IMG/VR virus record: IMGVR_UViG_3300023296_000874
Location: 186,001 to 250,000 of that record
Reading direction: 5' to 3' (one strand)
Length of the DNA: 64,000 bases
This document shows, one piece after another, positions 1-64,000 of this stretch. Position numbers and translations under genes: made by a program. Positions within the stretch are counted from its first letter, which is position 1; each line of letters starts with the position of its first letter. The notes under the pieces were generated by a model, which saw only the letters and a program-made list of their open reading frames with translations, had not been told where the DNA came from and made no database searches.

Positions 1-1
1 C

Positions 2-301
2 CTTCTTCTCCTCGCCTCCCTTTCCTTGCTCGTCGGCTGTTCCAACCTCACCGCTGGTGAAGTGACGGAGGCAGAGACCACGGGTATTGCCCACTGCGAG
101 AAGCTCCACGCGGGCTCCACCTGCGCCGCTGCCTGTCAGGAGCGGGACACGGATGAGGACGGCTTTGTCCGTTGCAGCCTCACCGCCACGCCTGATGGCT
201 CCACTGTGGCTCAGGACCTTCCGGCCCTCGAGTGCGCCTACGGCAAGACGTGGAGCTGGGCGAAGGGCTGCCGTCAGCCCAACAAGGCCGTCACGCGCTG
301 A
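2..301 (+). CDS. Small Cys-rich lipoprotein (5' truncated by window edge)
   Basis: Frame open from base 2: LLLLASLSLLVGC = hydrophobic signal peptide plus lipobox Cys. Confidence 0.55.
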   Translation, partial: LLLLASLSLLVGCSNLTAGEVTEAETTGIAHCEKLHAGSTCAAACQERDTDEDGFVRCSLTATPDGSTVAQDLPALECAYGKTWSWAKGCRQPNKAVTR

Positions 302-737
302 GCACGTTCCGGATGATGCGCTCAATGAAGGGCACCATCTTGTAGCGTTTGAGATCGTCCACACCCACCCAGGCGATTGCGATGTTCTCGTGATCTGTCA
401 GGCGTGGCTTCCCTCTGTAGCCCTCACTCACGAAGGGATGCAGGATGCCGAGCTCCGGACCCATGTTGATGGACCGGAGCTTTCGCAGTCTTCCGGGTCG
501 GATCCCAGCTTCCTCAACGAGCTCACGCACCGCGCCTTGCTGTGGCGTTTCTCCGGCATCCACTCCACCGCCCGGTAGGTTCCACGCCAAAGGCATCCAA
601 GGGGCTGTACCGCCGCGCTGTAGTAGGAGGACCTTGCCGTCTTCCACTACGACAGTGACGGCTGAGTGCTCAAGCTGAACAGCCGCCGCCAGCTTGCGGA
701 TCTCACTTGATGTGGATGTTTTCTGTGGTGCTGGCAT
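291..737 (-). CDS. NUDIX hydrolase with short N-terminal extension
   Basis: Nudix box GGVDAGETPQQGAVRELVEEAG; WNLPGG upstream. Confidence 0.9.
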   Translation of the reverse strand: MPAPQKTSTSSEIRKLAAAVQLEHSAVTVVVEDGKVLLLQRGGTAPWMPLAWNLPGGGVDAGETPQQGAVRELVEEAGIRPGRLRKLRSINMGPELGILHPFVSEGYRGKPRLTDHENIAIAWVGVDDLKRYKMVPFIERIIRNVLSA

Positions 738-762
738 GGGTGCCCTCCTAACTGGGATGTGA

Positions 763-778
763 CTACAAAGGGATCATG
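763..778 (-). promoter_or_regulatory. Conserved 16-bp motif (putative late promoter)
   Basis: + strand ctacaaagggatcatg, 26 nt upstream of the NUDIX start. Confidence 0.65.
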
Positions 779-985
779 CCACAATGGAGTATGGAAGCTG
801 AGCACCCCTACAAGCAGTTCATCCTCGAGTGTCTGGCCTTGCTGCATCTACCCAGTGGAAAGTGGGAGGAGATTGCCAAGGACAGGAACTGGGCACTGCT
901 ATGGGCGTGGGGATGTGATCCATGCGAGGCGGTAGTCACCTACCTTCATGACAGCATGAGGGAGTACGATGTGATAGATGAATAA
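776..985 (+). CDS. Hypothetical protein
   Basis: 69-aa ORF filling a gap; no motif. Confidence 0.4.
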   Translation: MPQWSMEAEHPYKQFILECLALLHLPSGKWEEIAKDRNWALLWAWGCDPCEAVVTYLHDSMREYDVIDE

Positions 986-1043
986 GCTCGACATTCCGAC
1001 ACTCGTCCAAATCCTTGTCGAATGACTTGAACCGGAGGCCCAC

Positions 1044-1292
1044 ATGCCTGATACCCCCGTTACCAAAGATGAGATTGCTGAAGTAGCCAAGGACACCGCT
1101 GACACAGTAGCGGCAGAGTTCGCGGCAGAGCTCGGAGGGGATCACGGTCCCAACGGACCCGACATCAGCCCTGACCTACTCGCCCGGATGTTCGCCCGCG
1201 TGGGTTTCGTAGCGGAAGGCGAGTTGCGTCTACGCGCGGCCCTCACCCCTCCTGAGAAAGTCAAGCCGGACCCTGAGTTCGAAGTAGAGTAG
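1044..1292 (+). CDS. Hypothetical protein
   Basis: GGAGG RBS before ATG; typical codon usage. Confidence 0.6.
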   Translation: MPDTPVTKDEIAEVAKDTADTVAAEFAAELGGDHGPNGPDISPDLLARMFARVGFVAEGELRLRAALTPPEKVKPDPEFEVE

Positions 1293-1354
1293 GGCACTGC
1301 ACGTTCCGCCTGTCTGAGCGTTCTACGCTATATGACCACAAAGGAGCGCACGCC

Positions 1355-1741
1355 ATGACCCCCGACACCCTTGTCCGCGAAGAAGCGGAGACCATCATCG
1401 GGGCCTTGGAGGGGTCGCACGCCAATCGAGTCATCGCCGCATACATCGACCTCCGTGTTCGGGAATCCACCGCCCGTCGGAACGCTGTAGGAAATGTCTC
1501 CAAGTTCCTTGGGACTGCGGGGATGGTTGCGGCAGTGATCCTGTTGGGGTATGGTTTCAAAGTCTGGATGTCTGCTGACGACGGCCTGGTTGCATATCAG
1601 GTACAAGCCCAAGAGGAGCTACGAGAAGTGAGAGCTGAATATCAAACAGAGCTATCCGAACAAGGTGCTCTACTTGACGCGGCCACAGTTGAGAACACTC
1701 AACTGCGCGACAAGTGTATTGACGGCATACTCACCCAGTAG
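1355..1741 (+). CDS. Hypothetical single-pass membrane protein with C-terminal coiled coil
   Basis: AAGGAG RBS; hydrophobic FLGTAGMVAAVILLGYGF then QAQEELREVRAEYQTELSE. Confidence 0.6.
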   Translation: MTPDTLVREEAETIIGALEGSHANRVIAAYIDLRVRESTARRNAVGNVSKFLGTAGMVAAVILLGYGFKVWMSADDGLVAYQVQAQEELREVRAEYQTELSEQGALLDAATVENTQLRDKCIDGILTQ

Positions 1742-1780
1742 CTCTGGTCCCACCGGAGCTGCGTAGCTACCGGAATCAAC

Positions 1781-2446
1781 ATGGGCAGGAAGAAGAGGCG
1801 CGGACGTAGCAGCTACGTCGTCACGCGCACATCCAAGAAGAACGTCCCTGGATCGGGGACTCCGAAGCACCGCTTCGCTCAACACCTCGAAAGGGATGGG
1901 CAGAAGCAGCAGCTCAGCGGGAACCTCCGCGAGTGCGCCATCCCTTCCGGCGTCCCCGCCACCCACACCAGCTACCGAGGCGGCTGCAACTACAAGCTCA
2001 TCCGGGCCTACGAGGTGAGCGATCCTCGCGGGTACGGCCTCTCCGGTGGTGGCAACATCAAGCAGCGCCTCTACCACGGCACCCGCGAAACCTCCGCTGC
2101 TCACATCATGCTCCAGAGCTTCAAGCTCCCTGCACACGGAGGCATGTTCGGGAAGGCCATCTACCTGACCCCCAACATCGGGAAGGCTTTCGGGTTCACA
2201 GACTCCAAAAACCCGATCATCCTGGTGTGCGATGCCAACCTGGGCCGCGTCCGAACCTTCAACGAGTCGGATCGCGGCCTTGATTTGTTCAGCGCCAACA
2301 ATGCAGGGTTCGACACCGCCTTCGGTGAGCGTGGCGTGACTGCCTCGTGGGGTGGCTCCCTTACCTTCAGCGAGTACGCGGTGTACGACCCCAACCGCAT
2401 TCGCATCCGGTACTTGCTCGAATACAAGGCAGCGAACCAGAAGTAG
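1781..2446 (+). CDS. PARP-family (H-Y-E) ADP-ribosyltransferase catalytic domain
   Basis: RLYHGT, GMFGKAIYLT, IILVCDANLG, SEYAVYDPNRIRIRYL. Confidence 0.85.
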   Translation: MGRKKRRGRSSYVVTRTSKKNVPGSGTPKHRFAQHLERDGQKQQLSGNLRECAIPSGVPATHTSYRGGCNYKLIRAYEVSDPRGYGLSGGGNIKQRLYHGTRETSAAHIMLQSFKLPAHGGMFGKAIYLTPNIGKAFGFTDSKNPIILVCDANLGRVRTFNESDRGLDLFSANNAGFDTAFGERGVTASWGGSLTFSEYAVYDPNRIRIRYLLEYKAANQK

Positions 2447-2468
2447 TGTCTATGGAGTAGGAGGTGCC

Positions 2469-2711
2469 ATGGAAGACGAACACGAGCACAGGTGGATCGC
2501 CCTTTCACCAAGTGATGAGACCGGAGTTGCCTACCGCTGCTACGGCTGCAACAGTAGCAAGTTCGTGGAGAGCCCCCGATGCCAATGCGCAGAGGGAAAC
2601 CATGGGACTCACTGGTCTGGGGGCCGTGTCTGGCCGAACAGGCGCATTGATGGTGGGTATTGCTCGATGTGTAGCCTGCTTGTCACCAGCGACGATGACG
2701 ACTGCTGGTGA
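2469..2711 (+). CDS. Small Cys/His-rich (Zn-binding) protein
   Basis: GGAGG RBS before ATG 2469; CYGC, CQC, CSMC. Confidence 0.55.
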   Translation: MEDEHEHRWIALSPSDETGVAYRCYGCNSSKFVESPRCQCAEGNHGTHWSGGRVWPNRRIDGGYCSMCSLLVTSDDDDCW

Positions 2712-2891
2712 TTTAGAGAGCACTTCGCACTTCTGGCAACGCTCAGGGGTTGTAGGAGATGTAGACCGCACCACCGCAAGGTGAGCGGGATGCTGGTGGG
2801 CCGCTCGGGAATACTGAGTGGTGAATGCGACGGGATTCGAAACATCGTTCGCTAATCAACACAAGCCCTCTGGGCTATTGAGGATACCGCC

Positions 2892-3914
2892 ATGACTATC
2901 AAGTGGACCGACATCACCCGCTTCAACAACCTGCGCCGTGGGTACCAGCTCCGAGAGGAGCGCGTACAGATTCCGCAGCCGACCCTGTCCTTCCGTGGGA
3001 AGGTGAAGCTCGACGGTACCAACGCTGCTGTACGGGTTGACCCCCGCTTCGTTGAGGGGCCTGGCTACCACGCTCAGAGCCGCTCCCGTGACATCGGCCT
3101 GTCTGATGACAACATGGGCTTCGCTGCCTGGGTTGAGCTCAACCGCAACTACTTCCTCCGACTTCGAGATGCTGCGGGCAAGACCGTAGTGATCTTCGGT
3201 GAGTGGTGTGGCAAGGGCATCCAGAAGCGTTGCTCCATCTCCAAGATCGACCGCAAGGTGTTCGCCGTGTTCGCCATCGAGGCGCACTTCCCCGAGGGGG
3301 AGGACACCAAGACCCGGATCCTCGTGGACCCGGACCTGATTCGTTCCCACCTCCCCGACCACCCGGACATCTACGTGATCCCGTGGGCCGAGGGTGAGGA
3401 CGTGACGGTGGACTTCGCGGATACCGAGAGCCTGGACGCCGCCGCGCTGATCTTCAACGAGCGCATCGACGAGGTTGAGACCTGCGACCCTTGGGTCAAG
3501 GCTACCTTCGACGTTGACGGGCTTGGGGAAGGCCTCGTGTACTACCCGCTGCTCCCCGGCGTAATCGGCAGCTCTGCTGTACGGGACGACGTGACCAGTG
3601 CCATGTTCAAGGCGAAGGGCGAGAAGCACGAAGTGAAGAAGCGGAAGAAGGCCGTTGAGGTGGACACCGAGGTGGTTGCCTCCGTTGAGGCCTTCGTGGA
3701 GATGTTCGTTACCGACAACAGGTGCGAGCAGGCTGTCACTACCGCGTGCAACGGTGAGTACGACCGCGTGTTCACCGGCAACTTCCTTCAGTGGGTTGGT
3801 GGCGACATCAAGAAGGAAAGTGGCGACGAGCTTGAGGCTGCTGGCCTCACCTGGAAGCAGGTGGGCAAGGGAGTTCAGAAGGCTGCTCGCACCTGGTTCT
3901 TCGCCCGCGCGTGA
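2892..3914 (+). CDS. RNA ligase, Rnl2 family
   Basis: Motifs KLDGTN (I), FGEWCG (III), EGLV (IV), FKAKGEKH (V) plus Rnl2-like C-terminal domain (FVTDNRCEQ...DIKKE). Confidence 0.85.
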   Translation: MTIKWTDITRFNNLRRGYQLREERVQIPQPTLSFRGKVKLDGTNAAVRVDPRFVEGPGYHAQSRSRDIGLSDDNMGFAAWVELNRNYFLRLRDAAGKTVVIFGEWCGKGIQKRCSISKIDRKVFAVFAIEAHFPEGEDTKTRILVDPDLIRSHLPDHPDIYVIPWAEGEDVTVDFADTESLDAAALIFNERIDEVETCDPWVKATFDVDGLGEGLVYYPLLPGVIGSSAVRDDVTSAMFKAKGEKHEVKKRKKAVEVDTEVVASVEAFVEMFVTDNRCEQAVTTACNGEYDRVFTGNFLQWVGGDIKKESGDELEAAGLTWKQVGKGVQKAARTWFFARA

Positions 3915-4357
3915 AAGGCGTCTACCAAACCAACGTCTCGGACGGGGAGGAGTCCAACTGTTGTGCCGCAGCAGTTGCGACCCTCTTCGACCTTGCGTTG
4001 GTGGACGTGCCACCTCTGCTGGGAGACTTTGAGCAGGCTTCGAACCTGATCCGGTTCTTCCACTCGCGGGGCTACCGGCACGCCATGTTCGTTGGTCAGC
4101 GTGGCAAGGGTCCCACCCTACAGGAATGCGCAGAGTACGACGGTGGCGTCGAAGGCTACTTCTACGCTGCTGTTCCGTCCAAGACCTTCAAAGGCGGCTC
4201 CCACGCTGTGATTGTGGATACCGCCCTGAAGGTCGTGTGGGATCCTAATCCCAACCAGCTCGCGCTGAGCACCCTACCCGAAGAAGTGACGGGCATATGG
4301 GTGATTGGGGGTTGGTTCATCAACCCCGCAGGCGAGTTCTACTGGCTTGACGAGTAG
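3911..4357 (+). CDS. Hypothetical protein, possible papain-like (C39-like) peptidase
   Basis: NCCAAAVA ... SHAVIV ... VWDPNP, a Cys-His-Asp arrangement; GTGA overlap with the ligase stop. Confidence 0.4.
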   Translation: MKGVYQTNVSDGEESNCCAAAVATLFDLALVDVPPLLGDFEQASNLIRFFHSRGYRHAMFVGQRGKGPTLQECAEYDGGVEGYFYAAVPSKTFKGGSHAVIVDTALKVVWDPNPNQLALSTLPEEVTGIWVIGGWFINPAGEFYWLDE

Positions 4358-4651
4358 CTACCCCTCAACAGTCAAATCACCCGTGTCACCGTCGCCGTCC
4401 TCGTCAATGGCGAGGATCGCTTCTTCCTGGATCACCAGGAAGGTCTTGCCGTTCCCGTCCTTGACTTCGAGGCAGTGCTTGCGCTGAACGAGCACGGTGT
4501 TCTTGCGCTGCACAATGGTCACCTCAGGACCCTTGGCGAACACGGAGCCGCGAACCACGTCGACGTTCTCGTCGGGAAGGTGAAGGCCGCTTTCGGTCTG
4601 CTTCTTGTTGAGGGGCTCGATGAGCAGGCGGTCAAATACAGGTCTGAGCAT
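4358..4651 (-). CDS. groES: Co-chaperonin GroES (Cpn10)
   Basis: LRPVFDRLLIEP, mobile loop TESGLHLPD, GSVFAKGP, LVIQEEAILAI. Confidence 0.85.
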   Translation of the reverse strand: MLRPVFDRLLIEPLNKKQTESGLHLPDENVDVVRGSVFAKGPEVTIVQRKNTVLVQRKHCLEVKDGNGKTFLVIQEEAILAIDEDGDGDTGDLTVEG

Positions 4652-4699
4652 TGGTGTTTCTCCAGGTTGTACCTGTCCAACACCGTCACGGGCTCAGTT

Positions 4700-5179
4700 T
4701 CAGTATTTCTTACCGTCGAGCGTGGCTCGAGTACCCAACGCCCGGTCCACCCAATCGCTCCGGACGCCCCAGTTCAGATGCTGGTTCTTGCCCATGTGGT
4801 GAGCGTAGTGCGTAGTCGCGTGCTGCAAGGCCCATGCGGGGTTCTTGTGTGCCTTCCGATGCACTCGGATGTAGCTGAGGCCACTCAGTACGAGCCCAAG
4901 CACGAACCCGGCAATGAACCATCCGCCGAGCAGTAGGAGCGGGAGGTGGATCGCTACAGCGAAGGTCACCCAAAGGGCCTCACGTCGGGATCCGATGTCG
5001 TGCATGTTCTGACGGCGGCAGTTTCGGTGGTGCTCTCGGAAGTGGAACGCGAACATGTGGTCTTTCTTGAACCCAAACGGGTGAAGCAGCCATCTGTGGA
5101 TCGCATACTCAACGACATGCCCGTAAACCCAAGCAAGTCCAAGACCAACCACCGCCAATAGAACCATTGAAGCCTCCAC
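4700..5179 (-). CDS. Fatty acid hydroxylase / sterol desaturase family membrane enzyme
   Basis: His boxes EYAIHRWLLH, HFREHH, VHRKAH, HYAHH; NWGV..W.DRALGT; TM segments. Confidence 0.8.
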   Translation of the reverse strand: MEASMVLLAVVGLGLAWVYGHVVEYAIHRWLLHPFGFKKDHMFAFHFREHHRNCRRQNMHDIGSRREALWVTFAVAIHLPLLLLGGWFIAGFVLGLVLSGLSYIRVHRKAHKNPAWALQHATTHYAHHMGKNQHLNWGVRSDWVDRALGTRATLDGKKY

Positions 5180-5290
5180 TTCCTCCGCTGTCCGCGTACT
5201 GACTTCATTGTATGGGACACATGGATAAACCGCGATGAGTTCTCTGAGAAGCTCCTCATCTCACTCGTTACCTCGGAGCCGAAGCCGGAG

Positions 5291-5578
5291 GTGTCAGTGA
5301 AATTCCGAAGAGATGGGCAACGGAGCGCAGACTTCAGGAAGCCCTGCTACACCTACACGGTCCGAAACATCTGCTACATGCTGCTCCCTGAGTACAAGAC
5401 GGTCCAGAAGAAGGACTTCCGTAGGACGGGGAAGGCGTGGTGGTACGTCAAGGCAGGCAGGGTTGACATCCCGCCCTGCCTACGGTCTGCTCGCATGTTG
5501 ACCATTGCGGAAGCCTGCGCGTGGGCAGAGCGTGAGCTGTTCCCGACAAGATTGGCACTGCTTTTCGACGACGAATAG
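5291..5578 (+). CDS. Hypothetical protein
   Basis: GTG start after GGAG; stop abuts the glnS start. Confidence 0.5.
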   Translation: MSVKFRRDGQRSADFRKPCYTYTVRNICYMLLPEYKTVQKKDFRRTGKAWWYVKAGRVDIPPCLRSARMLTIAEACAWAERELFPTRLALLFDDE

Positions 5579-7189
5579 GTGTCTAAGGAGGTTGAGGAGA
5601 TCCACATGCCCGACTTCATCCGAGATGCCATCGACCGCCTACGTGCCGAACACCCGGACTGCGCGATCCAGACTCGGTTCCCTCCGGAGCCCAACGGGTA
5701 CCTCCACATCGGTCACGCGAAGGCCATCTGCCTCAACTTCGAGATCGCTCGGGAGTACGACGGCAAGTGCGTCCTCCGTTTCGACGACACCAACCCGGCT
5801 ACCGAGGACACCGAGTACTGCGAGGCCATCTTCGAGGATGTGAAGTGGCTCGGCTACACCCCGCACTCAATCCGGTACGCCAGCGACTACTTCCCAGCGC
5901 TCTACGCTTTGGCACTCGACCTCATCGAGGCCGACCTCGCCTACGTGGAAGAGTTGAGCGAGGCTGAGATCCGTGAGTACCGGGGCACCGTCAAGACGCC
6001 CGGCAAGCCATCACCCTTCAGGGACCGCACACGCAGCAAGAACCACGAGCTCTTCAGGGCTATGGCGAAGGGTGGTGTCGCAGAAGGCGAAATGGTGCTT
6101 CGCCTCAAGGGGGACCTCAGCAGCCCGAACATGAAGATGCGGGACCCTCTGATCTACCGCGTCAAGAGCACCCCGCACCACCGCACCGGGACCGATTGGT
6201 ACATCTACCCCTTCTACGATTTCGCTCACCCGCTGTCGGATGCGATTGAAGGAGTCACACACTCCCTCTGCACCCTCGAGTTCCAGAACAACCGCCCGCT
6301 CTACGACCGCTACCTTGAGCTCACCCACGCTGTACCCGTCCCCGTCCAGATGGAAATGGCCCGGTTCGAGATGACCTACACCGTCACCTCCAAGCGCAAG
6401 CTCAAGGAGTTGGTGGACAGTGGCGCTGTCGATGGGTGGAGCGACCCCCGTCTCCCCACGCTGGCGGGCTTGCGACGTAGGGGCGTGCCACCAACCGCCA
6501 TCACGGCGCTCATGGCCAGGGTGGGCGTGAGCAAGGCGAACAGCACCATCCCCGCCGCATGGCTGGAGGACGAGGTGCGCCGCGAGCTGAACATCACCGC
6601 GCCGCGTGCGATGGCCGTGCTCGATCCCCTGGAGATCGTACTCACCAACTACGAGGGTGAGGAGTTGTTCCCTACTGAGGATGGCAGCCGAGAGGTACCG
6701 TTCGGGAAGCGCATCTACATCGAAAGAAGAGACTTCATGCTCGAGCCGGTACGCAAGTTCAAGAGGCTTGCCCCCGGAGTTGAGGTGAGGCTGAAGCGTG
6801 CGTACCTCATCACCTGCAATGAGGTTGAGTACGACGCTGACGGAGAGGTTTCCCGACTGCTCTGCACTGTGGATTTGGACAGCCGGGGTGGAATGGCTGC
6901 TGACGGGCGCAAGGTACGCGGCACGGTTCACTGGGTGTCGGCTGATCACGCCGTCGACATGGAGGTACGTCTCTACGACCGCCTCTTCAACGTAGAAGCA
7001 CCGGGCAAGGCCGATGACATTCACGACGCCCTGAACCCTGACAGCGTCAAGACGATCACCGCGAAGTGTGAGCCGCACCTCGCCACCTTCGACGGGACCG
7101 TACAGTTCGAGAGAGAAGGCTACTTCGCCTCTGAGAACGGCGGGTGGAATCGCGTTAGTACTCTACGAGACACCTGGGCACGAAGGTAG
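5579..7189 (+). CDS. glnS: Glutaminyl-tRNA synthetase (full length)
   Basis: TRFPPEPNGYLHIGHAK (HIGH), LRFDDTNP, MRDPLIYR, YDFAHPLSDAIEGVTHSLCTLEF, TSKRKL, GTVHWVSA, QFEREGYF. Confidence 0.97.
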   Translation: MSKEVEEIHMPDFIRDAIDRLRAEHPDCAIQTRFPPEPNGYLHIGHAKAICLNFEIAREYDGKCVLRFDDTNPATEDTEYCEAIFEDVKWLGYTPHSIRYASDYFPALYALALDLIEADLAYVEELSEAEIREYRGTVKTPGKPSPFRDRTRSKNHELFRAMAKGGVAEGEMVLRLKGDLSSPNMKMRDPLIYRVKSTPHHRTGTDWYIYPFYDFAHPLSDAIEGVTHSLCTLEFQNNRPLYDRYLELTHAVPVPVQMEMARFEMTYTVTSKRKLKELVDSGAVDGWSDPRLPTLAGLRRRGVPPTAITALMARVGVSKANSTIPAAWLEDEVRRELNITAPRAMAVLDPLEIVLTNYEGEELFPTEDGSREVPFGKRIYIERRDFMLEPVRKFKRLAPGVEVRLKRAYLITCNEVEYDADGEVSRLLCTVDLDSRGGMAADGRKVRGTVHWVSADHAVDMEVRLYDRLFNVEAPGKADDIHDALNPDSVKTITAKCEPHLATFDGTVQFEREGYFASENGGWNRVSTLRDTWARR

Positions 7190-7192
7190 AAG

Positions 7193-7750
7193 ATGTACAC
7201 ACGCCACACTGCGACCCCACTTCCACGCGGCACCAAAGACGGCGACATGATGTCGATCCGCATCCTCGGTGACACGCCGGAGGATGGAGTGGAGGACTAC
7301 CCGTGCGAGTGGGTAGACGACGAAGCACCCGACGGCTACTGGGCTTGGGAGAACCGCTACGGCGAGAAGAGCTTCTACCCGGACGAGCTGGAAGACGACG
7401 TGGGTGCCAAGCTCTGCTGGATGGAGCTCCGACACTGCTGCGGCTCCATGCAGCAGCAGGTTGAGGGTTGCCACAAGCACCCCGAGGGCGAAGCGTGCCC
7501 GGACATCACCGTGCTCTACGACGCTCAGTACGACCGTTACTCACTGCCCCACTACCAGGGCATCATCGTGATGAAGTACTGCCCCTGGTGCGCCGCTGAC
7601 CGTGGCGACCGGATGGACCAGTGGTGGGCTCAGATTGAGAAGCTGCTCGGCGGCGACCCCGGTTTCGAGGAAGTGGCTGCCGCCAAGGCTGCTGGCAAGA
7701 TCCCCGACAAGTTCCTCACTGACGAGTGGTGGCGGAACCCAAGTGAGTAG
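7193..7750 (+). CDS. Cys-rich hypothetical protein (C-terminal half DUF6980-like, from recall)
   Basis: HCC..M...C.KH....CPD...YCPWC...D.WW..IE.L.G.DP...IP..F.TD.WW pattern. Confidence 0.5.
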   Translation: MYTRHTATPLPRGTKDGDMMSIRILGDTPEDGVEDYPCEWVDDEAPDGYWAWENRYGEKSFYPDELEDDVGAKLCWMELRHCCGSMQQQVEGCHKHPEGEACPDITVLYDAQYDRYSLPHYQGIIVMKYCPWCAADRGDRMDQWWAQIEKLLGGDPGFEEVAAAKAAGKIPDKFLTDEWWRNPSE

Positions 7751-7994
7751 GCACAAGGTTCATTACCACTGCGGCGCTACGTCGGAGTGCGGTAAGAAGA
7801 GCTATCTGCTGTACACCTTCTACGCTCACAAGGTGACCTGTAAGCCGTGCAAGGAAGGCGTGCGCGGACTCGAAGCCCGCAGCAGGCGTAGAGAGCGAGA
7901 AGATATTCACCGCCTCGAGCGTGAAATGGATCTCAAGATGGGCATTGAAGAGCCCACCGTACCCCACGACTGGATGTACTGCCTCGCGGCTTAG
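7743..7994 (+). CDS. Hypothetical Zn-binding protein
   Basis: GTG overlapping the upstream gene end; HYHC...C...VTCKPC. Confidence 0.5.
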   Translation: MSRHKVHYHCGATSECGKKSYLLYTFYAHKVTCKPCKEGVRGLEARSRRREREDIHRLEREMDLKMGIEEPTVPHDWMYCLAA

Positions 7995-8002
7995 GAAGAA
8001 CC

Positions 8003-8251
8003 ATGCGAATCAAAGACCTGAGCCCCACCGAAGAGAATACAGGAGATGAGCGCACCTGCCGCAGGTACATCTGGTGGCCGATCAAGCTGGGAGATGAAAC
8101 CCGGTGGCTTGAGTACGCCGAGGTGCTGCAGCGTGTGGTCAAGTTTGATGTAGGCGGCTCCGGGCAGTGGGGTTGCTACGCCTACCGATGGGTAGATGTA
8201 GCTTGGCAGCCTGAGCCTGTGTCCCGTGCGGAGATCCTCTTCGAGGATTAG
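8003..8251 (+). CDS. Hypothetical protein
   Basis: AGGAAG RBS; WWPIKLGDETRWLE pattern typical of small phage proteins. Confidence 0.6.
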   Translation: MRIKDLSPTEENTGDERTCRRYIWWPIKLGDETRWLEYAEVLQRVVKFDVGGSGQWGCYAYRWVDVAWQPEPVSRAEILFED

Positions 8252-8257
8252 GGCGTC

Positions 8258-8304
8258 CAAGACCAACGAAGGCGGGACACAAGTTCCCGCCTTCGTTGGT
8301 CTTG
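8258..8304. terminator. Perfect 20-bp inverted repeat between convergent genes (bidirectional terminator candidate)
   Basis: caagaccaacgaaggcggga - cacaagt - tcccgccttcgttggtcttg. Confidence 0.7.
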
Positions 8305-8314
8305 CTCAGAGGGT

Positions 8315-8539
8315 CTACTGAGCGCTGTCGTCGTCATCCGCCGCAGCCGAATCGTCGTCGTCAGCCGAATCGTCGTCGTCCACGGCGTCGTCATCATCGG
8401 CAACCGCCGAATCGTCGTCGTCCGCAACAACGGCGGAATCGTCGTCGTCGGTAACCGCGCTGTCGTCGTCATCGCCTGAGGGGCAACCAACGAGGGCGAG
8501 GGAAAGGATGGCGAGCAGCAAGAGAAGGGAACGTGTCAT
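8315..8539 (-). CDS. Asp-rich repeat lipoprotein
   Basis: Signal MTRSLLLLLAILSLALVGC then 7 DDDD units (DDDDSA repeats). Confidence 0.75.
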   Translation of the reverse strand: MTRSLLLLLAILSLALVGCPSGDDDDSAVTDDDDSAVVADDDDSAVADDDDAVDDDDSADDDDSAAADDDDSAQ

Positions 8540-8620
8540 AGGAACTCCTTGGGGTAAGCTCGTAGGACACTCCCGTCAACGGATAGTTGGCTTTCGAATA
8601 CCGCTATACACTATTCTGCC

Positions 8621-9205
8621 CTACGGATGCTCAGCGAGTTCTCCGGGTACCACGCCTGACGCCAGCACAATCTTGCAGATGTGCTCGACGCGCTCAATGT
8701 GCTCAAAGGCTTCCCACGGGTCAGCTCCAGTTGCTGTGACGCCGTGGTTCTTCTGACCCACGATGTCACACCTGCCCAAGAAGGACTCGTAGGTGGCGTC
8801 CCCAAGCGCGGCAGAGATGGCCGGTAGGAAGGGCACTGTCGCCCCAATGCGCGTGTAGCGGAACAGCTCAGGGAAGTGGTTCTGCAACACGCGGAGGTCA
8901 AAACCCCGGAACATTGCGGCCACTGTGTACGTCGGGTGTGCGTGGACAACCGCTGTAGCCCCGCCACGGTGTTGCAGGAGGAAGTGCATGTGCAACTCCC
9001 CTGAAGGCTTCCCGGTAGCGACAACGGGCGCGTCAGCTTCCACAAGCACCGGGACAAGGTCGCCCTCCAAGATGAACTGCTTCCGCACGCCTGATGGAGT
9101 GATCAGGAAGCCTTCATCGGACGTGATTGAGACATTCCCATCCCGTGTAGATATCCAACCGAGTCGGTATAGTTCGGCCATCACTTCGCAAGTAGCTGCC
9201 TTCAT
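8621..9205 (-). CDS. Class II aldolase/adducin family (FucA/Ald2-like)
   Basis: DGNVS, LITPSG, KPSGELHMH, VVHAHP, NHGV; GGAGG RBS favours ATG at 9205. Confidence 0.85.
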   Translation of the reverse strand: MKAATCEVMAELYRLGWISTRDGNVSITSDEGFLITPSGVRKQFILEGDLVPVLVEADAPVVATGKPSGELHMHFLLQHRGGATAVVHAHPTYTVAAMFRGFDLRVLQNHFPELFRYTRIGATVPFLPAISAALGDATYESFLGRCDIVGQKNHGVTATGADPWEAFEHIERVEHICKIVLASGVVPGELAEHP

Positions 9206-9235
9206 TTCGGTTCCCTCCAGAATGCTATTCGAGAC

Positions 9236-9251
9236 GCACAAACGGATCATG
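9236..9251 (-). promoter_or_regulatory. Conserved 16-bp motif (putative late promoter)
   Basis: gcacaaacggatcatg, 31 nt upstream of the aldolase start. Confidence 0.6.
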
Positions 9252-9292
9252 AAACGTGTTGAAGAGTGGGAACCCCTTACGCGAGGAGCTGA

Positions 9293-9589
9293 ATGCTTCC
9301 CACCCTACCGCTGACCGCCCAGCACTCCATCTTCAACTGGCGCAGGTACTCGTCCCCGGTCCGAACCCACAGGTGTCAGAAGTGTGGTCACGGCTACCCG
9401 CCCGGCCCCAACGAGAACTGGACGACCAACGAGCCCGGCGTGCTTCCTACCGGACTCATGACGCTTTGCAAGAAGTGTGGTCACCACGGCTTCAGCCACT
9501 ACCTCGGAAGGAAGCTCCCTTGGTACCATGTGGCTCGGTGGTGGCACAACGACACATACGAGTGGTCAGACCAGCAATGGACTCCCTGA
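9293..9589 (+). CDS. Small Zn-finger protein
   Basis: GAGGAG RBS; CQKC ... CKKC. Confidence 0.55.
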   Translation: MLPTLPLTAQHSIFNWRRYSSPVRTHRCQKCGHGYPPGPNENWTTNEPGVLPTGLMTLCKKCGHHGFSHYLGRKLPWYHVARWWHNDTYEWSDQQWTP

Positions 9590-9620
9590 GGAGCCCATCA
9601 CATACCGCCGCAGTAGAGGT

Positions 9621-10043
9621 TCACTCTGCTGCGGAAGCGTCCTCACACACCTGCCACGAAGCAGTCACGGAGTAGAACTCCCAGGTGGCGGTCGCGGCAC
9701 CAAGGTCGCAGAGCTCCGGGGTGAGGCAGAGCTCACCCGCGTCGGAACGCTCGAACAGGGAGGTCACGTCCTCGGTCACGAGGCCCTGAGGCTCGACGCA
9801 GGGCTCAGCGGTGTAGACGGAGGCATCGCCCTCGCCCTCAACGCAGCGGCTACGTGCAACGCTCCAGTCATCAGTCACGGCGAGCGTGAAGGACGTTGCG
9901 TCCTCGCCAGCGGGAGTCCAGGTGGACGTCTCGGTGGTGCATTCGACAGCCGGTGTGTCGGTGGCATCAGTGTCGCCGCTGTCGGCCTTGTCACCGTTGC
10001 AGGCCAAGAGAAAAGCGAGAGGAATCAGGATCATGGTACGCAT
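9621..10043 (-). CDS. Acidic Cys-containing lipoprotein
   Basis: AAGGAG RBS; MRTMILIPLAFLLAC lipobox; true start 10043, not the ORF-track 10562. Confidence 0.65.
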   Translation of the reverse strand: MRTMILIPLAFLLACNGDKADSGDTDATDTPAVECTTETSTWTPAGEDATSFTLAVTDDWSVARSRCVEGEGDASVYTAEPCVEPQGLVTEDVTSLFERSDAGELCLTPELCDLGAATATWEFYSVTASWQVCEDASAAE

Positions 10044-10166
10044 AGTGTCGCGCTCCTTTGTTTGGTTAGGGGCTATTGAACACCCCCAATACGCAGGAGT
10101 TAGAATGCGAAGATGTGCAGTGTGCATTTTCTCTGACTTACTCGTGGTTCGGAGCGTTGTACCCAT

Positions 10167-10607
10167 ATGGAGACGAACATGCCCACCGTAGAAGCCGGAC
10201 TCGAAGTGCTCGACGCTACCCCACTGCCTGACAGTGATGGTGGCGCTCAGGACTACGATGCCTTCGACATCGCGCTCAACGCTGCCATGGCTGCCGTTGG
10301 TTGGGTGACCGAGGACTTCTGGAAGGCCTTCTACGCCTCCGACCTGTGGTTCACCCGCAGCACCGCCGAGTGGATCGACCAGCACTGCACGACCGAGATG
10401 GCCGTGAGCGCTGACCGCCTCGAGATCCTCAAGCCCTTGCTCAACGCTCAGAACCTCCTGCTCGCATCCCACGGTGCCCGCTGGATGGCTCAACACTGCG
10501 ACACCTGCGTCGGACACACCGACGGAACCCGCCCGATCCACCTCAGCATCGAGCAGTACCACTGGGCACCCTACGACGCTGACCGTAGCTTCGACGTGCC
10601 CGCGTGA
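10167..10607 (+). CDS. Hypothetical protein
   Basis: Strong codon bias; no motif recognised. Confidence 0.6.
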   Translation: METNMPTVEAGLEVLDATPLPDSDGGAQDYDAFDIALNAAMAAVGWVTEDFWKAFYASDLWFTRSTAEWIDQHCTTEMAVSADRLEILKPLLNAQNLLLASHGARWMAQHCDTCVGHTDGTRPIHLSIEQYHWAPYDADRSFDVPA

Positions 10608-10669
10608 AGTTCAGGGTACAGATACCCGAGGGCCACTTCCTCCGCATCACCGCCCTCTTCGGGGGCCGA

Positions 10670-10960
10670 TCAAGGATAGAGGTGACGGACGGACAGTTCA
10701 ATACCGACTTCTGGTGACTGCCTGACCATGAAAGCGCCGTGCGCGCTCTTGCAGTTATTGAAGAAACGGGCGAGGCTGATTTCCCCTGCATACGGTTCTA
10801 CGAGTCCGGGTTCGGCTACCGATACGGTGTGCAGTACCCGCGCAATCCCCATTTCGACACTTGGAAGGTGGGTGACCGTCAGCAGTAGTTTTGGCTCGGT
10901 AGCCGTGAACGGGCGAAGACGCGAGTCTGATAGGGGAACCCCAAGTAGGGATGCCCTCAT
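10670..10960 (-). pseudogene. Possible degenerate sugar-nucleotidyltransferase (NTP_transferase) N-terminal fragment
   Basis: MRASLL..SDSRLRPFTATEPKLLLTV resembles MKAIILA.G.GTRLRPLT...PKPLLPV but lacks the Gly loop and the rest of the domain. Confidence 0.3.
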
Positions 10961-11546
10961 GATTTTGACCCTCGAAAACATTGCTACCCACTCTGACTAC
11001 CGTGCCTTGCACGGTATCAATGTCAGTCTCCGCTACAACAACGAGCCGCGCGGGTTCCACGCTACCCGCTGGGCAATGGTTCCGAACATTGCCATCTCCC
11101 ATATGCACCAGTGGGGTCTGGATGATTTCTGGGACCGCCGCCCCGCGTCTCCGCGCAAGCTCAAGCTGGACCCCAACGCACTCGGCGATGTGATGGTCTC
11201 ACAGGACCCTACAGAGTTGGTCTCAAACTCAAGTGACACCAGGCAGCCCCTGCGCATTGTTCAATACCAGGAGAGCCCGTTGATGTACGCGAGTTCGGAG
11301 TCGAGCTTGGACTGGTTGATGCGCACACAGGGAACAAATCCAGGTGGACACGCACGCAGCCTCTTTCGGATCTGCCTGAGGAACCGTGTGGAGATCTCGG
11401 TAGAGTTTGAGATGTTGCTCCCAACCTCCAAGCAAGATCCTCGGTCCAAGCGTCAGCGGGATGCCAAGGGAGATGATCGTCACCTCCACATGTTCGGTGA
11501 GCAGCCCAAGCTGTCTGAGGTTCCCACCATCCCCTCGCTATACTGA
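10959..11546 (+). CDS. Hypothetical protein
   Basis: ATG 10959 in frame with ORF 10728..11546; TGATG overlap with the next gene. Confidence 0.45.
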   Translation: MILTLENIATHSDYRALHGINVSLRYNNEPRGFHATRWAMVPNIAISHMHQWGLDDFWDRRPASPRKLKLDPNALGDVMVSQDPTELVSNSSDTRQPLRIVQYQESPLMYASSESSLDWLMRTQGTNPGGHARSLFRICLRNRVEISVEFEMLLPTSKQDPRSKRQRDAKGDDRHLHMFGEQPKLSEVPTIPSLY

Positions 11547-11869
11547 TGGAAATCACCTGTACCGCTGAGATCACCATCACTTCTGACGCGACGCACCTCA
11601 AAGCTCATGAGGCTTGGGACACCCTCCTGAATGTGTGGGTCATGTTGTGCGGCGAGGGACACGAGCCTACCGAGGTCATCATGCCCGTCACAGTGTTTGA
11701 GCTACTCAAACACTGTCCGACAGCCTTCGAGGCTGGGTGTGTTGGAGACTCCCTGTGGGGAGTGGATATCACCTTTGATTACCAAGGAACTGACACCCTC
11801 ATTTACGTTTGCACGGATCCTGTCACCGGCACCATGCTCACGGATGCGACCTTCGCTGTAGGAGTGTAG
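11546..11869 (+). CDS. Hypothetical protein
   Basis: Stop/start overlap with the upstream gene. Confidence 0.5.
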   Translation: MEITCTAEITITSDATHLKAHEAWDTLLNVWVMLCGEGHEPTEVIMPVTVFELLKHCPTAFEAGCVGDSLWGVDITFDYQGTDTLIYVCTDPVTGTMLTDATFAVGV

Positions 11870-11889
11870 CTCGTACCGTTTTGTTGCTC

Positions 11890-11914
11890 GCCGCGCTGGG
11901 AATGCCAGCGCGGC
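11890..11914. other. Perfect 10-bp GC hairpin, intergenic
   Basis: gccgcgctgg-gaatg-ccagcgcggc; no U-tail. Confidence 0.5.
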
Positions 11915-11939
11915 CATAATCGGAGCAGGAGGTGTCCTA

Positions 11940-12506
11940 ATGAATAGGCCCGAGCTGCTACCAATTCCAGAGAACCTGTCCATCATCGTCGTACCTGAGG
12001 AGGCAGAACCCGTCATCAAGGGTCTGTACCTTGCGCGCGTGGTGGTGCGCCTCTCTCGAACCCAGGCCCTGTCGCACCTTCGCTGGGACCGCGTCCATGT
12101 GCGCCTCAAGACCGAAGAGACGGAAGGTCGGAAGCTCGGTTGGGCAGTCGACAATGCAGACGGCGACAAGGACGGAGTGAAGCTACCAGGTGAGAAGTTG
12201 GTGGTGATTGCCAACCGCCCGCGTGCAACCAAGGCCAGCGTCTTCGGGACCACGATCCACGAGTTCGGACATCTCATCTCTAATGGGCACGGCAAGAAGC
12301 ACGTCGACGCCTGCCTGACTATTGCGTGGCAGGCTGGCATCCTGACGAGCGAGGAGTACGAGCATGGCTTGGACACCATCACCGACTCTCAGGTTGGGGA
12401 CGGGTACATCCAGCGCATTGCCCGTGACACCGGGCTGCTCGACCTACTGTCTACGCCACCCGGTGAGAAGCCTGACGCTCCCTACGTTGTGGACAACCGC
12501 CCGTAG
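11940..12506 (+). CDS. Putative HExxH zinc metalloprotein (SprT-like)
   Basis: AGGAGG RBS; TTIHEFGHLIS...H. Confidence 0.5.
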   Translation: MNRPELLPIPENLSIIVVPEEAEPVIKGLYLARVVVRLSRTQALSHLRWDRVHVRLKTEETEGRKLGWAVDNADGDKDGVKLPGEKLVVIANRPRATKASVFGTTIHEFGHLISNGHGKKHVDACLTIAWQAGILTSEEYEHGLDTITDSQVGDGYIQRIARDTGLLDLLSTPPGEKPDAPYVVDNRP

Positions 12507-12508
12507 GA

Positions 12509-13393
12509 TCAGAACCGCGTGAAGTTCCGGACGCTCGATGTGCCGGAGCCCAGGTGGGGGCCAAAGGCGCTCCGCACACCCACTCCGAACCGGGGCTGCT
12601 GGAGCCCGCGCGTGAACTTGATGGTGAGGTGAGCGTTCTCGATCATCTGTTCCAACCTACTTTGTAGGCTTTCCATGAGTCCCTGGTACTTGCTTGACTT
12701 GTCAATACTCAGGCTAACTCCACCAATCGAATAATCGAATTCTTCTCCCACCCAGTTTATTGAGAGTGCCGTGAGAGCGTGTACAGCGGCGGCTGTGAGC
12801 GTGATCGTTGTCCAGTTTCTCGGTAGCGTTCCGATGGTGTATCCGGTCTGAGGCGGGAACAGGTTCACAACATCCAACCCACGTTCAATACTCTCCAACA
12901 TTTCGGCATCTTCCCAGATGTAGCCGAACACTCTGGTCTGCTGGGAGAGAGCGTCCTGACTGCTGGGCGGTCGGAAGTGGTAGTTGCGATCTGGGTTGTT
13001 GTCCCGCAGCATCATGCGGAGCGAGTGCATCAGGCCCCACTGGTTCGTCGTGTAGGCAGAGGAGGCGGTAACCTGTGTGCCCTCGGGTACGACTCCAAAC
13101 TCCTGCGCCACTTGATGATCAGGCCCGCCTGCAAACTGCTTGAACGTCCAACGCACGACGTAGTTGCCGTAGGGCGCGAAGTCAGGGATGCGGAAGTTGG
13201 CGTAGTACTCTCCGATCTCAGGGTTCTCAGGAACCCGAGCGGCGGCACCAATCAGAAGCTCTGATCCCGACGTGTTGTCGAAGATGGCGTAGCTGATGGA
13301 GTAGGAATCCTGACGCTGCCCGTCCGAGTTGGTCAGGATGATGCTCAGTTCGTTCCGGCCCGTGGTTTGGCCGGGGCAGAATACAACAGACAC
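12509..13393 (-). CDS. Virion structural protein: Ig-like N-domain plus head-tail connector (neck)-like C-domain
   Basis: N-domain paralogous to 14823..15215; C-terminal LRDNNPDRNY, YSIGGVSLSIDKSSKY resemble jumbo-phage neck proteins (recall); late block. Confidence 0.5.
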   Translation of the reverse strand: MSVVFCPGQTTGRNELSIILTNSDGQRQDSYSISYAIFDNTSGSELLIGAAARVPENPEIGEYYANFRIPDFAPYGNYVVRWTFKQFAGGPDHQVAQEFGVVPEGTQVTASSAYTTNQWGLMHSLRMMLRDNNPDRNYHFRPPSSQDALSQQTRVFGYIWEDAEMLESIERGLDVVNLFPPQTGYTIGTLPRNWTTITLTAAAVHALTALSINWVGEEFDYSIGGVSLSIDKSSKYQGLMESLQSRLEQMIENAHLTIKFTRGLQQPRFGVGVRSAFGPHLGSGTSSVRNFTRF

Positions 13394-13576
13394 TCAGCCC
13401 TCCTTCGGTGCCTTGCCGGTGAAGAGCTTCTTGATGGTGGGTAGCGTCTCACCGGGAGCGGGTAGCTCCAAGGGGGCCGCGACGTCATCAGTCGAAGTCT
13501 CACGAGGCTTGTGGTACCGGTTGACGTAGTCGTCGGCCAGCTTGATTGCCAACGAAGCGATGCGATCTGTATCCAT
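13394..13576 (-). CDS. Small hypothetical late protein
   Basis: GGAGG RBS; late motif 21 nt upstream; IASLAIKLA leader. Confidence 0.6.
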   Translation of the reverse strand: MDTDRIASLAIKLADDYVNRYHKPRETSTDDVAAPLELPAPGETLPTIKKLFTGKAPKEG

Positions 13577-13596
13577 TGTACCTCCGTCTGAGGGAG

Positions 13597-13612
13597 CTAC
13601 AAAAGCATCATG
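13597..13612 (-). promoter_or_regulatory. Conserved 16-bp motif (putative late promoter, variant)
   Basis: ctacaaaagcatcatg; overlaps the CCA-gene TGA. Confidence 0.55.
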
Positions 13613-14822
13613 AAAGCATCTTGCTCACTGCCAGGTCCAGCTTGCGAGCCGAGATGTCCGGCTCTTGCAGGATGAGCCCACGCGCGTACGTCACGGGGAG
13701 GGATCGGTCCCGCCCTTGGAGGCTGTTCTCGTTGATGTGGCGCATGTTGTCCACCGGGGGCTTCGTGAGCTTCTTGAGGAAGTCCTGTGCGTCATCCCTT
13801 TGCATCGGCGTGGTCAGCTCCCGCAGGCGCTTCTGCTGGTCACGGTCAAGGAAGGTGATGGGGCTCTTGACGCTCAGGCCCAAGTCCATCAGGTCGAGCA
13901 GTAGCGCAACATCGCGGTCCTTGAGCTGGCGGCTCAGGTACGTGGCGAAGGGGCGCTGCTCCTGAACCATCTCAGCGATCACGTCGAGCAGTCCGAGCTT
14001 CTTCATCAGCTTGAGCGCATCCCGCGCCGTTGCTTCGTTCAGCACGTTCTCAACCAGGATCGTAGCGATTGCCTCCCACGGAGCCCGCTTCATGGCGGGT
14101 GCGTTGCGCTTGATGCTGGCAGCGAGGTCCTTGGGGATCTTGAAGCCGTACTTCGCAACGAACTTGATGGCGCGGAGCAGTCGTGTGGGGTCGTCGCTGA
14201 AGACGACGTCAGGGTCACGGGGGCAAGCCATCGTGCGGCTCTCCAGGTCGCGGATGCCGCAACCCGTGAGGTCGATCACTTCAGCCTTCTCCGGTCCGTT
14301 CGTCAGGTCCATCAGCCGCCAGAGCAGCGTGTTGAACGTGAACTCGCGGCGGTAGATGTCCTCCTCAACCGTGGCGTCTTCAACCATGTGAGGCTTGTAC
14401 CCCTGGCCTCCGGCTCCACCGTAGGATTCCTTTCGGGAGTTGGCGATCTCGATCACCTCCCCCTTCATCTCCACCCCGTCCAGAGTCCACTCACCCTTCA
14501 CCGTGATGATGGCGACGTTGTACTGGTTGGTCGTCAGGTCGGTCTGAGTGGGGATCGCCCGCTCAACTTCCTTGGCGAACCACTCGGAGTTCTTCTTGCC
14601 GCCCAAGGCCACGGAGTCGACTACGACGTCGATGTCCTTGATGGGCATGTCGATCAGGAAGTTCCGCACTGCACCACCGACAACGTACACGTGTCGGCCT
14701 ACACCCAGCCGGGTGGACAGGCGGGCAAGGAACTTCATCAATGCGTGAGAACGCTTGACAGCGTTTGCTGTCACGAGCTCTGCGGCGAGTTTGTCTGCGA
14801 TGTCTGTCATGGTGTACCTCAC
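13608..14822 (-). CDS. Class II tRNA nucleotidyltransferase (CCA-adding / PolyA_pol family)
   Basis: VYVVGGAVRN..KDIDV (DxD), EDIYRREFTFN, FSDDPTRLLRAIKF; no HD domain; no PAP upstream signature. Confidence 0.85.
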   Translation of the reverse strand: MRYTMTDIADKLAAELVTANAVKRSHALMKFLARLSTRLGVGRHVYVVGGAVRNFLIDMPIKDIDVVVDSVALGGKKNSEWFAKEVERAIPTQTDLTTNQYNVAIITVKGEWTLDGVEMKGEVIEIANSRKESYGGAGGQGYKPHMVEDATVEEDIYRREFTFNTLLWRLMDLTNGPEKAEVIDLTGCGIRDLESRTMACPRDPDVVFSDDPTRLLRAIKFVAKYGFKIPKDLAASIKRNAPAMKRAPWEAIATILVENVLNEATARDALKLMKKLGLLDVIAEMVQEQRPFATYLSRQLKDRDVALLLDLMDLGLSVKSPITFLDRDQQKRLRELTTPMQRDDAQDFLKKLTKPPVDNMRHINENSLQGRDRSLPVTYARGLILQEPDISARKLDLAVSKMLS

Positions 14823-15215
14823 CTATGTCACGATAACGATAGGAGTATCAGACAAGTCAGAGAGCAAAGCTGTGCGAACCGCAGTTGTAGGATACTTGAC
14901 AATCTGGAAGTTGAGGCGTCGCTGGCCCCATGGATCCGTAGCGGAAGCGCGGTAGTCCCACCGGATCTGATAGCATCCAGCGGGCTGTCCTCCGGGAATC
15001 ACCCAGTCCACCCAGTACTTCCCAGCCGTGGAGCTTGCCTCGGGTGTCTGCCGGTTCAGCGTGGAGCCGAGAGACGTGAAGGTTCCGTCCCCGTTGACCA
15101 AGTAGATGGAGTACCTGATGGTGTAGGTGGTGACTGGGGTTCCGGTGCGGTCAGTGAAGATCGCACGTAGGTCGCTCTCACCGAGCTCCTGCCCTTTCTG
15201 ATATACTACGCCCAT
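14823..15215 (-). CDS. Ig-like virion protein
   Basis: Aligns by eye with the N-domain of 12509..13393 (GQ..G..EL.I..T...G......I.Y.I...G.Y.....IP.....G.Y..RW). Confidence 0.55.
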   Translation of the reverse strand: MGVVYQKGQELGESDLRAIFTDRTGTPVTTYTIRYSIYLVNGDGTFTSLGSTLNRQTPEASSTAGKYWVDWVIPGGQPAGCYQIRWDYRASATDPWGQRRLNFQIVKYPTTAVRTALLSDLSDTPIVIVT

Positions 15216-15219
15216 TTGC

Positions 15220-15990
15220 TCACTCCGCTGTGTAGGGATCGTTCCAGTCGATGACGCCCTTTTCCATCAGCCCAACGGCCTTGGGGACGTTGCCTGGGTC
15301 GATCACTGGCATGTCGCGGCGGTCAGGAGCCCAGCTCGGAACCGTCTTGGTCACCAGCTTGGCGTTGCCTGAAATCTCCGCAATGCCGTCTTCCACGCTG
15401 CCAAAGGAGCTCTCGAGTACTTCTTTCACGTCGTCCGCGCTCCATGGGAACTCGCCACGGATGCCTGATACGGTCATCTCCAGCAGCATCTTCCGCACCT
15501 TGGTCTCAGTGAAGCTACCGAGGTTGCCCTTGCCGGGCTTGCCGTTCCTGATGTGGAACACTCCCACGGTGAGGAGGTTCAGAACCCTCAGTAGCTCTGC
15601 TCCTTTGAGGGCCGCTCCGTAGCCTCCAACCTTGCCGCTCTTGCCTGACGCCAGGATGGTTGCCGCCCAACGGTGGTGTCCATCCATGATGTGACGGTCC
15701 TTGGATACGAGCGCACCCAGATCACCGCCTACCTTGCCGGTCTTGAGCATGAACAGGGCCATGCCCACAGCCTTCTCAAGCACCATCGACGTCTGCGAAG
15801 GCTTCAGTGCGGCTGCCGCCCAGGAACCCTTGGACACCTGGATCTTGTCGTCCCTCTTGTCCCCATCTTCCCAGCCGCTCTGGACGAGCAGTTTGGCGAT
15901 GGAAGGGTCGATGGAACTCAGCTCGGAGGCATCTTCGTACTGCTGTTCGAAGCCGCGTGCCAAACGGGCGATCTCTTGGGATAGTCTCAT
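15220..15990 (-). CDS. ParB/Srx-like domain protein
   Basis: LKPSQ ... ALVSKDRHIMDGHHRWAA. Confidence 0.7.
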   Translation of the reverse strand: MRLSQEIARLARGFEQQYEDASELSSIDPSIAKLLVQSGWEDGDKRDDKIQVSKGSWAAAALKPSQTSMVLEKAVGMALFMLKTGKVGGDLGALVSKDRHIMDGHHRWAATILASGKSGKVGGYGAALKGAELLRVLNLLTVGVFHIRNGKPGKGNLGSFTETKVRKMLLEMTVSGIRGEFPWSADDVKEVLESSFGSVEDGIAEISGNAKLVTKTVPSWAPDRRDMPVIDPGNVPKAVGLMEKGVIDWNDPYTAE

Positions 15991-15997
15991 TGAGCTC

Positions 15998-16561
15998 TCA
16001 GTCTACGAAGCTGACACTGATGCCGTCACCCTGTGCCGCCTCAATGTCATCGACGGTGCCCTGAACCGCGCCGAGCGTGTTGGTCAGGTCCGTCAAGGTG
16101 GATTGGATGGCGGTCAGGTCGACAGTGTTGTCGTCGAACCCGTCCGTGAGATCTGATTGTAGTGTGGTGACCTTGGTGTCGACGGCAGCAACGGCAACCG
16201 TGACGTCCGTGTCAGGAACAATGTCAACCTGTTGAGTCCACTGCACGAAGTCCTGGTCGTCAGGGTCTTCGGGGATCACTACCCAGGTGAAAGTCTCAGC
16301 GGTGTCCAACTCGTCGGCGCTGAACAGGACTGCGTAGACGCCGAAGCCTACCTCAGCGAAGTTCTCGCCCGCTTGGGGGTCAGCCGTGTCCGCCACATTG
16401 ACGAGTGGTGTCAGCCGTGTGAATGTCAGAGCGCCGTGCTTCTTGTAGAAGACCCTGACCTGAGCTGCGGTGATCAGAGCGATCGGATCGCGTGTGGTAG
16501 CGTCGAGGACTTGTAGCTCAAGCCACGATGCGACGCTCTGTTCGACCTGTACTGTAGCCAT
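15998..16561 (-). CDS. Virion protein, beta-sandwich N-domain plus coiled-coil C-terminus
   Basis: EVGFGVYAVLF strand pattern; heptads VTTLQSDL..LTAIQSTLTDLTNTL. Confidence 0.5.
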   Translation of the reverse strand: MATVQVEQSVASWLELQVLDATTRDPIALITAAQVRVFYKKHGALTFTRLTPLVNVADTADPQAGENFAEVGFGVYAVLFSADELDTAETFTWVVIPEDPDDQDFVQWTQQVDIVPDTDVTVAVAAVDTKVTTLQSDLTDGFDDNTVDLTAIQSTLTDLTNTLGAVQGTVDDIEAAQGDGISVSFVD

Positions 16562-16589
16562 GTAGATACCTCACTCGTTGAGTCCACGG

Positions 16590-16605
16590 CTACAAAAGGA
16601 TTAGG
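16590..16605 (-). promoter_or_regulatory. Conserved 16-bp motif (putative late promoter)
   Basis: ctacaaaaggattagg, 29 nt upstream of 16561. Confidence 0.65.
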
Positions 16606-16606
16606 G

Positions 16607-16942
16607 CTACCTGTCCTTCTTGCCCTTGCCCTTGCCTTTACCGCCGTCGCCTTTGTCCTTGCCCGGTCGCGGCGTCTCAACCGGAGCGGGTGCCCAGCTC
16701 TTAGCCTCAATCGCGTCTGCGATTGTCGTAGCCCGAGCAGCGTGGTGCGCAGTCATTGGATCTGCACTCATTGTTAGAGCTCGTCCCCGAAGGTGTGCAA
16801 CTGCCTCACCCTCGGTTCGTAGTGTCCCGTCTTCTGACCTTTTGGCCTCTACACACAGCGACGCCATCAAGTCGTCACCGTATGATTCGGCCTTGTTTCG
16901 AGCGTCTGAAATCCAGTCAACAAAGTCAGACACAACCATCAA
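16607..16942 (-). CDS. Hypothetical protein with Lys/Gly C-terminal tail
   Basis: Overlaps the upstream fibre-gene stop. Confidence 0.55.
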   Translation of the reverse strand: MMVVSDFVDWISDARNKAESYGDDLMASLCVEAKRSEDGTLRTEGEAVAHLRGRALTMSADPMTAHHAARATTIADAIEAKSWAPAPVETPRPGKDKGDGGKGKGKGKKDR

Positions 16943-18135
16943 CCCGCCTTCACGAGGCTAAACCATGAGCCCGTGTCCATTTTGCTATCAGATACACCCT
17001 GCGTCTGCTGCGACCACTTGAGTGAGAATCTACCCGGCGTTGTCACCTGGATGAACCCTTGGAAGTGAATGGAGTTGAAGCTGCTCTCGCCCGTTGTGCT
17101 CGGCGTCTGGACGGTGCCGAGGTTGATGAACGCTCCCTGCTGCGAGTCCAAGTCCATCGTATAGTTCCCCGTGGCAACACCTCCGTCGTCCACAAGCCAC
17201 TGCACCTTCTGGTCTGCCGCAGCGAGCCCTGCTCGAATCAGCCGGGCCTGGAAGATGTACGTCCCGTTCTCGACGTCATCCACAAACAGGTGAGGGTCAA
17301 TCGCTGGGGTGTTGGTGTTGTTCCGTACCGTCTGCGAGGGCTTGATGGCATAGAACGCATCACTTCCGCCGCCGCCACCCAGATTGCCGAGCTTCACCTT
17401 CATCTTGGCGTTACCATTCGCCGAGTCCTCAACGATGACGAGGTCGTCATGGTCGGGCGCAACCTTCTCGGAGAGCTGGTTGATTTCACCGCTGATTGTG
17501 CGGTGAATAGCGGTACCATCACCGCCAGCGGGGATCCAACCAGCATCCAGCTCGTTACCGCCGCCACCGGACCGAGGGATGGAGTTGGTCGCGGGTACGT
17601 TGGTCGCTATGGAGTCTGAGCCGTTGTACTGATGAGAGGCTTCGTGTCCGTGTGGGTTCCGATCGTCGGTGAAGCGGGCGTCACCCGTATCAACCAACGT
17701 GGCATCACTCACCTTCGCGTTGAGATTCGCAAGCGTGTCCGCAGTGTGGCTTCCGAGGGTGTGTGCCGTAGGTGTCCGAGCGTCAGAGAACCGAGAGTCC
17801 GTCGTGTCTACCAACGTGGCATCACTCACCAGCGTGTTCAGATTCGCCAAGGTGTCAGCGGAGTGACGCGCCCCGGCAAAGACGTGGGAAACCGCACCAC
17901 GGTCGTTGGTGTTCCGAGAGTCGCTGTCGGTGACGTACTTGTTGCCACCTGCCGGATTGCCGTCAGTGCCCGCCAGTGCAGCCTTCTCATCTGACGTCGG
18001 AGCGAGTGCGGCGATGTCAGCACCGCCAACGTCGATAGTTGCGGCAGTCATCTTCTTGACCGTGATGTCGTCGGCGGCTCCATCGACCATTGCCCACACA
18101 CCGGCAACCAGCTTCAGGATTTTTACTTCAGCCAT
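16939..18135 (-). CDS. Fibre protein with ADTLANLN repeats
   Basis: 2 HxADTLANLN..VSDATLVDT.D.RF.D.R repeats plus an AIH...EDSA..K.K module shared with 18148..21570. Confidence 0.7.
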   Translation of the reverse strand: MAEVKILKLVAGVWAMVDGAADDITVKKMTAATIDVGGADIAALAPTSDEKAALAGTDGNPAGGNKYVTDSDSRNTNDRGAVSHVFAGARHSADTLANLNTLVSDATLVDTTDSRFSDARTPTAHTLGSHTADTLANLNAKVSDATLVDTGDARFTDDRNPHGHEASHQYNGSDSIATNVPATNSIPRSGGGGNELDAGWIPAGGDGTAIHRTISGEINQLSEKVAPDHDDLVIVEDSANGNAKMKVKLGNLGGGGGSDAFYAIKPSQTVRNNTNTPAIDPHLFVDDVENGTYIFQARLIRAGLAAADQKVQWLVDDGGVATGNYTMDLDSQQGAFINLGTVQTPSTTGESSFNSIHFQGFIQVTTPGRFSLKWSQQTQGVSDSKMDTGSWFSLVKAG

Positions 18136-18147
18136 GATGGGCTCCTA

Positions 18148-21100
18148 TCAATCGTAGAACGTTGCATCGCCTTCAAGGTCGACGATGTAGATGCTGCCCG
18201 CAAAGGTGTCCGCTCCGTCCCCTCCGAGCCTGCGCAGAGCGAAGATCACCGTATCACCGGGGAGGTAGGAGCTGACATTGAGTTCTACGGATGTTTCCTG
18301 GATGGAGCTTACAGTCCCACTCACCGCCGCTGCGGGTACAGAGAGGATTTCTTCCGTCTGTCCGCCATTGAGAAGGGTTCCGATAGTAATCCTACCGAAC
18401 CTGAAGTCAAAGCGAATGTCTCCGACACCCGCGTCAACCTGAGCCCACCGCCACCGAACATAGAGCGGGCGTGATGTGTCAGTTGCACTCGGGATGCGGA
18501 ACTTCAGCCCGAATCCGTCGGTGACGGAGTTTTCGAACTTGTTCTTCTTGACGGCGAGGTTGATCACTTCGCCGTAGTCGATGTTTTGGTTCTTTCCGGC
18601 AGCGCCAGAAAGGTCAGTGGCGAGGGCCAGGGCGATCCCGTCAATCGATAGGATCCTTTCAGAACCCCCGAATCGGTTGGTGCCGGAGTCTTTCTCCTCA
18701 ATGTAGGAGTGCCCACCCTTGATACGTTCGATGGTAGGTGCCGTGGTGATGGCACCCTTGTTCCTGAACCTGATGTAGTACAGATCGTCGCCGTCAGACG
18801 GTGGATCGTTTGCTGTCCAGTTGGCCCATGCGTCGCCGGAGATGTTCAGCCGAAGGTTCTCGTCACCGGCAGCTCGTTCGAACAGTTTCTGAGCGAACTG
18901 TTTCCCTGGGTCAGATGTAGCAGCCATGCAGTGAATGAACTCCCACTCGGCTCCTGTCCACACTTCAACGTCGAGCGCTCCGTCCAGCGCTCCTACGATC
19001 TCGGTGTCGAACATACAAGGCTTGTACGGGAATCCGACGTAGAGCCCATCATCCGCATCCTTGTTCCAGGTGGCTGTGCTGCCTGCCTGAGAGCTAAGGG
19101 CGGCAGTCACCTCGGTGAACTGCGTCAAGGAGTCATCGTAGCCCCATGCCCGCATTCCAAGCACGCTCGAGTCTCCAGTACCCACCGACAGTGAGGAGGG
19201 GAATTGAATCGTGCCTGCATCTACGGCACCGATGAACTTGATGCCGGGGTTGTCACCTCCCGAACCCTGGTCGATGAAGCTGACAAGCAGCAGATCAGGG
19301 TTCCATGTAGATGGGAACTTGCTCAGTGCCTTCTCAAAGGCGCAAGCATCCATCACGAGGCGGGATCCTGATCCGGTCAGAGCATCATCTACCAAGAAGT
19401 CCAAGGCTGAACCATGGAAGGAGGCATTGCTGATGTCCAAGTCGACCGCATTTCCGCTGATGTGGAGCCCGTTGGTGCAGGGCGAGGAGGTGTGGGGAAT
19501 TGTGATGTTCTGTGCAGTGAGTTCGCCACCACTCACGTTGACTGCGTCCGTGCATGAGTAGAGCGCCGAGTTCTGAAACTGCAGGTTCTGGAGTCGGAGG
19601 ATGCCGCCTGAGACGTCAATGAAGGAGTCACACACGCCCACGTTCGCAATCCAGTCCAATCCAATGCACACGCCTCCCGTGCATTCGAAGAAGTTGCCGC
19701 TTGTGGTCCCGCCATTGTGGTAGAGCCCCTGAATGGCGGCAAGGATGCCGGATCCAGCGCCACGCACCAAAGGTCCCGTGTGTCCCGCACCACCGCCCTG
19801 CACAATGCAGTTGAACATAACTGCCAGATTGCCGCCTGGCAGTCCGCTGCAATCGATGGCCGGGTTCGTACCCGAACTCGGGCCAACTACGGTGAGCTCG
19901 CGAAGGGTTCCTGTCTTGTTGAGGATCACACGAGAGCTTGTAGTATCGGCACCCGCGATGATGACGTTCTGTCCGTTCGGGGTGCCGGTCACACGTACCG
20001 AAGATTCCACGGCGGTAAAGTCCAAGCTCTCTGCATAGGTTCCGGGGTACACGAGTACGGTCTGCCCCGCTACGGCGGCGTCCATAGCCGTCTGGATACT
20101 GGTGTAGTCTGCTCCCGTGGCACCTACTGTGACGACGCCCACCGGAGATACGAGCATGTTGGCGAGCTTGACGCGCTTCTTGGCGAAGCTGGCGGCTGAG
20201 TCCTCAATGAGGAGGAAGTCATCGCTGACCGGGTTCGTCTTCTCCGTAACGCCGCTGATCTCGCCGGTCTGGTCGGTGTGGAAAGCCGTACCGTCCGCAC
20301 CGTCATCTACGGTCGGGTTGGGGTAGGATCCTCCGAGATCGCCGCCAGCCGTCCCCGAAGGTGCTCGAGAGTCTGATAGTCTGGAGTCACCTGTGTCAAT
20401 CAAGGTGGCGTCACTGATCTTCGAGTTCAGGTTCGCCAGGGAGTCTGCATTGTGAGATGCACCGCCCAGGTCGTGAGCGGTAGGCGCTACACCGGGCAGG
20501 TTCCCGATTTGAATCTTCTTCTTGATCTTCGCGGCTGCGGAGTCTTCGATGATCAGGTAGTCACCGCTGACGGGTGTTGCCTTCTCTGGAACCGTGTCCA
20601 GCTCAGCCGCTACGTTCCGGTGAATGGCTGAGCCATCCGCACCGTCGTTCACCGTTGGGCTTGGGTAGCTACCGCCGAGGTCTCCACTCGCTGAACCGTT
20701 GGGGGGCCTGGAGTCGGTGAAGCGTGCATCACCCTCGTCAACGAGCGTGGCGTCATCGATCTTCGTGTTGAGCTGAGAGAGCGTAGTGGTGCCGTGTGTT
20801 GACCCACCCAGATCGTGCGTCAGCGCCTTCCTATCATCCGAAAGCCTGGCATCTGTAGTGTCGATGAGCGTTGCATCGCTCACCTTCGAGTTCAGGTTGG
20901 CGAGCGTATCCGCAAGGTGGTCTCCACCGCCCAGGAGGTGATTCGCTCCGACCTCGCCACCCACGGCAGAGAAGGACATGTTGGAGTTGGTACCGGATGC
21001 AACTTCGAAGTTGCCCGCTGCGGCGCTTCTCAAGGCTGACACGCGCGTCTTGTAGACGGTGCCCACGGCACCAAGGCCGTGAGCTGAAGTGCGGCAGAAG

Positions 21101-21570
21101 GCGTGACGTGGCGCGGTGAGCCCGCACTTCAGGACGATGTCGTCCTGGCTGGCGGACAGTACCTCGTACAGCCCGTCGTTGAGGCCCGTACCCTTCACCA
21201 TCGCGTAGTCACCAGCGGCCCAGGGATCTTTCCCGCCGAGGTCGATGTTGAGCGAAGCGTCGGTGAAGCCCTTGGTGGAGCCACCCCAGCCCTCAATCGC
21301 GTAGCCCGGAGATACGGGATCATCTACGACAGCCAGACCGCCGTACCGCCCGGCGTCTTCCGAGTAGAGATTGTTGAGCAACAGATAGGCTTCGCTTGAG
21401 TAGAAGCCCTCCTTGCGGCCCGACTGCGCCCCGGTCTGATCGCCAATGACAATCTGACCGCTGGCTACGGTGTGGCTACCGTAGGAGGTGACGGCTTTGA
21501 TCTCTCCAGAGACAGTATCTTGGAGAATCCACGTACCGTCCTCGAGCTGTAGTAGTCGAATCTGAGACAT
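18148..21570 (-). CDS. Large tail fibre/spike: repeat shaft plus beta-helix (pectin-lyase-like) domain
   Basis: ADTLANLN and GDLGGSYP.PTV repeats; GADYTSIQTAMDAAVAGQTVLVYPGTY beta-helix cap. Confidence 0.75.
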   Translation of the reverse strand: MSQIRLLQLEDGTWILQDTVSGEIKAVTSYGSHTVASGQIVIGDQTGAQSGRKEGFYSSEAYLLLNNLYSEDAGRYGGLAVVDDPVSPGYAIEGWGGSTKGFTDASLNIDLGGKDPWAAGDYAMVKGTGLNDGLYEVLSASQDDIVLKCGLTAPRHAFCRTSAHGLGAVGTVYKTRVSALRSAAAGNFEVASGTNSNMSFSAVGGEVGANHLLGGGDHLADTLANLNSKVSDATLIDTTDARLSDDRKALTHDLGGSTHGTTTLSQLNTKIDDATLVDEGDARFTDSRPPNGSASGDLGGSYPSPTVNDGADGSAIHRNVAAELDTVPEKATPVSGDYLIIEDSAAAKIKKKIQIGNLPGVAPTAHDLGGASHNADSLANLNSKISDATLIDTGDSRLSDSRAPSGTAGGDLGGSYPNPTVDDGADGTAFHTDQTGEISGVTEKTNPVSDDFLLIEDSAASFAKKRVKLANMLVSPVGVVTVGATGADYTSIQTAMDAAVAGQTVLVYPGTYAESLDFTAVESSVRVTGTPNGQNVIIAGADTTSSRVILNKTGTLRELTVVGPSSGTNPAIDCSGLPGGNLAVMFNCIVQGGGAGHTGPLVRGAGSGILAAIQGLYHNGGTTSGNFFECTGGVCIGLDWIANVGVCDSFIDVSGGILRLQNLQFQNSALYSCTDAVNVSGGELTAQNITIPHTSSPCTNGLHISGNAVDLDISNASFHGSALDFLVDDALTGSGSRLVMDACAFEKALSKFPSTWNPDLLLVSFIDQGSGGDNPGIKFIGAVDAGTIQFPSSLSVGTGDSSVLGMRAWGYDDSLTQFTEVTAALSSQAGSTATWNKDADDGLYVGFPYKPCMFDTEIVGALDGALDVEVWTGAEWEFIHCMAATSDPGKQFAQKLFERAAGDENLRLNISGDAWANWTANDPPSDGDDLYYIRFRNKGAITTAPTIERIKGGHSYIEEKDSGTNRFGGSERILSIDGIALALATDLSGAAGKNQNIDYGEVINLAVKKNKFENSVTDGFGLKFRIPSATDTSRPLYVRWRWAQVDAGVGDIRFDFRFGRITIGTLLNGGQTEEILSVPAAAVSGTVSSIQETSVELNVSSYLPGDTVIFALRRLGGDGADTFAGSIYIVDLEGDATFYD

Positions 21571-21577
21571 TGGTCCC

Positions 21578-21799
21578 TCAGTAGGTAAGGCTCTTCATCC
21601 GGTTCAGGCGGTCAACGAAGGCCGCTTCAGGGCTGTTGTTCCACTCGCACCGAACCTCGTTGAGCTGGTCGGCTGAGATGTCGAAGTAGAACTCGCCCTT
21701 GCCGGGACGCTCTACCTTGAGGGATGCGAGCTTGTAGCCTCGCTGCTCGAGGTATGCGGCGAAGGAGACGTTGGTACACTTGTAGGGCTTGTTTTCCAT
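21578..21799 (-). CDS. DUF5659-like small protein
   Basis: YKCTNVSFAAYL..RG ... GEFYFD; paralog of 23898..24155. Confidence 0.55.
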   Translation of the reverse strand: MENKPYKCTNVSFAAYLEQRGYKLASLKVERPGKGEFYFDISADQLNEVRCEWNNSPEAAFVDRLNRMKSLTY

Positions 21800-21809
21800 G
21801 ATTGTTTTC

Positions 21810-23831
21810 CTATGTGATTTCGATCTCAGGGAATACCTGGATCACTACTGAGCCGTCCCCGACACCTATGCCGAGCGGTGCAACTACCTCACCCGTGCTT
21901 GATGGGGCAGTGTTTGTGATGTTTCCCGCTGCGGAGGCTGAAAGATAAGCTCTATCCCCCGCACCTACGGAGCCTGAGAAGGGGGCGTTACCGCTCAACT
22001 GAACGAAACAGGTTGTGTCACCTTTCTTCTCTTTCACGAAGCCGATGACACGCGATGTAGCCATAGAGGTAGCGATGGCTTGCTGGATCTTGCCCGTACC
22101 GTCCAGGTAGCAAGCATCCGCGACTGCAACTCCGGAGTCACAGGTAAACTCGCGGTAGGTCCCTGACGGTCGGATGAGATCGTGGTGATCACCCGATGTC
22201 TGCGTCCAGTAGGCATGTCCATCCCACCAATCGCCGCCACCATCCGACGTCCAGATCTCGTACTCATTTCCGGGCGCACTACTTAGTCGCCCAATCATCG
22301 CACCCTTCTTGAGTGTGATGTCCTGTTGGACGTCCGTATCAGATTCCAGGGCGATTTTGGTGCCCCGAATCTCAACATCCCCCTCAACACCACCGCCGTC
22401 GGGCTGGCCTCCTCTCAGATAGAGAGTGCCGCCATCACCTGTACCCGCTGATTTGCCTCCCATTACCTTCAGGGAGCCGCCGTCGGCGTCTCCTGACGGC
22501 TGTCTACCCTCAATGCCGCTGACACTGATTACCTGTCCATCCTCGCCAACGTGACCGGAGGTCAGAACGCTTGACAGAGGCGGTACCACATCGAACTCAT
22601 CGTCGATGGATTGGAGCACCTCTTGGATGTTGTCGCCATCGATGTTGTTGAAAGAGTCGCGTTGGACGCTGATTTTCTCAGCCGGTACTATGGGTCCAAT
22701 ACCGTTCGGGGCGTCCCCCAAGAATCGTGGCAGGTCACCCGCTTGTGGGTCTGCAATTCCCGAGGTTGCGTCGTAGTTGCCTCCGAAGGTTGAACCCGCC
22801 TCGGAAGCGAGGCTGTTAGGTGCGATTTCTGTGCCCGATCGCATAGCGATCGTCAGGTTGGCAGGGCTCCGAATCATGATGGGCTCAAGCCCCGTCAAAC
22901 CCTTGATGGTAGAGCCAATCATCAATACGGCTACGTCAGAGTCCGCACCACTCACTTCGAAGAGTTCAGGAGCGCCACTTACTACGCTGTAGACGTACAC
23001 CTCACGGATGACGGCGAGTTGACGGCCACCGGGGTTCCACTGAATCGGTGCATCGCCGCTTACCGGAGGGAGCAGAGTCAGACCCTCAATGCTGTAGAGG
23101 TTGGTGATCGTCACCCCGGCCTCAAAGGTCAAGGGCGTGGTCGAGCCACCGTAGATCTTCCCCAGGCCTTCGATCTCCAAAGCGGCCTGGGTGTAAACCC
23201 TCGCACCCCCGTCGGATAGCTTGGCGTTCTTGAAGTCGTACTCGCCCGCTGGGATGGTCGGGTGCTCGAACTCATCGAGCCCCGACGCATCGATGATCAC
23301 TTCACGGAAGACGTCCGAGCCGATCTCGTCGAAGTCAGCGTAGAGGTTAGCCCAATCGCTGTATACGTTACCGCTCGGCTCGGATTCGTTGGGGTCGAAC
23401 ACGAACTTGGGTGGGTCGACGGCAGTATCATCGAGGCTCTCGAGCGCCTTGTGCAGGTGGTCGCCCCAATCTCGCTGTCCAACGGCAGGAATTATCATGC
23501 CCTTGTTCGCGGTAGGGACAGACACATTGCTGAAGGCGCTGCTTGGGGCCTTGCCTTGAGTGGTCTCCGAGGTCTTGTTTCCGGTAGCCGTGACCACCAG
23601 GAAGAACCTGTACGTGCCTACGACGTCCGGGGTGAACTTCGCGCTGACGGAGTTGGGGGTCGTGAGGGCGGCAGAGCTACCGGGTGGCTTGGCTGCGAGC
23701 GTCCATGCGTAGGACGTAATCGTACCGCCATCCGGGTCGTTGCTCTCACTACCGTCAAGCGTCCACTCAACACCACTGACGGCATTGACGGCATCACCGG
23801 CTGTAACTGCAATGGGAAGGACTACTGGCAC
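21810..23831 (-). CDS. Fibre/appendage protein: PKD-like N-domain, DUF2190-like C-domain
   Basis: LDGSESNDPDGGTITSYAWT...FTPDVVGTYRFFLVV (PKD); C-terminal VAVADACYLD..GK...VIGFV...GDRAYLS..AG. Confidence 0.65.
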   Translation of the reverse strand: MPVVLPIAVTAGDAVNAVSGVEWTLDGSESNDPDGGTITSYAWTLAAKPPGSSAALTTPNSVSAKFTPDVVGTYRFFLVVTATGNKTSETTQGKAPSSAFSNVSVPTANKGMIIPAVGQRDWGDHLHKALESLDDTAVDPPKFVFDPNESEPSGNVYSDWANLYADFDEIGSDVFREVIIDASGLDEFEHPTIPAGEYDFKNAKLSDGGARVYTQAALEIEGLGKIYGGSTTPLTFEAGVTITNLYSIEGLTLLPPVSGDAPIQWNPGGRQLAVIREVYVYSVVSGAPELFEVSGADSDVAVLMIGSTIKGLTGLEPIMIRSPANLTIAMRSGTEIAPNSLASEAGSTFGGNYDATSGIADPQAGDLPRFLGDAPNGIGPIVPAEKISVQRDSFNNIDGDNIQEVLQSIDDEFDVVPPLSSVLTSGHVGEDGQVISVSGIEGRQPSGDADGGSLKVMGGKSAGTGDGGTLYLRGGQPDGGGVEGDVEIRGTKIALESDTDVQQDITLKKGAMIGRLSSAPGNEYEIWTSDGGGDWWDGHAYWTQTSGDHHDLIRPSGTYREFTCDSGVAVADACYLDGTGKIQQAIATSMATSRVIGFVKEKKGDTTCFVQLSGNAPFSGSVGAGDRAYLSASAAGNITNTAPSSTGEVVAPLGIGVGDGSVVIQVFPEIEIT

Positions 23832-23872
23832 TGCGAATCCTCAAGTCTGGATTTGATCTCTGTCGACCCGTC

Positions 23873-23888
23873 GTACAAACGGATTATG
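23873..23888 (-). promoter_or_regulatory. Conserved 16-bp motif (putative late promoter)
   Basis: gtacaaacggattatg, 42 nt upstream of 23831. Confidence 0.7.
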
Positions 23889-23897
23889 TCGCCGCGA

Positions 23898-24155
23898 TCA
23901 AATGTGGCAGAGGCTCTTGAGGGCCTTGATGGTGTCCGCATAGCACCGAGCGGCGATCTTGGCATCGTCGTTGATGTATTCGAGCTGTAGTCGCGCAATG
24001 GTACCGGAGCCATCGTCAATGAAGACGAAGTTGCAGCGTCGGCGGCGCTCATCAAGCCAGCGAGGAGGCTTCATCGTGATCCGAGCAGCCTTGAGGAAGG
24101 CCGCGAAGTACAGATCAGGAGTCTCGAAATCGCGCTTGGTAGGTAGGGTCGGCAT
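23898..24155 (-). CDS. DUF5659-like small protein
   Basis: FETPDLYFAAFLKA ... CNFVF. Confidence 0.6.
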   Translation of the reverse strand: MPTLPTKRDFETPDLYFAAFLKAARITMKPPRWLDERRRRCNFVFIDDGSGTIARLQLEYINDDAKIAARCYADTIKALKSLCHI

Positions 24156-24170
24156 CTGTATGTTCCTTGT

Positions 24171-24662
24171 TTAGTCCAGCAGGTTCACTGGGTTCTGTTT
24201 TTGTGTTTTCTTCGGTGGTAGGGACCGAACGATTTGGCCCGTGAGGGTCAACCGTCGTAGTCTCTCAAAGATGGTTCGCGATCCCACCAGAACCGCGTTC
24301 GCAGAATCCAGAAACCGCATGTGGTCTTTTACCTGCCATCTCTCACAGAGACGTAGGTCCAACCACATGCGGTATCGCGCTTTGATGAGCTGTGCTTCGC
24401 CGGGCAAGCCCGTGAAGTCTACCGACTCAAAGTCCGCATAGAGCGTCTTGAGGCGGTTCAGGATGTGTACAATCCGCTTTCGCTGAAAGAAGTTCGCTGG
24501 CATCCAGTCGGCACCAGCGAACTCTTTCTTATGCGAATCGAGCAGTTGGTACACCGCGTCAGAAGTGATGGAAGCCCTCAGCAGTCGGCCCGAAACACCC
24601 ATCACGTACCTCGCAGTGATACCTCCAGTCCTCGTTATCACGTGGTAGTCAAGCAGGATCAA
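24171..24662 (-). CDS. Hypothetical protein
   Basis: TTG start; fills the operon gap. Confidence 0.5.
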   Translation of the reverse strand: MILLDYHVITRTGGITARYVMGVSGRLLRASITSDAVYQLLDSHKKEFAGADWMPANFFQRKRIVHILNRLKTLYADFESVDFTGLPGEAQLIKARYRMWLDLRLCERWQVKDHMRFLDSANAVLVGSRTIFERLRRLTLTGQIVRSLPPKKTQKQNPVNLLD

Positions 24663-24674
24663 CCTGCTCGGCTA

Positions 24675-25349
24675 TCAGGCGAAGACGGGGAGGATCTCGA
24701 GGTGTACGTTGAACTTGCCAGCGGTCAGCGTGGCGGCAGCCAGCGTGAACACCATCGTCTCGAGGGTGGCGTTCTTGGTGGAAGCCTGCGCCAACTGGGT
24801 CGTAACGGCCACATCGATGAGGCCGTTGCTCACCTCTGCACCGTCAAACGCGATGACGTCGCCTGCGCTCCAGCCCGTGATGTCGGCCACAACCAGCTTC
24901 ATGCCGTTGGTGTCCGCAGAGCGTCCGAGCATACCGGTCGGGGTACCACCGGAGGTAGGGGCGACGATCACTTCAATCCAGCCACGGAGCATCAGGCATA
25001 CCGGAAGCTCCTTGGTTGCGGCGTCAAGGCCGGTGAGCTCGTAAGCTCCGGCAGTCGCGCCGTCCACGGAGAAGTCGTACTGCCAGGTGTGTACCTGGAT
25101 AGCACCACCAATCTGGGAGACGGTGAGGTTGCCTGCATCCACCTGCTTGCGGATTGCGCCAACTTCGTAGCTGAGAAGCACGTCAGAGCTGAGCGCGAGC
25201 TCAACGGAACTGGATGCTGGGACGTAAACCGGGCCAGGCCGACGCGCACGGTAGGCTCCCTCGCGACCAAGACCGAAGTCAACATCGTCGAGAAGAATGG
25301 AGCCTGTGGTGGCGTTGGTCACCCGGATGTAGAGACTTTCGAGGGCCAT
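24675..25349 (-). CDS. Putative virion structural (decoration-like) protein
   Basis: GGAG RBS; beta-rich small-residue composition; tandem late motifs upstream. Confidence 0.55.
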   Translation of the reverse strand: MALESLYIRVTNATTGSILLDDVDFGLGREGAYRARRPGPVYVPASSSVELALSSDVLLSYEVGAIRKQVDAGNLTVSQIGGAIQVHTWQYDFSVDGATAGAYELTGLDAATKELPVCLMLRGWIEVIVAPTSGGTPTGMLGRSADTNGMKLVVADITGWSAGDVIAFDGAEVSNGLIDVAVTTQLAQASTKNATLETMVFTLAAATLTAGKFNVHLEILPVFA

Positions 25350-25394
25350 GGTATTCTACTCCTGCGAGGGGGGTTGAGTTTCTTTGAGCGCGAT

Positions 25395-25410
25395 CTACAA
25401 AAGGATTATG
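25395..25410 (-). promoter_or_regulatory. Conserved 16-bp motif (consensus copy)
   Basis: ctacaaaaggattatg, 46 nt upstream of 25349. Confidence 0.75.
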
Positions 25411-25471
25411 AGCAGTGCTCTCAAGAGTGATCACGACACAGGGAAAGCCCGTTTCGCTCGTCTTGACTGCG

Positions 25472-25487
25472 CTACAAATGGATTATG
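25472..25487 (-). promoter_or_regulatory. Conserved 16-bp motif (second, tandem copy)
   Basis: ctacaaatggattatg. Confidence 0.7.
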
Positions 25488-25490
25488 AAC

Positions 25491-26075
25491 TCAGTATTGA
25501 GCTGAGATCCGAAGTTCAAAGTCGGTCGCACCGCCGACACCGCGCAGCCAGATCTTCTGGACGCGTCCTTCAATGCCGAGCTCGGCACCTGCGGCGAGGC
25601 TCTTCTCTGGTCCGTTCTCGCTGAACGCTACCATCAGTGCCTCAGTGCTGTCCACGTTCTGAACAGCAAACTCGGTGGATGCGGGAATGTTGACGGCGAT
25701 GGAGTTCGCCAAGGCGGCTCCTTGAGGCACCGTGCCGGTCATCATCCAGAAGTGGTATGATCCGCGCGCCGATTCCATCAGGAGGTGAACGTCGGACGTG
25801 GTGACGGCTACGGTAGCGTCAATGTCCTGGAACCTCACGTACAGAGGTACGGTCAGCGAGTACTCGCTGAGCACGAGCTTGTGGAACACCTTCCCGCGCC
25901 AGTTCTGTCCGAGCCCGTTGCTCGGAGGCGACTGCTTCGCGGGAATGTCCACAAGGGTGCTCCATGTGGTGAGATCCGGGCTGGTTTGCACTCGAATTGA
26001 CTGCGTGGAGCTGCCCCTCTGGTCGAGGAGTAGCTCCATGATGTCGTCAGTGCGCCTAATGAGTCCATCGGCCAT
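25491..26075 (-). CDS. Putative structural protein (FN3/Ig-like beta-rich)
   Basis: VQTSPDLTTWSTL, LYVRFQDI; late block. Confidence 0.5.
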   Translation of the reverse strand: MADGLIRRTDDIMELLLDQRGSSTQSIRVQTSPDLTTWSTLVDIPAKQSPPSNGLGQNWRGKVFHKLVLSEYSLTVPLYVRFQDIDATVAVTTSDVHLLMESARGSYHFWMMTGTVPQGAALANSIAVNIPASTEFAVQNVDSTEALMVAFSENGPEKSLAAGAELGIEGRVQKIWLRGVGGATDFELRISAQY

Positions 26076-26084
26076 GAGTAGCTC

Positions 26085-26483
26085 CTACAGGTTCTTCTTG
26101 CCGGAGAGGTTGTTCACCTTCCGGTCAAAGTCGGTAACGTCCCCACCGCGCTCCTTTACGATCTTCTTGGCGTCTCCCCACGTCTCAACCTGCTCACCGC
26201 CCACGTTGGGTGCCAGGGTGGGTAGGGTGTGAGCGTAGCGCTCGCGCTGACGTCGATCCATCACAGCGGTTCTATTCGCACGGTACCTCTTCTCCTTGAG
26301 AGTCTTCCCAGGCCACTCACCCTTCATCTGAACCTGCCCCCGCCAGTTGGCAGCGATGAAGGTCTTGCTCATTGAGCCGTCACACTCCGTACACGGAGGT
26401 TGAACGGTCTTGGCATCAGAAACTGAGTAGGTGAGCTCGGTGGTGTAGTCACACGAGGAGCATCGGTAGCTGTACTGGGGCAT
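26085..26483 (-). CDS. FmdB-family zinc-ribbon protein
   Basis: MPQYSYRCSSC ... PPCTECDG. Confidence 0.75.
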   Translation of the reverse strand: MPQYSYRCSSCDYTTELTYSVSDAKTVQPPCTECDGSMSKTFIAANWRGQVQMKGEWPGKTLKEKRYRANRTAVMDRRQRERYAHTLPTLAPNVGGEQVETWGDAKKIVKERGGDVTDFDRKVNNLSGKKNL

Positions 26484-26486
26484 TGC

Positions 26487-27578
26487 TTATCCTGTATGTG
26501 TAAGTGCTTCGGCAATCGCGAAGATCTCATCTACGAGTCCTACGTGGTTGTCGAGCTGTAGTCCCATGGCCTTGAGGCGGCGGGACGGTCCATCTCTCTT
26601 CACAATCTGAGCACCCGCACTTGCCGCACGGTTGTAGAACGTGTCTGAGGATGCTTTCTTGCGCTGAAGAGCGTAGTTCAGAAACAGGTCAGAGCAGGCG
26701 TATACATGCTTGCAGACACGGTTCTGATTGCCAGGGTCCTTCACGGTAGGAGCAGCTCCGTTGGAGCGCGGCTTCCTGTCGAGGTACCCATGTCGTGCGG
26801 CGTGGTGGTCAGGTCCCTGCCACTTCCAGAAGTTGCACGAGCAGCCCATCTTGAGATCGAGCTTCGGAACGTACTGAGCAGAGCTACCCTTGGGCTTCGC
26901 AGCCTTGAGGTGAACCGTGTGGGAGTCACTGGACCCGGAGCTCTGTACCTTGAAGGTCCAGCGCCCCTGAGCCGGGTTGGCCTTTATGAGCCGAACCTTA
27001 CAGTCACGAGAGGATTGTACGATGGTGCTCTTGAGTCCCGCGATGATCCCGTCCCACCGCATCGCTACCTTTCCAGCCCGGCGAGCTTGGTAACTCATCA
27101 GAACTGGGTCGTAGTCTGCCATGAGCATCGCGGCACGAGCATCGCGTCGGTTCGATTGGTTGGCGAGGTCCCGCTCGTATTCGTCACTGGTCAAGGGCAC
27201 ACGCAACCGGGGCTGGTGTTCGATGGGGTCGTCTTGGTAGTTCTTCTGAGTGATCTCAGTCTCATCCTTACCTGACATACCCTGGTCTTTCCCAATGTCG
27301 TTCGCGTTGTCAATCCGCCAGATGGACTCGTCCTCGTTGTGAGGCTCCTCCTTCTGGTTTGGGTGCGTGAATGTTTGTGTCTCGGGCGACATGAACAGAT
27401 GTGCGTCGCTTGCAAGAGGCCGGAACCCCTCCACCTGCGAAGCGATCTCCGCAGGCAGGAGGTGAACCGAACGTGTTGCAGGCGGCATGGCCTCCATGAA
27501 CTCGTCCATTGTCCCGAAGACGTCTTGTCTTTGGAACTCGGTCCATGCGGACTCAGAGATGTGAAGGTCGTCTGCCAT
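26487..27578 (-). CDS. SWIM zinc-finger protein with acidic N-terminus
   Basis: HTVHL...GCSCNFWKWQG ... VCKHVYA. Confidence 0.7.
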   Translation of the reverse strand: MADDLHISESAWTEFQRQDVFGTMDEFMEAMPPATRSVHLLPAEIASQVEGFRPLASDAHLFMSPETQTFTHPNQKEEPHNEDESIWRIDNANDIGKDQGMSGKDETEITQKNYQDDPIEHQPRLRVPLTSDEYERDLANQSNRRDARAAMLMADYDPVLMSYQARRAGKVAMRWDGIIAGLKSTIVQSSRDCKVRLIKANPAQGRWTFKVQSSGSSDSHTVHLKAAKPKGSSAQYVPKLDLKMGCSCNFWKWQGPDHHAARHGYLDRKPRSNGAAPTVKDPGNQNRVCKHVYACSDLFLNYALQRKKASSDTFYNRAASAGAQIVKRDGPSRRLKAMGLQLDNHVGLVDEIFAIAEALTHTG

Positions 27579-27593
27579 GCTCTCTACCCCAAC

Positions 27594-27761
27594 TCAGTCG
27601 GTGCTGATCTTCTTCTCGGGGCGACCCTTGTCCTTGGTGTTCGCTGCCGTGTCGGAGTTGGGGGTGACGAAGCGTCCAGCGGTGTGACCGTTCTGAACGC
27701 GAACAGGCTTGGCCTGGCCGGGCGTGTTGCTTGCCAGTCCCATGCAGTTTGTACGTGCCAT
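27594..27761 (-). CDS. Small hypothetical protein (55 aa, below the ORF-track cutoff)
   Basis: MARTNCMGLASNTPGQAK...KKISTD; GAGG RBS; fills the gap exactly. Confidence 0.55.
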   Translation of the reverse strand: MARTNCMGLASNTPGQAKPVRVQNGHTAGRFVTPNSDTAANTKDKGRPEKKISTD

Positions 27762-27800
27762 GATAGTATCCTCTCAGGTGGTGTTGAAGCTACTGGTGTA

Positions 27801-28400
27801 TCAGCTTGTTGTTGCGGTCATGGAGGGGAACCCGTTGGTGTCTTCAGCGAACAAGCCGCCTTCAAGCACGGTGCGTCCACCCCAGTTTCCATTGGCGATT
27901 GTAGTTGAGATCGCGTAGGAGTTTGCATCCGAACCCTTGAGGTCACCCTCAACGAGCATGGTGTCCCCCGCTCCCGCAGTAGCAATCACCTCGCCGGGTG
28001 TGGTCGTCAGAGCTGCATACACAGCACCCGCGCCAGCACCCAACCGAATCGCAGCGATCAGGTTGTCCAAAGAGTCCGAAGCAGAAGCTCCGATCAGGAC
28101 GTTGCCGTCTACGTTCGTGAGTGACGTCTGGAAGGTCCACGTCTTCGAAGCCACGGTGATGGTCTGCGTGTCAGCAGGCTGTCCCGTGAGTGTGAAGGTC
28201 GCGGCGGCATCTACCACAACAGAGCCAGCAGTCTCACGGGCAGTCACCGCATCTGATGCGGAATCCCCCGATAGCTCCTGGCTGATGCTCCCCGTCTGAG
28301 TAGGCACGCCATTGGAGGAGTTGAACTCCTTCCGCTGACTGACATAGACCGACCCAGAGAAGGTCAGAAGCTGTACTCTCTGTCCAGTTGGCTGGCCCAT
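27801..28400 (-). CDS. Putative structural protein
   Basis: ATFTLTGQPADTQTITV..TWTF...GNVLIGAS..SLDNLIAAI module typical of phage sheath/structural proteins; AGGAG RBS. Confidence 0.55.
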   Translation of the reverse strand: MGQPTGQRVQLLTFSGSVYVSQRKEFNSSNGVPTQTGSISQELSGDSASDAVTARETAGSVVVDAAATFTLTGQPADTQTITVASKTWTFQTSLTNVDGNVLIGASASDSLDNLIAAIRLGAGAGAVYAALTTTPGEVIATAGAGDTMLVEGDLKGSDANSYAISTTIANGNWGGRTVLEGGLFAEDTNGFPSMTATTS

Positions 28401-28409
28401 GTCTCACTC

Positions 28410-29474
28410 CTACTTGAAGGTCACATCCGGAAAGTTCTTCTCGAGCTGAGTCTGGAAGCTCTCCGTGCTCTTGGCGTACACGGCAGTCAGGCGGGTCGGG
28501 TTGGTGCTGTTTGCCTTGCACCAATCGAGCCGCTTGCGCCAGTGCGCCTCATGCGGGAAGCCGTCAGGGTATCCGAACTCGTTCAAACCATCGGAATCAG
28601 GTTCACCTTCCGTGGCTACGGAAGCTGTGCGCGCCTTGGAAGCCGCAGTAGGAGCTTGGCCTGCTCTCTTGGCGAGAGCAAGACGGATGTCATCAGCAAG
28701 TGCTGCGGCATCCTCCTCAGTGTGCTCTTCGTTGACGCGGCTGTCCGCAATCGCCCTACGCTCCTCAACTGCCGCCGTCTTGAGACGTGCCTTGCGGTCA
28801 TCCAGGCTCTCGATCTTCGCCACAACCACGCCTTCGCTCTGGTCGCTGATGATCGCCATGCCACCACCGGTCACCTTGGGGCCAAAGCCCTCAGCCTTCA
28901 TGGCTTGGTCGATGGCGGTCTTCATCTTGTCACCCGCAACGGCTACCTTCTCGGTCTCCTGCTGCGCCTTCAGTGCCTCGGCCTCTTCGGCGGCTACTAC
29001 TGAGCGTCGTACCGGGATCGTGCGGATGTTGGCCTTGCCTACAACCCTCTGCTCCTCGGTGATGATGCGGGGCTTGGTGGTTGCTGCCGTCGTCTTGGCA
29101 GTCTCTTCAGTGCTCTTGCGGTTGCGGCCATTCACCTTCTCGGGGAGGCGGATGGTGGCTACGATCATGTCGTCGTGGTCTTCTACGATCACGGGCATGG
29201 TCGGCTGCTGGGGTGCCTTGGGGGCCGAGGCAGCGGGTACGAAGTCCTGCGTGCCGTCATCCTCAACGATGAGCCCTGCGCGGTTGAGCATCGAGAAGCC
29301 GGACACCTGATGGGTGGTTCCGTCCTTGAGTCGCGTCATGGACCCACCGTCGAAGGTGAGTCGCTCGCCCGCTGTGAGGTTCTGGACGATCTCGCCCATG
29401 TGGAAGTTCCTCATTACCACGTATTCATTCTGCATGTGTGTCTCCTGGTTGGTTGGGAGGACCGGTGCGTACAC
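28410..29474 (-). CDS. Hypothetical late protein (alternative start 29435)
   Basis: Late motif upstream; two RBS-backed starts. Confidence 0.6.
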   Translation of the reverse strand: MYAPVLPTNQETHMQNEYVVMRNFHMGEIVQNLTAGERLTFDGGSMTRLKDGTTHQVSGFSMLNRAGLIVEDDGTQDFVPAASAPKAPQQPTMPVIVEDHDDMIVATIRLPEKVNGRNRKSTEETAKTTAATTKPRIITEEQRVVGKANIRTIPVRRSVVAAEEAEALKAQQETEKVAVAGDKMKTAIDQAMKAEGFGPKVTGGGMAIISDQSEGVVVAKIESLDDRKARLKTAAVEERRAIADSRVNEEHTEEDAAALADDIRLALAKRAGQAPTAASKARTASVATEGEPDSDGLNEFGYPDGFPHEAHWRKRLDWCKANSTNPTRLTAVYAKSTESFQTQLEKNFPDVTFK

Positions 29475-29492
29475 CTTCTCTCTCCAGGAGAG

Positions 29493-29508
29493 CTACAAGT
29501 GGATTATG
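29493..29508 (-). promoter_or_regulatory. Conserved 16-bp motif (putative late promoter)
   Basis: ctacaagtggattatg; contains the TAA stop of 29504..29728. Confidence 0.7.
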
Positions 29509-29728
29509 AGTCCCTCTGCTCGGACGGCAGGAGTTTCAGCGGAGAATGCGCAAAAACTGGAGTCTCGGCGGTTCTATCCGCTCTGACTTGCCGGAGCTGA
29601 TCTGGCGTCAAGTGGCTGTCTTCGGTCACCAGAAAGAGCGGTGCCGGTGTGGTGTCGTAGGCTGAACAGATGCTCAAAACCTCATCCACGTCAGCGTCAC
29701 TGAGCACTACAAGTTCAAAACGGTCCAT
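29504..29728 (-). CDS. Small hypothetical protein
   Basis: AAGGAGG RBS. Confidence 0.55.
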   Translation of the reverse strand: MDRFELVVLSDADVDEVLSICSAYDTTPAPLFLVTEDSHLTPDQLRQVRADRTAETPVFAHSPLKLLPSEQRDS

Positions 29729-29753
29729 GCAGGCCTCCTTCCCTTGAAGTACC

Positions 29754-29769
29754 CTACAAACAGACCATG
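29754..29769 (-). promoter_or_regulatory. Weak copy of the 16-bp motif
   Basis: ctacaaacagaccatg, 26 nt upstream of 29728. Confidence 0.4.
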
Positions 29770-29773
29770 AGAA

Positions 29774-30220
29774 CTACTCGACGGTCATGGGGACCATGTC
29801 TTCCACAGCCTCAAGTCCGAAGTTCGGGCTGGGGATGGTGCCGATCATGCGCAGGAAGTCGTCGTCCACGTTCATGAGCACAACCATCGCAATCCCGTTG
29901 GCCGGGTCGTAGGAAGCCTGGATGCATGGTACGAACCCTACGCCCTGAGCCTCTACCTGTCCGCTCTCGTGAATGGCAGCGAAGAGCTTGTCAGCCTCCG
30001 CGATCATCAGAGAAGGATCCTCTACACGGATTGCAACATTGGGGAAGGGTAGGGCACAGCCATCGTCCTCATCCAAGTCAGGGAGCTCAGGGGCCAGGAA
30101 GTTGTTCGGGTCGTCATCGAACTTCGTCGCTCCGTCTCCCGAGTCGCAGGTGGTGAAACCCAGGCTGGTCAGCCAGCGGACAGTCTCACGGATTCCGGGG
30201 TCAAGTTCGTCGTAGTTCAT
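29774..30220 (-). CDS. Hypothetical protein
   Basis: MNYDELDPGIRETVRWL..GFTTCDSGDG; ATGA overlap with the NUDIX stop. Confidence 0.6.
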   Translation of the reverse strand: MNYDELDPGIRETVRWLTSLGFTTCDSGDGATKFDDDPNNFLAPELPDLDEDDGCALPFPNVAIRVEDPSLMIAEADKLFAAIHESGQVEAQGVGFVPCIQASYDPANGIAMVVLMNVDDDFLRMIGTIPSPNFGLEAVEDMVPMTVE

Positions 30221-30612
30221 AGCAGTTCCTTCAGGCGCGGCAGTTGTAGAGAGGGCATACGAGTCAGGCACCCAAGCGCACGCGGGTACATCCATCGGTA
30301 TTGCTTGTGAACGCTAAGGACGGGCGTGACAGGCGTTGAGACCTCCACCCTGTAGGTGCGTGCAAGGAAGGGAATGCCGTCCTCCTCGAGAGTGAACTCG
30401 TCCTCCCACAACAGCTCGTGAACCGTTGGTGTGAGTTCGAGTTCTTCTTGCCACTCGCGGATGAGAGCGTCTTGGTCTGTTTCACCACGCTCAACCTTTC
30501 CGCCTGGGAACTCCCATTTGCCAGCATGAACCCCATAGCCGCGCTCGGCTACAAAGAACTTGCCGGAACGGTCCCACATGGCTCCGATGACGACTACGAT
30601 TGGATCACTCAT
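30217..30612 (-). CDS. MutT-like NUDIX hydrolase (8-oxo-dGTPase-like)
   Basis: WEFPGGKVERGETDQDALIREWQEEL. Confidence 0.85.
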   Translation of the reverse strand: MSDPIVVVIGAMWDRSGKFFVAERGYGVHAGKWEFPGGKVERGETDQDALIREWQEELELTPTVHELLWEDEFTLEEDGIPFLARTYRVEVSTPVTPVLSVHKQYRWMYPRALGCLTRMPSLQLPRLKELL

Positions 30613-30663
30613 GTGTCCTGTAACGTGTAGGTCCCTTGAATAAGGGCTTTCACCCTTCTCGAG

Positions 30664-31326
30664 CTACCTGACGTCGGCAGCCCGGCTGATCACCTTGACG
30701 ATGGCAGCAGCGTCGAGCCAGCGGGAGCTGCGGTCAGAGGGACGCCGTGCGCGCAATCCGTGGTAGTAGCTCATGAGATCGGCAGTCTCCTTCCGAGCTT
30801 CGATGCGGTCGAGGTACTGCTGCTTCCCACGCTCGTTACCCTTGAAGCGGTCGATGCCTACCTTGCCTGTCCTGTAGTTGGTACCCGTCACGATTTCGTG
30901 GGCGGTAGTGCTGCGGTAGCGGTAGGCAATCACGTCCCCAACCTTGATGTCGAAGTGGTCGAGTGCGGCTACACCGTCAGCCACACGCTCCGCAGCCTTC
31001 TCTTCGCGAGCAAGCTCACGGGCCTTGGATTCGTCCTGCTTCTTCTTGGTGCCCTTGCCGCCCCGGCCTCGGCTTACCAGCTCAAGGAAGCGGAGCTCGC
31101 TGTACTTGCCCTTCTTGAAGCTCCCAGAGTAGTCTCCTCCATCATCGGTGGTCATCTTGATGATGTGGGGCTTGGTACGAGCGCGGTAGCTGAACTCGTA
31201 GGAGACAATGACGCCCGGCTTCCAACCCTTGCGCGTCTGGATCTTGACCTTGTCGCCTGGCTTGATGGTTTCAACGTCGCGTGCGGACGTCTTGCTCAGG
31301 TCCTTGATCTCGTTGGAGACGGGCAT
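30664..31326 (-). CDS. Hypothetical protein with two SH3/KOW-like beta modules
   Basis: IKPGDKVKI.. and IKVGDVI.. ; GAGG RBS before ATG 31326. Confidence 0.55.
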   Translation of the reverse strand: MPVSNEIKDLSKTSARDVETIKPGDKVKIQTRKGWKPGVIVSYEFSYRARTKPHIIKMTTDDGGDYSGSFKKGKYSELRFLELVSRGRGGKGTKKKQDESKARELAREEKAAERVADGVAALDHFDIKVGDVIAYRYRSTTAHEIVTGTNYRTGKVGIDRFKGNERGKQQYLDRIEARKETADLMSYYHGLRARRPSDRSSRWLDAAAIVKVISRAADVR

Positions 31327-31381
31327 GTGTACCTCGAATGGGGAGTGCGCTGGAGTGAGTTCCGTGTTCCAACAACGCATC

Positions 31382-31397
31382 TTACAAACGGATTATT
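31382..31397 (-). promoter_or_regulatory. Conserved 16-bp motif (putative late promoter)
   Basis: ttacaaacggattatt, 56 nt upstream of 31326. Confidence 0.6.
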
Positions 31398-31479
31398 AGA
31401 TACGAAATCGCACGAATTGACGCTCGGACACGTTACAAGACTTGTAGCTGTGCTCTTTGACATACACGCAGGGATCAGG

Positions 31480-31513
31480 AACAACTCAACCCGGCCATGT
31501 TGCCATAGCCGGG
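31480..31513 (-). terminator. Intrinsic terminator downstream of the major capsid gene
   Basis: Minus strand cccggcuaug-GCAA-cauggccggg followed by uugaguuguu. Confidence 0.7.
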
Positions 31514-31566
31514 CGAAGTGTCGAGCAGCCCGCAGGCTACCCACTGCCGCCCCGAAGGGCGCTTGA

Positions 31567-32460
31567 TCAGCGGGTGATGCTCAGGCGGGTGAGGCCACGG
31601 GGGTTGAAAGCACCGATGCCGAGGTTCTCGAAGACGCTGAACCCGATGGTCCGGTTCTTCGGGTCGTCAGCACTGAGCACCGTGAGCTCGGTACGCACCG
31701 GGATGCGTCCGAAGTACTCAGGCTCGCAACACACGTACACGGTACCTGCGCTCACGAGTCGAGTCACGATGATCTGGGCTCCCCAGAGGTTCGCCTGGAG
31801 TCCGGTGCGCAGCAGTGCTGCCTGGCTCTCCATGTCGAGTACATCTCGGCCCCACTTACGGATGTCCGTGAAGTCGCGGGCGTTGATGAACACTCGAGCA
31901 ACGCGAAGGTCGTGTGCTTCGATCAGCGAGAAGGCGTCAGCCATCACGCTTGGAGTGATCGGAGCGGTGACGGTCACGTCAGCGTTCGTCTGGCCAGCCA
32001 GGTCGTCGAAGCCGGATACCGCAATGGCATCGAGCACCTGGAAGACGCGGGTGTCTTCCTCAACCTGAATGGCAACCTTCGCCAGGTCCTGGGCGCGTTC
32101 GATCAGATCGAAACGACGCTCCTTGATCTGGGTCAGGGGGATCTCGGGGTTGGTGGCGATCTCAAAGAGGGGGAAGATCACACGGCGCGGCTTGGTGATC
32201 GCGAGAATGTTCTCGCCTTCCTCACCAATGACGTACGCGGTCACGTCCGGGTCCTTGTCGTAGATCGGCAGTGCGCCGTCGGGGAGCTGCTCCACCAGGA
32301 AGGTCTTGCGGCCTACCGAGGTGTAGTCGCGCCGAGTACGGAGCGGCTGGATCATGGAAGCTGCCAGACGCTGCCTTCCGGCAGCAGTCTTGAGAAGCTC
32401 CGAGATCACCTGCTGCTTGGTAGCGTTGCTGATCTCTGGGTTCTGGGTGTTCACAGGCAT
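31567..32460 (-). CDS. Major capsid protein (HK97 fold)
   Basis: 297 aa; GRQRLAASMIQPLR..RDY..VGRK..LVEQLP.GALP.YD, PLFEIATNP, EED..VF; recalled resemblance to BpSp-like jumbo-phage MCPs; follows protease/scaffold/decoration. Confidence 0.9.
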   Translation of the reverse strand: MPVNTQNPEISNATKQQVISELLKTAAGRQRLAASMIQPLRTRRDYTSVGRKTFLVEQLPDGALPIYDKDPDVTAYVIGEEGENILAITKPRRVIFPLFEIATNPEIPLTQIKERRFDLIERAQDLAKVAIQVEEDTRVFQVLDAIAVSGFDDLAGQTNADVTVTAPITPSVMADAFSLIEAHDLRVARVFINARDFTDIRKWGRDVLDMESQAALLRTGLQANLWGAQIIVTRLVSAGTVYVCCEPEYFGRIPVRTELTVLSADDPKNRTIGFSVFENLGIGAFNPRGLTRLSITR

Positions 32461-32469
32461 GTCATCTCC

Positions 32470-33090
32470 TCAGATGCGAAGGTCGATCACCATGAAGGCG
32501 TCGGCCGAAGAAGGGGCCTGGAGCACAACGCCAATGACGGTGGCTTCGAGCACGGAGAATCCACCACTTACGTTCTCGTAAGTGTCTTCTGGAATTCCGG
32601 TCAGGATGCCGTTGTCAGATGCGTAGAGCCTCATGCCAGCGGTGTAGGTGATGGTGGCGTCGATCGCGACGGCAGTACCGTCGCTCAAAGTTCCACCGAG
32701 GGTCGAGACGTCCTCGTAGAGGTCCACCTTGTAGGTGCCTCCGCTGCAGACGTATGGTCCCTTCCCGCTGGCAATACCTGGAGTGTTCTCGTAGGCGTTG
32801 CCGACCGCGTCATTGATGAACAGTCCGAGCGGTACGTTTGCACCTGCCTCAGTCACAGCGGCACCTGCGGATGTGTATCCGGGTCCTCCGATGTAGTTCG
32901 ATCCGACGTCGGGTCGCGTGAAGGCTACAGATCCCCCGAGAACGCCGCTTGTGTTCACCTGGTTGGCCCAGGTAGTAGCGGTGTTCGCGGTATCAGCAGT
33001 AGGGCTCGAAGGGTTACTCTGAGTAAACGAATCCTCAGTAAGTACGCCCCAGGAGTTCCGGTGACCTGGGTATCTAATGTCCAGTGCCAT
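32470..33090 (-). CDS. Head decoration / capsid cement protein
   Basis: Between scaffold and MCP; PLGLFINDA, G..LYAS.NGILT, VIGVVL..P pattern. Confidence 0.7.
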   Translation of the reverse strand: MALDIRYPGHRNSWGVLTEDSFTQSNPSSPTADTANTATTWANQVNTSGVLGGSVAFTRPDVGSNYIGGPGYTSAGAAVTEAGANVPLGLFINDAVGNAYENTPGIASGKGPYVCSGGTYKVDLYEDVSTLGGTLSDGTAVAIDATITYTAGMRLYASDNGILTGIPEDTYENVSGGFSVLEATVIGVVLQAPSSADAFMVIDLRI

Positions 33091-33150
33091 GTTATTGCTC
33101 CGAATGGGTTGAAAGCCTTTATAGGTTTTACGAAAACACTTATGTGTCGT

Positions 33151-33168
33151 GCCCTGCTTGCGCGGGGC
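33151..33168 (-). terminator. GCAA-tetraloop hairpin after the scaffold gene
   Basis: Minus strand gccccgc-GCAA-gcagggc (one mismatch). Confidence 0.4.
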
Positions 33169-33188
33169 AAAGTCTGATCAGCTCAGGA

Positions 33189-34415
33189 TCAGCGGAAGTC
33201 CCCACTCACGTCGGGATCGCTCTTCCAGAGCTTGCTGAGGTCGCCAAGTCCGTTCTCGGATGCTGTCTTGGAAACGCCACCCAGCTTGGCTACGCCGCGC
33301 TTGGGTGCGGAAGCAGTCTTGCCTGCCTCAGCGGATGCGAAGATGTCGTTCAGCATGTCGCCCTCGGGGAGGGTGTCCATTGCCGGAGGAGTCAGCTCAA
33401 TCTCGAGGCCGGAGTCCAGAAGCGGGGTGGCAACCACCTCGGCGGCGAGGGCGTCGGCAGTGGCGTCGGCAGCTACGGAAGCTTCCTTGTCCTCACCCTT
33501 GTCCTCTTCCTTCTCGTCCTTGTCGTCGTCCTTGTCATCCTTGTCGTCGTCCTCGTCATCGGAGGCAACGGTCAGGGTGTCAAGTCCAGCGGTCAGGGCG
33601 GCAAGGCGGTCCTCTACGGATGCCTCCTTGCTCTCTTCCTCTTCCTTCTCGTCCTCGTCGTCGCCAGCACCCTTCTCGAGGGTCGCAAGGCGAGCCTCAA
33701 GAGCGGCAATCACGTCGCCGTGTGCAGAGGCGTCAGAGGCGCTCTTGATGGAGTCGAGCTCGGTACGGAGGGTGTTCAGGGCGGAAGCTTCCTTGCCGTC
33801 CTCTTCCTTCTCGTCCTTCTCGTCGTCGGTGGCTACAACGGCAGAAGCTTCCTTCTTGTCGTCGCCCTCGTCCTCATCCTTCTTGCCCTTCTGGTGCTTC
33901 TTGAAGGCATCGGGCACTTCACCCGCACCAACGATGCGAGCAATGGTAGCGTCGAGGCTACCGGGTCCCATGTTCATGAAGTCGCGAGCCTGGTTCTGGA
34001 TGAACCCTTCGTCGCCTTCGGGGAACATGGCGTGTGCCAGGTGGAGAGCCTTGTGGGCCAGCTTGCGGGCACCCTCAAAAGCTGCCTGCCGGTCGGCAGA
34101 AGCCTGCTTGAGCGCCTCGTCTGCTGCAGCCTTGTCATAGGAGGGCGGGATCTGCTCCCGGTCCTTCCATGTGCTGTCCAGGAAGTTGCCAAGGCCAACC
34201 TCGTTCCGTCCCTTCTCGTACTCCTGCTTCCAGGTGTCGACGGGCTGAACATCTTCTGCCCAGGAACTCGGGTTGCCATTCTCGTAGTGCGTCACAGAGG
34301 GCTCAGATCCAGGGCGTCGCTCCTGATTCATGAGGTAAGGGTCAGCCGACTTCCCAAAAGAGCCGGTCTTGGGGTTGTAGCCCCGCTCCGTGAGCCGCGT
34401 GCGTGTGTCGGCCAT
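33189..34415 (-). CDS. Capsid scaffolding/core protein (acidic, repetitive)
   Basis: D/E/K low-complexity tracts with coiled coils; 8 KxAS motifs; lies between protease and MCP. Confidence 0.75.
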   Translation of the reverse strand: MADTRTRLTERGYNPKTGSFGKSADPYLMNQERRPGSEPSVTHYENGNPSSWAEDVQPVDTWKQEYEKGRNEVGLGNFLDSTWKDREQIPPSYDKAAADEALKQASADRQAAFEGARKLAHKALHLAHAMFPEGDEGFIQNQARDFMNMGPGSLDATIARIVGAGEVPDAFKKHQKGKKDEDEGDDKKEASAVVATDDEKDEKEEDGKEASALNTLRTELDSIKSASDASAHGDVIAALEARLATLEKGAGDDEDEKEEEESKEASVEDRLAALTAGLDTLTVASDDEDDDKDDKDDDKDEKEEDKGEDKEASVAADATADALAAEVVATPLLDSGLEIELTPPAMDTLPEGDMLNDIFASAEAGKTASAPKRGVAKLGGVSKTASENGLGDLSKLWKSDPDVSGDFR

Positions 34416-34457
34416 GATATTTGCCTCCGAAAGGTTGTCCAACTCGGACGATAGGGG

Positions 34458-34473
34458 CTACAAAAGGATTATG
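34458..34473 (-). promoter_or_regulatory. Conserved 16-bp motif (consensus copy)
   Basis: ctacaaaaggattatg, 43 nt upstream of 34415. Confidence 0.75.
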
Positions 34474-34509
34474 AGAGTCTCGAGAGGAGATGGAGTGCAG
34501 CCCAGTACT

Positions 34510-34839
34510 TCATCTCTTCTTCATCCACGGGTACTTTCTATGTACCCCTCTGCTGCGCTGTCGCTTTCTGTATCTCTTAGTCGAAGGCTTGCGCTCAATA
34601 CGCTCCCGCCTACGCTTGTACTTCTTGCCCGCTGGTGTACGCGTCCATCGCCTGCGCTTTCTGCGCTCGTTCGACGGCTTGCGACGCCAGCGTGTCTTCC
34701 TCCGAATGCCACGGCGCTTGCCTGCATCGGATCGAGGTTTCTTTGCCGTCACATCGCTCGCCAACTCCATCATTTCCGTGCCCAGCTCGATGCTGTGCAT
34801 GGCAAGACGGATGGCGAGGCTGGTCAGGCATACTTTCAC
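34510..34839 (-). CDS. Protamine-like very basic protein
   Basis: 41 of the last 77 residues are K/R; GTG overlaps the protease TGA; fills the gap to the next promoter. Confidence 0.6.
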   Translation of the reverse strand: MKVCLTSLAIRLAMHSIELGTEMMELASDVTAKKPRSDAGKRRGIRRKTRWRRKPSNERRKRRRWTRTPAGKKYKRRRERIERKPSTKRYRKRQRSRGVHRKYPWMKKR

Positions 34840-36323
34840 TCAGGGGAGCCGTAGCTGAAGAGGTTTCCCTTGTAGATGAGCTGTCGGGCTACATCCATGG
34901 GGATCTTCCGGATTCCCGCTGCCTTGCCAATGGCATTGAGGTAGTCGAGTGGTGATTCAAAAGGTCCGGTGCCGCCTACCTTCGAGATGGCCTCGTTGGC
35001 TCTACGGCTAAGGGTCTCACCGCCGCGCTCGGCGTCAATGAAGTGGCTCAGGGCCAGGATCTCACGTCCGGAGAAGCCCTTGTCGGAAAGGCTCTTCCAA
35101 CCGGCAGTCTTGACACTCACCAACCCCTCGTAGAGGCGGTAGAGCATCAGGTCGCCACCGTAGCCAGCGTATCGGCTCTTGAAAGCGGAGAAGGCAAAGG
35201 TGCTGCGCACCAAGTTCTCGTTTCCGTTTTCCTTGCCGGTGTCTTGCTTGCCCTTCTCAACTCCACGCATCTCGTCACGGAGCTGGTTCCGTACCTGATC
35301 GCGGATCACCTGCTTCATGTCGTCGGTGATGTCGTCAATGGGGCTCTTGTCCGGTGTCGCGGGCGCTGCGGGCTTGTCCTCGCCGCCTTCCCCGTCTCCA
35401 CCATCGCCGCCCGCATCGTCGAAGTTAAAGCCACCCTGGCGGTGTACGAAGCTCTCAACCTTGTTGAGCGCTGCCTGTACCTCCGTGAGGTCAGAAGCGG
35501 CACGCTGCATAGCGTCTGCGTCCACAACGTTCACGGTCTCGAACGCAGCCTTGATGGTCTCAGCACTCACATCAGCGGCTTCCAGGATGTTCCGCATGAC
35601 GGCACCCTTGAAGGCTGGGTTGCCTACCCACGAGGCCTCAATGAATGTGACGCTGTCCTCATCATCCTTGTGGCCGCAGAGCTCGGCAATCTTGCGACGC
35701 TTACCCTTCTTGTCGAAGAAGTGGTTGCCCTTCATGTACTTGATGTGCTCGCACATCTGAGTATCGTCTTCAGCTACGTTTCCACACTTCGTGCAGACGG
35801 TGTAGTCAACCGTGCAACCCATGGAGAGGGTCGTGATCTCGCCACTCTTGATGTCCCGTACCAGGTCCTTGTGCTTGCGGTCCGTGGCTACGAGGATGTC
35901 AACGTAGACGGTCTCGCCAAGGTCGCGGGCTACTGCGTCAACAATCTTGCCCTTGCTCAGCTCGGGAATTTGAATGTGCTCAACGTAGTTCTCTGCACCA
36001 CGGAAGGTTCCGTAGGTGGCGAGGAGCAGGTCACGCTCCCAGGCATCTTCGTTGTTGTTGACGTACTTCTCAGTCTTCGCGGTGATCACGAAGGGCCAAC
36101 CACGGTCGTTGACGGGAGAAGCTTCTACGTCAACAGAGGCGATGATCGTGCAGTGCGTGAGAAGGAACTTCTCTGGGTTGTACTTGCTGGCGATCATGTC
36201 CGCGCCAGCCTGTCGGCTCATCTTGGAGCTGCCCGTCATGCCGTCCTTGCGAACAGCGGTCCAGTCATCAGCCTCGAGAGAGTGCCGAACAATCTTCGCC
36301 TTTGCGTATCGAAGCATTGACAT
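34836..36323 (-). CDS. Prohead (maturation) serine protease with Zn-finger insert
   Basis: NNNEDAW, NYVEH (His), TLSMGC (Ser), CTKCG...CEH, FIEASWVGNPAF. Confidence 0.75.
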   Translation of the reverse strand: MSMLRYAKAKIVRHSLEADDWTAVRKDGMTGSSKMSRQAGADMIASKYNPEKFLLTHCTIIASVDVEASPVNDRGWPFVITAKTEKYVNNNEDAWERDLLLATYGTFRGAENYVEHIQIPELSKGKIVDAVARDLGETVYVDILVATDRKHKDLVRDIKSGEITTLSMGCTVDYTVCTKCGNVAEDDTQMCEHIKYMKGNHFFDKKGKRRKIAELCGHKDDEDSVTFIEASWVGNPAFKGAVMRNILEAADVSAETIKAAFETVNVVDADAMQRAASDLTEVQAALNKVESFVHRQGGFNFDDAGGDGGDGEGGEDKPAAPATPDKSPIDDITDDMKQVIRDQVRNQLRDEMRGVEKGKQDTGKENGNENLVRSTFAFSAFKSRYAGYGGDLMLYRLYEGLVSVKTAGWKSLSDKGFSGREILALSHFIDAERGGETLSRRANEAISKVGGTGPFESPLDYLNAIGKAAGIRKIPMDVARQLIYKGNLFSYGSPE

Positions 36324-37825
36324 TAGCTACTCCTCGGAGTGCGGAGGTGGTCAAGTACATCCACGAGGCGGTTGTACGCTTCGCGGTTGAAGAGCCCGTC
36401 AGCGGTGTTGGCGCTGAGCAGGAAGAGTGCATCCCCGAAACCGTGGGTCTCAAGGTCATGGTGGAACTGGTCTGCCAAAACAGGCGAGGCGGTTCCGTCA
36501 CGTACCTCTTCATATAGAAGGTTCATGCCATCTGAACCGAGTACCTCTCGAAGCTCAATGGCTGAGGGGTTCATGCTGGCAACTACGCGCTGGAAGCCTA
36601 CTGCGTAGCGGGCATGTCGGTCAGCGTCGATGTCCTTCTGTACGCCAATCAGCCGTCCAATCTCCCTATCATCCACATCGAGCAGCTCACTTACCGAAAG
36701 GTCGGCAACGTAGGAGTAGATGCCCTCAATGGCTTCATCCGTGTAGTGGAACTGGTCTGCCTCGTCCATCACAGCCTTTCGGATGCGGACGCCAAGGCTT
36801 CCCTTGTGGCGGTTGAAGACGGAGCCATGTCCAACCAAGGAGTCGCGGAGCAGCTCGTAGAGCTCTTCGTCCGCTTCCTTCTTGAGCTGTCGCGTGGGTA
36901 GCTCATCCTCGTGAACGTGCATGTCACCCGAGTGGAGTCCCACTACGCCGGTTGCAGCGTCATTGTGGTAGATCTCGTGGTCCGGATGGTTCTTCTTCAG
37001 GTACGCAAGCACCTGGTTCTTCAGCGCGTCCCACTTCGAGTTCTTCTGAGTCGCAGCCGCAGTCTTCAGCGCCGCAAGGAGCATGTCGTCTTCGGCACCC
37101 GGAGGCACTCCGAACCCACTCTCCTCCACGTACCCAGGAAGCCCCTCGATGTCTGAGGGCTTGATACAGAACAGGCATTCGGGACACACGAAGAGGCGGG
37201 TGTGCTTCTTGTAGTTGGTCTTCTGGAGGTTCGCCCCACACTTGGGGCAGTCGGGCAGGCCGTCATCGAGCTCCCGCCGATTCATGCGGTACCTGCGTCC
37301 GGGGGCTGTCCAGTAGATTGCTTGGCGTACACTGTGGTCCGGGGCCTTGCACACGGAGGTGATGGCTCGGAAGCTGTCGACGCGGCTCAGGCCCTTGAAG
37401 GCACACTGCTGGGCCATTACCTGGAGCTTGGCTTGGGCGTCGAAGTAGTGAGCAGCGAGATGCTCTGCGCGGTCTACAAAAGGAGCCGCTGAGGCTCTCT
37501 TGGGCCAGGCGTAGCTGTATCCAACGGCGGTGCCGTCTTCAATGTGGCTCTGCGCAATGTCGTAGCTGCTGTAGGAGGTGTCGTACTGCGGCGGGATCGT
37601 GCGAACGTAGTTCGGGTTCGCGATCACCAGCTCATCCGCACTCACACGCTCATTGCCCCATGGGAACTCAGCGTCAACGAATCCGATTCCGGGGTGTACG
37701 GCGGTCACCGTCCCACTCACATCGGAAGCCCCCCCGTCGAGGCTGTTCCTTCGGTAAACGACGTCGCCTCTTGCGAAGTTCTTCGCCAAGAGCCAGTAGT
37801 CAACGAATGCTTTCTTGTCAGCCAT
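36323..37825 (-). CDS. Head-operon protein with SH3-like N-domain and Zn ribbon
   Basis: FARGDVV...GTVTAVHPGIGFVDAEFPWG; CPKC...CPEC; TAATG coupling to the protease. Confidence 0.6.
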   Translation of the reverse strand: MADKKAFVDYWLLAKNFARGDVVYRRNSLDGGASDVSGTVTAVHPGIGFVDAEFPWGNERVSADELVIANPNYVRTIPPQYDTSYSSYDIAQSHIEDGTAVGYSYAWPKRASAAPFVDRAEHLAAHYFDAQAKLQVMAQQCAFKGLSRVDSFRAITSVCKAPDHSVRQAIYWTAPGRRYRMNRRELDDGLPDCPKCGANLQKTNYKKHTRLFVCPECLFCIKPSDIEGLPGYVEESGFGVPPGAEDDMLLAALKTAAATQKNSKWDALKNQVLAYLKKNHPDHEIYHNDAATGVVGLHSGDMHVHEDELPTRQLKKEADEELYELLRDSLVGHGSVFNRHKGSLGVRIRKAVMDEADQFHYTDEAIEGIYSYVADLSVSELLDVDDREIGRLIGVQKDIDADRHARYAVGFQRVVASMNPSAIELREVLGSDGMNLLYEEVRDGTASPVLADQFHHDLETHGFGDALFLLSANTADGLFNREAYNRLVDVLDHLRTPRSS

Positions 37826-38601
37826 CAGGAGGCCCCTCCGTCTGAGTCCGCATCAGTAATGGCAGCCGCGAGGCTCCACTTCAAAATGCGAAGGGTGCTG
37901 GTGGAGGAGTCTTCTACGAAGCCCTTGCCCACCTGTGCTTTCGCCTTGCTTTGAGCAAAGGCTTCTGCCCGCTGGTAGCTGTCGAAGAGGTGTCCGGTTT
38001 CCCAGTAGCGTGGGTAGATGCGGCCAAAGTTGCGGAGCACGCCGTAGTCGATCTTCACAACCCAGTTGAAGTCGTCAGCGAATACGGCACATGCCCAGAA
38101 CTTGTCCTTGGCTCCACCCTTGTCGAGCTTGTAGGCTTTCGCCCACGGCTCGTGAGATCCAACGGTTGAGCTCCGAATGCGGTCCAGGCTTGCAACAGCC
38201 TTCTTGCCTTCGGCTTCCGCCTTGTCTACCAACCCTTCGTAGTCATCGAAGGAGTACCAAGTGTCCCGGTAGCCGGAACCCTTCATATCCACCTTCATCG
38301 CGTCATAGTCCTTGGCAGGATCCATACACGCGAGAAACCACGACCACTTCTTGTGCGTTACCCGGCGTACGTCACGATTCCAGAAGTCTCTGGCTGAGCA
38401 ACGGGCGGAAACCACCCGAAGCTCAATCATGTCGTAGTCATCCCGGCTCCCGAGGGAGCCTTCGGGCTCGTCATGTGTTTGGTACACAATCACCGTGAAT
38501 CCATTGTCAGCATGACGCCAAAGCGTCGTACCACCACGCCCCAACTCGTCACGAGCTGCGGTGTGGATCACTGATGATGGTTCCGGTGTTGCGTACCTCA
38601 T
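37825..38601 (-). CDS. Hypothetical protein with C-terminal WGR-like domain
   Basis: DKFWAC.V.....VKIDYG...G...AEAFAQSKAKAQVGKGFVE. Confidence 0.5.
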   Translation of the reverse strand: MRYATPEPSSVIHTAARDELGRGGTTLWRHADNGFTVIVYQTHDEPEGSLGSRDDYDMIELRVVSARCSARDFWNRDVRRVTHKKWSWFLACMDPAKDYDAMKVDMKGSGYRDTWYSFDDYEGLVDKAEAEGKKAVASLDRIRSSTVGSHEPWAKAYKLDKGGAKDKFWACAVFADDFNWVVKIDYGVLRNFGRIYPRYWETGHLFDSYQRAEAFAQSKAKAQVGKGFVEDSSTSTLRILKWSLAAAITDADSDGGAS

Positions 38602-38620
38602 ACTGACAGGCCCTCATCGC

Positions 38621-39142
38621 TCAGGAGCGCTTGGGAGCCTGACGGACGTACCGAGCGCCAGTGGAAGCCTTGCGGCCAACCTCAGCGTGCGGGCTGCCAC
38701 CAACGTAGGGCTGCGAAGGCTGCTTCTTGAATCCGTCAGAGTACTGGCTGAGCTCCTGAATGGGGCTCTCAGTACGCTCCGTCACTACAGAACCGGAGCC
38801 CTGGGTGGGGTGTACGCCACCGCCCTGGTACTCGAAGGTCTGCATGTACGTCTCGTCGGGGTTCGTCTTCTGGCCTTCGATGTAGCCGGGGCTGTCACCG
38901 AAGTTGTCCGCCATGTACTTCTCGGGGTCCTGGGGATCACCCTGAAGCAGCTTGGCCTGCTTCTGAGCAGTAGCGATGGAGGTACGCTCGATCTCGTCGC
39001 AGATGGAGTCCACCTCAAAGGCGAAGTCCAGAGCCTGCTTCTGAGAAAGACCGAGGCCTTCGTAGTTGGCTTCGAGGGTCTTGGCGATGCTGGAAAGACG
39101 GCCAACGTAGCGTCCGGCCTCGCGTGCAGTAAGAGTTCTCAT
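38621..39142 (-). CDS. Hypothetical head-operon protein
   Basis: AAGGAG RBS before ATG 39142. Confidence 0.6.
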   Translation of the reverse strand: MRTLTAREAGRYVGRLSSIAKTLEANYEGLGLSQKQALDFAFEVDSICDEIERTSIATAQKQAKLLQGDPQDPEKYMADNFGDSPGYIEGQKTNPDETYMQTFEYQGGGVHPTQGSGSVVTERTESPIQELSQYSDGFKKQPSQPYVGGSPHAEVGRKASTGARYVRQAPKRS

Positions 39143-39161
39143 GGTTGAGCTCCTTGGGGGA

Positions 39162-40082
39162 TCAAATGGTCGGGTTGCGGAAGTTGTCGAGGTAGTCGTC
39201 GTCAGGATCTCGCTGAATGACGCCACCGTCTTCAAACAGCTTGCGCCACCGTTCATCCTTAGTCACACCGGGGTCGATGTGGGAGTCGGCAGGCCTGCCG
39301 TAGTACTGTGACGGGTCAAAAAACTGGTCTTTCTTGTCGGCCCGCTTCTGCTCATTCACTTCGGACGGAACATAAACCTCATGGTGAAGGTCGTAGTCCA
39401 AGCCGCCGAGCCTGTTCAGAAGAGTCAGATAGGTAGGCGCGTCGATTTTGCCCGCGTACTTCCCACCATCAAGGCTCCAGATTGTTTCATCCAGGGCCTT
39501 CCGGAACGCCGCGTCCCGGTTATCAGCGAGGACGCGAGCGTCCACTGAAGTCTTTGCAGTCGTCACGAGCCTGTCGTGGTCGTCTGCTGTGATCATTGAA
39601 GGGTTGAAAGGCTCCACTCGGTTCCACACCGGCCACGTTGCCGTGTTGGTCTGGCGCTCAGGTAGAGGCTCACCCTGAATGAACTTGGTGCCGCAAGGAG
39701 AGCGTGTGACGCGGGTGTACCGTGCCTGCTTGTACCGGCTATCCAGCCGGGCAAAGGTAGCGGCAGCCAGAGTCGGCCACGAGCGGGGATCGTTGATGTC
39801 AACGTCCACACTGGCGTGAATCGCGCGTACGTCGCCAAGGTCCGGGTTTACACCTCGGAACTGCAAAGCAAGCCGGATGGCTGCTTCCTCAATGGCTACA
39901 TGGCTCTTCATGCTCAAGTCCTTCTTCTCCTTCTTCCTCTGCAAGTCACTATCGTCCTCGCGGTAGCGTTCCTTCCGCTTGTCGTAGCGGGGCGGCTTCT
40001 CTTTAGGGGCAGGCTTAATCTGCCCCTTGGAGTACTCGTCCTGCTTCTCAGCTTCGGATTTTGTCGCTACGCGATGACCCAT
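39162..40082 (-). CDS. Hypothetical head-operon protein
   Basis: First gene after the late motif at 40123. Confidence 0.6.
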   Translation of the reverse strand: MGHRVATKSEAEKQDEYSKGQIKPAPKEKPPRYDKRKERYREDDSDLQRKKEKKDLSMKSHVAIEEAAIRLALQFRGVNPDLGDVRAIHASVDVDINDPRSWPTLAAATFARLDSRYKQARYTRVTRSPCGTKFIQGEPLPERQTNTATWPVWNRVEPFNPSMITADDHDRLVTTAKTSVDARVLADNRDAAFRKALDETIWSLDGGKYAGKIDAPTYLTLLNRLGGLDYDLHHEVYVPSEVNEQKRADKKDQFFDPSQYYGRPADSHIDPGVTKDERWRKLFEDGGVIQRDPDDDYLDNFRNPTI

Positions 40083-40122
40083 TGATGTGTGACCCGGTAG
40101 AGGTGAGCTCGGGACCCCCCGT

Positions 40123-40138
40123 CTACAAAAGGATTATG
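40123..40138 (-). promoter_or_regulatory. Conserved 16-bp motif (consensus copy)
   Basis: ctacaaaaggattatg, 41 nt upstream of 40082. Confidence 0.75.
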
Positions 40139-40147
40139 AGCCGAAGA

Positions 40148-41752
40148 TCAGAAGCGCTCTTCCCCCGCGCTCTCCTTGATTTTCAGTCCAAGGTGCTCAA
40201 CGACGATATCCAGAAGGTTGGATTTCTCCGCGAGCTGTCCGCCAATGTCACCCAAGGCGTTTCGAATCGCCTCGTTGAAGTTGGCGTCATTGAGCGTGAA
40301 TGCATCGCGCTGGAGCTTCTCTTCCACGTCAGCAGCGTCGATGTTGAAGAGGTCGAGGATGAAGCTCACGGGCAAGCTTCCCTTCTGGTACAGGTCGAAC
40401 AGGGCGCTGAAGACGTCCTGGTTGTCGGCCAGTGCCATACGGTTGAAGCTCAGGCGCGGGTAGATGGGCTTGTCGTATCCCCACGCATCCTTCTCCACGA
40501 ATCCCATCTTGATTGCTACGGGCTTGAAGAGGAAGTCCTCAACGTACTCCTGAACCATCATGCGGTAGTTCATGAAGCGCTCGTTCATGACGTGCAGGCT
40601 CAACCGGTTGCCGGTGAACGTACCTTCGCCAGTGAGCAGCTCGAGCGTCACGCCAAGGCCAACCATGAGCTGACGGTCCGTGATGTCGTACTCGTTGCTC
40701 AGGTCAAGCAGGCGGTCGTTGCTACCGTACTCTTCCCAGTTCACCTGGTAGTTGGCAACAATGGAGAAGTCAGGGTCCATCAGGGCAAGGTCCACCATCT
40801 CGCGGAGCTCATCAACCTGCATTTCGTCAAGCCCCTCTCCCCACACGACGCGCTTCGGGGTCATGTTGCGGCTTGCGATACTTGTCTGAGCCTGACGTAG
40901 CTTGTCGCGGTACAGCAACACGCGCAGGCACCGTTCCAAAATGGAGGAGCCAAACTTGCTGCGAGGCCTACGCCTACGAGCAAGGTGGTAGCAGAAAGAG
41001 CCCTGCATGGGATCGGAGTCCAGGGGGAGGTTCTCTCCCATCTGGATGTACTCCACGATCTCGGGCGGCATCTTCTCAACCTTGCGCATGGCAAGGGGGT
41101 CAACCTGGGCGTCACGCACGGCGCGACGGTCTTCTTCCGAGGGTACGAACTCGATGTCTACTTCGTCGGAGAAGCTGTAGCCCTTGACGTCAACCTGATC
41201 GGTCTCAAGGATGGTGAGCTTGCGCCACCCACGGTAGTCTTCGCCTTCCTTGTCATCGTCCTCAGCGAAGATGAAGACGTTGCCGTCCAACCAGTAGAGG
41301 TGCGTGATCTCGTGCAGGCGTCGTGTGAGCCTGAGATCATCCACCATCTTCTGAAAGTAGGCCATCACCTTGTCAGCGGTCTCCTTGTCCTCACATTTCG
41401 GCTTGGAGAGGCGGACCTTGCTCAAGGGGATCTCGGTCAGGATGTCGAGTGCCTGCCCAACCATGGGGTCAGTCTCGTAGTAGTGCCTGAACCACTCGTG
41501 CTTCTCACGGTCACTCTGAGGCAGCTCGAGGAAGTCCGTGCTGAGCTGAGGGCTGAAGAAGTTGAATCCAGAGCTCTGGATTACACCACCACCCGGAGCA
41601 CCAACACGAGTGTTGAACTGTACGCCATTGGTGGAGCGGGCAACACGCTTCAGACGTCGAGCGATGACTTGATCATTGCCACGTCGGGAGATTGTGGGTC
41701 CGGGTGCCGGAGCACCAGATCCACTACTTTCGTTGTTGTTGTCGTCAGGCAT
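40148..41752 (-). CDS. Portal protein
   Basis: 534 aa between TerL and protease; YYETDPMVGQALDI, YWLDGNVFI, GSSILERCLR.L...DKLRQAQ.SIA.R..TP, GLGVT..LL.GEG. Confidence 0.85.
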   Translation of the reverse strand: MPDDNNNESSGSGAPAPGPTISRRGNDQVIARRLKRVARSTNGVQFNTRVGAPGGGVIQSSGFNFFSPQLSTDFLELPQSDREKHEWFRHYYETDPMVGQALDILTEIPLSKVRLSKPKCEDKETADKVMAYFQKMVDDLRLTRRLHEITHLYWLDGNVFIFAEDDDKEGEDYRGWRKLTILETDQVDVKGYSFSDEVDIEFVPSEEDRRAVRDAQVDPLAMRKVEKMPPEIVEYIQMGENLPLDSDPMQGSFCYHLARRRRPRSKFGSSILERCLRVLLYRDKLRQAQTSIASRNMTPKRVVWGEGLDEMQVDELREMVDLALMDPDFSIVANYQVNWEEYGSNDRLLDLSNEYDITDRQLMVGLGVTLELLTGEGTFTGNRLSLHVMNERFMNYRMMVQEYVEDFLFKPVAIKMGFVEKDAWGYDKPIYPRLSFNRMALADNQDVFSALFDLYQKGSLPVSFILDLFNIDAADVEEKLQRDAFTLNDANFNEAIRNALGDIGGQLAEKSNLLDIVVEHLGLKIKESAGEERF

Positions 41753-42125
41753 TCATATTCTCCTGCTGGGCGGCGATTGCGGCGCGTCGAGCAGCTTGCT
41801 GCTCTCTGCGTGCGGCGACCCGTTCTATTTCTTTGTTTCGTGCGGCTATCTGATCTTCGGGCCTTGTGTAGTCAGGGACCGAAACAGATTGCAGAGCTCC
41901 CAAGGCAGAGCTCACAGCCCGCTTGGTTCTCCGCAACCTAATGATGAAGCCGCTGTGGGCGGTGGTCATCTTCCTGTATAGAGGGTCCTGCCGTGCGGCC
42001 CTGTCGTCAGCTACTGCCAACTGCTCAATCTGAGCGTGAATCTCAGAGAGCCTGGATGCTGCCGCCACCGCGTCTGCGCGTGCGGATGCCTCTTGAGCAA
42101 TCAGTTCCAGAACACCATCGGCCAT
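41745..42125 (-). CDS. Hypothetical coiled-coil protein
   Basis: Overlaps the portal start; alpha-helical composition. Confidence 0.55.
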   Translation of the reverse strand: MADGVLELIAQEASARADAVAAASRLSEIHAQIEQLAVADDRAARQDPLYRKMTTAHSGFIIRLRRTKRAVSSALGALQSVSVPDYTRPEDQIAARNKEIERVAARREQQAARRAAIAAQQENMNA

Positions 42126-42718
42126 CAGAACAACCGGATATCGACACCGAGCGTATTGTCGTTGTCAGTAGAGGGAATCATCCACACCGTTCCAACCTGG
42201 ATCGGTGTGCCAATCCCTGCCGCTGTAGCATCGGCAAGGGTGGTTAGGTATCCCCTGTCACTGACGTAAACCGCGTCATTCAGTGAATAGGAAAGTGCGA
42301 TTCCTGAGGAGGTCCGATCTCCAAAGGTGTACTTCTCGAACATCTTGAAGACGAAGGTCCCATCGAACATCATGGTAACGACGCGCGTGCTCGACGGCTT
42401 GTAGGAAGAGTAGTTGTACTCCGTGCTCCGGAGGTCAAAACTGCCCGGCGTCTGAACTTGAGGGTGAAAGTCAGATCCACGAATGAGGAACCCAGTGGCG
42501 GCAGTGCCATCACTCTGTCCCACCACTCGGATGTTCTTGACGTTGTTGGCCGGTCCGAAGGAGTTGGAGGTGTACATCACCCACTGCCCTCCGCGCCAGC
42601 CATCAGCACCATCACCACCACTCGACGCAAGCGTGTCATTCACGTACACGGGGACGTTCATCCCCTTGTACTGAATTACAACGTCATGATTCTGCTGATG
42701 GTTGTCTCTTACTCCCAC
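42125..42718 (-). CDS. Putative structural protein (decoration-like beta fold)
   Basis: YSLNDAVYVSDRGYLT..IQVGTV..P echoes the 32470..33090 C-terminus; AGGAG RBS. Confidence 0.5.
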   Translation of the reverse strand: MGVRDNHQQNHDVVIQYKGMNVPVYVNDTLASSGGDGADGWRGGQWVMYTSNSFGPANNVKNIRVVGQSDGTAATGFLIRGSDFHPQVQTPGSFDLRSTEYNYSSYKPSSTRVVTMMFDGTFVFKMFEKYTFGDRTSSGIALSYSLNDAVYVSDRGYLTTLADATAAGIGTPIQVGTVWMIPSTDNDNTLGVDIRLF

Positions 42719-42744
42719 GGTAGCTCCTCGTCAGCCAGTTGGGT

Positions 42745-43584
42745 CTACTCGCCCTCTTCTTCTGTCGCTGCAGCCATCACCCACTCATCGTACTCCTTCT
42801 CCCAACCGGAGGGGCGCTTGCGCAGACGTCCGAGGTAGAGCACCTGGCCCGTAGTCGGGTTCATGGAGCGTGGGTAGGTTGCACGCTGCTGCGGGAAGAG
42901 GCTGAAGTACCAGTCCTTCACCGCGCCACTCTTGGCGTCCTGGGTCTTGAGTACGAGTCCGGTGTAGTAGATGCGCGAGCGCTCTTCGCCCTTGTCGGAA
43001 CCACGGTCCACGTAGTCCTGCACCAGCTTGAGGTTGTCTGCACTCGGAGGAGGTCCGCCCTTCTTCGAGAAGTACACCACTTCGAAGATCTTGGAAGCGC
43101 GGCTTCGGTCTCCGTCCTCACCGGGCTCGCCGTTGCTTGTAGCTGCGGCTGCGGGCGTGTGGCGGTAGAGGCCAACCTTGGAGCCCTTGGTACCACCCTC
43201 AACCCGAAGGATGTTGGGCAGGCGGGGATCCTCGAAGTTCAGGATCACGTCCTCACCATCAACCTCGTCGATAGTGGCAACAGCGTCGTGAAGAGGGCCG
43301 AGGAGGTCCTGAAGGTGTCCGGGCACCTTGCGCTTGTCGATGCGAACCATCTCACCGCGCGCCAGTGGCTGTCCACGCTTCGAGGGCTTGTACTCCTTGT
43401 GGGGCACACCCTGACGCTCAAGGAATGTGGCGCACTCACGCTGAGATACGCGGTCGTTCTTCATGATGCACCATTCCACGAACTTCTCAGTCTCGGGCTT
43501 GATGGCGACCTTGTCGTGGGCTTCTACGTCGGTAGAACCCAGCACTTCCAGTGCAAGGCTCTGGGCGAGCTTATCATAGTTCAT
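42745..43584 (-). CDS. Hypothetical late protein
   Basis: First gene after the late motif at 43631. Confidence 0.6.
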   Translation of the reverse strand: MNYDKLAQSLALEVLGSTDVEAHDKVAIKPETEKFVEWCIMKNDRVSQRECATFLERQGVPHKEYKPSKRGQPLARGEMVRIDKRKVPGHLQDLLGPLHDAVATIDEVDGEDVILNFEDPRLPNILRVEGGTKGSKVGLYRHTPAAAATSNGEPGEDGDRSRASKIFEVVYFSKKGGPPPSADNLKLVQDYVDRGSDKGEERSRIYYTGLVLKTQDAKSGAVKDWYFSLFPQQRATYPRSMNPTTGQVLYLGRLRKRPSGWEKEYDEWVMAAATEEEGE

Positions 43585-43630
43585 GTTGGGATCTCCCGAA
43601 AGGGGGTAGTAGGTGTCTCATCTCAGCCCG

Positions 43631-43646
43631 GTACAAAAGGAATATG
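43631..43646 (-). promoter_or_regulatory. Conserved 16-bp motif (putative late promoter)
   Basis: gtacaaaaggaatatg, 47 nt upstream of 43584. Confidence 0.7.
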
Positions 43647-43658
43647 TCCGGTCTGGGA

Positions 43659-45470
43659 TCAAAAGAACTTGCGCTTGCGCACGTACATGTTCTTGCGTGC
43701 TTTCTTGAGCTGGTGCGAACGGTGTGTGGAGTAGCCCTTGCCGTTCCCACGTAGTCCGGGGTTCCGGTTGCTCATGCCGTGAACCACTCGAGCGAACTTC
43801 TTGTCGCCAATGCGTTCCTGAGCGAGCCAAATGGCGCGGGCCAGGGCGTCAGCCTGATCGTCGAACCTGCCAGGCAGGTTGGGAGCAGCCACCTCAATCT
43901 GGTACTTGCTGAGGCGCTTCTCCTGAAGGCTGAGCAGCTCTTTGATGTAGTCGCAGTGCTCGTCCCCCTCTTCAATGGGCCAATCGAACAGGCGGATCTT
44001 CTTGTCGAGCATCAGGAGCTTGAAGGCTTGGTACTTCTTGGAGTTCTTGTCGCGGCTGGCGTACTCCATCTCAAACTGCTGGAGTCCGCGCTTGCGGAGT
44101 GCCTGCTCAAGAGGAAGGCCTTCTCGCTGGTCAAAGGAGCCGCGCCAGATGTAGAACTTCTTGCTCAGATCGAAGATCCACTGCGCAATACTCTCGAAGT
44201 CAAGCTGGTCCATGTCCTTGTAGGGGCCAACGCCAGCGTACCGAACGTCCATGTAGTCGAGTACGATCTGGTCGCCCTCAAGATGTACGATGGAGATCGC
44301 CGTACCGTTGTTGACAAGCCCGATGTCAACGCCCATGAAGTGAGGTACGCGAGTAGCGCCGCCACCACGGGGTCGGAGGTCAGGGTCGATGCACTGGAGC
44401 AGGTCGTCTTCCCTGCGGATCCAACCGTGGAGTCGGTCGGAGAACTCAGCTCCGAACTCAACGAGGAAGTTGGCGGGGTCTTCCTTGTACTTCTTGCGGA
44501 GGTACTTACCTGCAATCGTGGGGTTGATCTCCCACGAAGGTGCCTGGATGCAGAGGCGTCCTTCAGAGCGGCCCTCCATTCCCTGCGTGAACAGCTTGTA
44601 GAACTTCCCGGCCTTGTTGAGCGGCGAGGAGATGCAGATCACCTTTCCCTCAGGCTCGCCCGTTTTGGGGTCCTTGAAGGTAGCCGTCGAAGGCGTTGCG
44701 GCCTCGTAGCACTCTTCAGCGGAGCTCTGGCCCTCTGCCACGAAGTGAGCAAACTCGTCGAACACGCATACGATGTTGGCGGGTCCACGGAGGCCTCGTC
44801 CAATAGCCGGACGGAACAGGAGCTCGATGGATCCCTTGGCGTCCGGGCCGTAGCGGTCAATGTCGGCCTGGGTACGGAACACCATGCCTTCAGCGGTGTC
44901 ACTGGCAATGAACGGCTCGAAATAGCGGCACTTCGTCAGGTAGCCGCGCGCCACGTTGTAGAGCATGGAAGCCTGGCGGGCGCTGGTTGCTACAGCACTG
45001 ATGCTGATGCGGCCCACTTCGAGCATCTTGTAGTGGTCGTGCGGATTCACGCGGGCAAGGAGCTTGTAGATCTCGTAGGCGCAGATCATCGAGGTCATTG
45101 CTGACTTAGAGCCACGGCGTCCAACCGACAGGAGGAGGTCGGTGTAGATCTCGCCCTGCTCCTTGACGTTGCAGCGCCCCTCGTTGTGAAGGTAGCGGAG
45201 GAACTCCTTCTCGCTGAGCTCGTACTTCAGTTCCATCATGAACTGGTCGTGTACGGGAATGCCGTGGAAGAGCTTTCCGTCGAGCATCACCTCAGGCTTC
45301 TCAATGCTGAGAGGTACGCCGTAGAACAGCTTGAGTAGCCAACGCTGAGCGGGCCAGAGTCGAGTGTTGAGTCCCCAGGTTGACTCGCAGAACGTGACGA
45401 TGTCAACGAAGTCCTCGTTGTCCTTGTCAGGCTTGCTGAACTCCTGGAGGATGGAGGTAACTGTGTTCAT
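43659..45470 (-). CDS. terL: Terminase large subunit
   Basis: LWPAQ (Q motif), VGRRGSKS (Walker A), CVFDEFAHF (Walker B), ISSP, FMGVDIG and DDQADA nuclease acidic residues. Confidence 0.92.
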   Translation of the reverse strand: MNTVTSILQEFSKPDKDNEDFVDIVTFCESTWGLNTRLWPAQRWLLKLFYGVPLSIEKPEVMLDGKLFHGIPVHDQFMMELKYELSEKEFLRYLHNEGRCNVKEQGEIYTDLLLSVGRRGSKSAMTSMICAYEIYKLLARVNPHDHYKMLEVGRISISAVATSARQASMLYNVARGYLTKCRYFEPFIASDTAEGMVFRTQADIDRYGPDAKGSIELLFRPAIGRGLRGPANIVCVFDEFAHFVAEGQSSAEECYEAATPSTATFKDPKTGEPEGKVICISSPLNKAGKFYKLFTQGMEGRSEGRLCIQAPSWEINPTIAGKYLRKKYKEDPANFLVEFGAEFSDRLHGWIRREDDLLQCIDPDLRPRGGGATRVPHFMGVDIGLVNNGTAISIVHLEGDQIVLDYMDVRYAGVGPYKDMDQLDFESIAQWIFDLSKKFYIWRGSFDQREGLPLEQALRKRGLQQFEMEYASRDKNSKKYQAFKLLMLDKKIRLFDWPIEEGDEHCDYIKELLSLQEKRLSKYQIEVAAPNLPGRFDDQADALARAIWLAQERIGDKKFARVVHGMSNRNPGLRGNGKGYSTHRSHQLKKARKNMYVRKRKFF

Positions 45471-46192
45471 CAGAACCCCTGTGCGCGATCTTCTGCCTCA
45501 CTCACGGCGTCCACGAAAACCTGAGTAGGTCCCGAGAGGTCGTCGAGCTCTGCGTGCTCGAGGTGAGAAGAAACGAGCTTGTCAACGGCACGCTCAAAGG
45601 CACGCTCGTCCACGGAGAGCTTCTCGCTGCTCTTCTTGCGGCCCTTGCCCTTCACCCAGCCGCCCTTGACGTCGCCAAAGAAGGCTGCGAGTGCTTCGGG
45701 GCTACCGCCTGCGATGCTCTTCAGTCCGTGCTGCTCCATGAGCTCGCGGAAGTAGGTCTGGTACTCCTCTTGTAGCGGGCTGAGTGCCAGCTTGTCAGCG
45801 CGAGCCATGCGAACGATGTCAAGCACTTCAGAGCTGAGGCGGTCACCGGAGTTTCCGGCCTCGTGGAGGCTGGCTACGATGGGCATCAGAGTGGAGAACA
45901 AGTCAAAGTTGAGCAGGTTCGATTCGAGCTTGAGGTCCATGTTCCACTTCCTCTTGAATGTCAGGGAGAGCACCTTGTCGTAGAAGCCGTCTTCAGCCGG
46001 GTGCTTAGGGGCTGGGGAGCGCAGTGCTTGCAGCACGTCTCGCCAGAGGCGGTCAGGGATTTCAACTCCCGCCGTGTCACCCAAGGTGGTCCGGATGGTT
46101 GCCTCGTTGCGGAGGAAATGCCGGAACACCACCTTGTTCCGGAAGTCGGCAAGGGTGTCATCTTCCTTGCTGATGTAGTAAGTCAGTGGCAT
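45470..46192 (-). CDS. Hypothetical protein
   Basis: TGATG coupling to terL. Confidence 0.6.
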   Translation of the reverse strand: MPLTYYISKEDDTLADFRNKVVFRHFLRNEATIRTTLGDTAGVEIPDRLWRDVLQALRSPAPKHPAEDGFYDKVLSLTFKRKWNMDLKLESNLLNFDLFSTLMPIVASLHEAGNSGDRLSSEVLDIVRMARADKLALSPLQEEYQTYFRELMEQHGLKSIAGGSPEALAAFFGDVKGGWVKGKGRKKSSEKLSVDERAFERAVDKLVSSHLEHAELDDLSGPTQVFVDAVSEAEDRAQGF

Positions 46193-46193
46193 G

Positions 46194-46829
46194 TCAGCTC
46201 CGGTGCAGTTCTTGGTCGATTGTGCGCTGAGCCTCTACCTGGAAGGTCTCCATGTTCGCTTGGAACACTTGGAAGAAGGCTTGGATGTCGTTCTTCTTGT
46301 ACCCAGCGGTGTCAAGGCTCTCGCGGATCTTGCCGAACAGGAGCCGCATGATCACCTGCATCTGGGTCGAGTTGAAGTCCACCGGCTCTTCAGCGGTGAG
46401 CTCCTTGAGCTTCAGTGCGGTGTCAATCAGAGCCTTCAGTGCCGTCACGCGCCGCCCGGAGGCGTTCGTGATGTCGCGGCCAGCAGTCTCAAGACGCTCA
46501 CGCTCAAACTTGAGAGCGTAGATCTCCTCAGCCAGCTCCTCAGCGGCGGTGCTGAGTACGTGAGGATCGCCCACGTTGCCCTGCATGGTGCGGAGCAGCT
46601 TGTCGTCCACCCGGCCACTCTCCTTCTCCATACGGCGACGGGTCTCGTCATCAATGGGGATGGCCTCAGTGTCAACCGCGCGTACACGGCTTGGGCTCTT
46701 GGTAGCTGCGGCGCGAACCACTACAAGCTCACTTCCGCGATCCTCGATCTCGTCTTCGGCATCCATGTCCAAAGTCTCGATGATGGAGTCAAGCTCCTCG
46801 TCGGAAAGGTCGTTCTTGTTGGTCGGCAT
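46194..46829 (-). CDS. Possible terminase small subunit
   Basis: 211 aa, helical, two genes upstream of terL; positional inference only. Confidence 0.35.
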   Translation of the reverse strand: MPTNKNDLSDEELDSIIETLDMDAEDEIEDRGSELVVVRAAATKSPSRVRAVDTEAIPIDDETRRRMEKESGRVDDKLLRTMQGNVGDPHVLSTAAEELAEEIYALKFERERLETAGRDITNASGRRVTALKALIDTALKLKELTAEEPVDFNSTQMQVIMRLLFGKIRESLDTAGYKKNDIQAFFQVFQANMETFQVEAQRTIDQELHRS

Positions 46830-46838
46830 GGCAGTCTC

Positions 46839-47174
46839 CTACTGAGTGGGTTCTACGCCGCCCGTTGATTGCTCAGCGGAGGGTCCGGGGGGAGGTGTAC
46901 CTGTCTGGTACTCGCTCGGGATGTTGTATCGGGCAAGGTTGGAGATGTCATCGTAGAGGGGATGGTCTTCAATCTCACTGAGGCGCTTGTCCTCGTGATC
47001 CTCCCCCTCAATACCGTCCCGAGAGTCCTCAAGCATCTTCTGTACTTGCTTGCCTTCCGATTGGAACAGCTCACGCTCATGCTGGGGAATGTCAGAATCG
47101 TCGACGAGTCCGTCGCCGTACTCGGGCGCGGCCTGAATCAAACGGGCGAGGCGGTGTAGGCGGTCAGAGATCAA
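46839..47174 (-). CDS. Small hypothetical late protein
   Basis: RLHRLARLI leader; overlaps the upstream stop. Confidence 0.55.
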   Translation of the reverse strand: MISDRLHRLARLIQAAPEYGDGLVDDSDIPQHERELFQSEGKQVQKMLEDSRDGIEGEDHEDKRLSEIEDHPLYDDISNLARYNIPSEYQTGTPPPGPSAEQSTGGVEPTQ

Positions 47175-49810
47175 AAGAGCTCTCCCATGGGATCGTCGAA
47201 CCCAACGTCAAGGTCAACGGCTTCCGCTTCAGCGTTGTAGTCCACGTCGAGGTAGCCTCCGAGGCCGTACTCCAACGAGGGGTCAATACCTACGGGAGTA
47301 GGGTTGCTGAGCTCCTGTGTCACGGTAGGCATCTCAGGTACCTCTGCCACAACCTGTCGGTCGTACACCTGGCACCTGTTGTTCGCGCTCTTGAACACAC
47401 ATCCGCTGCACTTACCCATCGCCTTCACGTAGGGAGCGGGGCTGTCTGCAACCTGCTTGGCACCCTGGTCACATGCGTTGTAGGGGCGGGGGTCGATGTA
47501 GTGCGCGCCAATGCCTCGGCCATCATCAACCAGCGCCTGCCGGAGGAAGTTGGCCTCGCTGTTGTAGAGCTCGGGGCTGAAGCTGTTCCGAATCCAGCTC
47601 TGAAGTCCGGAGCCCGTAACGCCACGGTTCATCGCCATCACAACACGCTTCCTGAAGGAAGTACGCTGGGTGGAGCTGATGCGGGCGGGGCGACTCTTCC
47701 GAACCACGCTGGCATCCACGGTGGGTACATCAACGTCGCCGGGTGCGCGTACATTCACCTTCAGGTCAGCCATGGAGGCCACGAACTTGCGGTCGGCTTC
47801 AGCCTTCTTGTACCGAGCGTAGCGCTCCTGCTCCTGAGCGAGGTCACGGAGTACCTGCTGGCGAGTGCTTGTGCGCTCCTCAACCTGCTGCTTCGCTTCC
47901 GCAGCCTTCTCGGTGGAGATCGTGTCGGCCTCTACCTCACGGTCGATCAGAGCCATCAACGCGGAAGCGATGCGGGCTTCCTCTCTCTGCGCGGCGGTGC
48001 GGAACTGGTCCTGTACCTGCTTCTTGGTCACCTGCGGGGTGGATACACGGGCAACACGCTCAGGTCCTGCAATAGCAGCCGGGCGCGGGCTCATGTAGGC
48101 AGCCTGAACGATGTCCCAGGAGTTGGTCGATCCAACCAAAGTACGCAGTTCGAGTGCGCGTTCCGAGCTGATTCGCTCATTCATCTCGAGCTTGTCAACC
48201 GCCTCACTCGCCTCAATCTCAAACTGGCCGATGCTGCCGTAGTTGATGAGGGTCAGTGCCGGGAAGTCGCGTGCGGGGTCGGGAGCAGAGCTCGGCCCGC
48301 CACATGCGCCGCCACAGCCTTCCTTGAGGAGGAACTGAGGGTGGAGCCGGTTGTCGGTGAGGAAGTTCTTGGCCTCGCTGGCGCTACGGAACCCACGCAC
48401 ATCGAGCACCACGTTTCCGAGCAGTCCGGCCATCCGAACAATCGGTCGGATGTGGCTACCCGCTGCAACCACAGCAGGGGCACCGAAGCGCTCTACCAAG
48501 TGGTTCTGGAGTGCGCTGCCGTGAACACCCTTGTACGCCGCCTGGTAGGCAGAGCGCACGACGCTGGCGTGCTTCTGAGGGATGGCATGTGAGATGGTCG
48601 CAGCCTTGGCATCTACTACCTGCTGCTGGGTCTGCATCTGCTGAGCGTCATACTTCGGCTGGTAGTCAGCTACCTCAACCGGAGCAAGTACGCCGTGAGC
48701 CTCTGCGAGGAGGTCCCGAACATCCACAGAGCCAATGCGGCTCAGGATACCTTCGGCTGTTTTGGCGTCGAGCGTCCCTGCGTCACGGAGCTGAGCCACC
48801 TCAGCGGCGAGCACCTCTTCGGTGTAGGGAATGTCCTTCACCACCTGCTTCCCAATGAGGGAGCAGCCGCCTTCGCGGTTGAAGTGGCAGCCACTGCACT
48901 TGTCCATCTCAAGGATGAACTCAGCGGCGTTGTGGTGACGGCGGAAGAAGTCGTTGGCGTCGTGGCATGTGCGGAACTGGTCCGGGCGCACGTAGACGCT
49001 ACCCAGGAGGTTCTGCTCAGAAGCGAGGGTAGTGATGGCATCGCTGTCCGCGCGGGCAAACCGACGCTCAAGGGAGGCACTCAGACGTCCCTTCGCAGCC
49101 ATCATCTTCTGGCTGAGGTCCCTGTAGAGGGAACGCTCAACGGCGCTCTGGAAGTCAGCGCTCGGCGGCTCGTACTTGCCGGAGGCACGTCGGTCACGCG
49201 CTACCTGGGCATTCGCATCTTCCGTCACGTGCGTGCGGAGGTCACTCGAGTTGTAGTCGCGGTGCGTGCGGATGGGCTGAGCGAGGAAGGCATTGAGTTG
49301 GTCGTTCTCTTCCGGCACGGCAGGCAGGTCAAGGCGAGCGTGATACTCGTCAATCGCACTACCGTCCTGCACCTCGAAAGTCACGTCGCGCTGCATCTGT
49401 CCGAGCATGGCGTGCTCGTTGGCAACGCTCTGTAGCGTCGGTACCAGCATAGCAATGTGGTCTGGGTGAACGTTCTCACGTACCCACGCGGCAAGCTTCG
49501 GTGCGTCCCAACCGGCGTGAAGGCGGTCCTTCACAGCGCTCGATACGAGGTTGCGTAGCTCAGCATCCTCCATGTGCTCTGTCGATGCCCACTTGTGCTC
49601 GCGCACGGTGTCGGGATCAAGAGCAGGAACACGGTGGACCGTGCCCATGTCGTGATGCGTCCAGGCATCTACGAGGTCAGGGACAGCGTCAAGGTTCTGC
49701 CGGGGCAGTCTCTCAACATGGCGGTAAGCCTCTTCATCTACGTCAAGCCAGTCCAGGTTCGGGACGGGGTTTTCGAAGATGTGGGAGAGATCTCCGGGCT
49801 GCTTGGGCAT
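47171..49810 (-). CDS. Large head-associated protein with repeated Cys-rich domains
   Basis: Two full and one degenerate LG..Y.DP..F..C...A........KCSGC.F....C....Q.V..P repeats; GGAG RBS before ATG 49810. Confidence 0.65.
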   Translation of the reverse strand: MPKQPGDLSHIFENPVPNLDWLDVDEEAYRHVERLPRQNLDAVPDLVDAWTHHDMGTVHRVPALDPDTVREHKWASTEHMEDAELRNLVSSAVKDRLHAGWDAPKLAAWVRENVHPDHIAMLVPTLQSVANEHAMLGQMQRDVTFEVQDGSAIDEYHARLDLPAVPEENDQLNAFLAQPIRTHRDYNSSDLRTHVTEDANAQVARDRRASGKYEPPSADFQSAVERSLYRDLSQKMMAAKGRLSASLERRFARADSDAITTLASEQNLLGSVYVRPDQFRTCHDANDFFRRHHNAAEFILEMDKCSGCHFNREGGCSLIGKQVVKDIPYTEEVLAAEVAQLRDAGTLDAKTAEGILSRIGSVDVRDLLAEAHGVLAPVEVADYQPKYDAQQMQTQQQVVDAKAATISHAIPQKHASVVRSAYQAAYKGVHGSALQNHLVERFGAPAVVAAGSHIRPIVRMAGLLGNVVLDVRGFRSASEAKNFLTDNRLHPQFLLKEGCGGACGGPSSAPDPARDFPALTLINYGSIGQFEIEASEAVDKLEMNERISSERALELRTLVGSTNSWDIVQAAYMSPRPAAIAGPERVARVSTPQVTKKQVQDQFRTAAQREEARIASALMALIDREVEADTISTEKAAEAKQQVEERTSTRQQVLRDLAQEQERYARYKKAEADRKFVASMADLKVNVRAPGDVDVPTVDASVVRKSRPARISSTQRTSFRKRVVMAMNRGVTGSGLQSWIRNSFSPELYNSEANFLRQALVDDGRGIGAHYIDPRPYNACDQGAKQVADSPAPYVKAMGKCSGCVFKSANNRCQVYDRQVVAEVPEMPTVTQELSNPTPVGIDPSLEYGLGGYLDVDYNAEAEAVDLDVGFDDPMGELF

Positions 49811-49811
49811 T

Positions 49812-50003
49812 TCAGTCTCCTCGGATGGCGGAAGCCAGCACACGGATGCGGTTTGAAGTTGACTTGTAGATGAAGTCTGCGCTGGGGGTTGTAGGCCACA
49901 CGACGCGGGCTTGGGATTTGTCTTCGAACACCTTCGTGTTGAGCGGATTTCCGTGCCCAACCTCGGAGGTTTCCTCTACACGTCTCTTGTCTTTGCGCTT
50001 CAT
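49812..50003 (-). CDS. Small hypothetical protein
   Basis: TGATG coupling upstream; abuts the next start. Confidence 0.5.
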   Translation of the reverse strand: MKRKDKRRVEETSEVGHGNPLNTKVFEDKSQARVVWPTTPSADFIYKSTSNRIRVLASAIRGD

Positions 50004-50548
50004 CAGAGCTCACCATCACGTGCTTCGAGGTACTCGTTGTACCCTTCGATGAGCCTTCGTGCTGTCCCATCCACAAGGGATTCGGTACCGGTCAGAAGGT
50101 GGTCCATCAGCTTGGTCAAACCGCGTGGCGATAGCGCCCCTGTACCAAGGATACTGAGTTCAAGTGCGGATGCGTGAACTGCGTCTTCTACTACCTCAAG
50201 CGCCAGTGCTGGTGCATGTACGGCGAAGAAGTCTCTACTCTGATTCTTTCGGATGGTCTGTGTGAGCGCTCTATTGAGGTGCGCGTTCAATCTTGAAGTT
50301 GCAAGTACGAGCACGCTGCTTCTGAGCTCTGCGTCGAACAGAGTATCGAACTGGTCATCAGCACCCGTGAGGTTGCGCTTCAGGATTGCTCCCTCGTCGT
50401 CCTCGATGTCACCCCGACCCTCGTCCTCGTTCCAGGAGCCGTAGGGGCCTGGGCCGTAGCCACGCTCACGAACGGCGGGTCCGGACTGCGGCTGTGTGCC
50501 GAAGCTCCGTTCCGAAACCATTCCGCCCCATGCCTTACGATCCTTCAT
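50003..50548 (-). CDS. Hypothetical protein
   Basis: Operon-filling ORF; ATG at 50548. Confidence 0.55.
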   Translation of the reverse strand: MKDRKAWGGMVSERSFGTQPQSGPAVRERGYGPGPYGSWNEDEGRGDIEDDEGAILKRNLTGADDQFDTLFDAELRSSVLVLATSRLNAHLNRALTQTIRKNQSRDFFAVHAPALALEVVEDAVHASALELSILGTGALSPRGLTKLMDHLLTGTESLVDGTARRLIEGYNEYLEARDGEL

Positions 50549-51083
50549 TGACGATCTCCTCAATGAACTCGTCTTCGGCGTAGCCCTCGGGGTCTTCCTT
50601 GATCTCCTCTACGTCCTCGATGATCTCCTCAACCTGCTCCTTCTGCTTCTTGGGTAGGTTGTCCTTGATCTCACGCCAGTGCGGGGCGTTCACCTCGTCG
50701 AACAGGGTGTCCTGCACTCCGCTCAAGGTGTTCAATGCGTTGGTCAGCTCCGCACGCATGTCGGTGACGCTCTTGTTGTAGCCCATGCCCCCGAGCTTGC
50801 CGTCAGGGGAGAGGTTGAAGCTCTTGATCCGGCTGAAGGTGTCAACCACGGAGCTTGTGTGGCCGAGTGCAACTGATACCTGCCAGAGCAGCTTGGTCAA
50901 GGTGACATAGTCTTCCTTGCGGAAGTTGTGGTTCTCAAGGAAGTCTCGGCCTGCGCTGAGGTTGTCCTTGATGTGGCGAATTTCACCTGCGGTTCGCATC
51001 AGCGAAGCACTGCGCTCCAGCGGAGTCTCAATGAACTCTGCTGCCAACTTCTCTGCCGCCGCGATGTCGTCGAAATCAGACAC
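50535..51083 (-). CDS. Hypothetical protein
   Basis: GAGGTGG RBS before GTG 51083; AEKLAAEF leader, RSAS/RTAG motifs. Confidence 0.6.
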   Translation of the reverse strand: MSDFDDIAAAEKLAAEFIETPLERSASLMRTAGEIRHIKDNLSAGRDFLENHNFRKEDYVTLTKLLWQVSVALGHTSSVVDTFSRIKSFNLSPDGKLGGMGYNKSVTDMRAELTNALNTLSGVQDTLFDEVNAPHWREIKDNLPKKQKEQVEEIIEDVEEIKEDPEGYAEDEFIEEIVNEGS

Positions 51084-51090
51084 ATCCACC

Positions 51091-51915
51091 TCAGTAGTTG
51101 AGTACGTCGCCCTCGTAGAGGCGCTCAATGACGTCCTGGCCGTCTGCATCCTTGGTGAGCTTCCAGAGGTCCCGGTCGCACTTGTGGATCAGCATGTCGT
51201 TCCCTACGCGAAGGAACTGAGTCAGATCGCCGAAGGCCACCTTGCGCATCGAGCCGGTCCGTACCTTGCTGCTCGCCTGCTTCTTGATCTCAACCGCGCG
51301 CCGCCCAATGTTGCTCTCCTTGAACTCAAGCTTCTGCTGGAGCAGGTACGTGTGGGAGTCGTGGCTGTTGGCAAGAGCCTGGATGAAGTCGTCCAGTCCG
51401 AGAGGCATCACGCCGGAGGTCTTCAGGCTGTCGTACACCGTCTGAGCGGCCTTCTGGAAGTCCTCTTCGGCCTGTAGGGCGCGGCGGAAGGGGCATTCGA
51501 TCTGCTCCCAACGGGAAACCCAATCCATAGCCACTCGGAGCAGAAGCACCGGCTCGAGTACTTGTGCGCCAAGGTAGCCAGCAGTCTTCTCGGCAAGGCC
51601 ATCAATCTCAAGCGTTGTGTTCTCGTAGAGGCGCTGGAACATCAGATGGTCGCCGTAGAAGCCATCCGATCCAACCTGCCAGTGTGCGTGGCGGTAGATC
51701 CAGTCCTGGGCACGTAGTAGGCCCAAAAGTCCAATCATGCTGGAGCCGAGTACACGGAGCTGATCCTCCGAGCCGCTGATGTAGGCAGTCTTCCCCTCGG
51801 TCTTGCCGCCAAGGAAGGTGTCGAATGCGGGATTGGAGAATGCGTCGTGGATACCCGTGGCGTCCGTCTTCATCTCAGCAATCGCCGCCTGTAGGTCGCG
51901 ATAGATGTCGTTCAT
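51091..51915 (-). CDS. Dps/ferritin-like domain protein with C-terminal extension
   Basis: HAHWQV...FYGDHLMFQRLYE....IDGLAEK ... GLDDFI.....H....YLL = Dps ferroxidase pattern. Confidence 0.75.
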   Translation of the reverse strand: MNDIYRDLQAAIAEMKTDATGIHDAFSNPAFDTFLGGKTEGKTAYISGSEDQLRVLGSSMIGLLGLLRAQDWIYRHAHWQVGSDGFYGDHLMFQRLYENTTLEIDGLAEKTAGYLGAQVLEPVLLLRVAMDWVSRWEQIECPFRRALQAEEDFQKAAQTVYDSLKTSGVMPLGLDDFIQALANSHDSHTYLLQQKLEFKESNIGRRAVEIKKQASSKVRTGSMRKVAFGDLTQFLRVGNDMLIHKCDRDLWKLTKDADGQDVIERLYEGDVLNY

Positions 51916-51954
51916 GAATGGCTCCACGAGAGGTGATACGTCAGAGGTGCAGGT

Positions 51955-51970
51955 CTACAAATGGAATATG
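51955..51970 (-). promoter_or_regulatory. Conserved 16-bp motif (putative late promoter of the packaging operon)
   Basis: ctacaaatggaatatg, 40 nt upstream of 51915. Confidence 0.7.
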
Positions 51971-52022
51971 ACGGCTTGACTTCTCTGAGTATCTGGTTGT
52001 TTGAGGCGTTAGGGAGAGCAGA

Positions 52023-52646
52023 ATGTACGACCTTGTATTCGCCATGCTGTTCGAGGAGGAGCCCACGCTCGAGTGGAAGAGCGGACCGGATTTCGTGAAT
52101 GGATGGTGGTTCCAAGGCTGGCCTCCTACAGAGAGCCCGGCCATACGACGTCACGGCTGGCACTTCGCAGACCCCGTACAGGGACATGCTGCTTGTGGCA
52201 GTAGCGGAGGGGTGAGGCACAGCGCACCCTTCCCCGGCGTAGAGCACAGCTCAGGGCTCTTCGGCTTTGGGGTACGCGAGCGACACCTCGCGTTATGCGA
52301 CATGTGTGAGGCATCTGCTAAAGGATGGATGTCAGAAATCCCCATCATGGACATGCCGGACCAAGCGAAGCTCCTGAAGCCTTCAAGGGCTTACTGGATG
52401 GTGCAATCAAACCTGTGTCGTGCCGCCTACATCCTCAACCGGATAGAGGTAACTGACATCTGGTACCCTTCGGTGCGTGATCATCTGCGAGCCGTCCTCG
52501 AGCCGATTTCGGAAGACCTTTTCAGAGACGCCTCCTCCGATAGAAAGGCGTCTAACGGGTATCACGGATACGACAGCGAGATGAAAATAGACCGCGACCA
52601 TCAGCGCCTGTGGAACCTCATCACCCAGCGCCTGGAGAACTCATGA
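52023..52646 (+). CDS. Hypothetical protein
   Basis: GGAG RBS; ATGA overlap with nadD. Confidence 0.5.
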   Translation: MYDLVFAMLFEEEPTLEWKSGPDFVNGWWFQGWPPTESPAIRRHGWHFADPVQGHAACGSSGGVRHSAPFPGVEHSSGLFGFGVRERHLALCDMCEASAKGWMSEIPIMDMPDQAKLLKPSRAYWMVQSNLCRAAYILNRIEVTDIWYPSVRDHLRAVLEPISEDLFRDASSDRKASNGYHGYDSEMKIDRDHQRLWNLITQRLENS

Positions 52647-53278
52647 GTACCGCCCTTGACGCCCGCACCGATCCAGCTACCAAGAAGCGCGTAGCTCTGA
52701 TTGGGGGCTCCTTCCACCCGCCCACTCTGGACCACGGCAACGTCGGACAGGAGCTGCTGCGGTTGGGCCTCGTGGATGAGGTGTGGTACGTCCCTTCAGC
52801 CAACCACCCCTTCGCCGCTACTCAGGACAAGAAGAAGAACATGCTGCCGATTGAGGATCGCGGTGAGATGTTGTGGAGTATGATCTCCAAGTTCCCTGAG
52901 AAGGACCAGATGAGCGTCACGTTCATCGAGCAGACGGCAGACCTCAGCGGCTACACCTGGGAAACCGTCGCGGCCTTGAAGGCGCAGTACGGACATGACT
53001 TCTACTGGGTGATGGGTACCGACTGCGTAGATGACTTGTCCAAGTGGAGCAAGGTGCCCTGGTTGCTTGAGAACGTGACCTTCATCGTGTACCCGCGTGG
53101 TGGCTACCCTGATGGCATCGGCGGGTACTGGACCCCGCTCAGGGCCGAGCATGTGGTGATTGCACGCGAAGACGTGAAGGAGACCTCCGGCAGCAGCTCG
53201 GAGGCTCGCGAGAACCCTGATGGTGGACTGCTTGACGTTGACGTCGCTACCTTCTGGAAGGGGAAGCACTCCGTTTAG
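52643..53278 (+). CDS. nadD: Nicotinate/nicotinamide mononucleotide adenylyltransferase
   Basis: GGSFHPPTLDH (T/HxGH-like), VWYVPS..HPF, YTWETV..L, WVMGTD..DL.KW. Confidence 0.85.
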   Translation: MSTALDARTDPATKKRVALIGGSFHPPTLDHGNVGQELLRLGLVDEVWYVPSANHPFAATQDKKKNMLPIEDRGEMLWSMISKFPEKDQMSVTFIEQTADLSGYTWETVAALKAQYGHDFYWVMGTDCVDDLSKWSKVPWLLENVTFIVYPRGGYPDGIGGYWTPLRAEHVVIAREDVKETSGSSSEARENPDGGLLDVDVATFWKGKHSV

Positions 53279-53323
53279 CCCTCGCTGCCAAATTCCGGTG
53301 TCCATCGAGGCATCGGAGGCAGC

Positions 53324-53971
53324 ATGGATTACTTGGCAATCGACCACCCCACACGCGAGCTCATCTGCGGGTTGTGTAGGCAGTTCTACACGTTGGGTTG
53401 GGCATCGGGTACGGGCGGCGGCATTGCCATCAAGCACCCGACCCTCGACCAGATTCTTGTAGCTCCGTCCGGAGTTCAGAAGGAGCGGCTCCACCGCTCT
53501 GACCTGTTCGTGGTCAACCTTGAGGGCGAGGTTCTTCAATCTCCCCTGAACCCTACGCTGACGTTGAGCCAGTGCTGGCCCCTGTTCCAGCACGCCTTCG
53601 TGAAGCGCGGTGCGGGTGCCATCATCCACTCGCACCAGCAGAGTGCCGTACTGGCAAGCCTCTACACGGGCGTCGGGCGGTTTGAGCTCCGGGGTGATTT
53701 CTGTGAGATGGTGAAGGGCTTGCGTGGCAAAGGCTACCATGACTCCGTCGTCATCCCGGTCATCAACAACACGGCCCACGAATGTGACCTTGCAGACAGC
53801 CTCGGTGACGCCATGGATAGGCACCCGGACGTGGATGCGGTCCTTGTGCGGAGCCACGGCATCTATGTCTGGGGTTCTTCTTGGCAACAGGCAAAAACGC
53901 AGGCAGAGTGCTTTGACTACCTCTTCAAACTTTACGACAGGCTGAACAGCCGCGATTGGAATGGAATATGA
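53324..53971 (+). CDS. mtnB: Methylthioribulose-1-phosphate dehydratase (APIP/Mde1-like)
   Basis: GWASGTGGGIAIK, APSGVQKER, SQC.PLF, AIIHSH, PVINNT..E.DL, VLVRSHGIYVWG.SW..AKTQAECFDYLF. Confidence 0.93.
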   Translation: MDYLAIDHPTRELICGLCRQFYTLGWASGTGGGIAIKHPTLDQILVAPSGVQKERLHRSDLFVVNLEGEVLQSPLNPTLTLSQCWPLFQHAFVKRGAGAIIHSHQQSAVLASLYTGVGRFELRGDFCEMVKGLRGKGYHDSVVIPVINNTAHECDLADSLGDAMDRHPDVDAVLVRSHGIYVWGSSWQQAKTQAECFDYLFKLYDRLNSRDWNGI

Positions 53972-54432
53972 GAGACCTACAGTGGATTGAATGCAACCGA
54001 GGCGAGCTGACTGCTGGCGTGGTTGTGGCGAACGGAATCGGATACCAGTACGTTGAGGACGAGTTCGACTCGGCCTTGGACAAGGTGGCGTCCGACAACG
54101 GGTACATCCAGCGTGACATGGTGGCACTGAACTCCAGCACCGACGGGCTTGACCCCTTGCTGCAGAAGTTCTTCGAAGAGCATCGCCATGACGAGGACGA
54201 GGTACGCTTCGTGGTGGAAGGTGAGGGCACCTTTGACATCCGAGATGCAGACAACAGTACTGACGGATGGATGCGAGTCACCGTAGAGAAGGGTGACCTG
54301 GTTGTGGTTCCTGCTGGGCGCTACCACCGCTTCGCACTGACGGAGAGTCAGGACATCAAGGCAGTCCGCTTGTTCAAGCGTGCTGAGGGCTGGAAGGCTG
54401 AGTTTCGTCAAGTCGAACTGCCCTTCTCGTAA
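53968..54432 (+). CDS. mtnD: Acireductone dioxygenase
   Basis: FFEEHRHDEDEVRFVVEGEGTFDIRD, GDLVVVPAGRYHRF; ATGA overlap with mtnB. Confidence 0.93.
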   Translation: MRDLQWIECNRGELTAGVVVANGIGYQYVEDEFDSALDKVASDNGYIQRDMVALNSSTDGLDPLLQKFFEEHRHDEDEVRFVVEGEGTFDIRDADNSTDGWMRVTVEKGDLVVVPAGRYHRFALTESQDIKAVRLFKRAEGWKAEFRQVELPFS

Positions 54433-54468
54433 GTTCAGAGTGTCTCTCTTCCCAAAGGGAGCCACGTC

Positions 54469-54807
54469 ATGAGTTTGAGCATCAGTACCGAAGTCCGCAC
54501 CACCCACTCCATTGACGAAGAGGAAATGGAGAGAGTGCTCAAGGAGTACTTCGGCAAGGACGTGTCCTACGACTCTTCGGACGTTGGCGGCGACGAAAGC
54601 GGCGGCACCCTTGAGGTTGACCTCAACGAGGACACCCTCTCCAAGAGCTACGCCGCCTCGCTCGAGAGCGTCAAGCGTGACCTCGAGGCGCACCGAGAGT
54701 CCAAATGGGGCATCCAGTTCAGCGCGATTGATGAGTACCTCCAGGTGGAGGTGCAAGAGGGGCGTTTGCCCTACGGCTACTACCGGATCGAATTCTGCTG
54801 GGGATAG
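54469..54807 (+). CDS. Acidic hypothetical protein
   Basis: GGGAG RBS. Confidence 0.6.
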   Translation: MSLSISTEVRTTHSIDEEEMERVLKEYFGKDVSYDSSDVGGDESGGTLEVDLNEDTLSKSYAASLESVKRDLEAHRESKWGIQFSAIDEYLQVEVQEGRLPYGYYRIEFCWG

Positions 54808-54865
54808 CCTCTGAGTCTGTGCCGCCCTCACCGCGTTGAGGTAGTACAGCAAGGAGGCTCAGACA

Positions 54866-55051
54866 GTGACCAAACGACCCGATCCAGACCTAACCGTTGA
54901 AGTTGACGCGCGGGAACCCGCACCACGAGAAGACATCGAAGTCAACATGGCGGGAAGCCTGATTGATGAGTTGGTGAGGAACCCGCCGCCCAAGACTCCC
55001 TCTGAGGATCCGGGTGATGATCTCGTTGTACTCCTGAAGCCCAAGGAGTAG
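54866..55051 (+). CDS. Small hypothetical protein
   Basis: AAGGAGG RBS before GTG. Confidence 0.5.
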   Translation: MTKRPDPDLTVEVDAREPAPREDIEVNMAGSLIDELVRNPPPKTPSEDPGDDLVVLLKPKE

Positions 55052-55055
55052 CATC

Positions 55056-56300
55056 ATGGCAAAAACCGGCAGAACCCGTGGAGCACGCAGCGGACGCACC
55101 GTCAAGGTGGTTGGCGTCTGGGAATGCGACTCGTGCGGCAACAAGTACCCAGGCACAACTCGCGAGTGTCCCCGTGGTTGCGGGAGCCCCCGTGAGTTGG
55201 AGGAGCTCCAGAAGCTCGCTCTGCCTGATGGACCTCTCAAGGCGGCTTCAGCAGCAGACACAGCGGACTTGAGCCACGGACAGGACAAGCACTGCCCCTA
55301 CTGCGGACGCGGAATGCGTGCCGACAACACCAACTGCGGTTCATGTGTGGGTAGCCTCGAGGAGGCTTCAACCTCACGGCCCGAGAGCGCGCCTGTGCGT
55401 AGCGCCTCTCCTCCACCCCCACGCCGGGCCACTACTCCTCCCCCCGTACCGACTCCGCGCCACAGCGCACCGAGAGCCGGTGGTGGCAAGCGCCACCTCT
55501 CCTACATCCAGCGCCCCGGTGGACCTGATCCGAGCAGTGGTGGAGGTGATGACGGAGGCTTCGGACGCATCTTCGCGGGCCTCGGAATTGTGATGGCGAT
55601 CATCGCCTTCATTGGCCTGCTTGTGTGGGGCTTCACGGCTCACGAGGTGGACGGACAGGTTGCATCTTTGACCGGCACCTCCACGGCTCAGGAGTACAAC
55701 TGGACGCAACGTAGCGACTCGGATTGGGCGCGCAACCTCCGTGACTCGAGCAGCTACTCCCCTTCCAACGGGAAGAACTCCGGCGAGCGTGCGGGTGAGG
55801 ACGTCGGCTACTGCCGCATGAAGGAAGACCCGAGCGACACCTACGTGTGTGGCACGACCACTCAAACGGTGCCCGACGTGTGCGTGTGGGTAGACACCAC
55901 GAGCATCGACCAGAGCTCCTGTACAGATGACGGTGCTGGGGGGTTCAACTGCGGCTACATCCAAGCGGAGGATTGCACGGCTCAGCCTGACATCATCGTG
56001 GATGTGATGTGCAACCGAGAGCATCGGTACTGCGACTACACGTACTACGCCTGGGCAAGCGGGACCAACCACAGAGTGACCTTCACCGGCCACACCATCA
56101 ACGATCCGACCGCCCGGACCAGCGGCACGCGCCATGTGGACTCCCCGCGCCGGATTTACACGGTGGGCGTGAGCTACATGGATGGTGCCGAGGTTGGATC
56201 AGGCTCCATCAACGTAGAACGCGCCGACTACCTGAACAGGAACGTTGGAGACACCGTACCTGTGATGCTCAACAACTTCGGCAGCGTTAGCTTCCAGTAG
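55056..56300 (+). CDS. Membrane protein: cytoplasmic double Zn-ribbon, Pro linker, TM helix, Cys-rich external domain
   Basis: WECDSC...CPRGC, HCPYC...CGSC; IFAGLGIVMAIIAFIGLLVWGF; multiple C-terminal Cys. Confidence 0.7.
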   Translation: MAKTGRTRGARSGRTVKVVGVWECDSCGNKYPGTTRECPRGCGSPRELEELQKLALPDGPLKAASAADTADLSHGQDKHCPYCGRGMRADNTNCGSCVGSLEEASTSRPESAPVRSASPPPPRRATTPPPVPTPRHSAPRAGGGKRHLSYIQRPGGPDPSSGGGDDGGFGRIFAGLGIVMAIIAFIGLLVWGFTAHEVDGQVASLTGTSTAQEYNWTQRSDSDWARNLRDSSSYSPSNGKNSGERAGEDVGYCRMKEDPSDTYVCGTTTQTVPDVCVWVDTTSIDQSSCTDDGAGGFNCGYIQAEDCTAQPDIIVDVMCNREHRYCDYTYYAWASGTNHRVTFTGHTINDPTARTSGTRHVDSPRRIYTVGVSYMDGAEVGSGSINVERADYLNRNVGDTVPVMLNNFGSVSFQ

Positions 56301-56307
56301 GACAGAC

Positions 56308-57435
56308 ATGGAACCCGTAACGATCATCCTTCTCACCATCGGCGGCATCGGCTCCCTCCTCGCGGCGGGAGCGGGTGGTGTAGCGGTGGGCGTAGCTGGG
56401 GCAAAAGCCTCAATGCCCGAGCCCGAGCCCGTGGACTCTGACCCGGTTGGGGCCATCCGTCTTCAGGAAGACCTCGACTACGCCCAGCGTCGGTTGGCGG
56501 ATGCTCATGAAGACCTGGCGCGTGCCGGGGGTGACCGGGACCGCTACAGGACGATGGCTGAATCTCACGACATTCACATGCCGGAGGTAGCCGAGACTCA
56601 GATGGTGGAACGGAGCGTGTGGAAAGACCGCCGCTACCGTGCCCACCCACGAGACATCCTCACCAACCTCGCAACGGACCTGGAGGAGTACGCAGGATCT
56701 GACCTCACGCTCACCATCTCCATCTCAGGCAAGGGTGGCTGGGCAGACCATCTCAAGGAGCGATGGTTCAAGACCGAGAGCCAGCGTGATCGCTACGGGC
56801 ACTACAAGGAAGTGAAGGTGCCCATCAAGGAGATCAAGGGATTCACCTTCGAGGGACCGCCAGACCGAGTGATCGACCACCTCCGCACCCTCCTCACGGA
56901 TGACGACACGGGCCTCGTGACCGTTGCGGCGGTTGACTGTATGGACACTGCGTCAGGCTCCGACCGATTCGTAGGCCCGACCGACAAGATTGCCCTCGCG
57001 GGCAAGCCTTCCGCCAGGAAGGCGACCGTGGTGCCTCAGGCGAAGTTCTGGAGGGACTCCGACTCCCCGCTCCTCGTGAAGGCGAAGCTCACCGTGCGCG
57101 AAGAGGTGAAATCCCCACCCGCGCCGGAGGTGCAGATCGTTGAGGTGCTGGTGGTTCAGGAGCGCATTGTGGAGCGCATCGTTGAGAAGCCGGTGATTGT
57201 GGCCGTGCCCTCCGGTACGGAGCAGGACTTGTGCGGCCACACCCGCGAGGAGATCTCAGACCTCATCTCCGTAGAGCTTGAGCTTGCTCAGCTTGAGGGC
57301 GGACTCAAGCGAGTAGCGACGGCCTCACTCGCAAGAGCGGAGGCCGAAGTAGAGGCGGCACGCCCGGCTGATGATGTAGACGAGAGGCTCAGGAGGGCTC
57401 GGGCAGCGTCCCTTGCTCGGCAGCCTGGATCCTGA
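56308..57435 (+). CDS. N-terminally anchored membrane protein with coiled coils
   Basis: Hydrophobic N-terminus; heptad segments. Confidence 0.6.
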   Translation: MEPVTIILLTIGGIGSLLAAGAGGVAVGVAGAKASMPEPEPVDSDPVGAIRLQEDLDYAQRRLADAHEDLARAGGDRDRYRTMAESHDIHMPEVAETQMVERSVWKDRRYRAHPRDILTNLATDLEEYAGSDLTLTISISGKGGWADHLKERWFKTESQRDRYGHYKEVKVPIKEIKGFTFEGPPDRVIDHLRTLLTDDDTGLVTVAAVDCMDTASGSDRFVGPTDKIALAGKPSARKATVVPQAKFWRDSDSPLLVKAKLTVREEVKSPPAPEVQIVEVLVVQERIVERIVEKPVIVAVPSGTEQDLCGHTREEISDLISVELELAQLEGGLKRVATASLARAEAEVEAARPADDVDERLRRARAASLARQPGS

Positions 57436-58015
57436 TGAGTAGATCCGGCGTGTAGCGATCCGCCAACAGCAAGGAGGCGGAAGGCAACGCGCGGGTTTCA
57501 GCCTGGAGCTGCTCCTCATCATCCATGAGGATCGCGGCACGGCTGTGAACCGTAGGCCCGGATTCCACAACTGGGGGCTCGAGGTACGGCTCCGGGTTCG
57601 TGTTGGCGAGGCTCTGCCAGTGCGCCATGACTCCGGGGTGTACGCCGCTACGGGACTCGTCGATGAGTTCCTGAGCGCGCTCCTTCATCCACGGTGCCCA
57701 CGAGGCCTCGTACTCAGTCACCTTCTCCGCAGCAGTTCCGTACTGCGGATACATGAACTGGTCAGCGGAGAGGATGGCGAAAGGTCCCTTCAGGGAGCGG
57801 ACGCCACGCATGAAGCTCAGCCCGGCCCAACCCGCCTGGAAGCCGCTGTTACCCATCTGGCCCGCGCCGTAGTTGAACGCTGCCTGGGCAATGAGACCCA
57901 AGGCCGCTGCCGAGGTGTTGTAGTCGTGAGGGTGCTCGATGGCGCTCTTGACGTAGGCGAGGAATTCAGCCTCCGTCTCGGGCCACGGTGCAGGAGCTTC
58001 TGGGTCAAACGGCAT
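57389..58015 (-). CDS. Hypothetical protein
   Basis: GGAG RBS before ATG 58015; HDY.TS...SGFQAG pattern seen in phage hypotheticals. Confidence 0.6.
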   Translation of the reverse strand: MPFDPEAPAPWPETEAEFLAYVKSAIEHPHDYNTSAAALGLIAQAAFNYGAGQMGNSGFQAGWAGLSFMRGVRSLKGPFAILSADQFMYPQYGTAAEKVTEYEASWAPWMKERAQELIDESRSGVHPGVMAHWQSLANTNPEPYLEPPVVESGPTVHSRAAILMDDEEQLQAETRALPSASLLLADRYTPDLLIRIQAAEQGTLPEPS

Positions 58016-58065
58016 CAAGGTTCTCCGGGTAGGAAGGTACCCATCAAACACCAAGAACCATCAAG

Positions 58066-58632
58066 TCACCTTTCGAGAGCTACCTTCTTGCCGTGGTTGC
58101 GCTCATCCTTCACCCAACGCCAGAAGCGTCCGATGGGGAACGCTTTGTGCTCACCCTCGCGGTAGAAGCCCGGTCGAGGGTAGTGCTTCTTGTAGGCCCC
58201 GATGGCTTCCTCTACAGAGTCGAAGCCGATCATCACCTTGTCCTCATCGAACCCGCCGTCAGGCATGTGCTGGTGAATGACAAGCACGAGTGAGCTGTCG
58301 TGGTTGGGGCCAACGTACACGTCAAGCAGGTCGCCGTCTGTGGCCTCTGTCCCCCTGATCTCGCCGTAGTGGTGGTGCATGTAGCGCCTCCACTTCTTGC
58401 CTTCAGGGTTGGTCTTCTCGCGGTACTGTCCGGCCTTGACCTCAATGTCAATCTCAAGCCCTTGGAAGTCCACGTAGCCAACGAACGGCTTCTTCTTGGC
58501 TGGCTCGACCTTCACCTTGTGGAACGAGTGCGGCACCTCAACGATGCCATCGTCAGAGGCTACACGCGCGGGACTCAGACGCATCCGAGCCGCCACGTTC
58601 GCAAGGTGGTTGATTGTGTCCTGGGTTACCAT
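58066..58632 (-). CDS. InPase-domain (inorganic pyrophosphatase-like) protein
   Basis: GLEIDIE..AG..R....GKKW...M..HYGEI.GT...DGD.LDVYVGP ... FDEDKVMIGF.S.EEA..AY. Confidence 0.75.
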   Translation of the reverse strand: MVTQDTINHLANVAARMRLSPARVASDDGIVEVPHSFHKVKVEPAKKKPFVGYVDFQGLEIDIEVKAGQYREKTNPEGKKWRRYMHHHYGEIRGTEATDGDLLDVYVGPNHDSSLVLVIHQHMPDGGFDEDKVMIGFDSVEEAIGAYKKHYPRPGFYREGEHKAFPIGRFWRWVKDERNHGKKVALER

Positions 58633-61007
58633 TCGTCCACCTCGATCTCATCCTCATCGTCAAATTCATCATCCTCATCGTCGTAGCCGTCGTCATTGAC
58701 GTGGTACTCAACGCGGTAGGCGCTCTCTGCTGAGGCGCTCCAATGCGCAATGCTGTTGCCAGCCTCTTGTGAGGACTCACGGTAGGCGAGTTCATTGTGT
58801 CGCTCGCTCCGCACGTCAGGGAACACCATGTCTGCCATGTGCCGGTCCCTTTCACTGTCGACGCCATGTACCTGGCCGTAGGTCGGTGGAGCCTTCTTGG
58901 GGAGTGCGGCTTGTACCTCGCGCCAGTTGTCCTTCACCCACTGCATGATCATGCTGCCGGGGATTTCCTTCTTGGTCCGCTTGCGGAGTTGAAGGTTGAT
59001 GCGTGAGCTGAAGCTCTTGCCGTCAACATACTCGTACTCCACGGTAGCGCTCAACACCTTGCGGATCACATCGTCGGGGCTGATCTTCCCGAGCATCAGC
59101 TCCTTGACGTAGGGGTCAAGAGCGCGCAAGCCCTTGTTCATCATCCGTCGCAGGTACTTGTCCAGCAGGCTCACCATCCCGCGCGGGGTCTTGGCAAAGT
59201 CGTCCTGGCCGAGGGTGCTCACGGTGTACTTCTTGTCCTCGAAGCTCACCTTCACCTCAAGCATCTTCAGGGCCTTCCACGAGTCCTCGCCACCGTCAGG
59301 GTCAAACTCGCCCTGGAGAGTGTACTCACCGCTGGCAATGGACCCCCACTCATTCCAGGTGATGTCAGCGCCGGGCAGGATGTTGATCACGGAGTGCTTC
59401 GCAGCTTTCACAGCCACCGCAATCGCGGCCATATGCGCCGGGTCAGGCTTGCCCCGTGATCCAGAAATAGTCGCAATGCCCTCCGGAGTAAGTAGTGCGA
59501 GAACCTGCTTGAACACCTTGCGGCCATCAGGCATGTCCTTCTGTCTCCGGAACAGGTCCTTCATTCCGCGTGTTCCAGCAACGTTCGGGTACACAAGGCA
59601 GTCTCGAGTCTTGCTCGCGTTTGACCACCCGCCCACTTCCATCTTCACGATGGTGTACTTGCCTACCTTGAGCCGGTGGTCCACTACGGACCCCATGGAG
59701 ATGCTGCTGTCAATGTGGATGTTCGCCCGCCTCCACTTCTTCTGGAACAGGTTCTCCAGCTCAATCATCCAAGGCTCTGGAGTGGTGGATACCTGACTCC
59801 CGTAGTACGTGGCGAGCTTGGCAATCTTGGCAGAGGCAACGCGGGGATTCTTGAACCGGAAGGGACGTCCCTTCCACTTGGCAGCCATGAGGCGGCGGAT
59901 GGCGACGTAGTTGGGTCCGAGGAACGCCCGGATCTCAGCCTTCACCTGGCCGAAGTTGCGCTGCACGTACCGGATGTTGCCCCATGTCCTCTTCTTGCGG
60001 AGGATCTCCTTGATCAGCTTCTTCCCGTCCTTGGGGCCAGTGCTCTCAAGGAGCTTCACGCCGATGTTGTTCGGGAACCAGTCCGGGTGGCCGTAGGTCT
60101 CGCCGTTCACGGTCACTGAGTAGAGGCCAGGGTTTTTGGCCCAGGCGCGGTAGCCCTCGGTGCGTCCCTTCATGAACTCGGAGAAGCGCCGTCCAAGCAC
60201 CTCCATTCCCTTGACGATGTCCTTCGGGCTGCTTGGATCGTAGAGGAAGTCGAACGGCATGGTCACGCCGCGCAACGAGCCTATGCCCTTCTGGTAGAGC
60301 TCAGGGGCGTCCTTCTCGAGGTTGAAGCCCGTGGGAGGCTTCTTGATCTCGTTCATCCAGACGGTGTCGTCCTTGCCCCGTCCCTTCTCATCACGCTGAC
60401 GCTTGGTGGGGAGATCAACGAGGTAGGAGCTCAGGTTCGAGGCGTCCACAATGGGAGGCTGTCCGTCGAACCTCATGTCGCCGTGGTGTAGCCCGCGCTG
60501 GATGCTGTAGTCGATTGGGTGTGTGGGAGCAAGCTGCTTGAGGACGGCCTTGTTCCGGATGCCCTTTCCCTGCCATACACCACGCCCGGAGATGCACTGC
60601 TCAAGCTTCCGCTTCACATGCCGTCCAGATACCCTTCCACCTCGAGCAACGAAGACGTGCTGCTCAGCCAGGTCAACGGCGGTGAATTGAGCCAGGGTCC
60701 ACTTCCCCATCTCTGCGAACAGCTTGAGCCAGTCGAGTACCACCATGACGTCAACGTCCGAGGTGTCGTTCCACTGGTAGGAGGCCGCACCGCCCTGAAT
60801 GCCCATTGCAAGCACCCAATCACTGACTGGTCCGGGCCATCCCTGCTGCTCAAGGTACTCGTAGAACTCGCCCTCAAGGCGGTCAAGGACTTCCTCTTTG
60901 ACGTAGGCGAGCTTCCGACGATCGTCCCAAGCCCACAGCCAATCCATGCGGTTGTCCAATACCGGGTCAAACACTCCGGCAGTACGGAACAGGTGGTCAA
61001 TGCTCAT
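58626..61007 (-). CDS. Multidomain protein with N-terminal Pol-beta-superfamily nucleotidyltransferase
   Basis: IQGGAASYQWNDTSDVDVMV = hG[GS]x10DhD. Confidence 0.65.
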   Translation of the reverse strand: MSIDHLFRTAGVFDPVLDNRMDWLWAWDDRRKLAYVKEEVLDRLEGEFYEYLEQQGWPGPVSDWVLAMGIQGGAASYQWNDTSDVDVMVVLDWLKLFAEMGKWTLAQFTAVDLAEQHVFVARGGRVSGRHVKRKLEQCISGRGVWQGKGIRNKAVLKQLAPTHPIDYSIQRGLHHGDMRFDGQPPIVDASNLSSYLVDLPTKRQRDEKGRGKDDTVWMNEIKKPPTGFNLEKDAPELYQKGIGSLRGVTMPFDFLYDPSSPKDIVKGMEVLGRRFSEFMKGRTEGYRAWAKNPGLYSVTVNGETYGHPDWFPNNIGVKLLESTGPKDGKKLIKEILRKKRTWGNIRYVQRNFGQVKAEIRAFLGPNYVAIRRLMAAKWKGRPFRFKNPRVASAKIAKLATYYGSQVSTTPEPWMIELENLFQKKWRRANIHIDSSISMGSVVDHRLKVGKYTIVKMEVGGWSNASKTRDCLVYPNVAGTRGMKDLFRRQKDMPDGRKVFKQVLALLTPEGIATISGSRGKPDPAHMAAIAVAVKAAKHSVINILPGADITWNEWGSIASGEYTLQGEFDPDGGEDSWKALKMLEVKVSFEDKKYTVSTLGQDDFAKTPRGMVSLLDKYLRRMMNKGLRALDPYVKELMLGKISPDDVIRKVLSATVEYEYVDGKSFSSRINLQLRKRTKKEIPGSMIMQWVKDNWREVQAALPKKAPPTYGQVHGVDSERDRHMADMVFPDVRSERHNELAYRESSQEAGNSIAHWSASAESAYRVEYHVNDDGYDDEDDEFDDEDEIEVDEW

Positions 61008-61444
61008 CGGTTCTCTCCGAAGTGTGCGCCGCCGAGGGTCTGCTGTAGGAGCCGCTCGATGGCGTCAAGCTGTCGGCTCAGATGGAGCGCGGCAGGCTCC
61101 ATCCTCTCATCGCGTGCGTGAATGCCCAAGGCCAGTACGTGCTTGCACGGTCCAACACGGCGTCCATTCCTCTGCCAATCTTCACAGGTGCAGAGGTGTC
61201 CGCGTCGGGGGCGTAGGGTGATGTGAGGAGTGTAGATGTCGCCCTGGGAGCCTACGATGTCTCCCCAGATGCGGTCGTCATCGTACTGTAGGTTCCGGAT
61301 GCGGATCTGATCCACCCGGCCCAACCGACGCTTCTCTCCAACCTCAATGAGGCGGTCGAGGGTCTCACGATGAACGCTAACGAGTCCTGCCCACTCTCGT
61401 ACTTGCTCGAGTAGCTGCGGGATGGTGTCCTGAAGCTCTGGCAT
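61004..61444 (-). CDS. SWIM zinc-finger protein
   Basis: Y.PHI....HLCTCEDW....GPCKHVLAL. Confidence 0.75.
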   Translation of the reverse strand: MPELQDTIPQLLEQVREWAGLVSVHRETLDRLIEVGEKRRLGRVDQIRIRNLQYDDDRIWGDIVGSQGDIYTPHITLRPRRGHLCTCEDWQRNGRRVGPCKHVLALGIHARDERMEPAALHLSRQLDAIERLLQQTLGGAHFGENR

Positions 61445-61469
61445 GGGACCTCCTTACGAGGGACAGCCC

Positions 61470-61485
61470 CCACAAAAGGATTATG
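61470..61485 (-). promoter_or_regulatory. Conserved 16-bp motif (putative late promoter)
   Basis: ccacaaaaggattatg, 26 nt upstream of 61444; contains the asnB TAA. Confidence 0.7.
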
Positions 61486-63244
61486 TCTGGTTTTCAAGCC
61501 ACGCGGCGAACACAAACAGTGTCCAACAGAAGAGCGTGAGGTCCTTGTTGCCAGCGTAGTATTGATTGATGATGAGGTCGATGCGCCTCATGTCCAGGAA
61601 CGCCCCGAGGTTGCGAAATCTCTGAGAGTGAATCGCTCTTTTGAACCCTTCCTTGAAGGGTCCTCGGAGCAGTGCGTCAGTAGGTACGGTGAACCCCATC
61701 TTTGGGCGTCGGGTGATGTCGGATGACACTCCGAAGCTCTCTGCCACGTCCTTGAGGATGCGCTTGGTGGTGCCGTTGTACTTGAACTCGTCGGGAAGTC
61801 GAACCACGTACTCCATCAGATCACGGTCCAAGAACGGCACCCGAGCCTCCACTGACGCTCCCATGGTCATCTTGTCCACCTTCATGAGCAGATCATCAGG
61901 AAGCCAGGTGAGCGTGTCCATTCGAGTGATCCTCGACTGGAGGGTCGTGTTCGCGTAGTCGTTCCAGATGGTCGGCATACGAGTCAGCGGGTTGTGATGG
62001 CGCGTCACGTCTGAGGTCACAATTCCCTTGCGGTCCAGGAAGTAGTTGGAGCGCTCCAAATGGTCAAGCATCGCGGGCATACCCACGTCGTTGACGTCCC
62101 GAGCCTTCAAGATGCTGTCGTACTGCCAGTAGCCCGCGAAGATCTCGTCAGCTCCCTCACCGCTGAGCATCACCGTGCATCCACGCTTCGCGATCCGGCT
62201 GAGGTGGAGCGTGGGGAAACAGGCCGCGTCTGAAAGCGGCTGGTCCATGTGATTGAGCACGTCAGGTAGGATGTTGACCATGTCGTCAAACGTCATGCCG
62301 CACTGGAAGTAGTTGAGGCCAAGCTCTCGGGCGACTCCACCCGCGTAGCCGTACTCGTTGGCGTTGGGGTAGCCCACGTTGTAGACGTTGATGTCAGTGC
62401 CCAGCTCTTTGGCAGCAACGGCGCAGATTACAGAGCTGTCGACCCCACCACTCAGGAAGGCTCCGAGAGGTACCTCGCTCTGGAGGCGTCTACGCACTGC
62501 TTGAATGAGGAGCTCGCGCGTCCGGCCCACAGCGTTCTCGTAGGTGTCAGGGTGGACGGTCTGGTCCATGGTCCACCACCGGTCAATCTTGAGCTCGCGG
62601 GTCCGGAGGTCATAGACCATGTGGTGCCCTGGCGGGAGGGCGTGGATTCCTCTCCAGATGGTGTCAGGTCCGGGGATGTACCGGAAGGTGAAGTAGTCCG
62701 CAATCGCGTTGGGGTTGATGCCAAAGCCTGGGTAGGCGGACGTGATGGCCTTGATCTCAGAGCCGAAGGCGAAGCGGTTGCCGTCCAACGTGTAGTAGAG
62801 AGGCTTGATGCCAACGTGGTCCCTGGCCAGGAACAGAAGCTTCGCCCTCTTGTCGAAGATGCTGAAAGCGAACATGCCTCGGAGCCTGTGAAGGAATCCG
62901 AAGCCGTGCTGTTCGTAGAGGTGGACCAGTACCTCGGTGTCGCTATTGGTCTTGAAGACGTGGCCCTGGCTCTCCAACTCAACCTTCAGACTGCCGTAGT
63001 TGTAGATCTCGCCGTTGAACACCACTTCAACGTTCCCGTCCTCGCTGGAGATGGGCTGCTTTCCTCCACTACGGTCGATGATCGCCAGCCGGTCAATGCC
63101 GTAGCCGATGGTCTGACCGAGGGACCTCCGGGTGACCCAGTTCTGATCATCAGGTCCACGGTGTGAGATGGACGTTGCCATCTTCGCGAGTTTGCCGTCG
63201 AGGGAGACGTTTCCGTTCTCGACCATTCCGAAAATACCACACAT
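61481..63244 (-). CDS. asnB: Asparagine synthetase (glutamine-hydrolysing) family amidotransferase
   Basis: N-terminal MCGI, HRGPD, VFNGEIYNY, SDTEV, LARD..GIKPLYY, FLSGGVDSS, LSGEGADEIFAGY. Confidence 0.93.
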   Translation of the reverse strand: MCGIFGMVENGNVSLDGKLAKMATSISHRGPDDQNWVTRRSLGQTIGYGIDRLAIIDRSGGKQPISSEDGNVEVVFNGEIYNYGSLKVELESQGHVFKTNSDTEVLVHLYEQHGFGFLHRLRGMFAFSIFDKRAKLLFLARDHVGIKPLYYTLDGNRFAFGSEIKAITSAYPGFGINPNAIADYFTFRYIPGPDTIWRGIHALPPGHHMVYDLRTRELKIDRWWTMDQTVHPDTYENAVGRTRELLIQAVRRRLQSEVPLGAFLSGGVDSSVICAVAAKELGTDINVYNVGYPNANEYGYAGGVARELGLNYFQCGMTFDDMVNILPDVLNHMDQPLSDAACFPTLHLSRIAKRGCTVMLSGEGADEIFAGYWQYDSILKARDVNDVGMPAMLDHLERSNYFLDRKGIVTSDVTRHHNPLTRMPTIWNDYANTTLQSRITRMDTLTWLPDDLLMKVDKMTMGASVEARVPFLDRDLMEYVVRLPDEFKYNGTTKRILKDVAESFGVSSDITRRPKMGFTVPTDALLRGPFKEGFKRAIHSQRFRNLGAFLDMRRIDLIINQYYAGNKDLTLFCWTLFVFAAWLENQT

Positions 63245-63249
63245 GGATT

Positions 63250-64000
63250 TCAGCTCTCCAAGTAGCGTTCATAGATGGATCCCTCAAGCACCTTTGCGAC
63301 CGCATCGTAGTTGCGGATGGCGTCCTTCAGCGGCAGTCCAATCTTCTGGTACGCCGGTCGAGCCACGAATTCGCGCGGTACGTCAAGATGGTCAGCAAAG
63401 CTCTGGAGGGTGCTCTCAGGCACCTCACCATCTACAAACAGGGTCTCGTAATGCACGGTCAAGGCGATGGGTTCAAGCACCGCCTCCCAGTGCTTCTGCT
63501 CGCGCCGTAGCTTACCGAGCTTGTCCAGCAGATTGCCCAGAGGCAATTCCACTGTCCGGTCCTTCATCTTGTCCGGGTTGGGTGTCGCCCACACCTTCGT
63601 CCGGGTAGAAAGCTCCGCTGATACCAGCATCGCCAACACGTTGTCTCGCACCAGGTGGATGATCTTGAAATCGTGCCGGATCAGGAGGTCAAGCAGTGGG
63701 GAATGCTCCATGCGTACTGCGCCGGGCGTCATGGCTCCCCTCAGGAAGTCGTACTTGCAGTCGAACAGGATGAGATCTACGTCCCCGCTCAACCTACGCA
63801 GGTAGTTGAGGTACCCACCGAACAGTCCGGAGACGTTGGCGAGGGTTGGAATGCACAGGCTCGGATTCTTCCGAACGCGCCCATGGAGATACTTGTAGTA
63901 GCCTCCGAGCTGCTCGTAGTCCTTGGGAATGAATACCTCTCCGAAGGTCTGGATCTCTGGGTTGGTTGACATGACGGACCTCAGGACGGTTGTACCGCTC
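63250..64000 (-). CDS. Sulfotransferase (Stf0-like), 5' truncated by window edge
   Basis: Frame open to the edge: xSGTTVLRSVMSTNPEI..FGEVF (PAPS loop), IIHLVRDN....VS, VHYE.L. Confidence 0.75.
   Translation of the reverse strand, partial: SGTTVLRSVMSTNPEIQTFGEVFIPKDYEQLGGYYKYLHGRVRKNPSLCIPTLANVSGLFGGYLNYLRRLSGDVDLILFDCKYDFLRGAMTPGAVRMEHSPLLDLLIRHDFKIIHLVRDNVLAMLVSAELSTRTKVWATPNPDKMKDRTVELPLGNLLDKLGKLRREQKHWEAVLEPIALTVHYETLFVDGEVPESTLQSFADHLDVPREFVARPAYQKIGLPLKDAIRNYDAVAKVLEGSIYERYLES

What the first reader, a model, noticed from the sequence alone, without database searches (positions are those of the whole stretch)
291..58632. Candidate capsid-targeting leader grafted onto late enzymes (packaged enzyme cargo system)
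Seen: many minus-strand late ORFs begin with, or carry, a short amphipathic helix of the form [I/A/L]-x-[K/R/H]-[L/V]-A-x-x-hydrophobic. Examples at or near the N-terminus are NUDIX 291 (EIRKLAAAV), 13394 (RIASLAIKLADDY), CCA enzyme (DIADKLAAEL), ParB-like (EIARLARGF), the basic protein (SLAIRLAMH), 42745 (DKLAQSLALEV), 46839 (RLHRLARLI), 50535 (AEKLAAEF) and InPase (INHLANVAARM). Internal examples are AEHLAAHY (36323), AIRLALQF (39162), AGKVAMRW (26487), IAKLATYY (58626) and IRVLASAI (49812). In NUDIX, CCA, ParB and InPase the segment lies outside the catalytic fold. The second NUDIX (30217), GlnRS, RNA ligase, NadD and MtnB/D lack it. Established: T4 internal proteins use an N-terminal capsid targeting sequence that the prohead protease removes. 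Inference: this phage tags a set of nucleotide- and tRNA-handling enzymes for encapsidation and ejection at infection.
Basis: partly seen in the sequence, partly recalled or inferred. Interest (0 to 1): 0.85.

Follow-up and report, generated by a model that had tools for sequence, protein, structure and literature searches.

The report
Shared N-terminal tag on phage enzymes
Eight unrelated proteins of an uncultivated huge phage, including four nucleotide- or tRNA-handling enzymes, start with the same short helix far more often than chance allows; it may be an address label that loads them into the virus particle, but that function is not shown.

Summary
The window is part of a 257-kb uncultivated huge phage related to Bacillus phage G. 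The core observation holds. The pattern hydrophobic-x-[K/R/H]-L-A-x-x-hydrophobic lies at residues 3-20 of 8 of 52 minus-strand proteins and 0 of 23 plus-strand proteins. An unbiased pattern search recovers it as the top N-terminal pattern, beyond shuffled and internal-segment nulls and reached by 1.25% of draws from a relative's real N-termini. The base rate in a related 485-kb phage is 5 of 590.

"Grafted" is only partly right. The CCA helix is ancestral and part of the fold. The InPase, ParB-like and 50535 helices are internal in longer homologues.

The motif nevertheless recurs on other, non-homologous N-termini in two syntenic relatives. It switches to R-V-A in another lineage, in step with that lineage's CCA. 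A related phage clade carries a clear 30-residue N-terminal leader on 33 unrelated protein bodies. InPase, ParB and ART domains are classes already predicted to be virion-packaged.

Best reading (about 0.4): a lineage-specific docking helix, probably for virion loading. Coincidence (about 0.3) and a different partner (about 0.2) remain open. No cleavage site or virion evidence was found.

The parts
291..737 (-). NUDIX-1 hydrolase, 148 aa; motif IRKLAAAV at residues 13-20 (nt 678-701)
   Evidence: Pfam NUDIX covers residues 24-144. ATG with AGGAGG Shine-Dalgarno; the 148-aa call is confirmed independently. Orthologue P0137 keeps RIRKLAIAV. LR745208 NUDIX homologues lack any N-terminal helix. 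Coordinates verified.
13394..13576 (-). 60-aa protein; motif AIKLADDY at residues 10-17 (nt 13526-13549)
   Evidence: The L008 orthologue (57% identical) has ARKLAENH, a near match. It is the best-scoring window N-terminus against the long-leader PSSM.
13608..14810 (-). CCA-adding enzyme / tRNA nucleotidyltransferase, 400 aa; motif ADKLAAEL at residues 5-12 (nt 14775-14798)
   Evidence: Pfam PolyA_pol covers residues 45-197. 48 of 63 homologues have a ~21-residue N-terminal helix, consensus RVAxRF. In the AF2 model residues 4-34 form one helix, pLDDT 76/88/97 for the first three 10-residue blocks.
15220..15990 (-). ParB/sulfiredoxin-like protein (invariant DGHHRW), 256 aa; motif IARLARGF at residues 7-14 (nt 15949-15972)
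   Evidence: 478 homologues, many with the domain internal in 500-1150-aa proteins. Alignments. The closest homologues do not keep the motif. AF2 helix H2-10 has pLDDT about 64.
42745..43584 (-). 279-aa protein just downstream of terminase; motif YDKLAQSL at residues 3-10 (nt 43555-43578)
   Evidence: The L015 orthologue (49% identical) has IIANNLAKEF, keeping the helix but not the motif. The non-homologous gene in the same slot in L013 starts with ...LQDKLAQEY.
46839..47174 (-). 111-aa acidic protein (TTG start); motif LHRLARLI at residues 6-13 (nt 47136-47159)
   Evidence: The L014 positional orthologue (32% identical) keeps MIS..L.RLAR as its best-conserved stretch.
50535..51083 (-). 182-aa protein (GTG start); motif AEKLAAEF at residues 10-17 (nt 51033-51056)
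   Evidence: The LR745208 orthologue aligns from residue 1 without the motif. In L015 the homologous helix (ILAIRLASEH) is internal, just before residue 280 of a 457-aa protein. In L027 an ARVATRF helix plus an acidic linker precedes the domain.
58066..58632 (-). InPase (PF18823) pyrophosphatase-like protein, 188 aa; motif INHLANVA at residues 7-14 (nt 58591-58614)
   Evidence: Pfam InPase covers residues 52-174. The closest homologue, P0122 (325 aa), has the same helix after a ~150-aa N-terminal domain. The gene lies at the end of the AsnB/glycosyltransferase operon.
764..781 (-). Promoter-like 18-mer (consensus CTCATAATCCTTTTGTAG) 27 nt upstream of NUDIX-1. Sister sites: 13598-13615, 16591-16608, 25396-25413, 34459-34476, 40124-40141, 43632-43649
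   Evidence: CYTTTGTA has 8 hits, all on the minus strand, against 1.1 expected; 0 of 100 shuffles reach 8. Seven sites lie 22-48 nt upstream of minus-strand gene starts.
31567..36317 (-). Head-assembly core: major head protein 31567-32460, 206-aa protein 32470-33090, scaffold-like 33189-34415, protease-like 34836-36317. Putative receiving machinery (inferred)
   Evidence: phrog_2522 major head protein, 2e-55; phrog_18299 head maturation protease, 4e-13. No PDB sequence match for the protease.
40148..45470 (-). Portal (40148-41752) and large terminase (43659-45470), showing that the minus-strand block is the packaging and head module
   Evidence: phrog_16240 portal, 1.5e-35; phrog_17415 terminase, 1.9e-9. 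tblastn matches to phage G, Tunturi_5 and LR745208.

Best explanation
The eight N-terminal helices (hydrophobic-x-[K/R/H]-L-A-x-x-hydrophobic, residues 3-20) are a lineage-specific shared docking element. They form an exposed amphipathic helix through which unrelated accessory proteins made from the late strand bind one common phage partner. These proteins are NUDIX-1, the CCA enzyme, a ParB-like protein, InPase and four small or unknown proteins. The most likely purpose is incorporation into the assembling head, so that the enzymes travel with the DNA into the next cell, as with the T4 capsid targeting sequence. SHOWN: the enrichment, its specificity, its recurrence on other proteins in relatives, its lineage co-variation, and late-type promoter elements on three of the genes. 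INFERRED: that there is a common partner, that the partner is the prohead, scaffold or portal, and that the cargo is ejected. The tag is not uniformly a graft. In CCA and probably others, a pre-existing N-terminal helix carries or has drifted to the motif, and it is probably not cleaved off there.
For: STATISTICS. It is the top pattern in an unbiased enumeration, 8/52 against 0.16 expected, beyond shuffled and internal-segment nulls and reached by 1.25% of draws from LR745208 N-termini. The rate is 15.4% against 0.85% in 590 real N-termini of LR745208, and only the L-A core is enriched. None of 23 plus-strand proteins has it.

A-PRIORI REPLICATION. L007 carries it on ART-PolyVal, a 150-aa protein and a tail-fibre-like protein. 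L026, at 38% GC, carries it on two further small proteins plus near matches. None of these is homologous to the window's eight. That is 5/60 against 5/590, p = 0.001.

ADDITIONS. The first 45 residues of L007_15835 are absent from its L027 homologue, and L026_3001 has about 10 extra N-terminal residues. NUDIX-1's helix is absent from LR745208 NUDIX homologues.

CO-VARIATION. With CCA excluded, the window lineage shows bLA:bVA = 16:3 and the L009/L010/L027 lineage 1:6, p = 0.002, each matching its own CCA (KLA or RVA). LR745208 shows 23:23.

CONSERVATION. The motif is the best-kept part of 46839 against L014 and of NUDIX-1 against P0137.

CONTEXT. The shared promoter-like element links NUDIX-1, 13394 and 42745 with structural genes. 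InPase, DdrB-type ParB and ART domains are predicted to be virion-packaged, and InPase is found fused to portal and linked to NUDIX (PMC5512222). A portal PHROG profile contains a NUDIX domain.

PRECEDENT IN THE CLADE. A 30-residue N-terminal leader sits on 33 unrelated bodies, one of them ART-PolyVal.
Against: The CCA helix is ancestral (48 of 63 homologues) and continuous with the core helix. The homologous helices of InPase, ParB-like and 50535 are internal in longer homologues. Orthologues often lose the exact motif: 42745 in L015, 50535 in LR745208, and the closest ParB-like and InPase homologues. The head-module relatives L013-L015 show only one N-terminal hit, itself an orthologue, among their 42 called genes, 5 of them duplicated between L013 and L014. 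None of 22 further genes of the same phage has it. Only five positions are shared. No conserved cleavage site was found: A-x-E follows in 5/8 against 8/67 others, but this is confounded by the Ala-rich helix, and the protease's specificity is unknown. The motif and my residue-class vocabulary were chosen after seeing the data. There are no virion proteomics for this clade.
Confidence: 0.4

Rival explanations
1. Coincidence among ordinary N-terminal helices. Each protein family brings its own N-terminal amphipathic helix, and Ala-, Leu-, Lys- and Arg-rich helices happen to converge on the same five-position pattern. There is no common partner or function.
For: The helices are inherited within families: CCA in 48 of 63 homologues, and homologous helices internal in longer InPase, ParB-like and 50535 relatives. 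The motif is often not kept in orthologues at 36-65% identity. Nothing is shared outside the five positions except a helix N-cap. The motif was defined post hoc, and the most realistic null gives p of about 0.01, not astronomically small. This window was picked from a larger scan, so there is a look-elsewhere effect. L013-L015 and 22 extra genes are negative.
Against: It must also explain the a-priori replication in L007 and L026 (p = 0.001), the LA/VA co-variation with lineage (p = 0.002), the restriction to one strand (0 of 23), and the specificity for L-A over I/V-A or L-S.
Confidence: 0.3
2. A real shared tag with another purpose. The helix docks these proteins to some other common partner or place: the phage Cpn10/host GroEL chaperonin, a membrane surface, a replication or assembly factory, or an adaptor for timed proteolysis. 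It does not load them into the capsid.
For: The same statistics, replication and co-variation as the best explanation. No cleavage site was found, and in CCA the helix is continuous with the fold. InPase is not in a structural neighbourhood. The phage encodes Cpn10, and the T4 head-protein N-terminus is reported to direct proteins to GroEL (cited in PMC10052503).
Against: The enzyme classes involved are those predicted to be virion-packaged. Three of the genes carry the promoter-like element of structural genes. Several tagged genes lie inside or next to the head and packaging module.
Confidence: 0.22
3. Artefact: wrong start codons, spurious ORFs in 59%-GC DNA, or N-terminal composition bias create the apparent motif.
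For: Two tagged genes use TTG or GTG starts. My first gene caller mis-set the NUDIX-1 start.
Against: For three of the eight (NUDIX-1, InPase and CCA) the start is confirmed by the collection's own gene calls or database entries. The 46839 start is supported by its L014 positional orthologue in my own gene calls. The nulls use N-terminal composition and real N-termini. Codons vary between sites.
Confidence: 0.03

Closest known systems
T4 capsid targeting sequence (CTS) of internal proteins IPI-III and Alt
   Same: A short N-terminal peptide shared by otherwise unrelated, diverse accessory or anti-defence proteins of one phage (PMC3012670). The phage has a protease-like gene and a scaffold-like gene in its head module. 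An ADP-ribosyltransferase is among the tagged cargo in a relative; T4 Alt is the packaged prototype.
   Different: Only five positions are shared, apparently less than the T4 CTS, which was not compared here. No conserved cleavage site or linker follows. In CCA the helix is part of the fold and ancestral. Packaging was not tested. The phage is phage-G-like, not T4-like.
N-terminal propeptides of giant phage head proteins (SPN3US gp245 / phiKZ protease substrates)
   Same: Huge phages with many head-internal or ejection proteins; some propeptides are only 20-24 residues; the cleavage motif is A-X-E (PMC10052503). A-x-E follows the motif in 5 of 8 tagged proteins.
   Different: This protease has no detectable sequence match to solved structures and its specificity is unknown. 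The A-x-E excess is confounded by Ala-rich helices. SPN3US propeptides share no common targeting motif.
Polyvalent proteins of phages (Iyer, Burroughs, Anand, de Souza, Aravind 2017)
   Same: The same domain repertoire: InPase PF18823, ART-PolyVal in relatives, and a ParB-superfamily domain whose homologues sit inside 500-1150-aa multidomain proteins. These are predicted to be packaged and injected, and are encoded near late genes.
   Different: Here the domains are standalone single-domain proteins, each with a short N-terminal helix, and are not fused into one 2-15-domain polypeptide. No MuF, portal fusion or processing peptidase was seen.
Encapsulin cargo-loading peptides
   Same: A short terminal peptide on diverse enzymes that docks them inside an HK97-fold shell; a functional analogy only (my own knowledge).
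   Different: Encapsulin peptides are usually C-terminal and have different consensus sequences. Encapsulins have no portal, DNA or ejection.
30-residue N-terminal leader of LR745208-type huge phages
   Same: Strictly N-terminal (55 of 62 loci), on 33 unrelated bodies including ART-PolyVal, with several copies per genome. Its first helix has the core hydrophobic-x-R-L-A.
   Different: Much longer and much better conserved (70-90% identity). It is absent from the window's phage. The window's N-termini score only weakly against its PSSM, so homology is not shown. It also occurs once internally, in L010.

Membership tests
T4-type capsid targeting sequence system | A short N-terminal peptide shared by otherwise unrelated proteins of the same phage | tested here: met
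   8 non-paralogous proteins share h.bLA..h at residues 3-20. It is the top pattern in an unbiased enumeration, beyond shuffled and internal-segment nulls and reached by 1.25% of draws from a relative's real N-termini. Conservation is limited to five positions.
T4-type capsid targeting sequence system | The leader is followed by a conserved prohead-protease cleavage site and is removed | tested here: inconclusive
   There is no common site. A-x-E follows in 5/8 against 8/67 others, but this is confounded. [L/I]-x-E follows in 1 of 8. In CCA the motif sits in a continuous helix 4-34 with no linker. Protease specificity is unknown.
T4-type capsid targeting sequence system | The phage has a prohead protease and a scaffolding core | tested here: met
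   A protease-like protein at 34836-36317 (phrog_18299, 4e-13) and a scaffold-like coiled-coil protein at 33189-34415 lie next to the major head protein. The annotation is weak.
T4-type capsid targeting sequence system | Tagged proteins are present inside virions and ejected; the leader is sufficient to package a reporter | not testable with these tools
   The phage is uncultivated, and the Tunturi 5 paper, the only relative's paper read, holds no mass spectrometry.
T4-type capsid targeting sequence system | The leader is an addition, absent from homologues outside the system | tested here: inconclusive
   Met for NUDIX-1 against LR745208 homologues, and for L007_15835 and L026_3001. Not met for CCA, where the helix is ancestral. 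For InPase, ParB-like and 50535 the homologous helices are internal in longer homologues.
Phage polyvalent proteins (packaged multi-domain effectors) | Domains from the polyvalent repertoire (InPase, ART, DdrB-type ParB and others) | tested here: met
   InPase PF18823, 2.4e-36. ART-PolyVal in L007 and L087. A ParB-superfamily DGHHRW domain, although the DdrB-ParB subtype is not confirmed by Pfam.
Phage polyvalent proteins (packaged multi-domain effectors) | 2-15 effector domains fused in one polypeptide, often with a processing peptidase or MuF/portal | tested here: not met
   The window's tagged proteins are single-domain, 60-400 aa. Fused versions exist only among homologues.
LR745208-type 30-residue N-terminal leader family | Leader of the form TLRSKLIRLAHxNPxLRPxLLPLL at the N-terminus | tested here: not met
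   An HMM search of six-frame ORFs of the window, L004 and L006 gave nothing significant. The window's 257-kb contig is not among the 62 IMG/VR hits. PSSM scores are weak.

The most novel reading that the evidence does not exclude
Huge phages of the phage-G-like radiation use modular N-terminal address tags to load a changeable set of standalone counter-defence enzymes into the capsid for co-injection. The tags are a short K/R-L-A helix in this lineage, an R-V-A variant in another, and a 30-residue leader in a third. The enzymes include the CCA-adding enzyme, NUDIX, InPase, a ParB-like protein and ADP-ribosyltransferases. The tag co-evolves with a phage-specific receptor in the prohead. This would be an unfused, tag-based counterpart of polyvalent proteins.
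Probability: 0.3. Interest if true: 0.85.

Novelty: new variant of a known kind. Interest (0 to 1): 0.6.

Why it matters
If the helix is a loading tag, it gives a sequence-level way to predict which enzymes an uncultivated huge phage carries into the cell at infection. That set would include tRNA-repair (CCA) and nucleotide-signal-degrading (NUDIX, InPase) activities, which would act before any phage gene is expressed. It would also link the predicted packaging of polyvalent-protein domains to a concrete, testable peptide. It would suggest that capsid targeting by short leaders, so far worked out mainly for T4, is widespread and evolves quickly among huge phages. The long leader found in relatives, on 33 unrelated cargo bodies, offers a cleaner system for testing the same idea and could serve as a tool for protein encapsidation.

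Tried and rejected
1. DNA-level motif: rejected, because codon usage at the K/R-L-A sites varies.
2. Paralogy of the eight proteins: rejected.
3. Generic amphipathic N-termini: rejected as the sole cause, because only the L-A core is strongly enriched.
4. My EM motif finder overfitted (gamma went to 1) and was abandoned.
5. My first internal-segment null used overlapping samples and was discarded (redone).
6. A shared upstream context for all eight genes: none; most are translationally coupled.
7. T4-type L-x-E site at the end of the long leader: dropped, because the position is K-x-A with variable x.
8. Homology between the window motif and the long leader: not supported.
9. Function of 42745, 46839, 50535 and 13394: no hits in Pfam or NCBIfam; PHROGs (not run on 50535-51083 alone until) and the ESM Atlas (42745 only) also gave nothing.
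10. The protease against PDB sequences: no match.
11. IMG/VR has no close relative for CCA or TerL other than the window's own contig.
12. Megablast against deposited phages: no match.
13. No tRNA genes in the window.
14. Literature text search for the long leader peptide: no paper.

Full report
WHAT THE WINDOW IS. The window is 59% GC, has no tRNA genes, and codes at about 90% density. It is part of IMG/VR contig IMGVR_UViG_3300023296_000874, 257.5 kb. There is no nucleotide-level relative among deposited phages. At protein level the major head protein matches the 485-kb uncultured phage LR745208.1 (81%), Tunturiibacter phage Tunturi_5 (48%), Bacillus phage G (37%) and cluster-C-type mycobacteriophages (28%); terminase gives the same picture. 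The long minus-strand block holds a real head and packaging module: terminase 43659-45470, portal 40148-41752, a protease-like protein 34836-36317, a scaffold-like protein 33189-34415 and the major head protein 31567-32460. Tail-type proteins lie downstream. The 'ParB-like' label is reasonable, because the 15220 family has an invariant DGHHRW motif.

IS THE MOTIF MORE THAN CHANCE? A reversed-motif control gives 6. Because the motif was fitted by eye, I enumerated all 5-of-8-position patterns (exact residue or residue class) on N-terminal 30-mers. The best pattern was hydrophobic-x-[KRH]-L-A-x-x-hydrophobic, in 8 of 52 proteins against 0.16 expected, log10 P = -11.3. The same statistic never exceeded -8.2 in 120 shuffles or -9.3 in 200 sets of non-overlapping internal segments.

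With real N-termini of the complete LR745208 genome as the null, 1.25% of random 52-subsets reached the observed value, and all of those were driven by one leader family in that genome. The base rate of the exact pattern in LR745208 N-termini is 5/590. The enrichment is specific. Generic amphipathic N-termini are only mildly commoner here (58% against 42%). The L-A form is 18-fold enriched, while I/V-A and L-S forms are not. Codons differ between sites and the eight proteins are not paralogues. The 'basic protein' is a doubtful ORF, and IRVLASAI does not fit the motif.

IS THE HELIX A GRAFT? The answer differs by protein.

- CCA: 48 of 63 homologues, mostly from large contigs, carry an N-terminal segment of uniform length with consensus RVAxRF. 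In a pLDDT 94.5 model, residues 4-34 are one helix running into the invariant ALMKFL segment. The helix is therefore ancestral and structural, although solved bacterial enzymes lack it.
- InPase: the closest homologue (325 aa) has the same helix after a ~150-residue domain.
- ParB-like: many homologues are 500-1150-aa proteins with the domain internal. The preceding segment is homologous but rarely matches the motif. The helix is modelled at pLDDT about 64.
- 50535: the L015 homologue is 457 aa, with the homologous helix just before residue 280. The LR745208 orthologue aligns from residue 1 without the motif.
- NUDIX-1: the start is secure. The 68%-identical orthologue keeps the motif amid diverged flanks, and LR745208 NUDIX homologues have no N-terminal helix at all.
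- 46839: the motif is the best-conserved part of a 32%-identical positional orthologue.
- 42745: the L015 orthologue keeps the helix but not the basic-Leu pair. A non-homologous gene in the same slot in L013 also begins with ...DKLAQ....

REPLICATION AND CO-VARIATION. With the motif fixed a priori, I counted N-terminal hits using the collection's own gene calls.

- L007 (CCA 67% identical, syntenic) has it on CCA and on three other proteins: an ART-PolyVal ADP-ribosyltransferase, a 150-aa protein and a tail-fibre-like protein.
- L026 (38% GC, CCA 67% identical but without the helix) has it on two small proteins, plus several near matches in the variable gene cluster around CCA.
- None of these is homologous to the window's eight. 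The total is 5/60 against 5/590, p = 0.001.
- Two cases are true additions relative to homologues.
- Negative sets: 22 further genes of the same phage, the head-module relatives L013-L015 apart from one orthologue, and the distant L009, L010 and L027.
- In that distant lineage the N-termini favour [KRH]-V-A instead, on the 50535-like protein, on others, and on its own CCA. With CCA excluded, LA:VA is 16:3 in the window lineage against 1:6 there, p = 0.002. LR745208 is 23:23.

A CLEAR LEADER IN RELATIVES. LR745208 encodes nine proteins of 93-351 aa that share only a ~30-residue N-terminal leader, 70-90% identical, with a first-helix core of the form hydrophobic-x-R-L-A. One of these genes lies between the scaffold-like and major head protein genes. 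In IMG/VR the leader occurs at 62 loci on about 35 contigs. It is N-terminal in 55 of them and sits on 33 unrelated bodies, one of which is ART-PolyVal. It is not in Pfam or PHROGs, and no paper in the library contains the peptide. The window's phage lacks it, and its N-termini score only weakly against the leader's first helix. I therefore treat it as an analogue showing that leader-tagged cargo exists in this radiation, not as a homologue.

CONTEXT. An 18-nt element, consensus CTCATAATCCTTTTGTAG, occurs only on the minus strand: 8 core hits against 1.1 expected. It lies 22-48 nt upstream of structural genes and also of NUDIX-1, 13394 and 42745. This ties these three to structural-gene regulation. 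InPase, by contrast, ends a glycosyltransferase/AsnB operon. Iyer et al. 2017 predict that InPase, DdrB-type ParB and ART domains of phages are virion-packaged, and they note InPase fusions to portal and links to NUDIX. A portal PHROG profile includes a NUDIX domain. The T4 CTS and the SPN3US propeptides are the established models. I found no conserved cleavage site, and the protease could not be classified.

MECHANISM AND VERDICT. Shown: a specific, strand-restricted, lineage-restricted N-terminal helix motif on unrelated proteins, replicated in relatives and co-varying by lineage. Inferred: it docks these proteins to one phage partner, most plausibly in the prohead, so that they are packaged. 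I put this at about 0.4. Coincidence among inherited helices is about 0.3, a real tag with another partner about 0.22, and artefact about 0.03. The tag is partly carried on pre-existing helices, and removal by the protease is unsupported. If real, it is a new variant of a known kind (capsid-targeting leaders), and it would be an unfused counterpart of polyvalent proteins.

Noticed in passing
LR745208.1 genome coordinates 14562-15269, 20283-20732, 226068-226730, 274678-275658, 351543-351824, 351838-352536, 389893-390948, 398171-398575, 433279-433653; loci L028-L089: A ~30-residue N-terminal leader, consensus of the form M-T-T-L-R-S-K-L-I-R-L-A-H-x-N-P-x-L-R-P-x-L-L-P-L-L-K-x-A, sits on 33 unrelated protein bodies in about 35 huge-phage contigs, with several copies per genome. 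It is not in Pfam or PHROGs, and no text match was found in the literature library. One cargo is ART-PolyVal. One internal copy occurs in L010.
   Followed up: partly
window 764-781, 13598-13615, 16591-16608, 25396-25413, 34459-34476, 40124-40141, 43632-43649 (all minus strand); core also at 37475-37482: A conserved 18-nt element, CTCATAATCCTTTTGTAG, lies 22-48 nt upstream of minus-strand gene starts. The core has 8 hits against 1.1 expected, and none on the plus strand. It is probably a phage-specific (late) promoter.
   Followed up: partly
L015 and L026 (relatives from metagenomes): Relatives with 69-75% identical terminase and portal, and 67% identical CCA, have only about 38% GC against 59% in the window. 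That is a very large GC shift at high protein identity within one phage lineage.
   Followed up: no
window 50535-51083 and 51091-51915; L015:3564-4937; L010:13407-17486: The 50535-like domain is fused in L015 behind an N-terminal region that resembles the start of a 1359-aa protein with a Topoisom_I (type IB) Pfam hit in L010. The window's version looks like a split or truncated form.
   Followed up: no
window 1781-2446 (+), 4358-4651 (-), 4700-5179 (-): A PARP-domain (PF00644) protein, a Cpn10/GroES homologue and a fatty-acid-hydroxylase-family protein sit among the plus-strand accessory genes, according to the collection's precomputed Pfam hits.
   Followed up: no
window 34416-34835: A 420-nt gap between the scaffold-like and protease-like genes contains one promoter-like element (34459-34476) and only a doubtful Arg-rich ORF (34510-34839, minus strand). 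It may be regulatory or hold a small RNA.
   Followed up: no
L007:12177-12668, 12661-13605, 13586-15007 against window 12509-13393: In relative L007 the orthologue of the 294-aa protein 12509-13393 appears split, with a TnsA-like/intein-type insertion (faint Pfam hits). A LAGLIDADG/methylase gene is nearby. Mobile elements appear to invade this tail-distal gene.
   Followed up: no
window 291-737: NUDIX-1 also matches the C-terminal part (positions 517-624 of 794) of PHROG 15528, annotated as portal protein. Some phages therefore carry a NUDIX domain fused to their portal.
   Followed up: no
beyond window end (L006:1-9995) and window 58066-63972: The minus-strand block past 58 kb is a biosynthetic operon: a 5'-3' exonuclease, glycosyltransferases, an epimerase, a methyltransferase, a sulfotransferase-like protein, AsnB, a SWIM protein, a 793-aa protein and InPase. 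The true start of the 63250 gene lies beyond my first call (263 aa, not 240).
   Followed up: partly

What the first reader, a model, noticed from the sequence alone, without database searches (positions are those of the whole stretch)
763..61485. Phage-specific 16-bp late-promoter motif, 15 copies, all one orientation
Seen: + strand consensus (c/g)(t/c)ACAAANGGATTATG, i.e. coding strand CAT[A/G]ATCCnTTTGTAG. Copies are at 763, 9236, 13597, 16590, 23873, 25395, 25472, 29493, 29754 (weak), 31382, 34458, 40123, 43631, 51955 and 61470. A 17-nt variant sits at 33128 before the decoration/MCP genes and a weak one at 5215. Every copy is 19-56 nt upstream of a minus-strand start (the second of the tandem pair is 123 nt) and marks an operon head. 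No -35 element is apparent, and none was noticed before plus-strand genes. Established: T4-type late promoters are single -10-like boxes read by a phage sigma factor. Inference: it defines the late regulon and places the isolated NUDIX (291), aldolase (8621) and SWIM-NTase-InPase operon in it.
Basis: partly seen in the sequence, partly recalled or inferred. Interest (0 to 1): 0.7.

Follow-up and report, generated by a model that had tools for sequence, protein, structure and literature searches.

The report
Late-gene promoter of a huge phage
A 17-base motif repeated about 30 times in an uncultured salt-lake jumbo phage is most likely its own promoter for virion, assembly and lysis genes, an ordinary kind of element, except that no protein able to read it can be recognised in the genome.

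Summary
All 15 listed copies are real. The consensus is one base longer than reported: T-CATAATCC-n-TTTGTAG, 17 nt, 24.6 bits. The two "weak variants" (33128, 5215) are not members.

The window lies in a 257.5-kb IMG/VR myovirus record (60% GC, salt-lake metagenomes). That record carries 29 copies. 28 are intergenic, and all point toward the next gene. 11 sit at divergent junctions.

22 of 29 copies head sheath, baseplate, tail-fibre, portal, protease/scaffold/capsid, terminase and endolysin-like operons. A second motif, TCTrAsTT-N15-CGTTa (ECF-sigma-like), heads replication, aminoacyl-tRNA synthetase (aaRS) and metabolic genes.

The 17-mer is therefore best read as the late promoter. It has no -35 element. 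Its 5' half (cAtaaT) looks like a -10 box, which places the start near the G of TTTGTAG.

The "T4-type, phage sigma" part is not supported by test. No gp55-family, sigma-70-family, T7-like or multisubunit RNA polymerase gene was found in the record. The precomputed Pfam listings for a further 64 kb recovered from other assemblies show none either. Positive controls worked.

No RNA data exist, so transcription start sites are inferred. I file it as a new member of a known kind. The unidentified reader is the interesting residue.

The parts
763..779 (-). class-1 17-mer GCATGATCCCTTTGTAG; 25 nt before the NUDIX gene (291-737)
   Evidence: PWM 21.0. NUDIX: phrog_1198, E 1.8e-14. Sits at a divergent junction.
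9236..9252 (-). class-1 17-mer TCATGATCCGTTTGTGC; 30 nt before the class II aldolase gene (8621-9205)
   Evidence: PWM 21.3. Aldolase_II, E 8.8e-31. The divergent gap is 87 bp.
13597..13613 (-). class-1 17-mer TCATGATGCTTTTGTAG; 20 nt before a 60-aa ORF followed by a 294-aa connector-like protein; overlaps the stop of the upstream CCA-nucleotidyltransferase-like gene
   Evidence: PWM 25.6. phrog_17327, weak. phrog_2244 for the upstream gene.
16590..16606 (-). class-1 17-mer CCCTAATCCTTTTGTAG; 28 nt before the 187-aa gene (15998-16561)
   Evidence: PWM 22.8
23873..23889 (-). class-1 17-mer ACATAATCCGTTTGTAC; 41 nt before the 673-aa gene; the operon continues to the 1140-aa protein
   Evidence: PWM 25.7
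25395..25411 (-). class-1 17-mer, perfect consensus; 45 nt before the 224-aa gene (24675-25349); proximal member of the tandem pair
   Evidence: PWM 31.8
25472..25488 (-). class-1 17-mer TCATAATCCATTTGTAG; distal member of the tandem pair, 122 nt before the same start
   Evidence: PWM 31.2
29493..29509 (-). class-1 17-mer TCATAATCCACTTGTAG before the 341-aa gene (28410-29435)
   Evidence: PWM 26.6
29754..29770 (-). weakest accepted class-1 copy, TCATGGTCTGTTTGTAG; 25 nt before a 74-aa ORF (29504-29728)
   Evidence: PWM 18.6. A Shine-Dalgarno (SD) sequence plus ATG is seen in the context. The ORF is listed.
31382..31398 (-). class-1 17-mer TAATAATCCGTTTGTAA; 55 nt before the 220-aa gene (30664-31326), just downstream of the major capsid gene
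   Evidence: PWM 24.1
34458..34474 (-). class-1 17-mer, perfect consensus; 42 nt before the acidic scaffold-like gene (33189-34415), followed by the decoration-like gene and the major capsid protein (31567-32460)
   Evidence: PWM 31.8. The capsid protein is 80% identical to LR745208 and 48% to the Tunturi_5 major head protein.
40123..40139 (-). class-1 17-mer, perfect consensus; 40 nt before the 306-aa gene; the operon runs to the prohead protease (34836-36317)
   Evidence: PWM 31.8. Protease: phrog_18299. A GGTAGGGT box sits at the orthologous place in G006 and G007.
43631..43647 (-). class-1 17-mer ACATATTCCTTTTGTAC; 46 nt before the 279-aa gene, then a cement-like 197-aa protein and the portal (40148-41752)
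   Evidence: PWM 25.7. Portal: phrog_16240, E 1.5e-35. Cement-like look-alikes.
51955..51971 (-). class-1 17-mer TCATATTCCATTTGTAG; 39 nt before the Dps-like 274-aa gene; the operon runs to the large terminase (43659-45470); back-to-back with a class-2 site 12 nt away
   Evidence: PWM 29.5. Weak Dps matches. Terminase: phrog_17415. Class-2 site at 51984.
61470..61486 (-). class-1 17-mer ACATAATCCTTTTGTGG; 25 nt before the SWIM / 793-aa / InPase operon; its TAA is the stop of the asparagine-synthase-like gene
   Evidence: PWM 26.6. SWIM. InPase, E 2.4e-36. Asn_synthase.
10132..10158 (+). class-2 bipartite site TCTGACTT-N15-CGTT before the plus-strand gene 10167-10607.
   Evidence: PWM 36.7
51984..52010 (+). 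class-2 site TCTGAGTA-N15-CGTT heading the plus-strand block 52023-57435
   Evidence: PWM 19.3. The block encodes cytidylyltransferase-like, Aldolase_II and ARD proteins.
14835..14861 (-). class-2 site TCTGACTT-N15-CGTT; 24 nt before the CCA-nucleotidyltransferase-like gene (13608-14810)
   Evidence: PWM 31.5. phrog_2244.

Best explanation
The 17-mer T-CATAATCC-n-TTTGTAG is this phage's own promoter for the late class of genes: virion structure, assembly, packaging and lysis, plus some auxiliary genes.

It is a single contiguous element with no -35 partner. Its 5' half, cAtaaT, has the near-invariant A and invariant T of a -10 hexamer. Counting from there, the conserved CC is the discriminator and TTTGTAG spans the start site. 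Transcription would begin at or within about 3 nt of the G of TTTG.

I infer that host core RNA polymerase reads it after being redirected by a phage protein not yet recognisable by sequence, either a sigma-like factor or a sigma-70 appropriator.

A separate bipartite ECF-sigma-like promoter class (TCTrAsTT-N15-CGTTa) drives the replication, aaRS and metabolic genes.

Shown: the motif itself, its positions and orientation, the gene classes it precedes, and the absence of known polymerase or sigma genes.
For: - 29 copies score >=18.6 against a noise ceiling of 13.9. There are 3 more in the 64 kb recovered from other assemblies.
- 28 of 29 are intergenic in an 89%-coding genome (p=1e-26). Every copy points at the next gene. 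In 25 of 29 a Shine-Dalgarno-plus-start pattern lies 12-57 nt downstream.
- 11 of 29 lie at divergent junctions, where no upstream co-directional transcript can exist. These include gaps of 87-135 bp. One is a back-to-back pair whose 17-mers overlap by 6 nt (genome 72746-72773), leaving only 26-nt and 36-nt leaders.
- No other column from -60 to +70 is conserved, so the core promoter must lie within the motif.
- 22 of 29 copies lie in structural blocks, against 4 of 34 for class 2 (Fisher p=3.6e-7).
- Downstream genes: sheath, baseplate J, tail spike, tape measure; portal, protease, terminase; capsid; cement protein; PG_binding endolysin-like.
- The shortest spacing to a start codon is 12 nt, with the SD inside it. 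The start site therefore cannot lie far beyond the motif's 3' end.
- The motif is 69% A+T in a 60% G+C genome.
- Sigma-70-type promoters are not enriched.
- No multisubunit or T7-like polymerase gene was found. Some clade members carry sigma-70-like ORFs and none carries Rpb1. This favours host polymerase plus phage factors in this clade.
Against: - There is no transcript evidence of any kind. No RNA run was listed.
- No candidate reader was found. gp55 profiles, Sigma70 r2, r4 and r4_2, the Tunturi_5 gp3 family and the relatives' sigma-like ORFs all miss.
- 17 contiguous conserved bases and 24.6 bits are more than sigma-type -10-only promoters usually show (8 nt in T4, from general knowledge). 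This fits single-subunit polymerase promoters better.
- The genome is still open at both ends, so a reader gene could lie in an unseen part.
- Seven copies head non-structural or unknown genes. 'Late' is therefore a label by majority content.
- The motif is not conserved in relatives, so there is no phylogenetic footprint.
Confidence: 0.55

Rival explanations
1. It is a late promoter, but it is read by a phage-encoded RNA polymerase that escapes recognition. This could be a divergent single-subunit or other non-canonical enzyme, encoded in the unseen part of the genome or among the large proteins with no family hit. Transcription would start at the final G, as in T7-type promoters.
For: - The element is contiguous, 17 nt, 24.6 bits, with no -35 element. 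An A+T-rich stretch ends in GTA followed by G. From general knowledge, this is the architecture of T7/T3/SP6 promoters.
- Neither promoter class of the phage resembles sigma-70 promoters, which are not enriched.
- The genome is incomplete: CheckV 81%, and both ends are still open after 64 kb of extension.
- Several proteins of 583-1610 aa have no family or PDB match.
Against: - PF00940 finds T7 RNA polymerase but nothing here.
- No Rpb1 or Rpb2 domains were found.
- No DxDGD-type catalytic motif occurs in any large protein.
- Precomputed Pfam for the extension genes shows no polymerase.
- The complete relatives G001 and G012 lack Rpb1 too. Some clade members encode sigma-like proteins instead.
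Confidence: 0.2
2. It is the binding site of a phage late activator or other DNA-binding regulator placed next to promoters. The true core promoter is a weak, unconserved host-type element nearby.
For: The position upstream of genes and the strict orientation would also fit a class I/II activator site. No reader of a novel promoter was found.
Against: - The motif is asymmetric, with no dyad, unlike most dimeric regulator sites.
- No -10-like or -35-like column is conserved on either side of it.
- The spacing to the start codon can be as short as 12-26 nt, leaving no room for a separate core promoter downstream.
- At the overlapping divergent pair there is no room upstream either.
- The motif itself contains the -10-like cAtaaT.
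Confidence: 0.12
3. It acts in RNA. It would be a processing site, or the target of an RNA-binding or translational regulator, in the leaders of polycistronic late transcripts.
For: It is in sense orientation, in leaders upstream of Shine-Dalgarno sequences. 18 of 29 copies follow a co-directional gene and so would be transcribed through.
Against: - 11 of 29 copies are at divergent junctions with no upstream co-directional gene. In the 87-135-bp gaps nothing else is conserved that could be the promoter supplying such an RNA.
- The overlapping back-to-back pair would place each copy upstream of any possible start for its own operon.
- The flanks show no conserved secondary structure.
Confidence: 0.06

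Closest known systems
T4 late promoters (TATAAATA at about -13 to -6; gp55 sigma, gp33 co-activator, gp45 clamp). General knowledge, plus the T4 record seen.
   Same: Both are a single box in the -10 region with no -35 element. Both are specific to the phage and head virion and lysis genes. Here the near-invariant A at box position 2 and the invariant T at position 6 behave like the flipped -11 and -7 bases of -10 elements (PMC7598289 for base flipping).
   Different: This element is 17 nt and 24.6 bits rather than 8 nt, and it extends through the predicted start site. The sequence is unrelated to TATAAATA. No gp55-family gene was found, although the same profiles find T4 gp55. The phage is not T4-like: its capsid and portal relate it to phage G, Tunturi_5 and LR745208.
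Single-subunit (T7/T3/SP6-type) RNA polymerase promoters. General knowledge, plus the T7 record.
   Same: Both are contiguous, highly conserved motifs of about 17-23 bp repeated through the genome. Both have an A+T-rich stretch immediately before a G start and no -35/-10 bipartition.
   Different: No T7-like polymerase gene was found, although PF00940 rings in T7. There is no sequence similarity to any known promoter of that group.
Promoters of polymerase-encoding jumbo phages: phiKZ late T(-3)ATG(+1); AR9 late A(-11)ACA-N6-UA/G (PMC7598289).
   Same: Both belong to jumbo phages with phage-specific promoter classes that do not resemble host sigma-70 promoters.
   Different: Those phages encode split beta/beta' polymerases. 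None is detectable here or in relatives. According to that review, their late motifs are too short to be found bioinformatically, whereas this one is long and obvious.
ECF-sigma promoters (AAC-N16/17-CGT; general knowledge). Comparator for the second motif, not the 17-mer.
   Same: Class 2 is TCT(G/A)A(C/G)TT-N15-CGTT(a). That is AAC or GAC, then 17 nt, then CGTT, with a short leader of about 21-25 nt to the start codon.
   Different: No sigma-70-family gene was detected in this phage. The -35 part differs between clade members while the -10 CGTTA is kept: G006 has gaaTCGTGTAAtc-N14-CGTTAC.

Membership tests
T4-type late promoter system | Single -10-region box, no -35 element | tested here: met
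   No column between -60 and -1 exceeds the 99th percentile of random columns apart from the motif itself.
T4-type late promoter system | Box of 8 nt with consensus TATAAATA | tested here: not met
   The consensus is TCATAATCCnTTTGTAG, 17 nt and 24.6 bits.
T4-type late promoter system | Phage encodes a gp55-family sigma | tested here: not met
   phrog_234 and phrog_12791 find T4 gp55 (E 2.5e-70 and 7e-8). They find nothing in G000, G006, G007, G001, G012 or Tunturi_5. The 64 kb of extension were not scanned with these two profiles.
T4-type late promoter system | Dependence on the gp33 co-activator and on a sliding clamp loaded on replicating DNA | not tested
   A clamp-loader-like AAA+ protein and a DNA_pol3_delta2 protein exist. 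No gp33 or clamp search was run, and functional coupling needs experiments.
Bacterial/phage promoter (any class) | Primary transcript 5' ends at a fixed distance from the motif | not testable with these tools
   No RNA run was listed for this sequence. The DNA runs hold it only as near-clonal contigs.
Sigma-70-family-dependent phage promoters (SPO1 gp28/gp34 type, ECF type) | Phage-encoded sigma with recognisable region 2 or region 4 | tested here: not met
   Sigma70_r2 best E 0.26, r4_2 none, r4 E 0.09 on the non-coding strand. A region-2 signature regex finds nothing plausible in the 322-kb composite. Some relatives do have such ORFs, but those ORFs have no match here.
T7-like single-subunit polymerase promoters | Genome encodes a PF00940 RNA polymerase | tested here: not met
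   PF00940 scores E 9.9e-110 in T7 and gives no candidate in G000. No such Pfam hit appears among the extension genes.
T7-like single-subunit polymerase promoters | Contiguous conserved element of about 17-23 bp ending at the start site | tested here: inconclusive
   Length and contiguity fit. The start site is unknown.
phiKZ/AR9-type non-virion polymerase promoters | Split beta/beta'-like polymerase genes | tested here: not met
   There are no Rpb1_2 or Rpb2_6 matches and no DxDGD motif in large proteins. Very divergent homologues could still escape these models.

The most novel reading that the evidence does not exclude
This phage runs two phage-specific promoter classes, a 17-nt late box and an ECF-like bipartite class. 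Relatives keep the class-2 -10 CGTTA with lineage-specific -35 parts. Yet no sigma factor or RNA polymerase is recognisable in at least 322 kb. The factor and its box would have diverged together with the lineage: relatives have a different short box, GGTAG(A/G)GT, at some of the same positions.
Probability: 0.25. Interest if true: 0.75.

Novelty: new member of a known kind. Interest (0 to 1): 0.45.

Why it matters
Phage-specific late promoters are a textbook idea, so the element itself is expected.

It has practical value. The 17-mer and the newly found class-2 motif together give an operon and timing map for about 85 transcription units of an uncultured phage of at least 322 kb. That phage belongs to a very large clade that has been little studied: more than 450 IMG/VR contigs share an ~80%-identical capsid protein.

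The map assigns auxiliary genes to the late programme. These include NUDIX, class II aldolase, the SWIM/InPase operon, a glycosyltransferase/asparagine-synthase operon and a sugar-nucleotide block.

The open question is what reads these promoters, because every known sigma and polymerase family tested negative. It could also be useful as an orthogonal expression part.

Tried and rejected
- **Close relatives for footprinting.**
  - The phages collection has no DNA-level relative.
  - A scaffold-protein search found nothing.
  - Portal relatives are only 40-53% identical.
  - Capsid relatives number 455, but all lack the 17-mer.
  - The motif scan of viral contigs returned single chance hits unrelated to this phage.
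  - So there is no phylogenetic footprint.
- **A guessed relatives' motif.** GGTAGGGTGnAnTGTA is not repeated in the relatives.
- **Reader hunt.**
  - The Tunturi_5 'sigma' gp3 has no Pfam domain and no homologue here or in G006/G007, even with a 35-sequence profile.
  - The syntenic 279-aa protein has no informative look-alike.
  - The 197-aa neighbour is a cement protein.
  - The conserved 274-aa 'DNA-binding' protein is Dps-like.
  - PDB sequence searches of four large or unknown proteins gave no informative match: three returned nothing, one a weak ribosomal-protein L13 hit at E 0.05.
- **Archaeal host or TATA-box reading.** Rejected. The proteome is only mildly acidic (median pI 5.5). About 80% of starts have an SD sequence, although my start-codon choice rewarded SD matches. 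The genes are of bacterial type: PolA, DnaB, OmpA.
- **Microdiversity test.** The population is near clonal. No variant falls in the five motif copies laid, but statistical power is negligible.
- **RNA runs.** None was listed.
- **IHF or DnaA-box reading.** Rejected by eye, because the spacing and sequence do not fit. This was not tested further.

Full report
**1. What the window is**

The window is bases 186001-250000 of a 257,533-bp linear IMG/VR virus record (CheckV 81% complete). G+C is 60%. I called 289 genes, 223 on the minus strand.

It is a jumbo myovirus:
- tail sheath, baseplate J, tail spike and tape measure
- portal, prohead protease and large terminase
- a capsid protein (window 31567-32460) 80% identical to the huge uncultured phage LR745208, 48% to Tunturiibacter phage Tunturi_5 and 37% to Bacillus phage G

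The DNA occurs in many salt-lake metagenomes as a nearly clonal population. The host is probably a Gram-negative bacterium:
- about 80% of called starts have a Shine-Dalgarno (SD) sequence, although my start-codon choice rewarded SD matches
- median protein pI is 5.5
- PolA, DnaB and OmpA-domain genes are present

**2. The observation**

The core pattern with at most one mismatch occurs 13 times in the window, all on one strand. Shuffles give 0.03. In the whole record it occurs 23 times forward and once reverse.

Read on the coding strand, the motif is T-CATAATCC-n-TTTGTAG. The extra 5' T is present in 19 of 26 seed copies. The 17 columns carry 24.6 bits.

A PWM scan separates 29 sites (score 18.6-31.8) from noise (13.9 or less). 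The 'variants' at 33128 and 5215 score below zero and are not members.

I walked out of both contig ends through other assemblies of the same phage. This added 45.8 kb on the left and 18.4 kb on the right, for a composite of 321,776 bp with the ends still open. The extensions hold three more copies.

**3. Position and orientation**

- 28 of 29 sites are intergenic in a genome that is 89% coding (p=1e-26).
- Every site points at the next gene on its own strand. In 25 of 29 a Shine-Dalgarno-plus-start pattern lies 12-57 nt downstream.
- The one-strand pattern in the window follows from where the late genes lie. It is not a property of the motif. Two copies in the record and one in the extension are on the plus strand, each before plus-strand genes.
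- Eleven sites are at divergent junctions.
- At genome 72746-72773 two copies sit back to back and share the palindrome TCATGA. This leaves leaders of only 26 and 36 nt.
- At two junctions (genome 119604/119617 and 237971/237984, the latter at window 51971/51984), a 17-mer and a class-2 site are back to back with the same 12-nt gap.
- Nothing else is conserved from -60 to +70. There is no -35 element and no separate -10 element.

These facts argue that the motif contains the core promoter. They argue against a purely RNA-level role. At divergent junctions no upstream transcript could carry the motif unless it starts within or right next to it.

**4. What it precedes**

Downstream operons:
- endolysin-like PG_binding protein
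- a sugar-nucleotide NTP_transferase block
- tail fibres and tail spike, baseplate, tape measure, sheath
- conserved neck and head proteins
- portal and cement protein
- protease, then scaffold, decoration and capsid
- the Dps-like to terminase operon
- a glycosyltransferase, epimerase and asparagine-synthase operon

InPase domains occur in phage head-internal proteins in PHROGs, which fits late expression. The 793-aa 'NTase' has no family hit.

**5. A second promoter class**

K-mer enrichment in upstream regions revealed a different, bipartite motif: cTCT(G/A)A(G/C)TT(t/c)c-N13-CGTT(a). About 38 intergenic copies lie in the record, and 55 in the composite at score 14 or more. They occur on both strands in proportion to the genes. 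They usually end 21-25 nt before the start codon.

The architecture AAC/GAC-N17-CGTT resembles ECF-sigma promoters (general knowledge).

This class heads topoisomerase, PolA, DnaB, SNF2 helicase, PhoH, aminoacyl-tRNA synthetases (aaRSs), RNA-repair and metabolic genes, and many small unknown genes. That set includes the window's plus-strand blocks.

The two classes are segregated. 22 of 29 class-1 sites lie in structural blocks, against 4 of 34 class-2 sites (Fisher p=3.6e-7). Sigma-70-type promoters and intrinsic terminators are not enriched in window 1-18000.

'Late' for the 17-mer rests on this division of labour, not on expression data.

**6. How it probably works**

In the 26 seed copies, CATAAT keeps A at position 2 in 25 of 26 and T at position 6 in all 26. 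Positions 4 and 5 vary (A/G and A/T/G/C). This echoes the -10 hexamer, whose -11 A and -7 T are flipped into sigma region 2 (PMC7598289). T at position 3, however, is more conserved here than in sigma-70 promoters.

Counting from there:
- CC-n is the discriminator
- TTT precedes the start
- the G of TTTG is +1

On this reading the motif spans about -13 to +4. The shortest leader is 12 nt from the motif end to the ATG, with the SD inside it. The start site therefore cannot lie far downstream of the motif.

The alternative is a T7-like reading, with the final G as +1 and the motif spanning -16 to +1. It fits the length, contiguity and information content at least as well. The two models differ by 4 nt in the start site and in rifampicin sensitivity.

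**7. Who reads it**

| Search | Result |
|---|---|
| PF00940 (T7-type polymerase) | Nothing; the same search finds T7 RNAP at E 1e-109 |
| Rpb2_6, Rpb1_2 | Nothing |
| Sigma70 r2, r4, r4_2 | Nothing credible |
| DxDGD-type motif | Absent from large proteins |
| Sigma region-2 signature | No plausible hit |
| gp55 profiles phrog_234, phrog_12791 | Nothing; they find T4 gp55 |
| Precomputed Pfam for extension genes | No polymerase or sigma |

Within the wider clade, no member tested has Rpb1. Several members have sigma-70-like ORFs: Tunturi_5 at E 1e-12, and weaker hits in G012 and G013. This favours host polymerase with phage factors as the clade's strategy. Those ORFs, and the Tunturi_5 gp3 family, have no detectable counterpart here.

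It may be too divergent for sequence methods, or it may lie in the unseen part of the genome.

**8. Relatives**

The 17-mer is absent from:
- LR745208 and Tunturi_5
- five portal relatives
- 80 capsid-relative loci

I took two relatives whole, G006 and G007. Their capsid is 81% identical to this phage's, while other proteins are 25-55% identical.
- G006 shows a class-2-like bipartite promoter with the same -10 element (CGTTAC) and a different -35 element: gaaTCGTGTAAtc.
- Both show a short box, GGTAG(A/G)GT, enriched 12-73 nt before genes of their structural blocks (p about 1e-7).
- In two cases the box sits at places orthologous to 17-mer sites here: before the gene preceding the protease cluster, and before the neck-gene pair.
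- The shared GTAG with TTTGTAG is suggestive only.

**9. Verdict**

The 'late promoter' reading is well supported by anatomy and regulon content. The 'T4-type, phage sigma' mechanism is untested at best and fails the one membership feature I could test.

The element is a new member of a known kind. Its length, and the absence of any recognisable reader, leave a modest chance of something new.

Noticed in passing
window 10132-10158 (+), 14835-14861 (-), 51984-52010 (+), 55001-55027 (+), about 5240-5270 (+); genome-wide about 38 copies, 55 in the composite: There is a second promoter-like motif, distinct and bipartite: cTCT(G/A)A(G/C)TT-N15-CGTT(a). It has ECF-sigma-like architecture and usually ends 21-25 nt before start codons. 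It heads replication, aaRS and metabolic genes on both strands.
   Followed up: partly
window 24999-25246, inside the 224-aa gene 24675-25349: A cluster of about 20 substitutions appears between otherwise near-identical populations from different salt-lake runs. It lies in the gene just downstream of the tandem promoter pair. It may be a hypervariable host-range or target region.
   Followed up: no
genome ends (record positions 1 and 257533); loci L157, L163, L168, L171, L284, L285, L290 (left) and L280, L288 (right): The record is incomplete. Other assemblies of the same phage extend it by 45.8 kb on the left (small genes, two more aaRSs, RNA ligase, Thg1, NUDIX, MazG). They extend it by 18.4 kb on the right (primase-like Toprim, clamp-loader-like protein, 5'-3' exonuclease, VWA, PD-(D/E)XK, NYN). 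The ends still do not meet at 321.8 kb.
   Followed up: partly
genome 72746-72773 (L013:12746-12773): Two 17-mers lie back to back and overlap in the palindrome TCATGA. They form a 28-bp perfect-looking divergent promoter pair between a sugar-nucleotide operon and a plus-strand block.
   Followed up: partly
window 51955-52010 and genome 119588-119643: A class-1 site and a class-2 site are arranged back to back with an identical 12-nt gap at two separate junctions. This suggests a fixed module, or interplay between the two promoter classes.
   Followed up: no
window 5606-7189 (+); genome 58817-60310; extension loci L163, L168: At least four aminoacyl-tRNA synthetase genes are present: GlnRS/GluRS-type, two class II D/K/N-type and a class Ib type. 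A CCA-adding-enzyme-like gene is also present. ARAGORN finds no tRNA gene in the 257-kb record. The relative Tunturi_5 carries 43 tRNAs (PMC11924767).
   Followed up: no
window 1781-2446 (+): This gene encodes a protein with a PARP catalytic (ADP-ribosyltransferase) domain (E 6e-16). From general knowledge, T4 uses ADP-ribosyltransferases to modify host RNA polymerase. It is a lead for host takeover and was not tested.
   Followed up: no
window 8621-9205 (-), 53324-53971 (+); genome 11712-13259: There are three class II aldolase paralogues. One is fused to a DFP flavoprotein domain. One lies next to an acireductone dioxygenase (ARD), which looks like methionine salvage. The paralogues are under different promoter classes.
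   Followed up: no
window 31567-32460 (-): The capsid protein is 78-82% identical across more than 450 IMG/VR contigs. Their G+C ranges from 34% to 68% and their sizes reach 619 kb. Portal, terminase and tail proteins of the same genomes are only 25-55% identical. This is unusually strong conservation of one protein.
   Followed up: no
relatives G006 (L254-L266) and G007 (L267-L279): G006 has gaaTCGTGTAAtc-N14-CGTTAC before about 30 genes. Both relatives have short boxes GGTAG(A/G)GT and GGCGTAAG close to start codons. These are likely their own promoter classes. The -10 CGTTA is shared with this phage's class 2.
   Followed up: partly
window 1-18000: Sigma-70-type promoter matches (2 found, 3.7 expected) and intrinsic-terminator-like hairpins (7 found, 10.9 expected) are not enriched. 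The phage seems to use neither canonical signal in this region.
   Followed up: no

What the first reader, a model, noticed from the sequence alone, without database searches (positions are those of the whole stretch)
5579..7189. Full-length glutaminyl-tRNA synthetase in a phage
Seen: a complete GlnRS. Residues equivalent to the E. coli anticodon contacts appear retained by eye (PRAM for R341, FKRL for K401/R402, VRL for R410, QFER for Q517/R520). The MSK loop reads TSK, and the loop after NYEG is a few residues shorter. Established: aaRS genes are rare in phages, and many bacteria lack GlnRS and use GatCAB transamidation. Inference: a direct Gln-tRNA supply that bypasses or backs up the host route. 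It does not look like a stop-codon recoding synthetase.
Basis: partly seen in the sequence, partly recalled or inferred. Interest (0 to 1): 0.6.

Follow-up and report, generated by a model that had tools for sequence, protein, structure and literature searches.

The report
Intact glutaminyl-tRNA synthetase in jumbo phage
An uncultured 257-kb tailed phage from Ace Lake, Antarctica, carries a complete and apparently working glutaminyl-tRNA synthetase, plus a lysyl-tRNA synthetase, a CCA-adding enzyme and an RNA ligase but no tRNA genes; this is a rare but already documented kind of phage cargo.

Summary
Window 5579-7189 (+) encodes a full-length GlnRS, though the likelier start is ATG 5606 (527 aa). 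Every catalytic and tRNA-contact residue I mapped from E. coli GlnRS is kept, and the predicted fold superposes on E. coli GlnRS-tRNA structures at TM 0.92.

The contig is a contractile-tailed jumbo phage. Tail genes lie to the left of the gene and head protease, portal and terminase to the right. The locus was assembled independently in several Ace Lake samples, so it is not a chimera.

The gene is old cargo:
- Its composition matches the phage genome.
- Strain variants give pN/pS of about 0.08.
- It is at most 59% identical to any of 5.8 billion proteins.
- It sits on a long branch, sister to an uncultured bacterial GlnRS-YqeY fusion clade.
- It has lost the YqeY appendix and a 9-residue hairpin.

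The most likely role is to keep host tRNA-Gln charged during infection, as a supplement. Bypass of GatCAB is neither supported nor excluded, because the host is unknown. There is no sign of stop-codon recoding. This is a new member of a known kind.

The parts
5606..7189 (+). glnS: glutaminyl-tRNA synthetase CDS, 527 aa from ATG 5606.
   Evidence: TIGR00440 623.8 bits; Pfam PF00749, PF03950, PF20974. E. coli GlnRS E 1e-175. AF2 model pLDDT 83.8, and Foldseek TM 0.92 to 4jyz_A. The database gene call starts at M10.
5594..5599 (+). Shine-Dalgarno-like GAGGAG, 6 nt before ATG 5606 (AAGGAGG at 5585-5591 lies just upstream)
   Evidence: Read directly from the sequence.
5705..5716 (+). HIGH motif (H43-I-G-H46)
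   Evidence: Residue map against E. coli H40-H43; invariant in 119 homologues.
6386..6394 (+). T270-S-K272, the class I KMSKS-type loop (MSK in E. coli)
   Evidence: T occurs in 28 of 119 homologues and in the sister clade P0006/P0008/P0020.
6644..6697 (+). Shortened hairpin of the beta-barrel anticodon-binding region (TNYEGE...VPF, 17 aa). It lacks about 9 residues, including the near-invariant P369 of E. coli.
   Evidence: 17 aa against 24-31 in 119 cellular homologues and 23-33 in 79 viral GlnRSs.
5291..5578 (+). Small upstream ORF (93-95 aa, no family) whose stop abuts the GlnRS leader; probably co-transcribed
7193..7750 (+). DUF6980 protein, which starts 4 nt after the GlnRS stop; probably co-transcribed
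   Evidence: PF22400 E 8e-15.
2892..3914 (+). RNA ligase (PF09414 family), 1.7 kb upstream
   Evidence: PF09414 41.6 bits against a cut-off of 27.
13608..14822 (-). tRNA nucleotidyltransferase (CCA-adding enzyme family), 6.4 kb downstream
   Evidence: phrog_2244 E 7e-30; PF01743 E 5e-16.
34836..45470 (-). Phage head module on the right flank: head maturation protease 34836-36323, portal 40148-41752, terminase large subunit 43659-45470
   Evidence: PHROGs matches.

Best explanation
This is a genuine, intact and very probably active glutaminyl-tRNA synthetase encoded by an uncultured contractile-tailed jumbo phage. The contig is 257.5 kb and about 81% complete. It came from the 0.1-um fraction of the upper zone of Ace Lake, Antarctica.

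The gene was captured long ago from a bacterium whose GlnRS is of the GlnRS-YqeY fusion type. Since then it has taken on phage composition, lost the YqeY appendix and a 9-residue surface hairpin, and evolved about 2.6 times faster than cellular homologues, while staying under purifying selection.

The contig has no tRNA genes, so the enzyme must charge host tRNA-Gln (inferred). The contig also carries a class II LysRS, a CCA-adding enzyme and an RNA ligase. Together these most likely keep the host tRNA pool intact and charged while the phage takes over translation. That makes the GlnRS a supplement or backup to host charging, not a new decoding function (inferred).
For: Identity and integrity:
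- Family scores are above the curated cut-offs, with a full-length match to E. coli GlnRS.
- R33, HIGH, Y213, C231, Q257, R262, TSK-K272, R343, K395/R396, R404, Q509/E511/R512 are all conserved.
- The AF2 model superposes on E. coli GlnRS-tRNA complexes at TM 0.92 and rmsd 2.4 A.

Phage context:
- Tail sheath, baseplate and DNA polymerase lie to the left; head protease, portal and TerL lie to the right.
- The source sample is a 0.1-um filter fraction.

Not chimeric:
- The same neighbourhood occurs on 8 contigs from at least 3 samples.
- Single contigs span 3500-9400 with no joints.
- A strain about 1% divergent bridges the upstream junction.

Selection and age:
- 11 synonymous and 3 nonsynonymous differences, pN/pS 0.08.
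- GC3 and codon usage are typical of the phage genome.
- The protein is a singleton, at most 59% identical to any relative.
- Its terminal branch is 1.14 against a median of 0.43.

Origin:
- It is sister to P0006/P0008/P0131 with SH-aLRT 98 (LG+G4) and 96 (LG+C20).
- It shares the rare states T270, V138 and K395 with that clade.
- Those relatives and the next outgroups carry YqeY. The phage has no PF02637 match anywhere.

Toolkit:
- LysRS 614 bits, CCA-adding enzyme, RNA ligase.
- No tRNA by ARAGORN or Rfam.

Against: - No activity or expression data exist; none of the 18 runs that hold the locus is RNA.
- The contig is only about 81% complete, so tRNA genes could lie in the missing part.
- The phage protein departs from the consensus at 10 of 165 near-invariant columns, the most of any sequence compared.
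- It lacks a hairpin containing the near-invariant P369.
- It lacks the YqeY domain. In Deinococcus GlnRS, removing that domain raises the KM for tRNA 24- to 100-fold (PMC1865053). Its efficiency on host tRNA is therefore uncertain.
- The host is not identified, so 'supplement' versus 'bypass' rests on phylogenetic analogy.
Confidence: 0.7

Rival explanations
1. GatCAB bypass. The host lacks GlnRS and makes Gln-tRNA-Gln by transamidation. The phage enzyme gives a direct route that is independent of host ND-GluRS and GatCAB.
For: - Many bacteria lack GlnRS; GatB/YqeY-domain genes are found in 12 of 14 control genomes.
- The host is unknown.
- From my own knowledge, not tested here: the upper zone of Ace Lake holds abundant taxa that commonly lack GlnRS, such as cyanobacteria and actinobacteria.
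Against: - Huge-phage aaRSs generally branch with those of their host phylum (PMC7162821).
- Here both GlnRS and LysRS branch beside cellular clades that own a GlnRS. 340 of 401 sampled genomes of the Myxococcota phylum sample have one.
- The partner enzyme is LysRS, not AsnRS, so the pair is not the 'transamidation-replacing' pair.
Confidence: 0.17
2. Counter-defence module. GlnRS, LysRS, RNA ligase and CCA-adding enzyme together repair, recharge or shield tRNAs that host anticodon nucleases or 3'-end-damaging toxins attack during infection.
For: - An RNA ligase lies 1.7 kb upstream and a CCA-adding enzyme 6.4 kb downstream of GlnRS.
- LysRS is present. From my own knowledge: tRNA-Lys is the classic anticodon-nuclease target.
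Against: - The genes are not one operon; they differ in strand and are interspersed with unrelated genes.
- No polynucleotide kinase/phosphatase was seen, though only about 70 of 264 proteins were scanned.
- Phage codons are 85% CAG and 94% AAG, so the U34 isoacceptors typically targeted matter little.
- An extra aaRS does not by itself mend cleaved tRNA.
Confidence: 0.1
3. Degenerate or repurposed enzyme. After losing YqeY and the hairpin and accumulating substitutions at conserved sites, the protein no longer aminoacylates efficiently and serves another role, such as RNA binding or regulation.
For: - 10 departures at near-invariant columns, including W242R, R307T and F258M in E. coli numbering.
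- The unique hairpin deletion.
- Loss of YqeY.
Against: - All known catalytic, glutamine-binding and tRNA-identity contacts are kept.
- pN/pS is 0.08.
- The fold is confidently predicted as a full GlnRS.
- E. coli-type GlnRSs work without YqeY.
Confidence: 0.05
4. Assembly chimera or host contamination at this locus.
For: The gene lies in a 28-kb '+'-strand island of cellular-type genes: ABC transporter parts, a carbamoyltransferase, Cpn10 and an aldolase.
Against: - Independent assemblies from different dates give the same neighbourhood.
- One contig at uniform depth of about 39x, with no joints.
- Phage structural genes on both flanks.
- Composition identical to the rest of the genome.
- No cellular protein is more than 59% identical.
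Confidence: 0.02

Closest known systems
Bacterial GlnRS, E. coli type (PDB 1GTR, 1QTQ, 4JYZ)
   Same: - Same five-domain architecture (TM 0.92).
- HIGH motif and an MSK-type loop.
- Gln-pocket residues R30, Y211, C229, Q255.
- Unpairing loop, G36 loop (K401/R402), C34 contact R410, U35 contacts R341/Q517/R520.
- No YqeY appendix.
   Different: - 53% identity.
- TSK instead of MSK.
- N at D235 (natural in 39 of 119 homologues).
- K at R412.
- P at E323.
- About 9 residues missing from the hairpin after NYEG, and a shorter C-terminal tail.
- Encoded by a phage.
GlnRS-YqeY fusion proteins (NF011291; Deinococcus radiodurans GlnRS, PDB 2HZ7; uncultured clade P0006/P0008/P0131)
   Same: - Closest relatives by tree and by shared rare residues (T270, V138, K395).
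- The phage core scores above the NF011291 cut-off (709.6 against 681).
   Different: - The phage protein stops at the end of the core (profile positions 10-558 of 769) and has no YqeY domain; none exists anywhere on the contig.
- Its branch is about 2.6 times longer.
aaRS genes of huge phages (Al-Shayeb et al. 2020), including GlnRS in the 630-640 kb phages LR745206 and LR756502
   Same: - A large phage carries translation genes that are related to, but distinct from, cellular ones.
- tRNA-repair or tRNA-ligation genes accompany them.
   Different: - Those megaphage GlnRSs were acquired separately and nest within Bacteroidota.
- Such phages usually carry many tRNAs, whereas none is found here.
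- This phage has only two aaRSs.
glnS of Escherichia phage D6 (P1-like)
   Same: An annotated GlnRS in an isolated phage.
   Different: The D6 copy is nearly identical to E. coli glnS (branch 0.011), so it is a recent host pick-up. The Ace Lake copy is ancient, matches phage composition and is divergent.

Membership tests
Glutaminyl-tRNA synthetase (class Ib, TIGR00440 glnS) | Whole-protein score above the curated equivalog cut-off | tested here: met
   623.8 bits against 425.8. The GluRS models all fall below their own cut-offs.
Glutaminyl-tRNA synthetase (class Ib, TIGR00440 glnS) | Class I signature motifs HIGH and KMSKS-type (MSK) | tested here: met
   H43-I-G-H46 is present. The second motif reads V-T-S-K272-R-K; T at the M position occurs in 28 of 119 homologues, and S and K are invariant.
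Glutaminyl-tRNA synthetase (class Ib, TIGR00440 glnS) | Glutamine-specific pocket residues (E. coli R30, Y211, C229, Q255) | tested here: met
   R33, Y213, C231 and Q257.
Glutaminyl-tRNA synthetase (class Ib, TIGR00440 glnS) | Two beta-barrel anticodon-binding domains with the G36 loop and the C34/U35 contacts that separate tRNA-Gln from tRNA-Glu | tested here: met
   PF03950 and PF20974 match. K395/R396, R404, K406, R343 and Q509/R512 are present. The roles of these residues are taken from PMC2978374.
Glutaminyl-tRNA synthetase (class Ib, TIGR00440 glnS) | Acceptor-stem unpairing loop (E. coli 132-141, L136) | tested here: met
   The loop is present without any indel. V138 sits at the L136 position, and V occurs in 23 of 119 homologues and in the sister clade.
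Glutaminyl-tRNA synthetase (class Ib, TIGR00440 glnS) | Catalyses tRNA-dependent Gln activation and Gln-tRNA-Gln formation | not testable with these tools
   This needs an enzyme assay. The only indirect support is purifying selection (pN/pS 0.08).
GlnRS/YqeY fusion protein (NF011291) | C-terminal YqeY (GatB_Yqey, PF02637) domain fused to the GlnRS core | tested here: not met
   The match covers profile positions 10-558 of 769 only. No PF02637 match is found in six-frame translation of the whole contig.
Tailed jumbo phage (Caudoviricetes, contractile tail) | Hallmark genes on the same contig: terminase, portal, head protease, tail sheath, baseplate | tested here: met
   IMG/VR virus record, linear, CheckV completeness 81%. 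0.1-um size fraction.
Stop-codon-recoding phage translation kit | Suppressor tRNA, in-frame reassigned stops, or an aaRS with altered anticodon recognition | tested here: not met
   No tRNA at all. TGA, TAG and TAA all terminate called genes (166, 69 and 29), with 87% coding density under code 11. Anticodon contacts are unchanged.

The most novel reading that the evidence does not exclude
GlnRS and LysRS, together with the nearby RNA ligase and CCA-adding enzyme, form a phage counter-measure against host defences that cleave, trim or deplete specific tRNAs. The streamlined GlnRS (no YqeY, truncated hairpin) would be adapted to bind and recharge, or to shield sterically, host tRNA-Gln under attack. 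A related possibility is that the hairpin deletion changes how the enzyme reads the wobble base or its 2-thio modification.
Probability: 0.1. Interest if true: 0.7.

Novelty: new member of a known kind. Interest (0 to 1): 0.35.

Why it matters
Phage-encoded aaRSs are known from huge-phage surveys, but almost none has been tested biochemically.

This one is a clean case. It is intact, under selection, has long been phage-resident, and is the most compact bacterial-type GlnRS among about 200 compared. It occurs with LysRS, a CCA-adding enzyme and an RNA ligase but without tRNAs.

It could serve two purposes. First, it offers a tractable test of whether phage aaRSs simply boost charging of host tRNAs. 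Second, it is a natural experiment on what a GlnRS can lose (the YqeY domain and a conserved hairpin) and still work.

It does not open a new category.

Tried and rejected
- **AsnRS hypothesis.** A second aaRS hit (PF00152) raised the idea of a GlnRS+AsnRS 'transamidation-replacement' pair. NCBIfam shows it is class II LysRS, so the idea was rejected.
- **Naming the donor.**
  - The sister-clade proteins carry no organism names.
  - Their MAG (GCA_046766275.1) is not among the held genomes.
  - HisD from that MAG is at most 55% identical to anything named.
  - A 401-genome sample of the phylum of G003 (a Myxococcota-labelled genome) gave at most about 62% identity to the sister GlnRS.
  - The JGI members of the clade come from samples other than the Ace Lake metagenomes found here.
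  - The donor phylum stays unresolved.
- **Close viral relatives of the GlnRS.** None in IMG/VR. A profile scan found 106 viral GlnRS loci, all at most 55% identical and none with the short hairpin.
- **Relatives of the phage.** Two fragments, with tail sheath 66% and 40% identical, have no GlnRS-family hit, but they are only 4% and 39% complete.
- **Proteome bias.** Gln is 3.2% and Lys 4.4% of the phage proteome, which is unremarkable.
- **Promoter and terminator scan around the gene.** Nothing above the shuffled expectation.
- **Role of the deleted hairpin.** My recollection of an 'Asn370' contact found no support in the literature search. The key paper on the 2-thio pocket (PMC4521407) is not held.
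- **Mixture-model tree on 98 rows.** It did not finish, so I redid it on 43 rows.
- **Alternative stop-codon readings.** These were only counted in a script as a negative control. No sequence was translated under another code.
- **Read laying.** It was given 5,901 letters.
Full report
**1. The observation**

An ORF runs from 5579 to 7189 on the + strand (536 aa from GTG). Family and structure searches agree on what it is:
- Pfam finds the class I Glu/Gln catalytic domain and both beta-barrel anticodon-binding domains.
- NCBIfam gives glnS TIGR00440 at 623.8 bits (cut-off 425.8). All GluRS models fall below their cut-offs.
- It aligns end to end with E. coli GlnRS structures at E about 1e-175.

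The sequence just upstream reads TAG-GTG-TCT-AAGGAGG-TT-GAGGAG-ATCCAC-ATG. GAGGAG followed by a 6-nt spacer favours ATG 5606 as the start. The public gene call also begins there (527 aa).

**2. Functional residues**

I took E. coli glnS by reference and aligned it with the phage protein and 119 nearest homologues. Residues are given below in the 536-aa numbering, with the mature E. coli equivalent in brackets.

| Role | Phage residue (E. coli) |
|---|---|
| HIGH motif | H43-I-G-H46 |
| Gln pocket | R33 (R30), Y213 (Y211), C231 (C229), Q257 (Q255) |
| R260 equivalent | R262 (R260) |
| KMSKS-type loop | V-T270-S-K272-R-K |
| U35 contacts | R343 (R341), Q509/E511/R512 (Q517/E519/R520) |
| G36 loop | K395/R396 (K401/R402) |
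| C34 contacts | R404/K406 (R410/R412) |
| Unpairing loop | V138 (L136) |

- The roles of these residues come from PMC2978374.
- TSK is a natural variant: T occurs in 28 of 119 homologues.
- N237 at the D235 position occurs in 39 of 119.

Two features stand out:
- The NYEG..VPF hairpin is 17 residues. It is 24-31 in all 119 cellular homologues and 23-33 in 79 viral GlnRSs. The near-invariant P369 is lost with it.
- The core is the shortest of all sequences compared: 536 columns against 545-577.

The phage protein departs from the consensus at 10 of 165 columns that are at least 95% conserved. That is the most of any sequence (median 1), but none of these is a known contact.

An AlphaFold2 model (pLDDT 83.8, pTM 0.80) superposes on E. 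coli GlnRS bound to native tRNA-Gln (4jyz_A) at TM 0.92/0.91 and rmsd 2.4 A.

**3. Is it really in a phage, and is the locus real?**

The genome is one linear contig of 257,533 bp at 59.5% GC, and the window is 186,001-250,000 of it. IMG/VR lists it as a virus record with CheckV completeness 81%. My crude gene call gives 264 genes, 87% coding density and long co-directional arrays.

PHROGs places phage genes on both sides of the GlnRS:
- Left of the window: tail sheath, baseplate wedge, tail spike and DNA polymerase.
- Right of the GlnRS: head maturation protease (34836-36323), portal (40148-41752) and terminase large subunit (43659-45470).

The nearest tail sheaths belong to other huge phages: LR745208 (485 kb), Tunturiibacter phage Tunturi_5 and Bacillus phage G.

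The exact protein, with the same neighbours, lies on 8 contigs from at least three samples. Supplement 3 of PMC7416419 identifies the two JGI samples as Ace Lake, Antarctica, upper zone, 0.1-um filter:
- 21 Aug 2014 at 13 m.
- 25 Nov 2013 at 12.5 m.

Eighteen 'salt lake metagenome' runs hold the locus. In two of them, a single 21-kb contig covers 3500-9400 at about 39x without joints. Two other runs hold a strain about 1% divergent, with a contig that bridges the upstream junction. The chimera rival is therefore rejected.

**4. Selection and age**

- The divergent strain differs from the window at 14 positions in the gene: 11 synonymous and 3 nonsynonymous (D61G, D419G, A534T). This gives pN/pS of about 0.08. 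The counts are small and the contigs are at low depth, but the direction is clear.
- Gene GC (0.618), GC3 (0.80) and codon-usage score (45th percentile) match the phage genome.
- In a 5.8-billion-protein collection the protein is a singleton, and the best relatives are 56-59% identical.

**5. Origin**

The eighty nearest named bacterial GlnRSs span more than 12 phyla at 49-54% identity. The phage protein is sister to an unnamed clade (P0006/P0008/P0020 or P0131) in two trees:
- 98 rows, LG+G4: SH-aLRT 98.
- 43 rows, site-heterogeneous LG+C20: SH-aLRT 96.

Its terminal branch is 1.14, against a median of 0.43. The clade shares the rare states T270, V138 and K395 with the phage. It is cellular: one member lies on an 87.6-kb contig of MAG GCA_046766275.1 among housekeeping genes. 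The next neighbours are Polyangiaceae/Myxococcales, Gemmatimonadota, Thermoanaerobaculia and Armatimonadota sequences.

All of these relatives carry a C-terminal YqeY domain. The phage protein ends at the core, and no YqeY domain is encoded anywhere on the contig. By parsimony, the phage copy lost it. In Deinococcus GlnRS this domain is a cis-acting tRNA-affinity enhancer (PMC1865053).

I could not name the donor phylum.

Other phage GlnRSs are independent acquisitions. Those of the megaphages LR745206 and LR756502 and two IMG/VR huge phages nest in Bacteroidota. The Escherichia phage D6 copy is essentially E. coli glnS.

**6.

- ARAGORN finds no tRNA or tmRNA in the whole contig. Rfam at gathering thresholds finds no family at all.
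- A six-frame family search found a second synthetase at genome 58,817-60,310 (-). It is a class II LysRS (NF001756 614.5 bits, TIGR00499 568.4 bits).
  - It too is a near-singleton, at most 61-62% identical to relatives.
  - It sits on a long branch (0.70 against a median of 0.19).
  - It is sister to a small clade that includes two Myxococcota-labelled MAG proteins (SH-aLRT 92).
- Nine other families gave no hit in the contig: eight further aaRS Pfam families and the YqeY domain.
- A tRNA nucleotidyltransferase lies 6.4 kb downstream of GlnRS (window 13608-14822, -).
- An RNA ligase of family PF09414 lies 1.7 kb upstream (2892-3914).
- The GlnRS sits in a 28-kb '+'-strand island of cellular-type auxiliary genes.

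**7. How it most likely works**

Shown:
- The GlnRS is intact, conserved and under selection.
- It lies in a phage genome.
- LysRS, a CCA-adding enzyme and an RNA ligase accompany it.

Inferred:
- With no phage tRNA on the contig, its substrate is host tRNA-Gln.
- The set keeps host tRNAs intact and charged while the phage redirects translation. This is the general model proposed for huge phages (PMC7162821).

On supplement versus bypass:
- Huge-phage aaRSs usually track the host phylum.
- Both enzymes here branch beside lineages that have GlnRS.
- 340 of 401 sampled genomes in the Myxococcota phylum sample have one.

I therefore favour 'supplement or backup' over 'bypass of GatCAB', but the host is unknown. 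Phage Gln and Lys content is ordinary, and the codons are mostly CAG and AAG.

Recoding is not supported: all three stop codons terminate genes, and the anticodon contacts are unchanged.

**8. Comparison and novelty**

aaRSs in huge phages were described in 2020, and GlnRS genes exist in several megaphages. This is therefore a new member of a known kind. Its particular points are:
- The streamlined architecture: no YqeY, a unique hairpin deletion, and the shortest core.
- The GlnRS+LysRS pairing.
- The lack of tRNA genes.

Whether the deleted hairpin touches the wobble-base pocket could not be settled. A GlnRS surface loop is reported to form a 2-thio pocket for s2U34 (PMC5372745), but the primary paper was not available.

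**9. Limits**

- No expression or activity data.
- The contig is about 81% complete.
- Only about 70 of 264 proteins were scanned against family libraries.
- Tree supports are SH-aLRT from short searches.
- The pN/pS rests on 14 sites from low-depth contigs.

Noticed in passing
Genome 58,817-60,310 (-), outside the window; L101:6817-8310 (-): Second phage aaRS: a full-length class II lysyl-tRNA synthetase (497 aa; NF001756 614 bits). It is at most 62% identical to any relative, sits on a long branch, and is sister to Myxococcota-labelled MAG proteins.
   Followed up: yes
window 13608-14822 (-): tRNA nucleotidyltransferase (CCA-adding enzyme family; phrog_2244 E 7e-30, PF01743 E 5e-16), in a phage that has no tRNA genes on the contig.
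   Followed up: partly
window 2892-3914 (+): RNA ligase (PF09414). Together with the CCA-adding enzyme it suggests tRNA repair. No polynucleotide kinase was found among the proteins scanned.
   Followed up: partly
window 1781-2446 (+); L101:8437-10008 (-); L009:8044-10125 (-): NAD-related genes scattered across the phage: a PARP-like catalytic domain, a nicotinate phosphoribosyltransferase-like protein next to LysRS, and a NUDIX-domain protein. They may relate to NAD+ salvage or to countering NAD-depleting defences.
   Followed up: no
L010:1384-4795 (+) and L010:9070-10005 (+) (genome 171.4-180.0 kb): Cellular-type auxiliary genes in the same '+'-strand island: an OmpA/NMT1-like substrate-binding protein, an ABC permease, an ABC ATPase, and an aspartate/ornithine carbamoyltransferase.
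   Followed up: no
window 8315-8539 (-): A 74-aa ORF with a lipoprotein-like signal peptide (…LALVGC) followed by DDDDSA-type acidic repeats.
   Followed up: no
window 4358-4651 (-), 4700-5179 (-), 8621-9250 (-): A Cpn10/GroES homologue, a fatty-acid hydroxylase family protein and a class II aldolase flank the GlnRS.
   Followed up: no
window 7193-7750 (+): A Cys/His-rich DUF6980 protein starts 4 nt after the GlnRS stop and is probably co-transcribed. Its function is unknown.
   Followed up: no
window 5273: The co-occurring strain has a 6-bp insertion (CGGAGC) in the divergent intergenic region upstream of the GlnRS operon (run X4).
   Followed up: no
L198:347-4423 (JGI 3300072910) and L099:8071-12214: In the bacterial sister clade a Ser/Thr protein kinase gene lies immediately upstream of GlnRS-YqeY. 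On one contig the two are called as a single 1358-aa product, which may be a real fusion or a gene-call artefact.
   Followed up: no
L004:17678-19963 (-) (genome 77,678-79,963): The phage encodes a DNA topoisomerase I (phrog_13226 E 4e-135). Its best phage match is annotated topA in Microcystis phage MaAM05.
   Followed up: no
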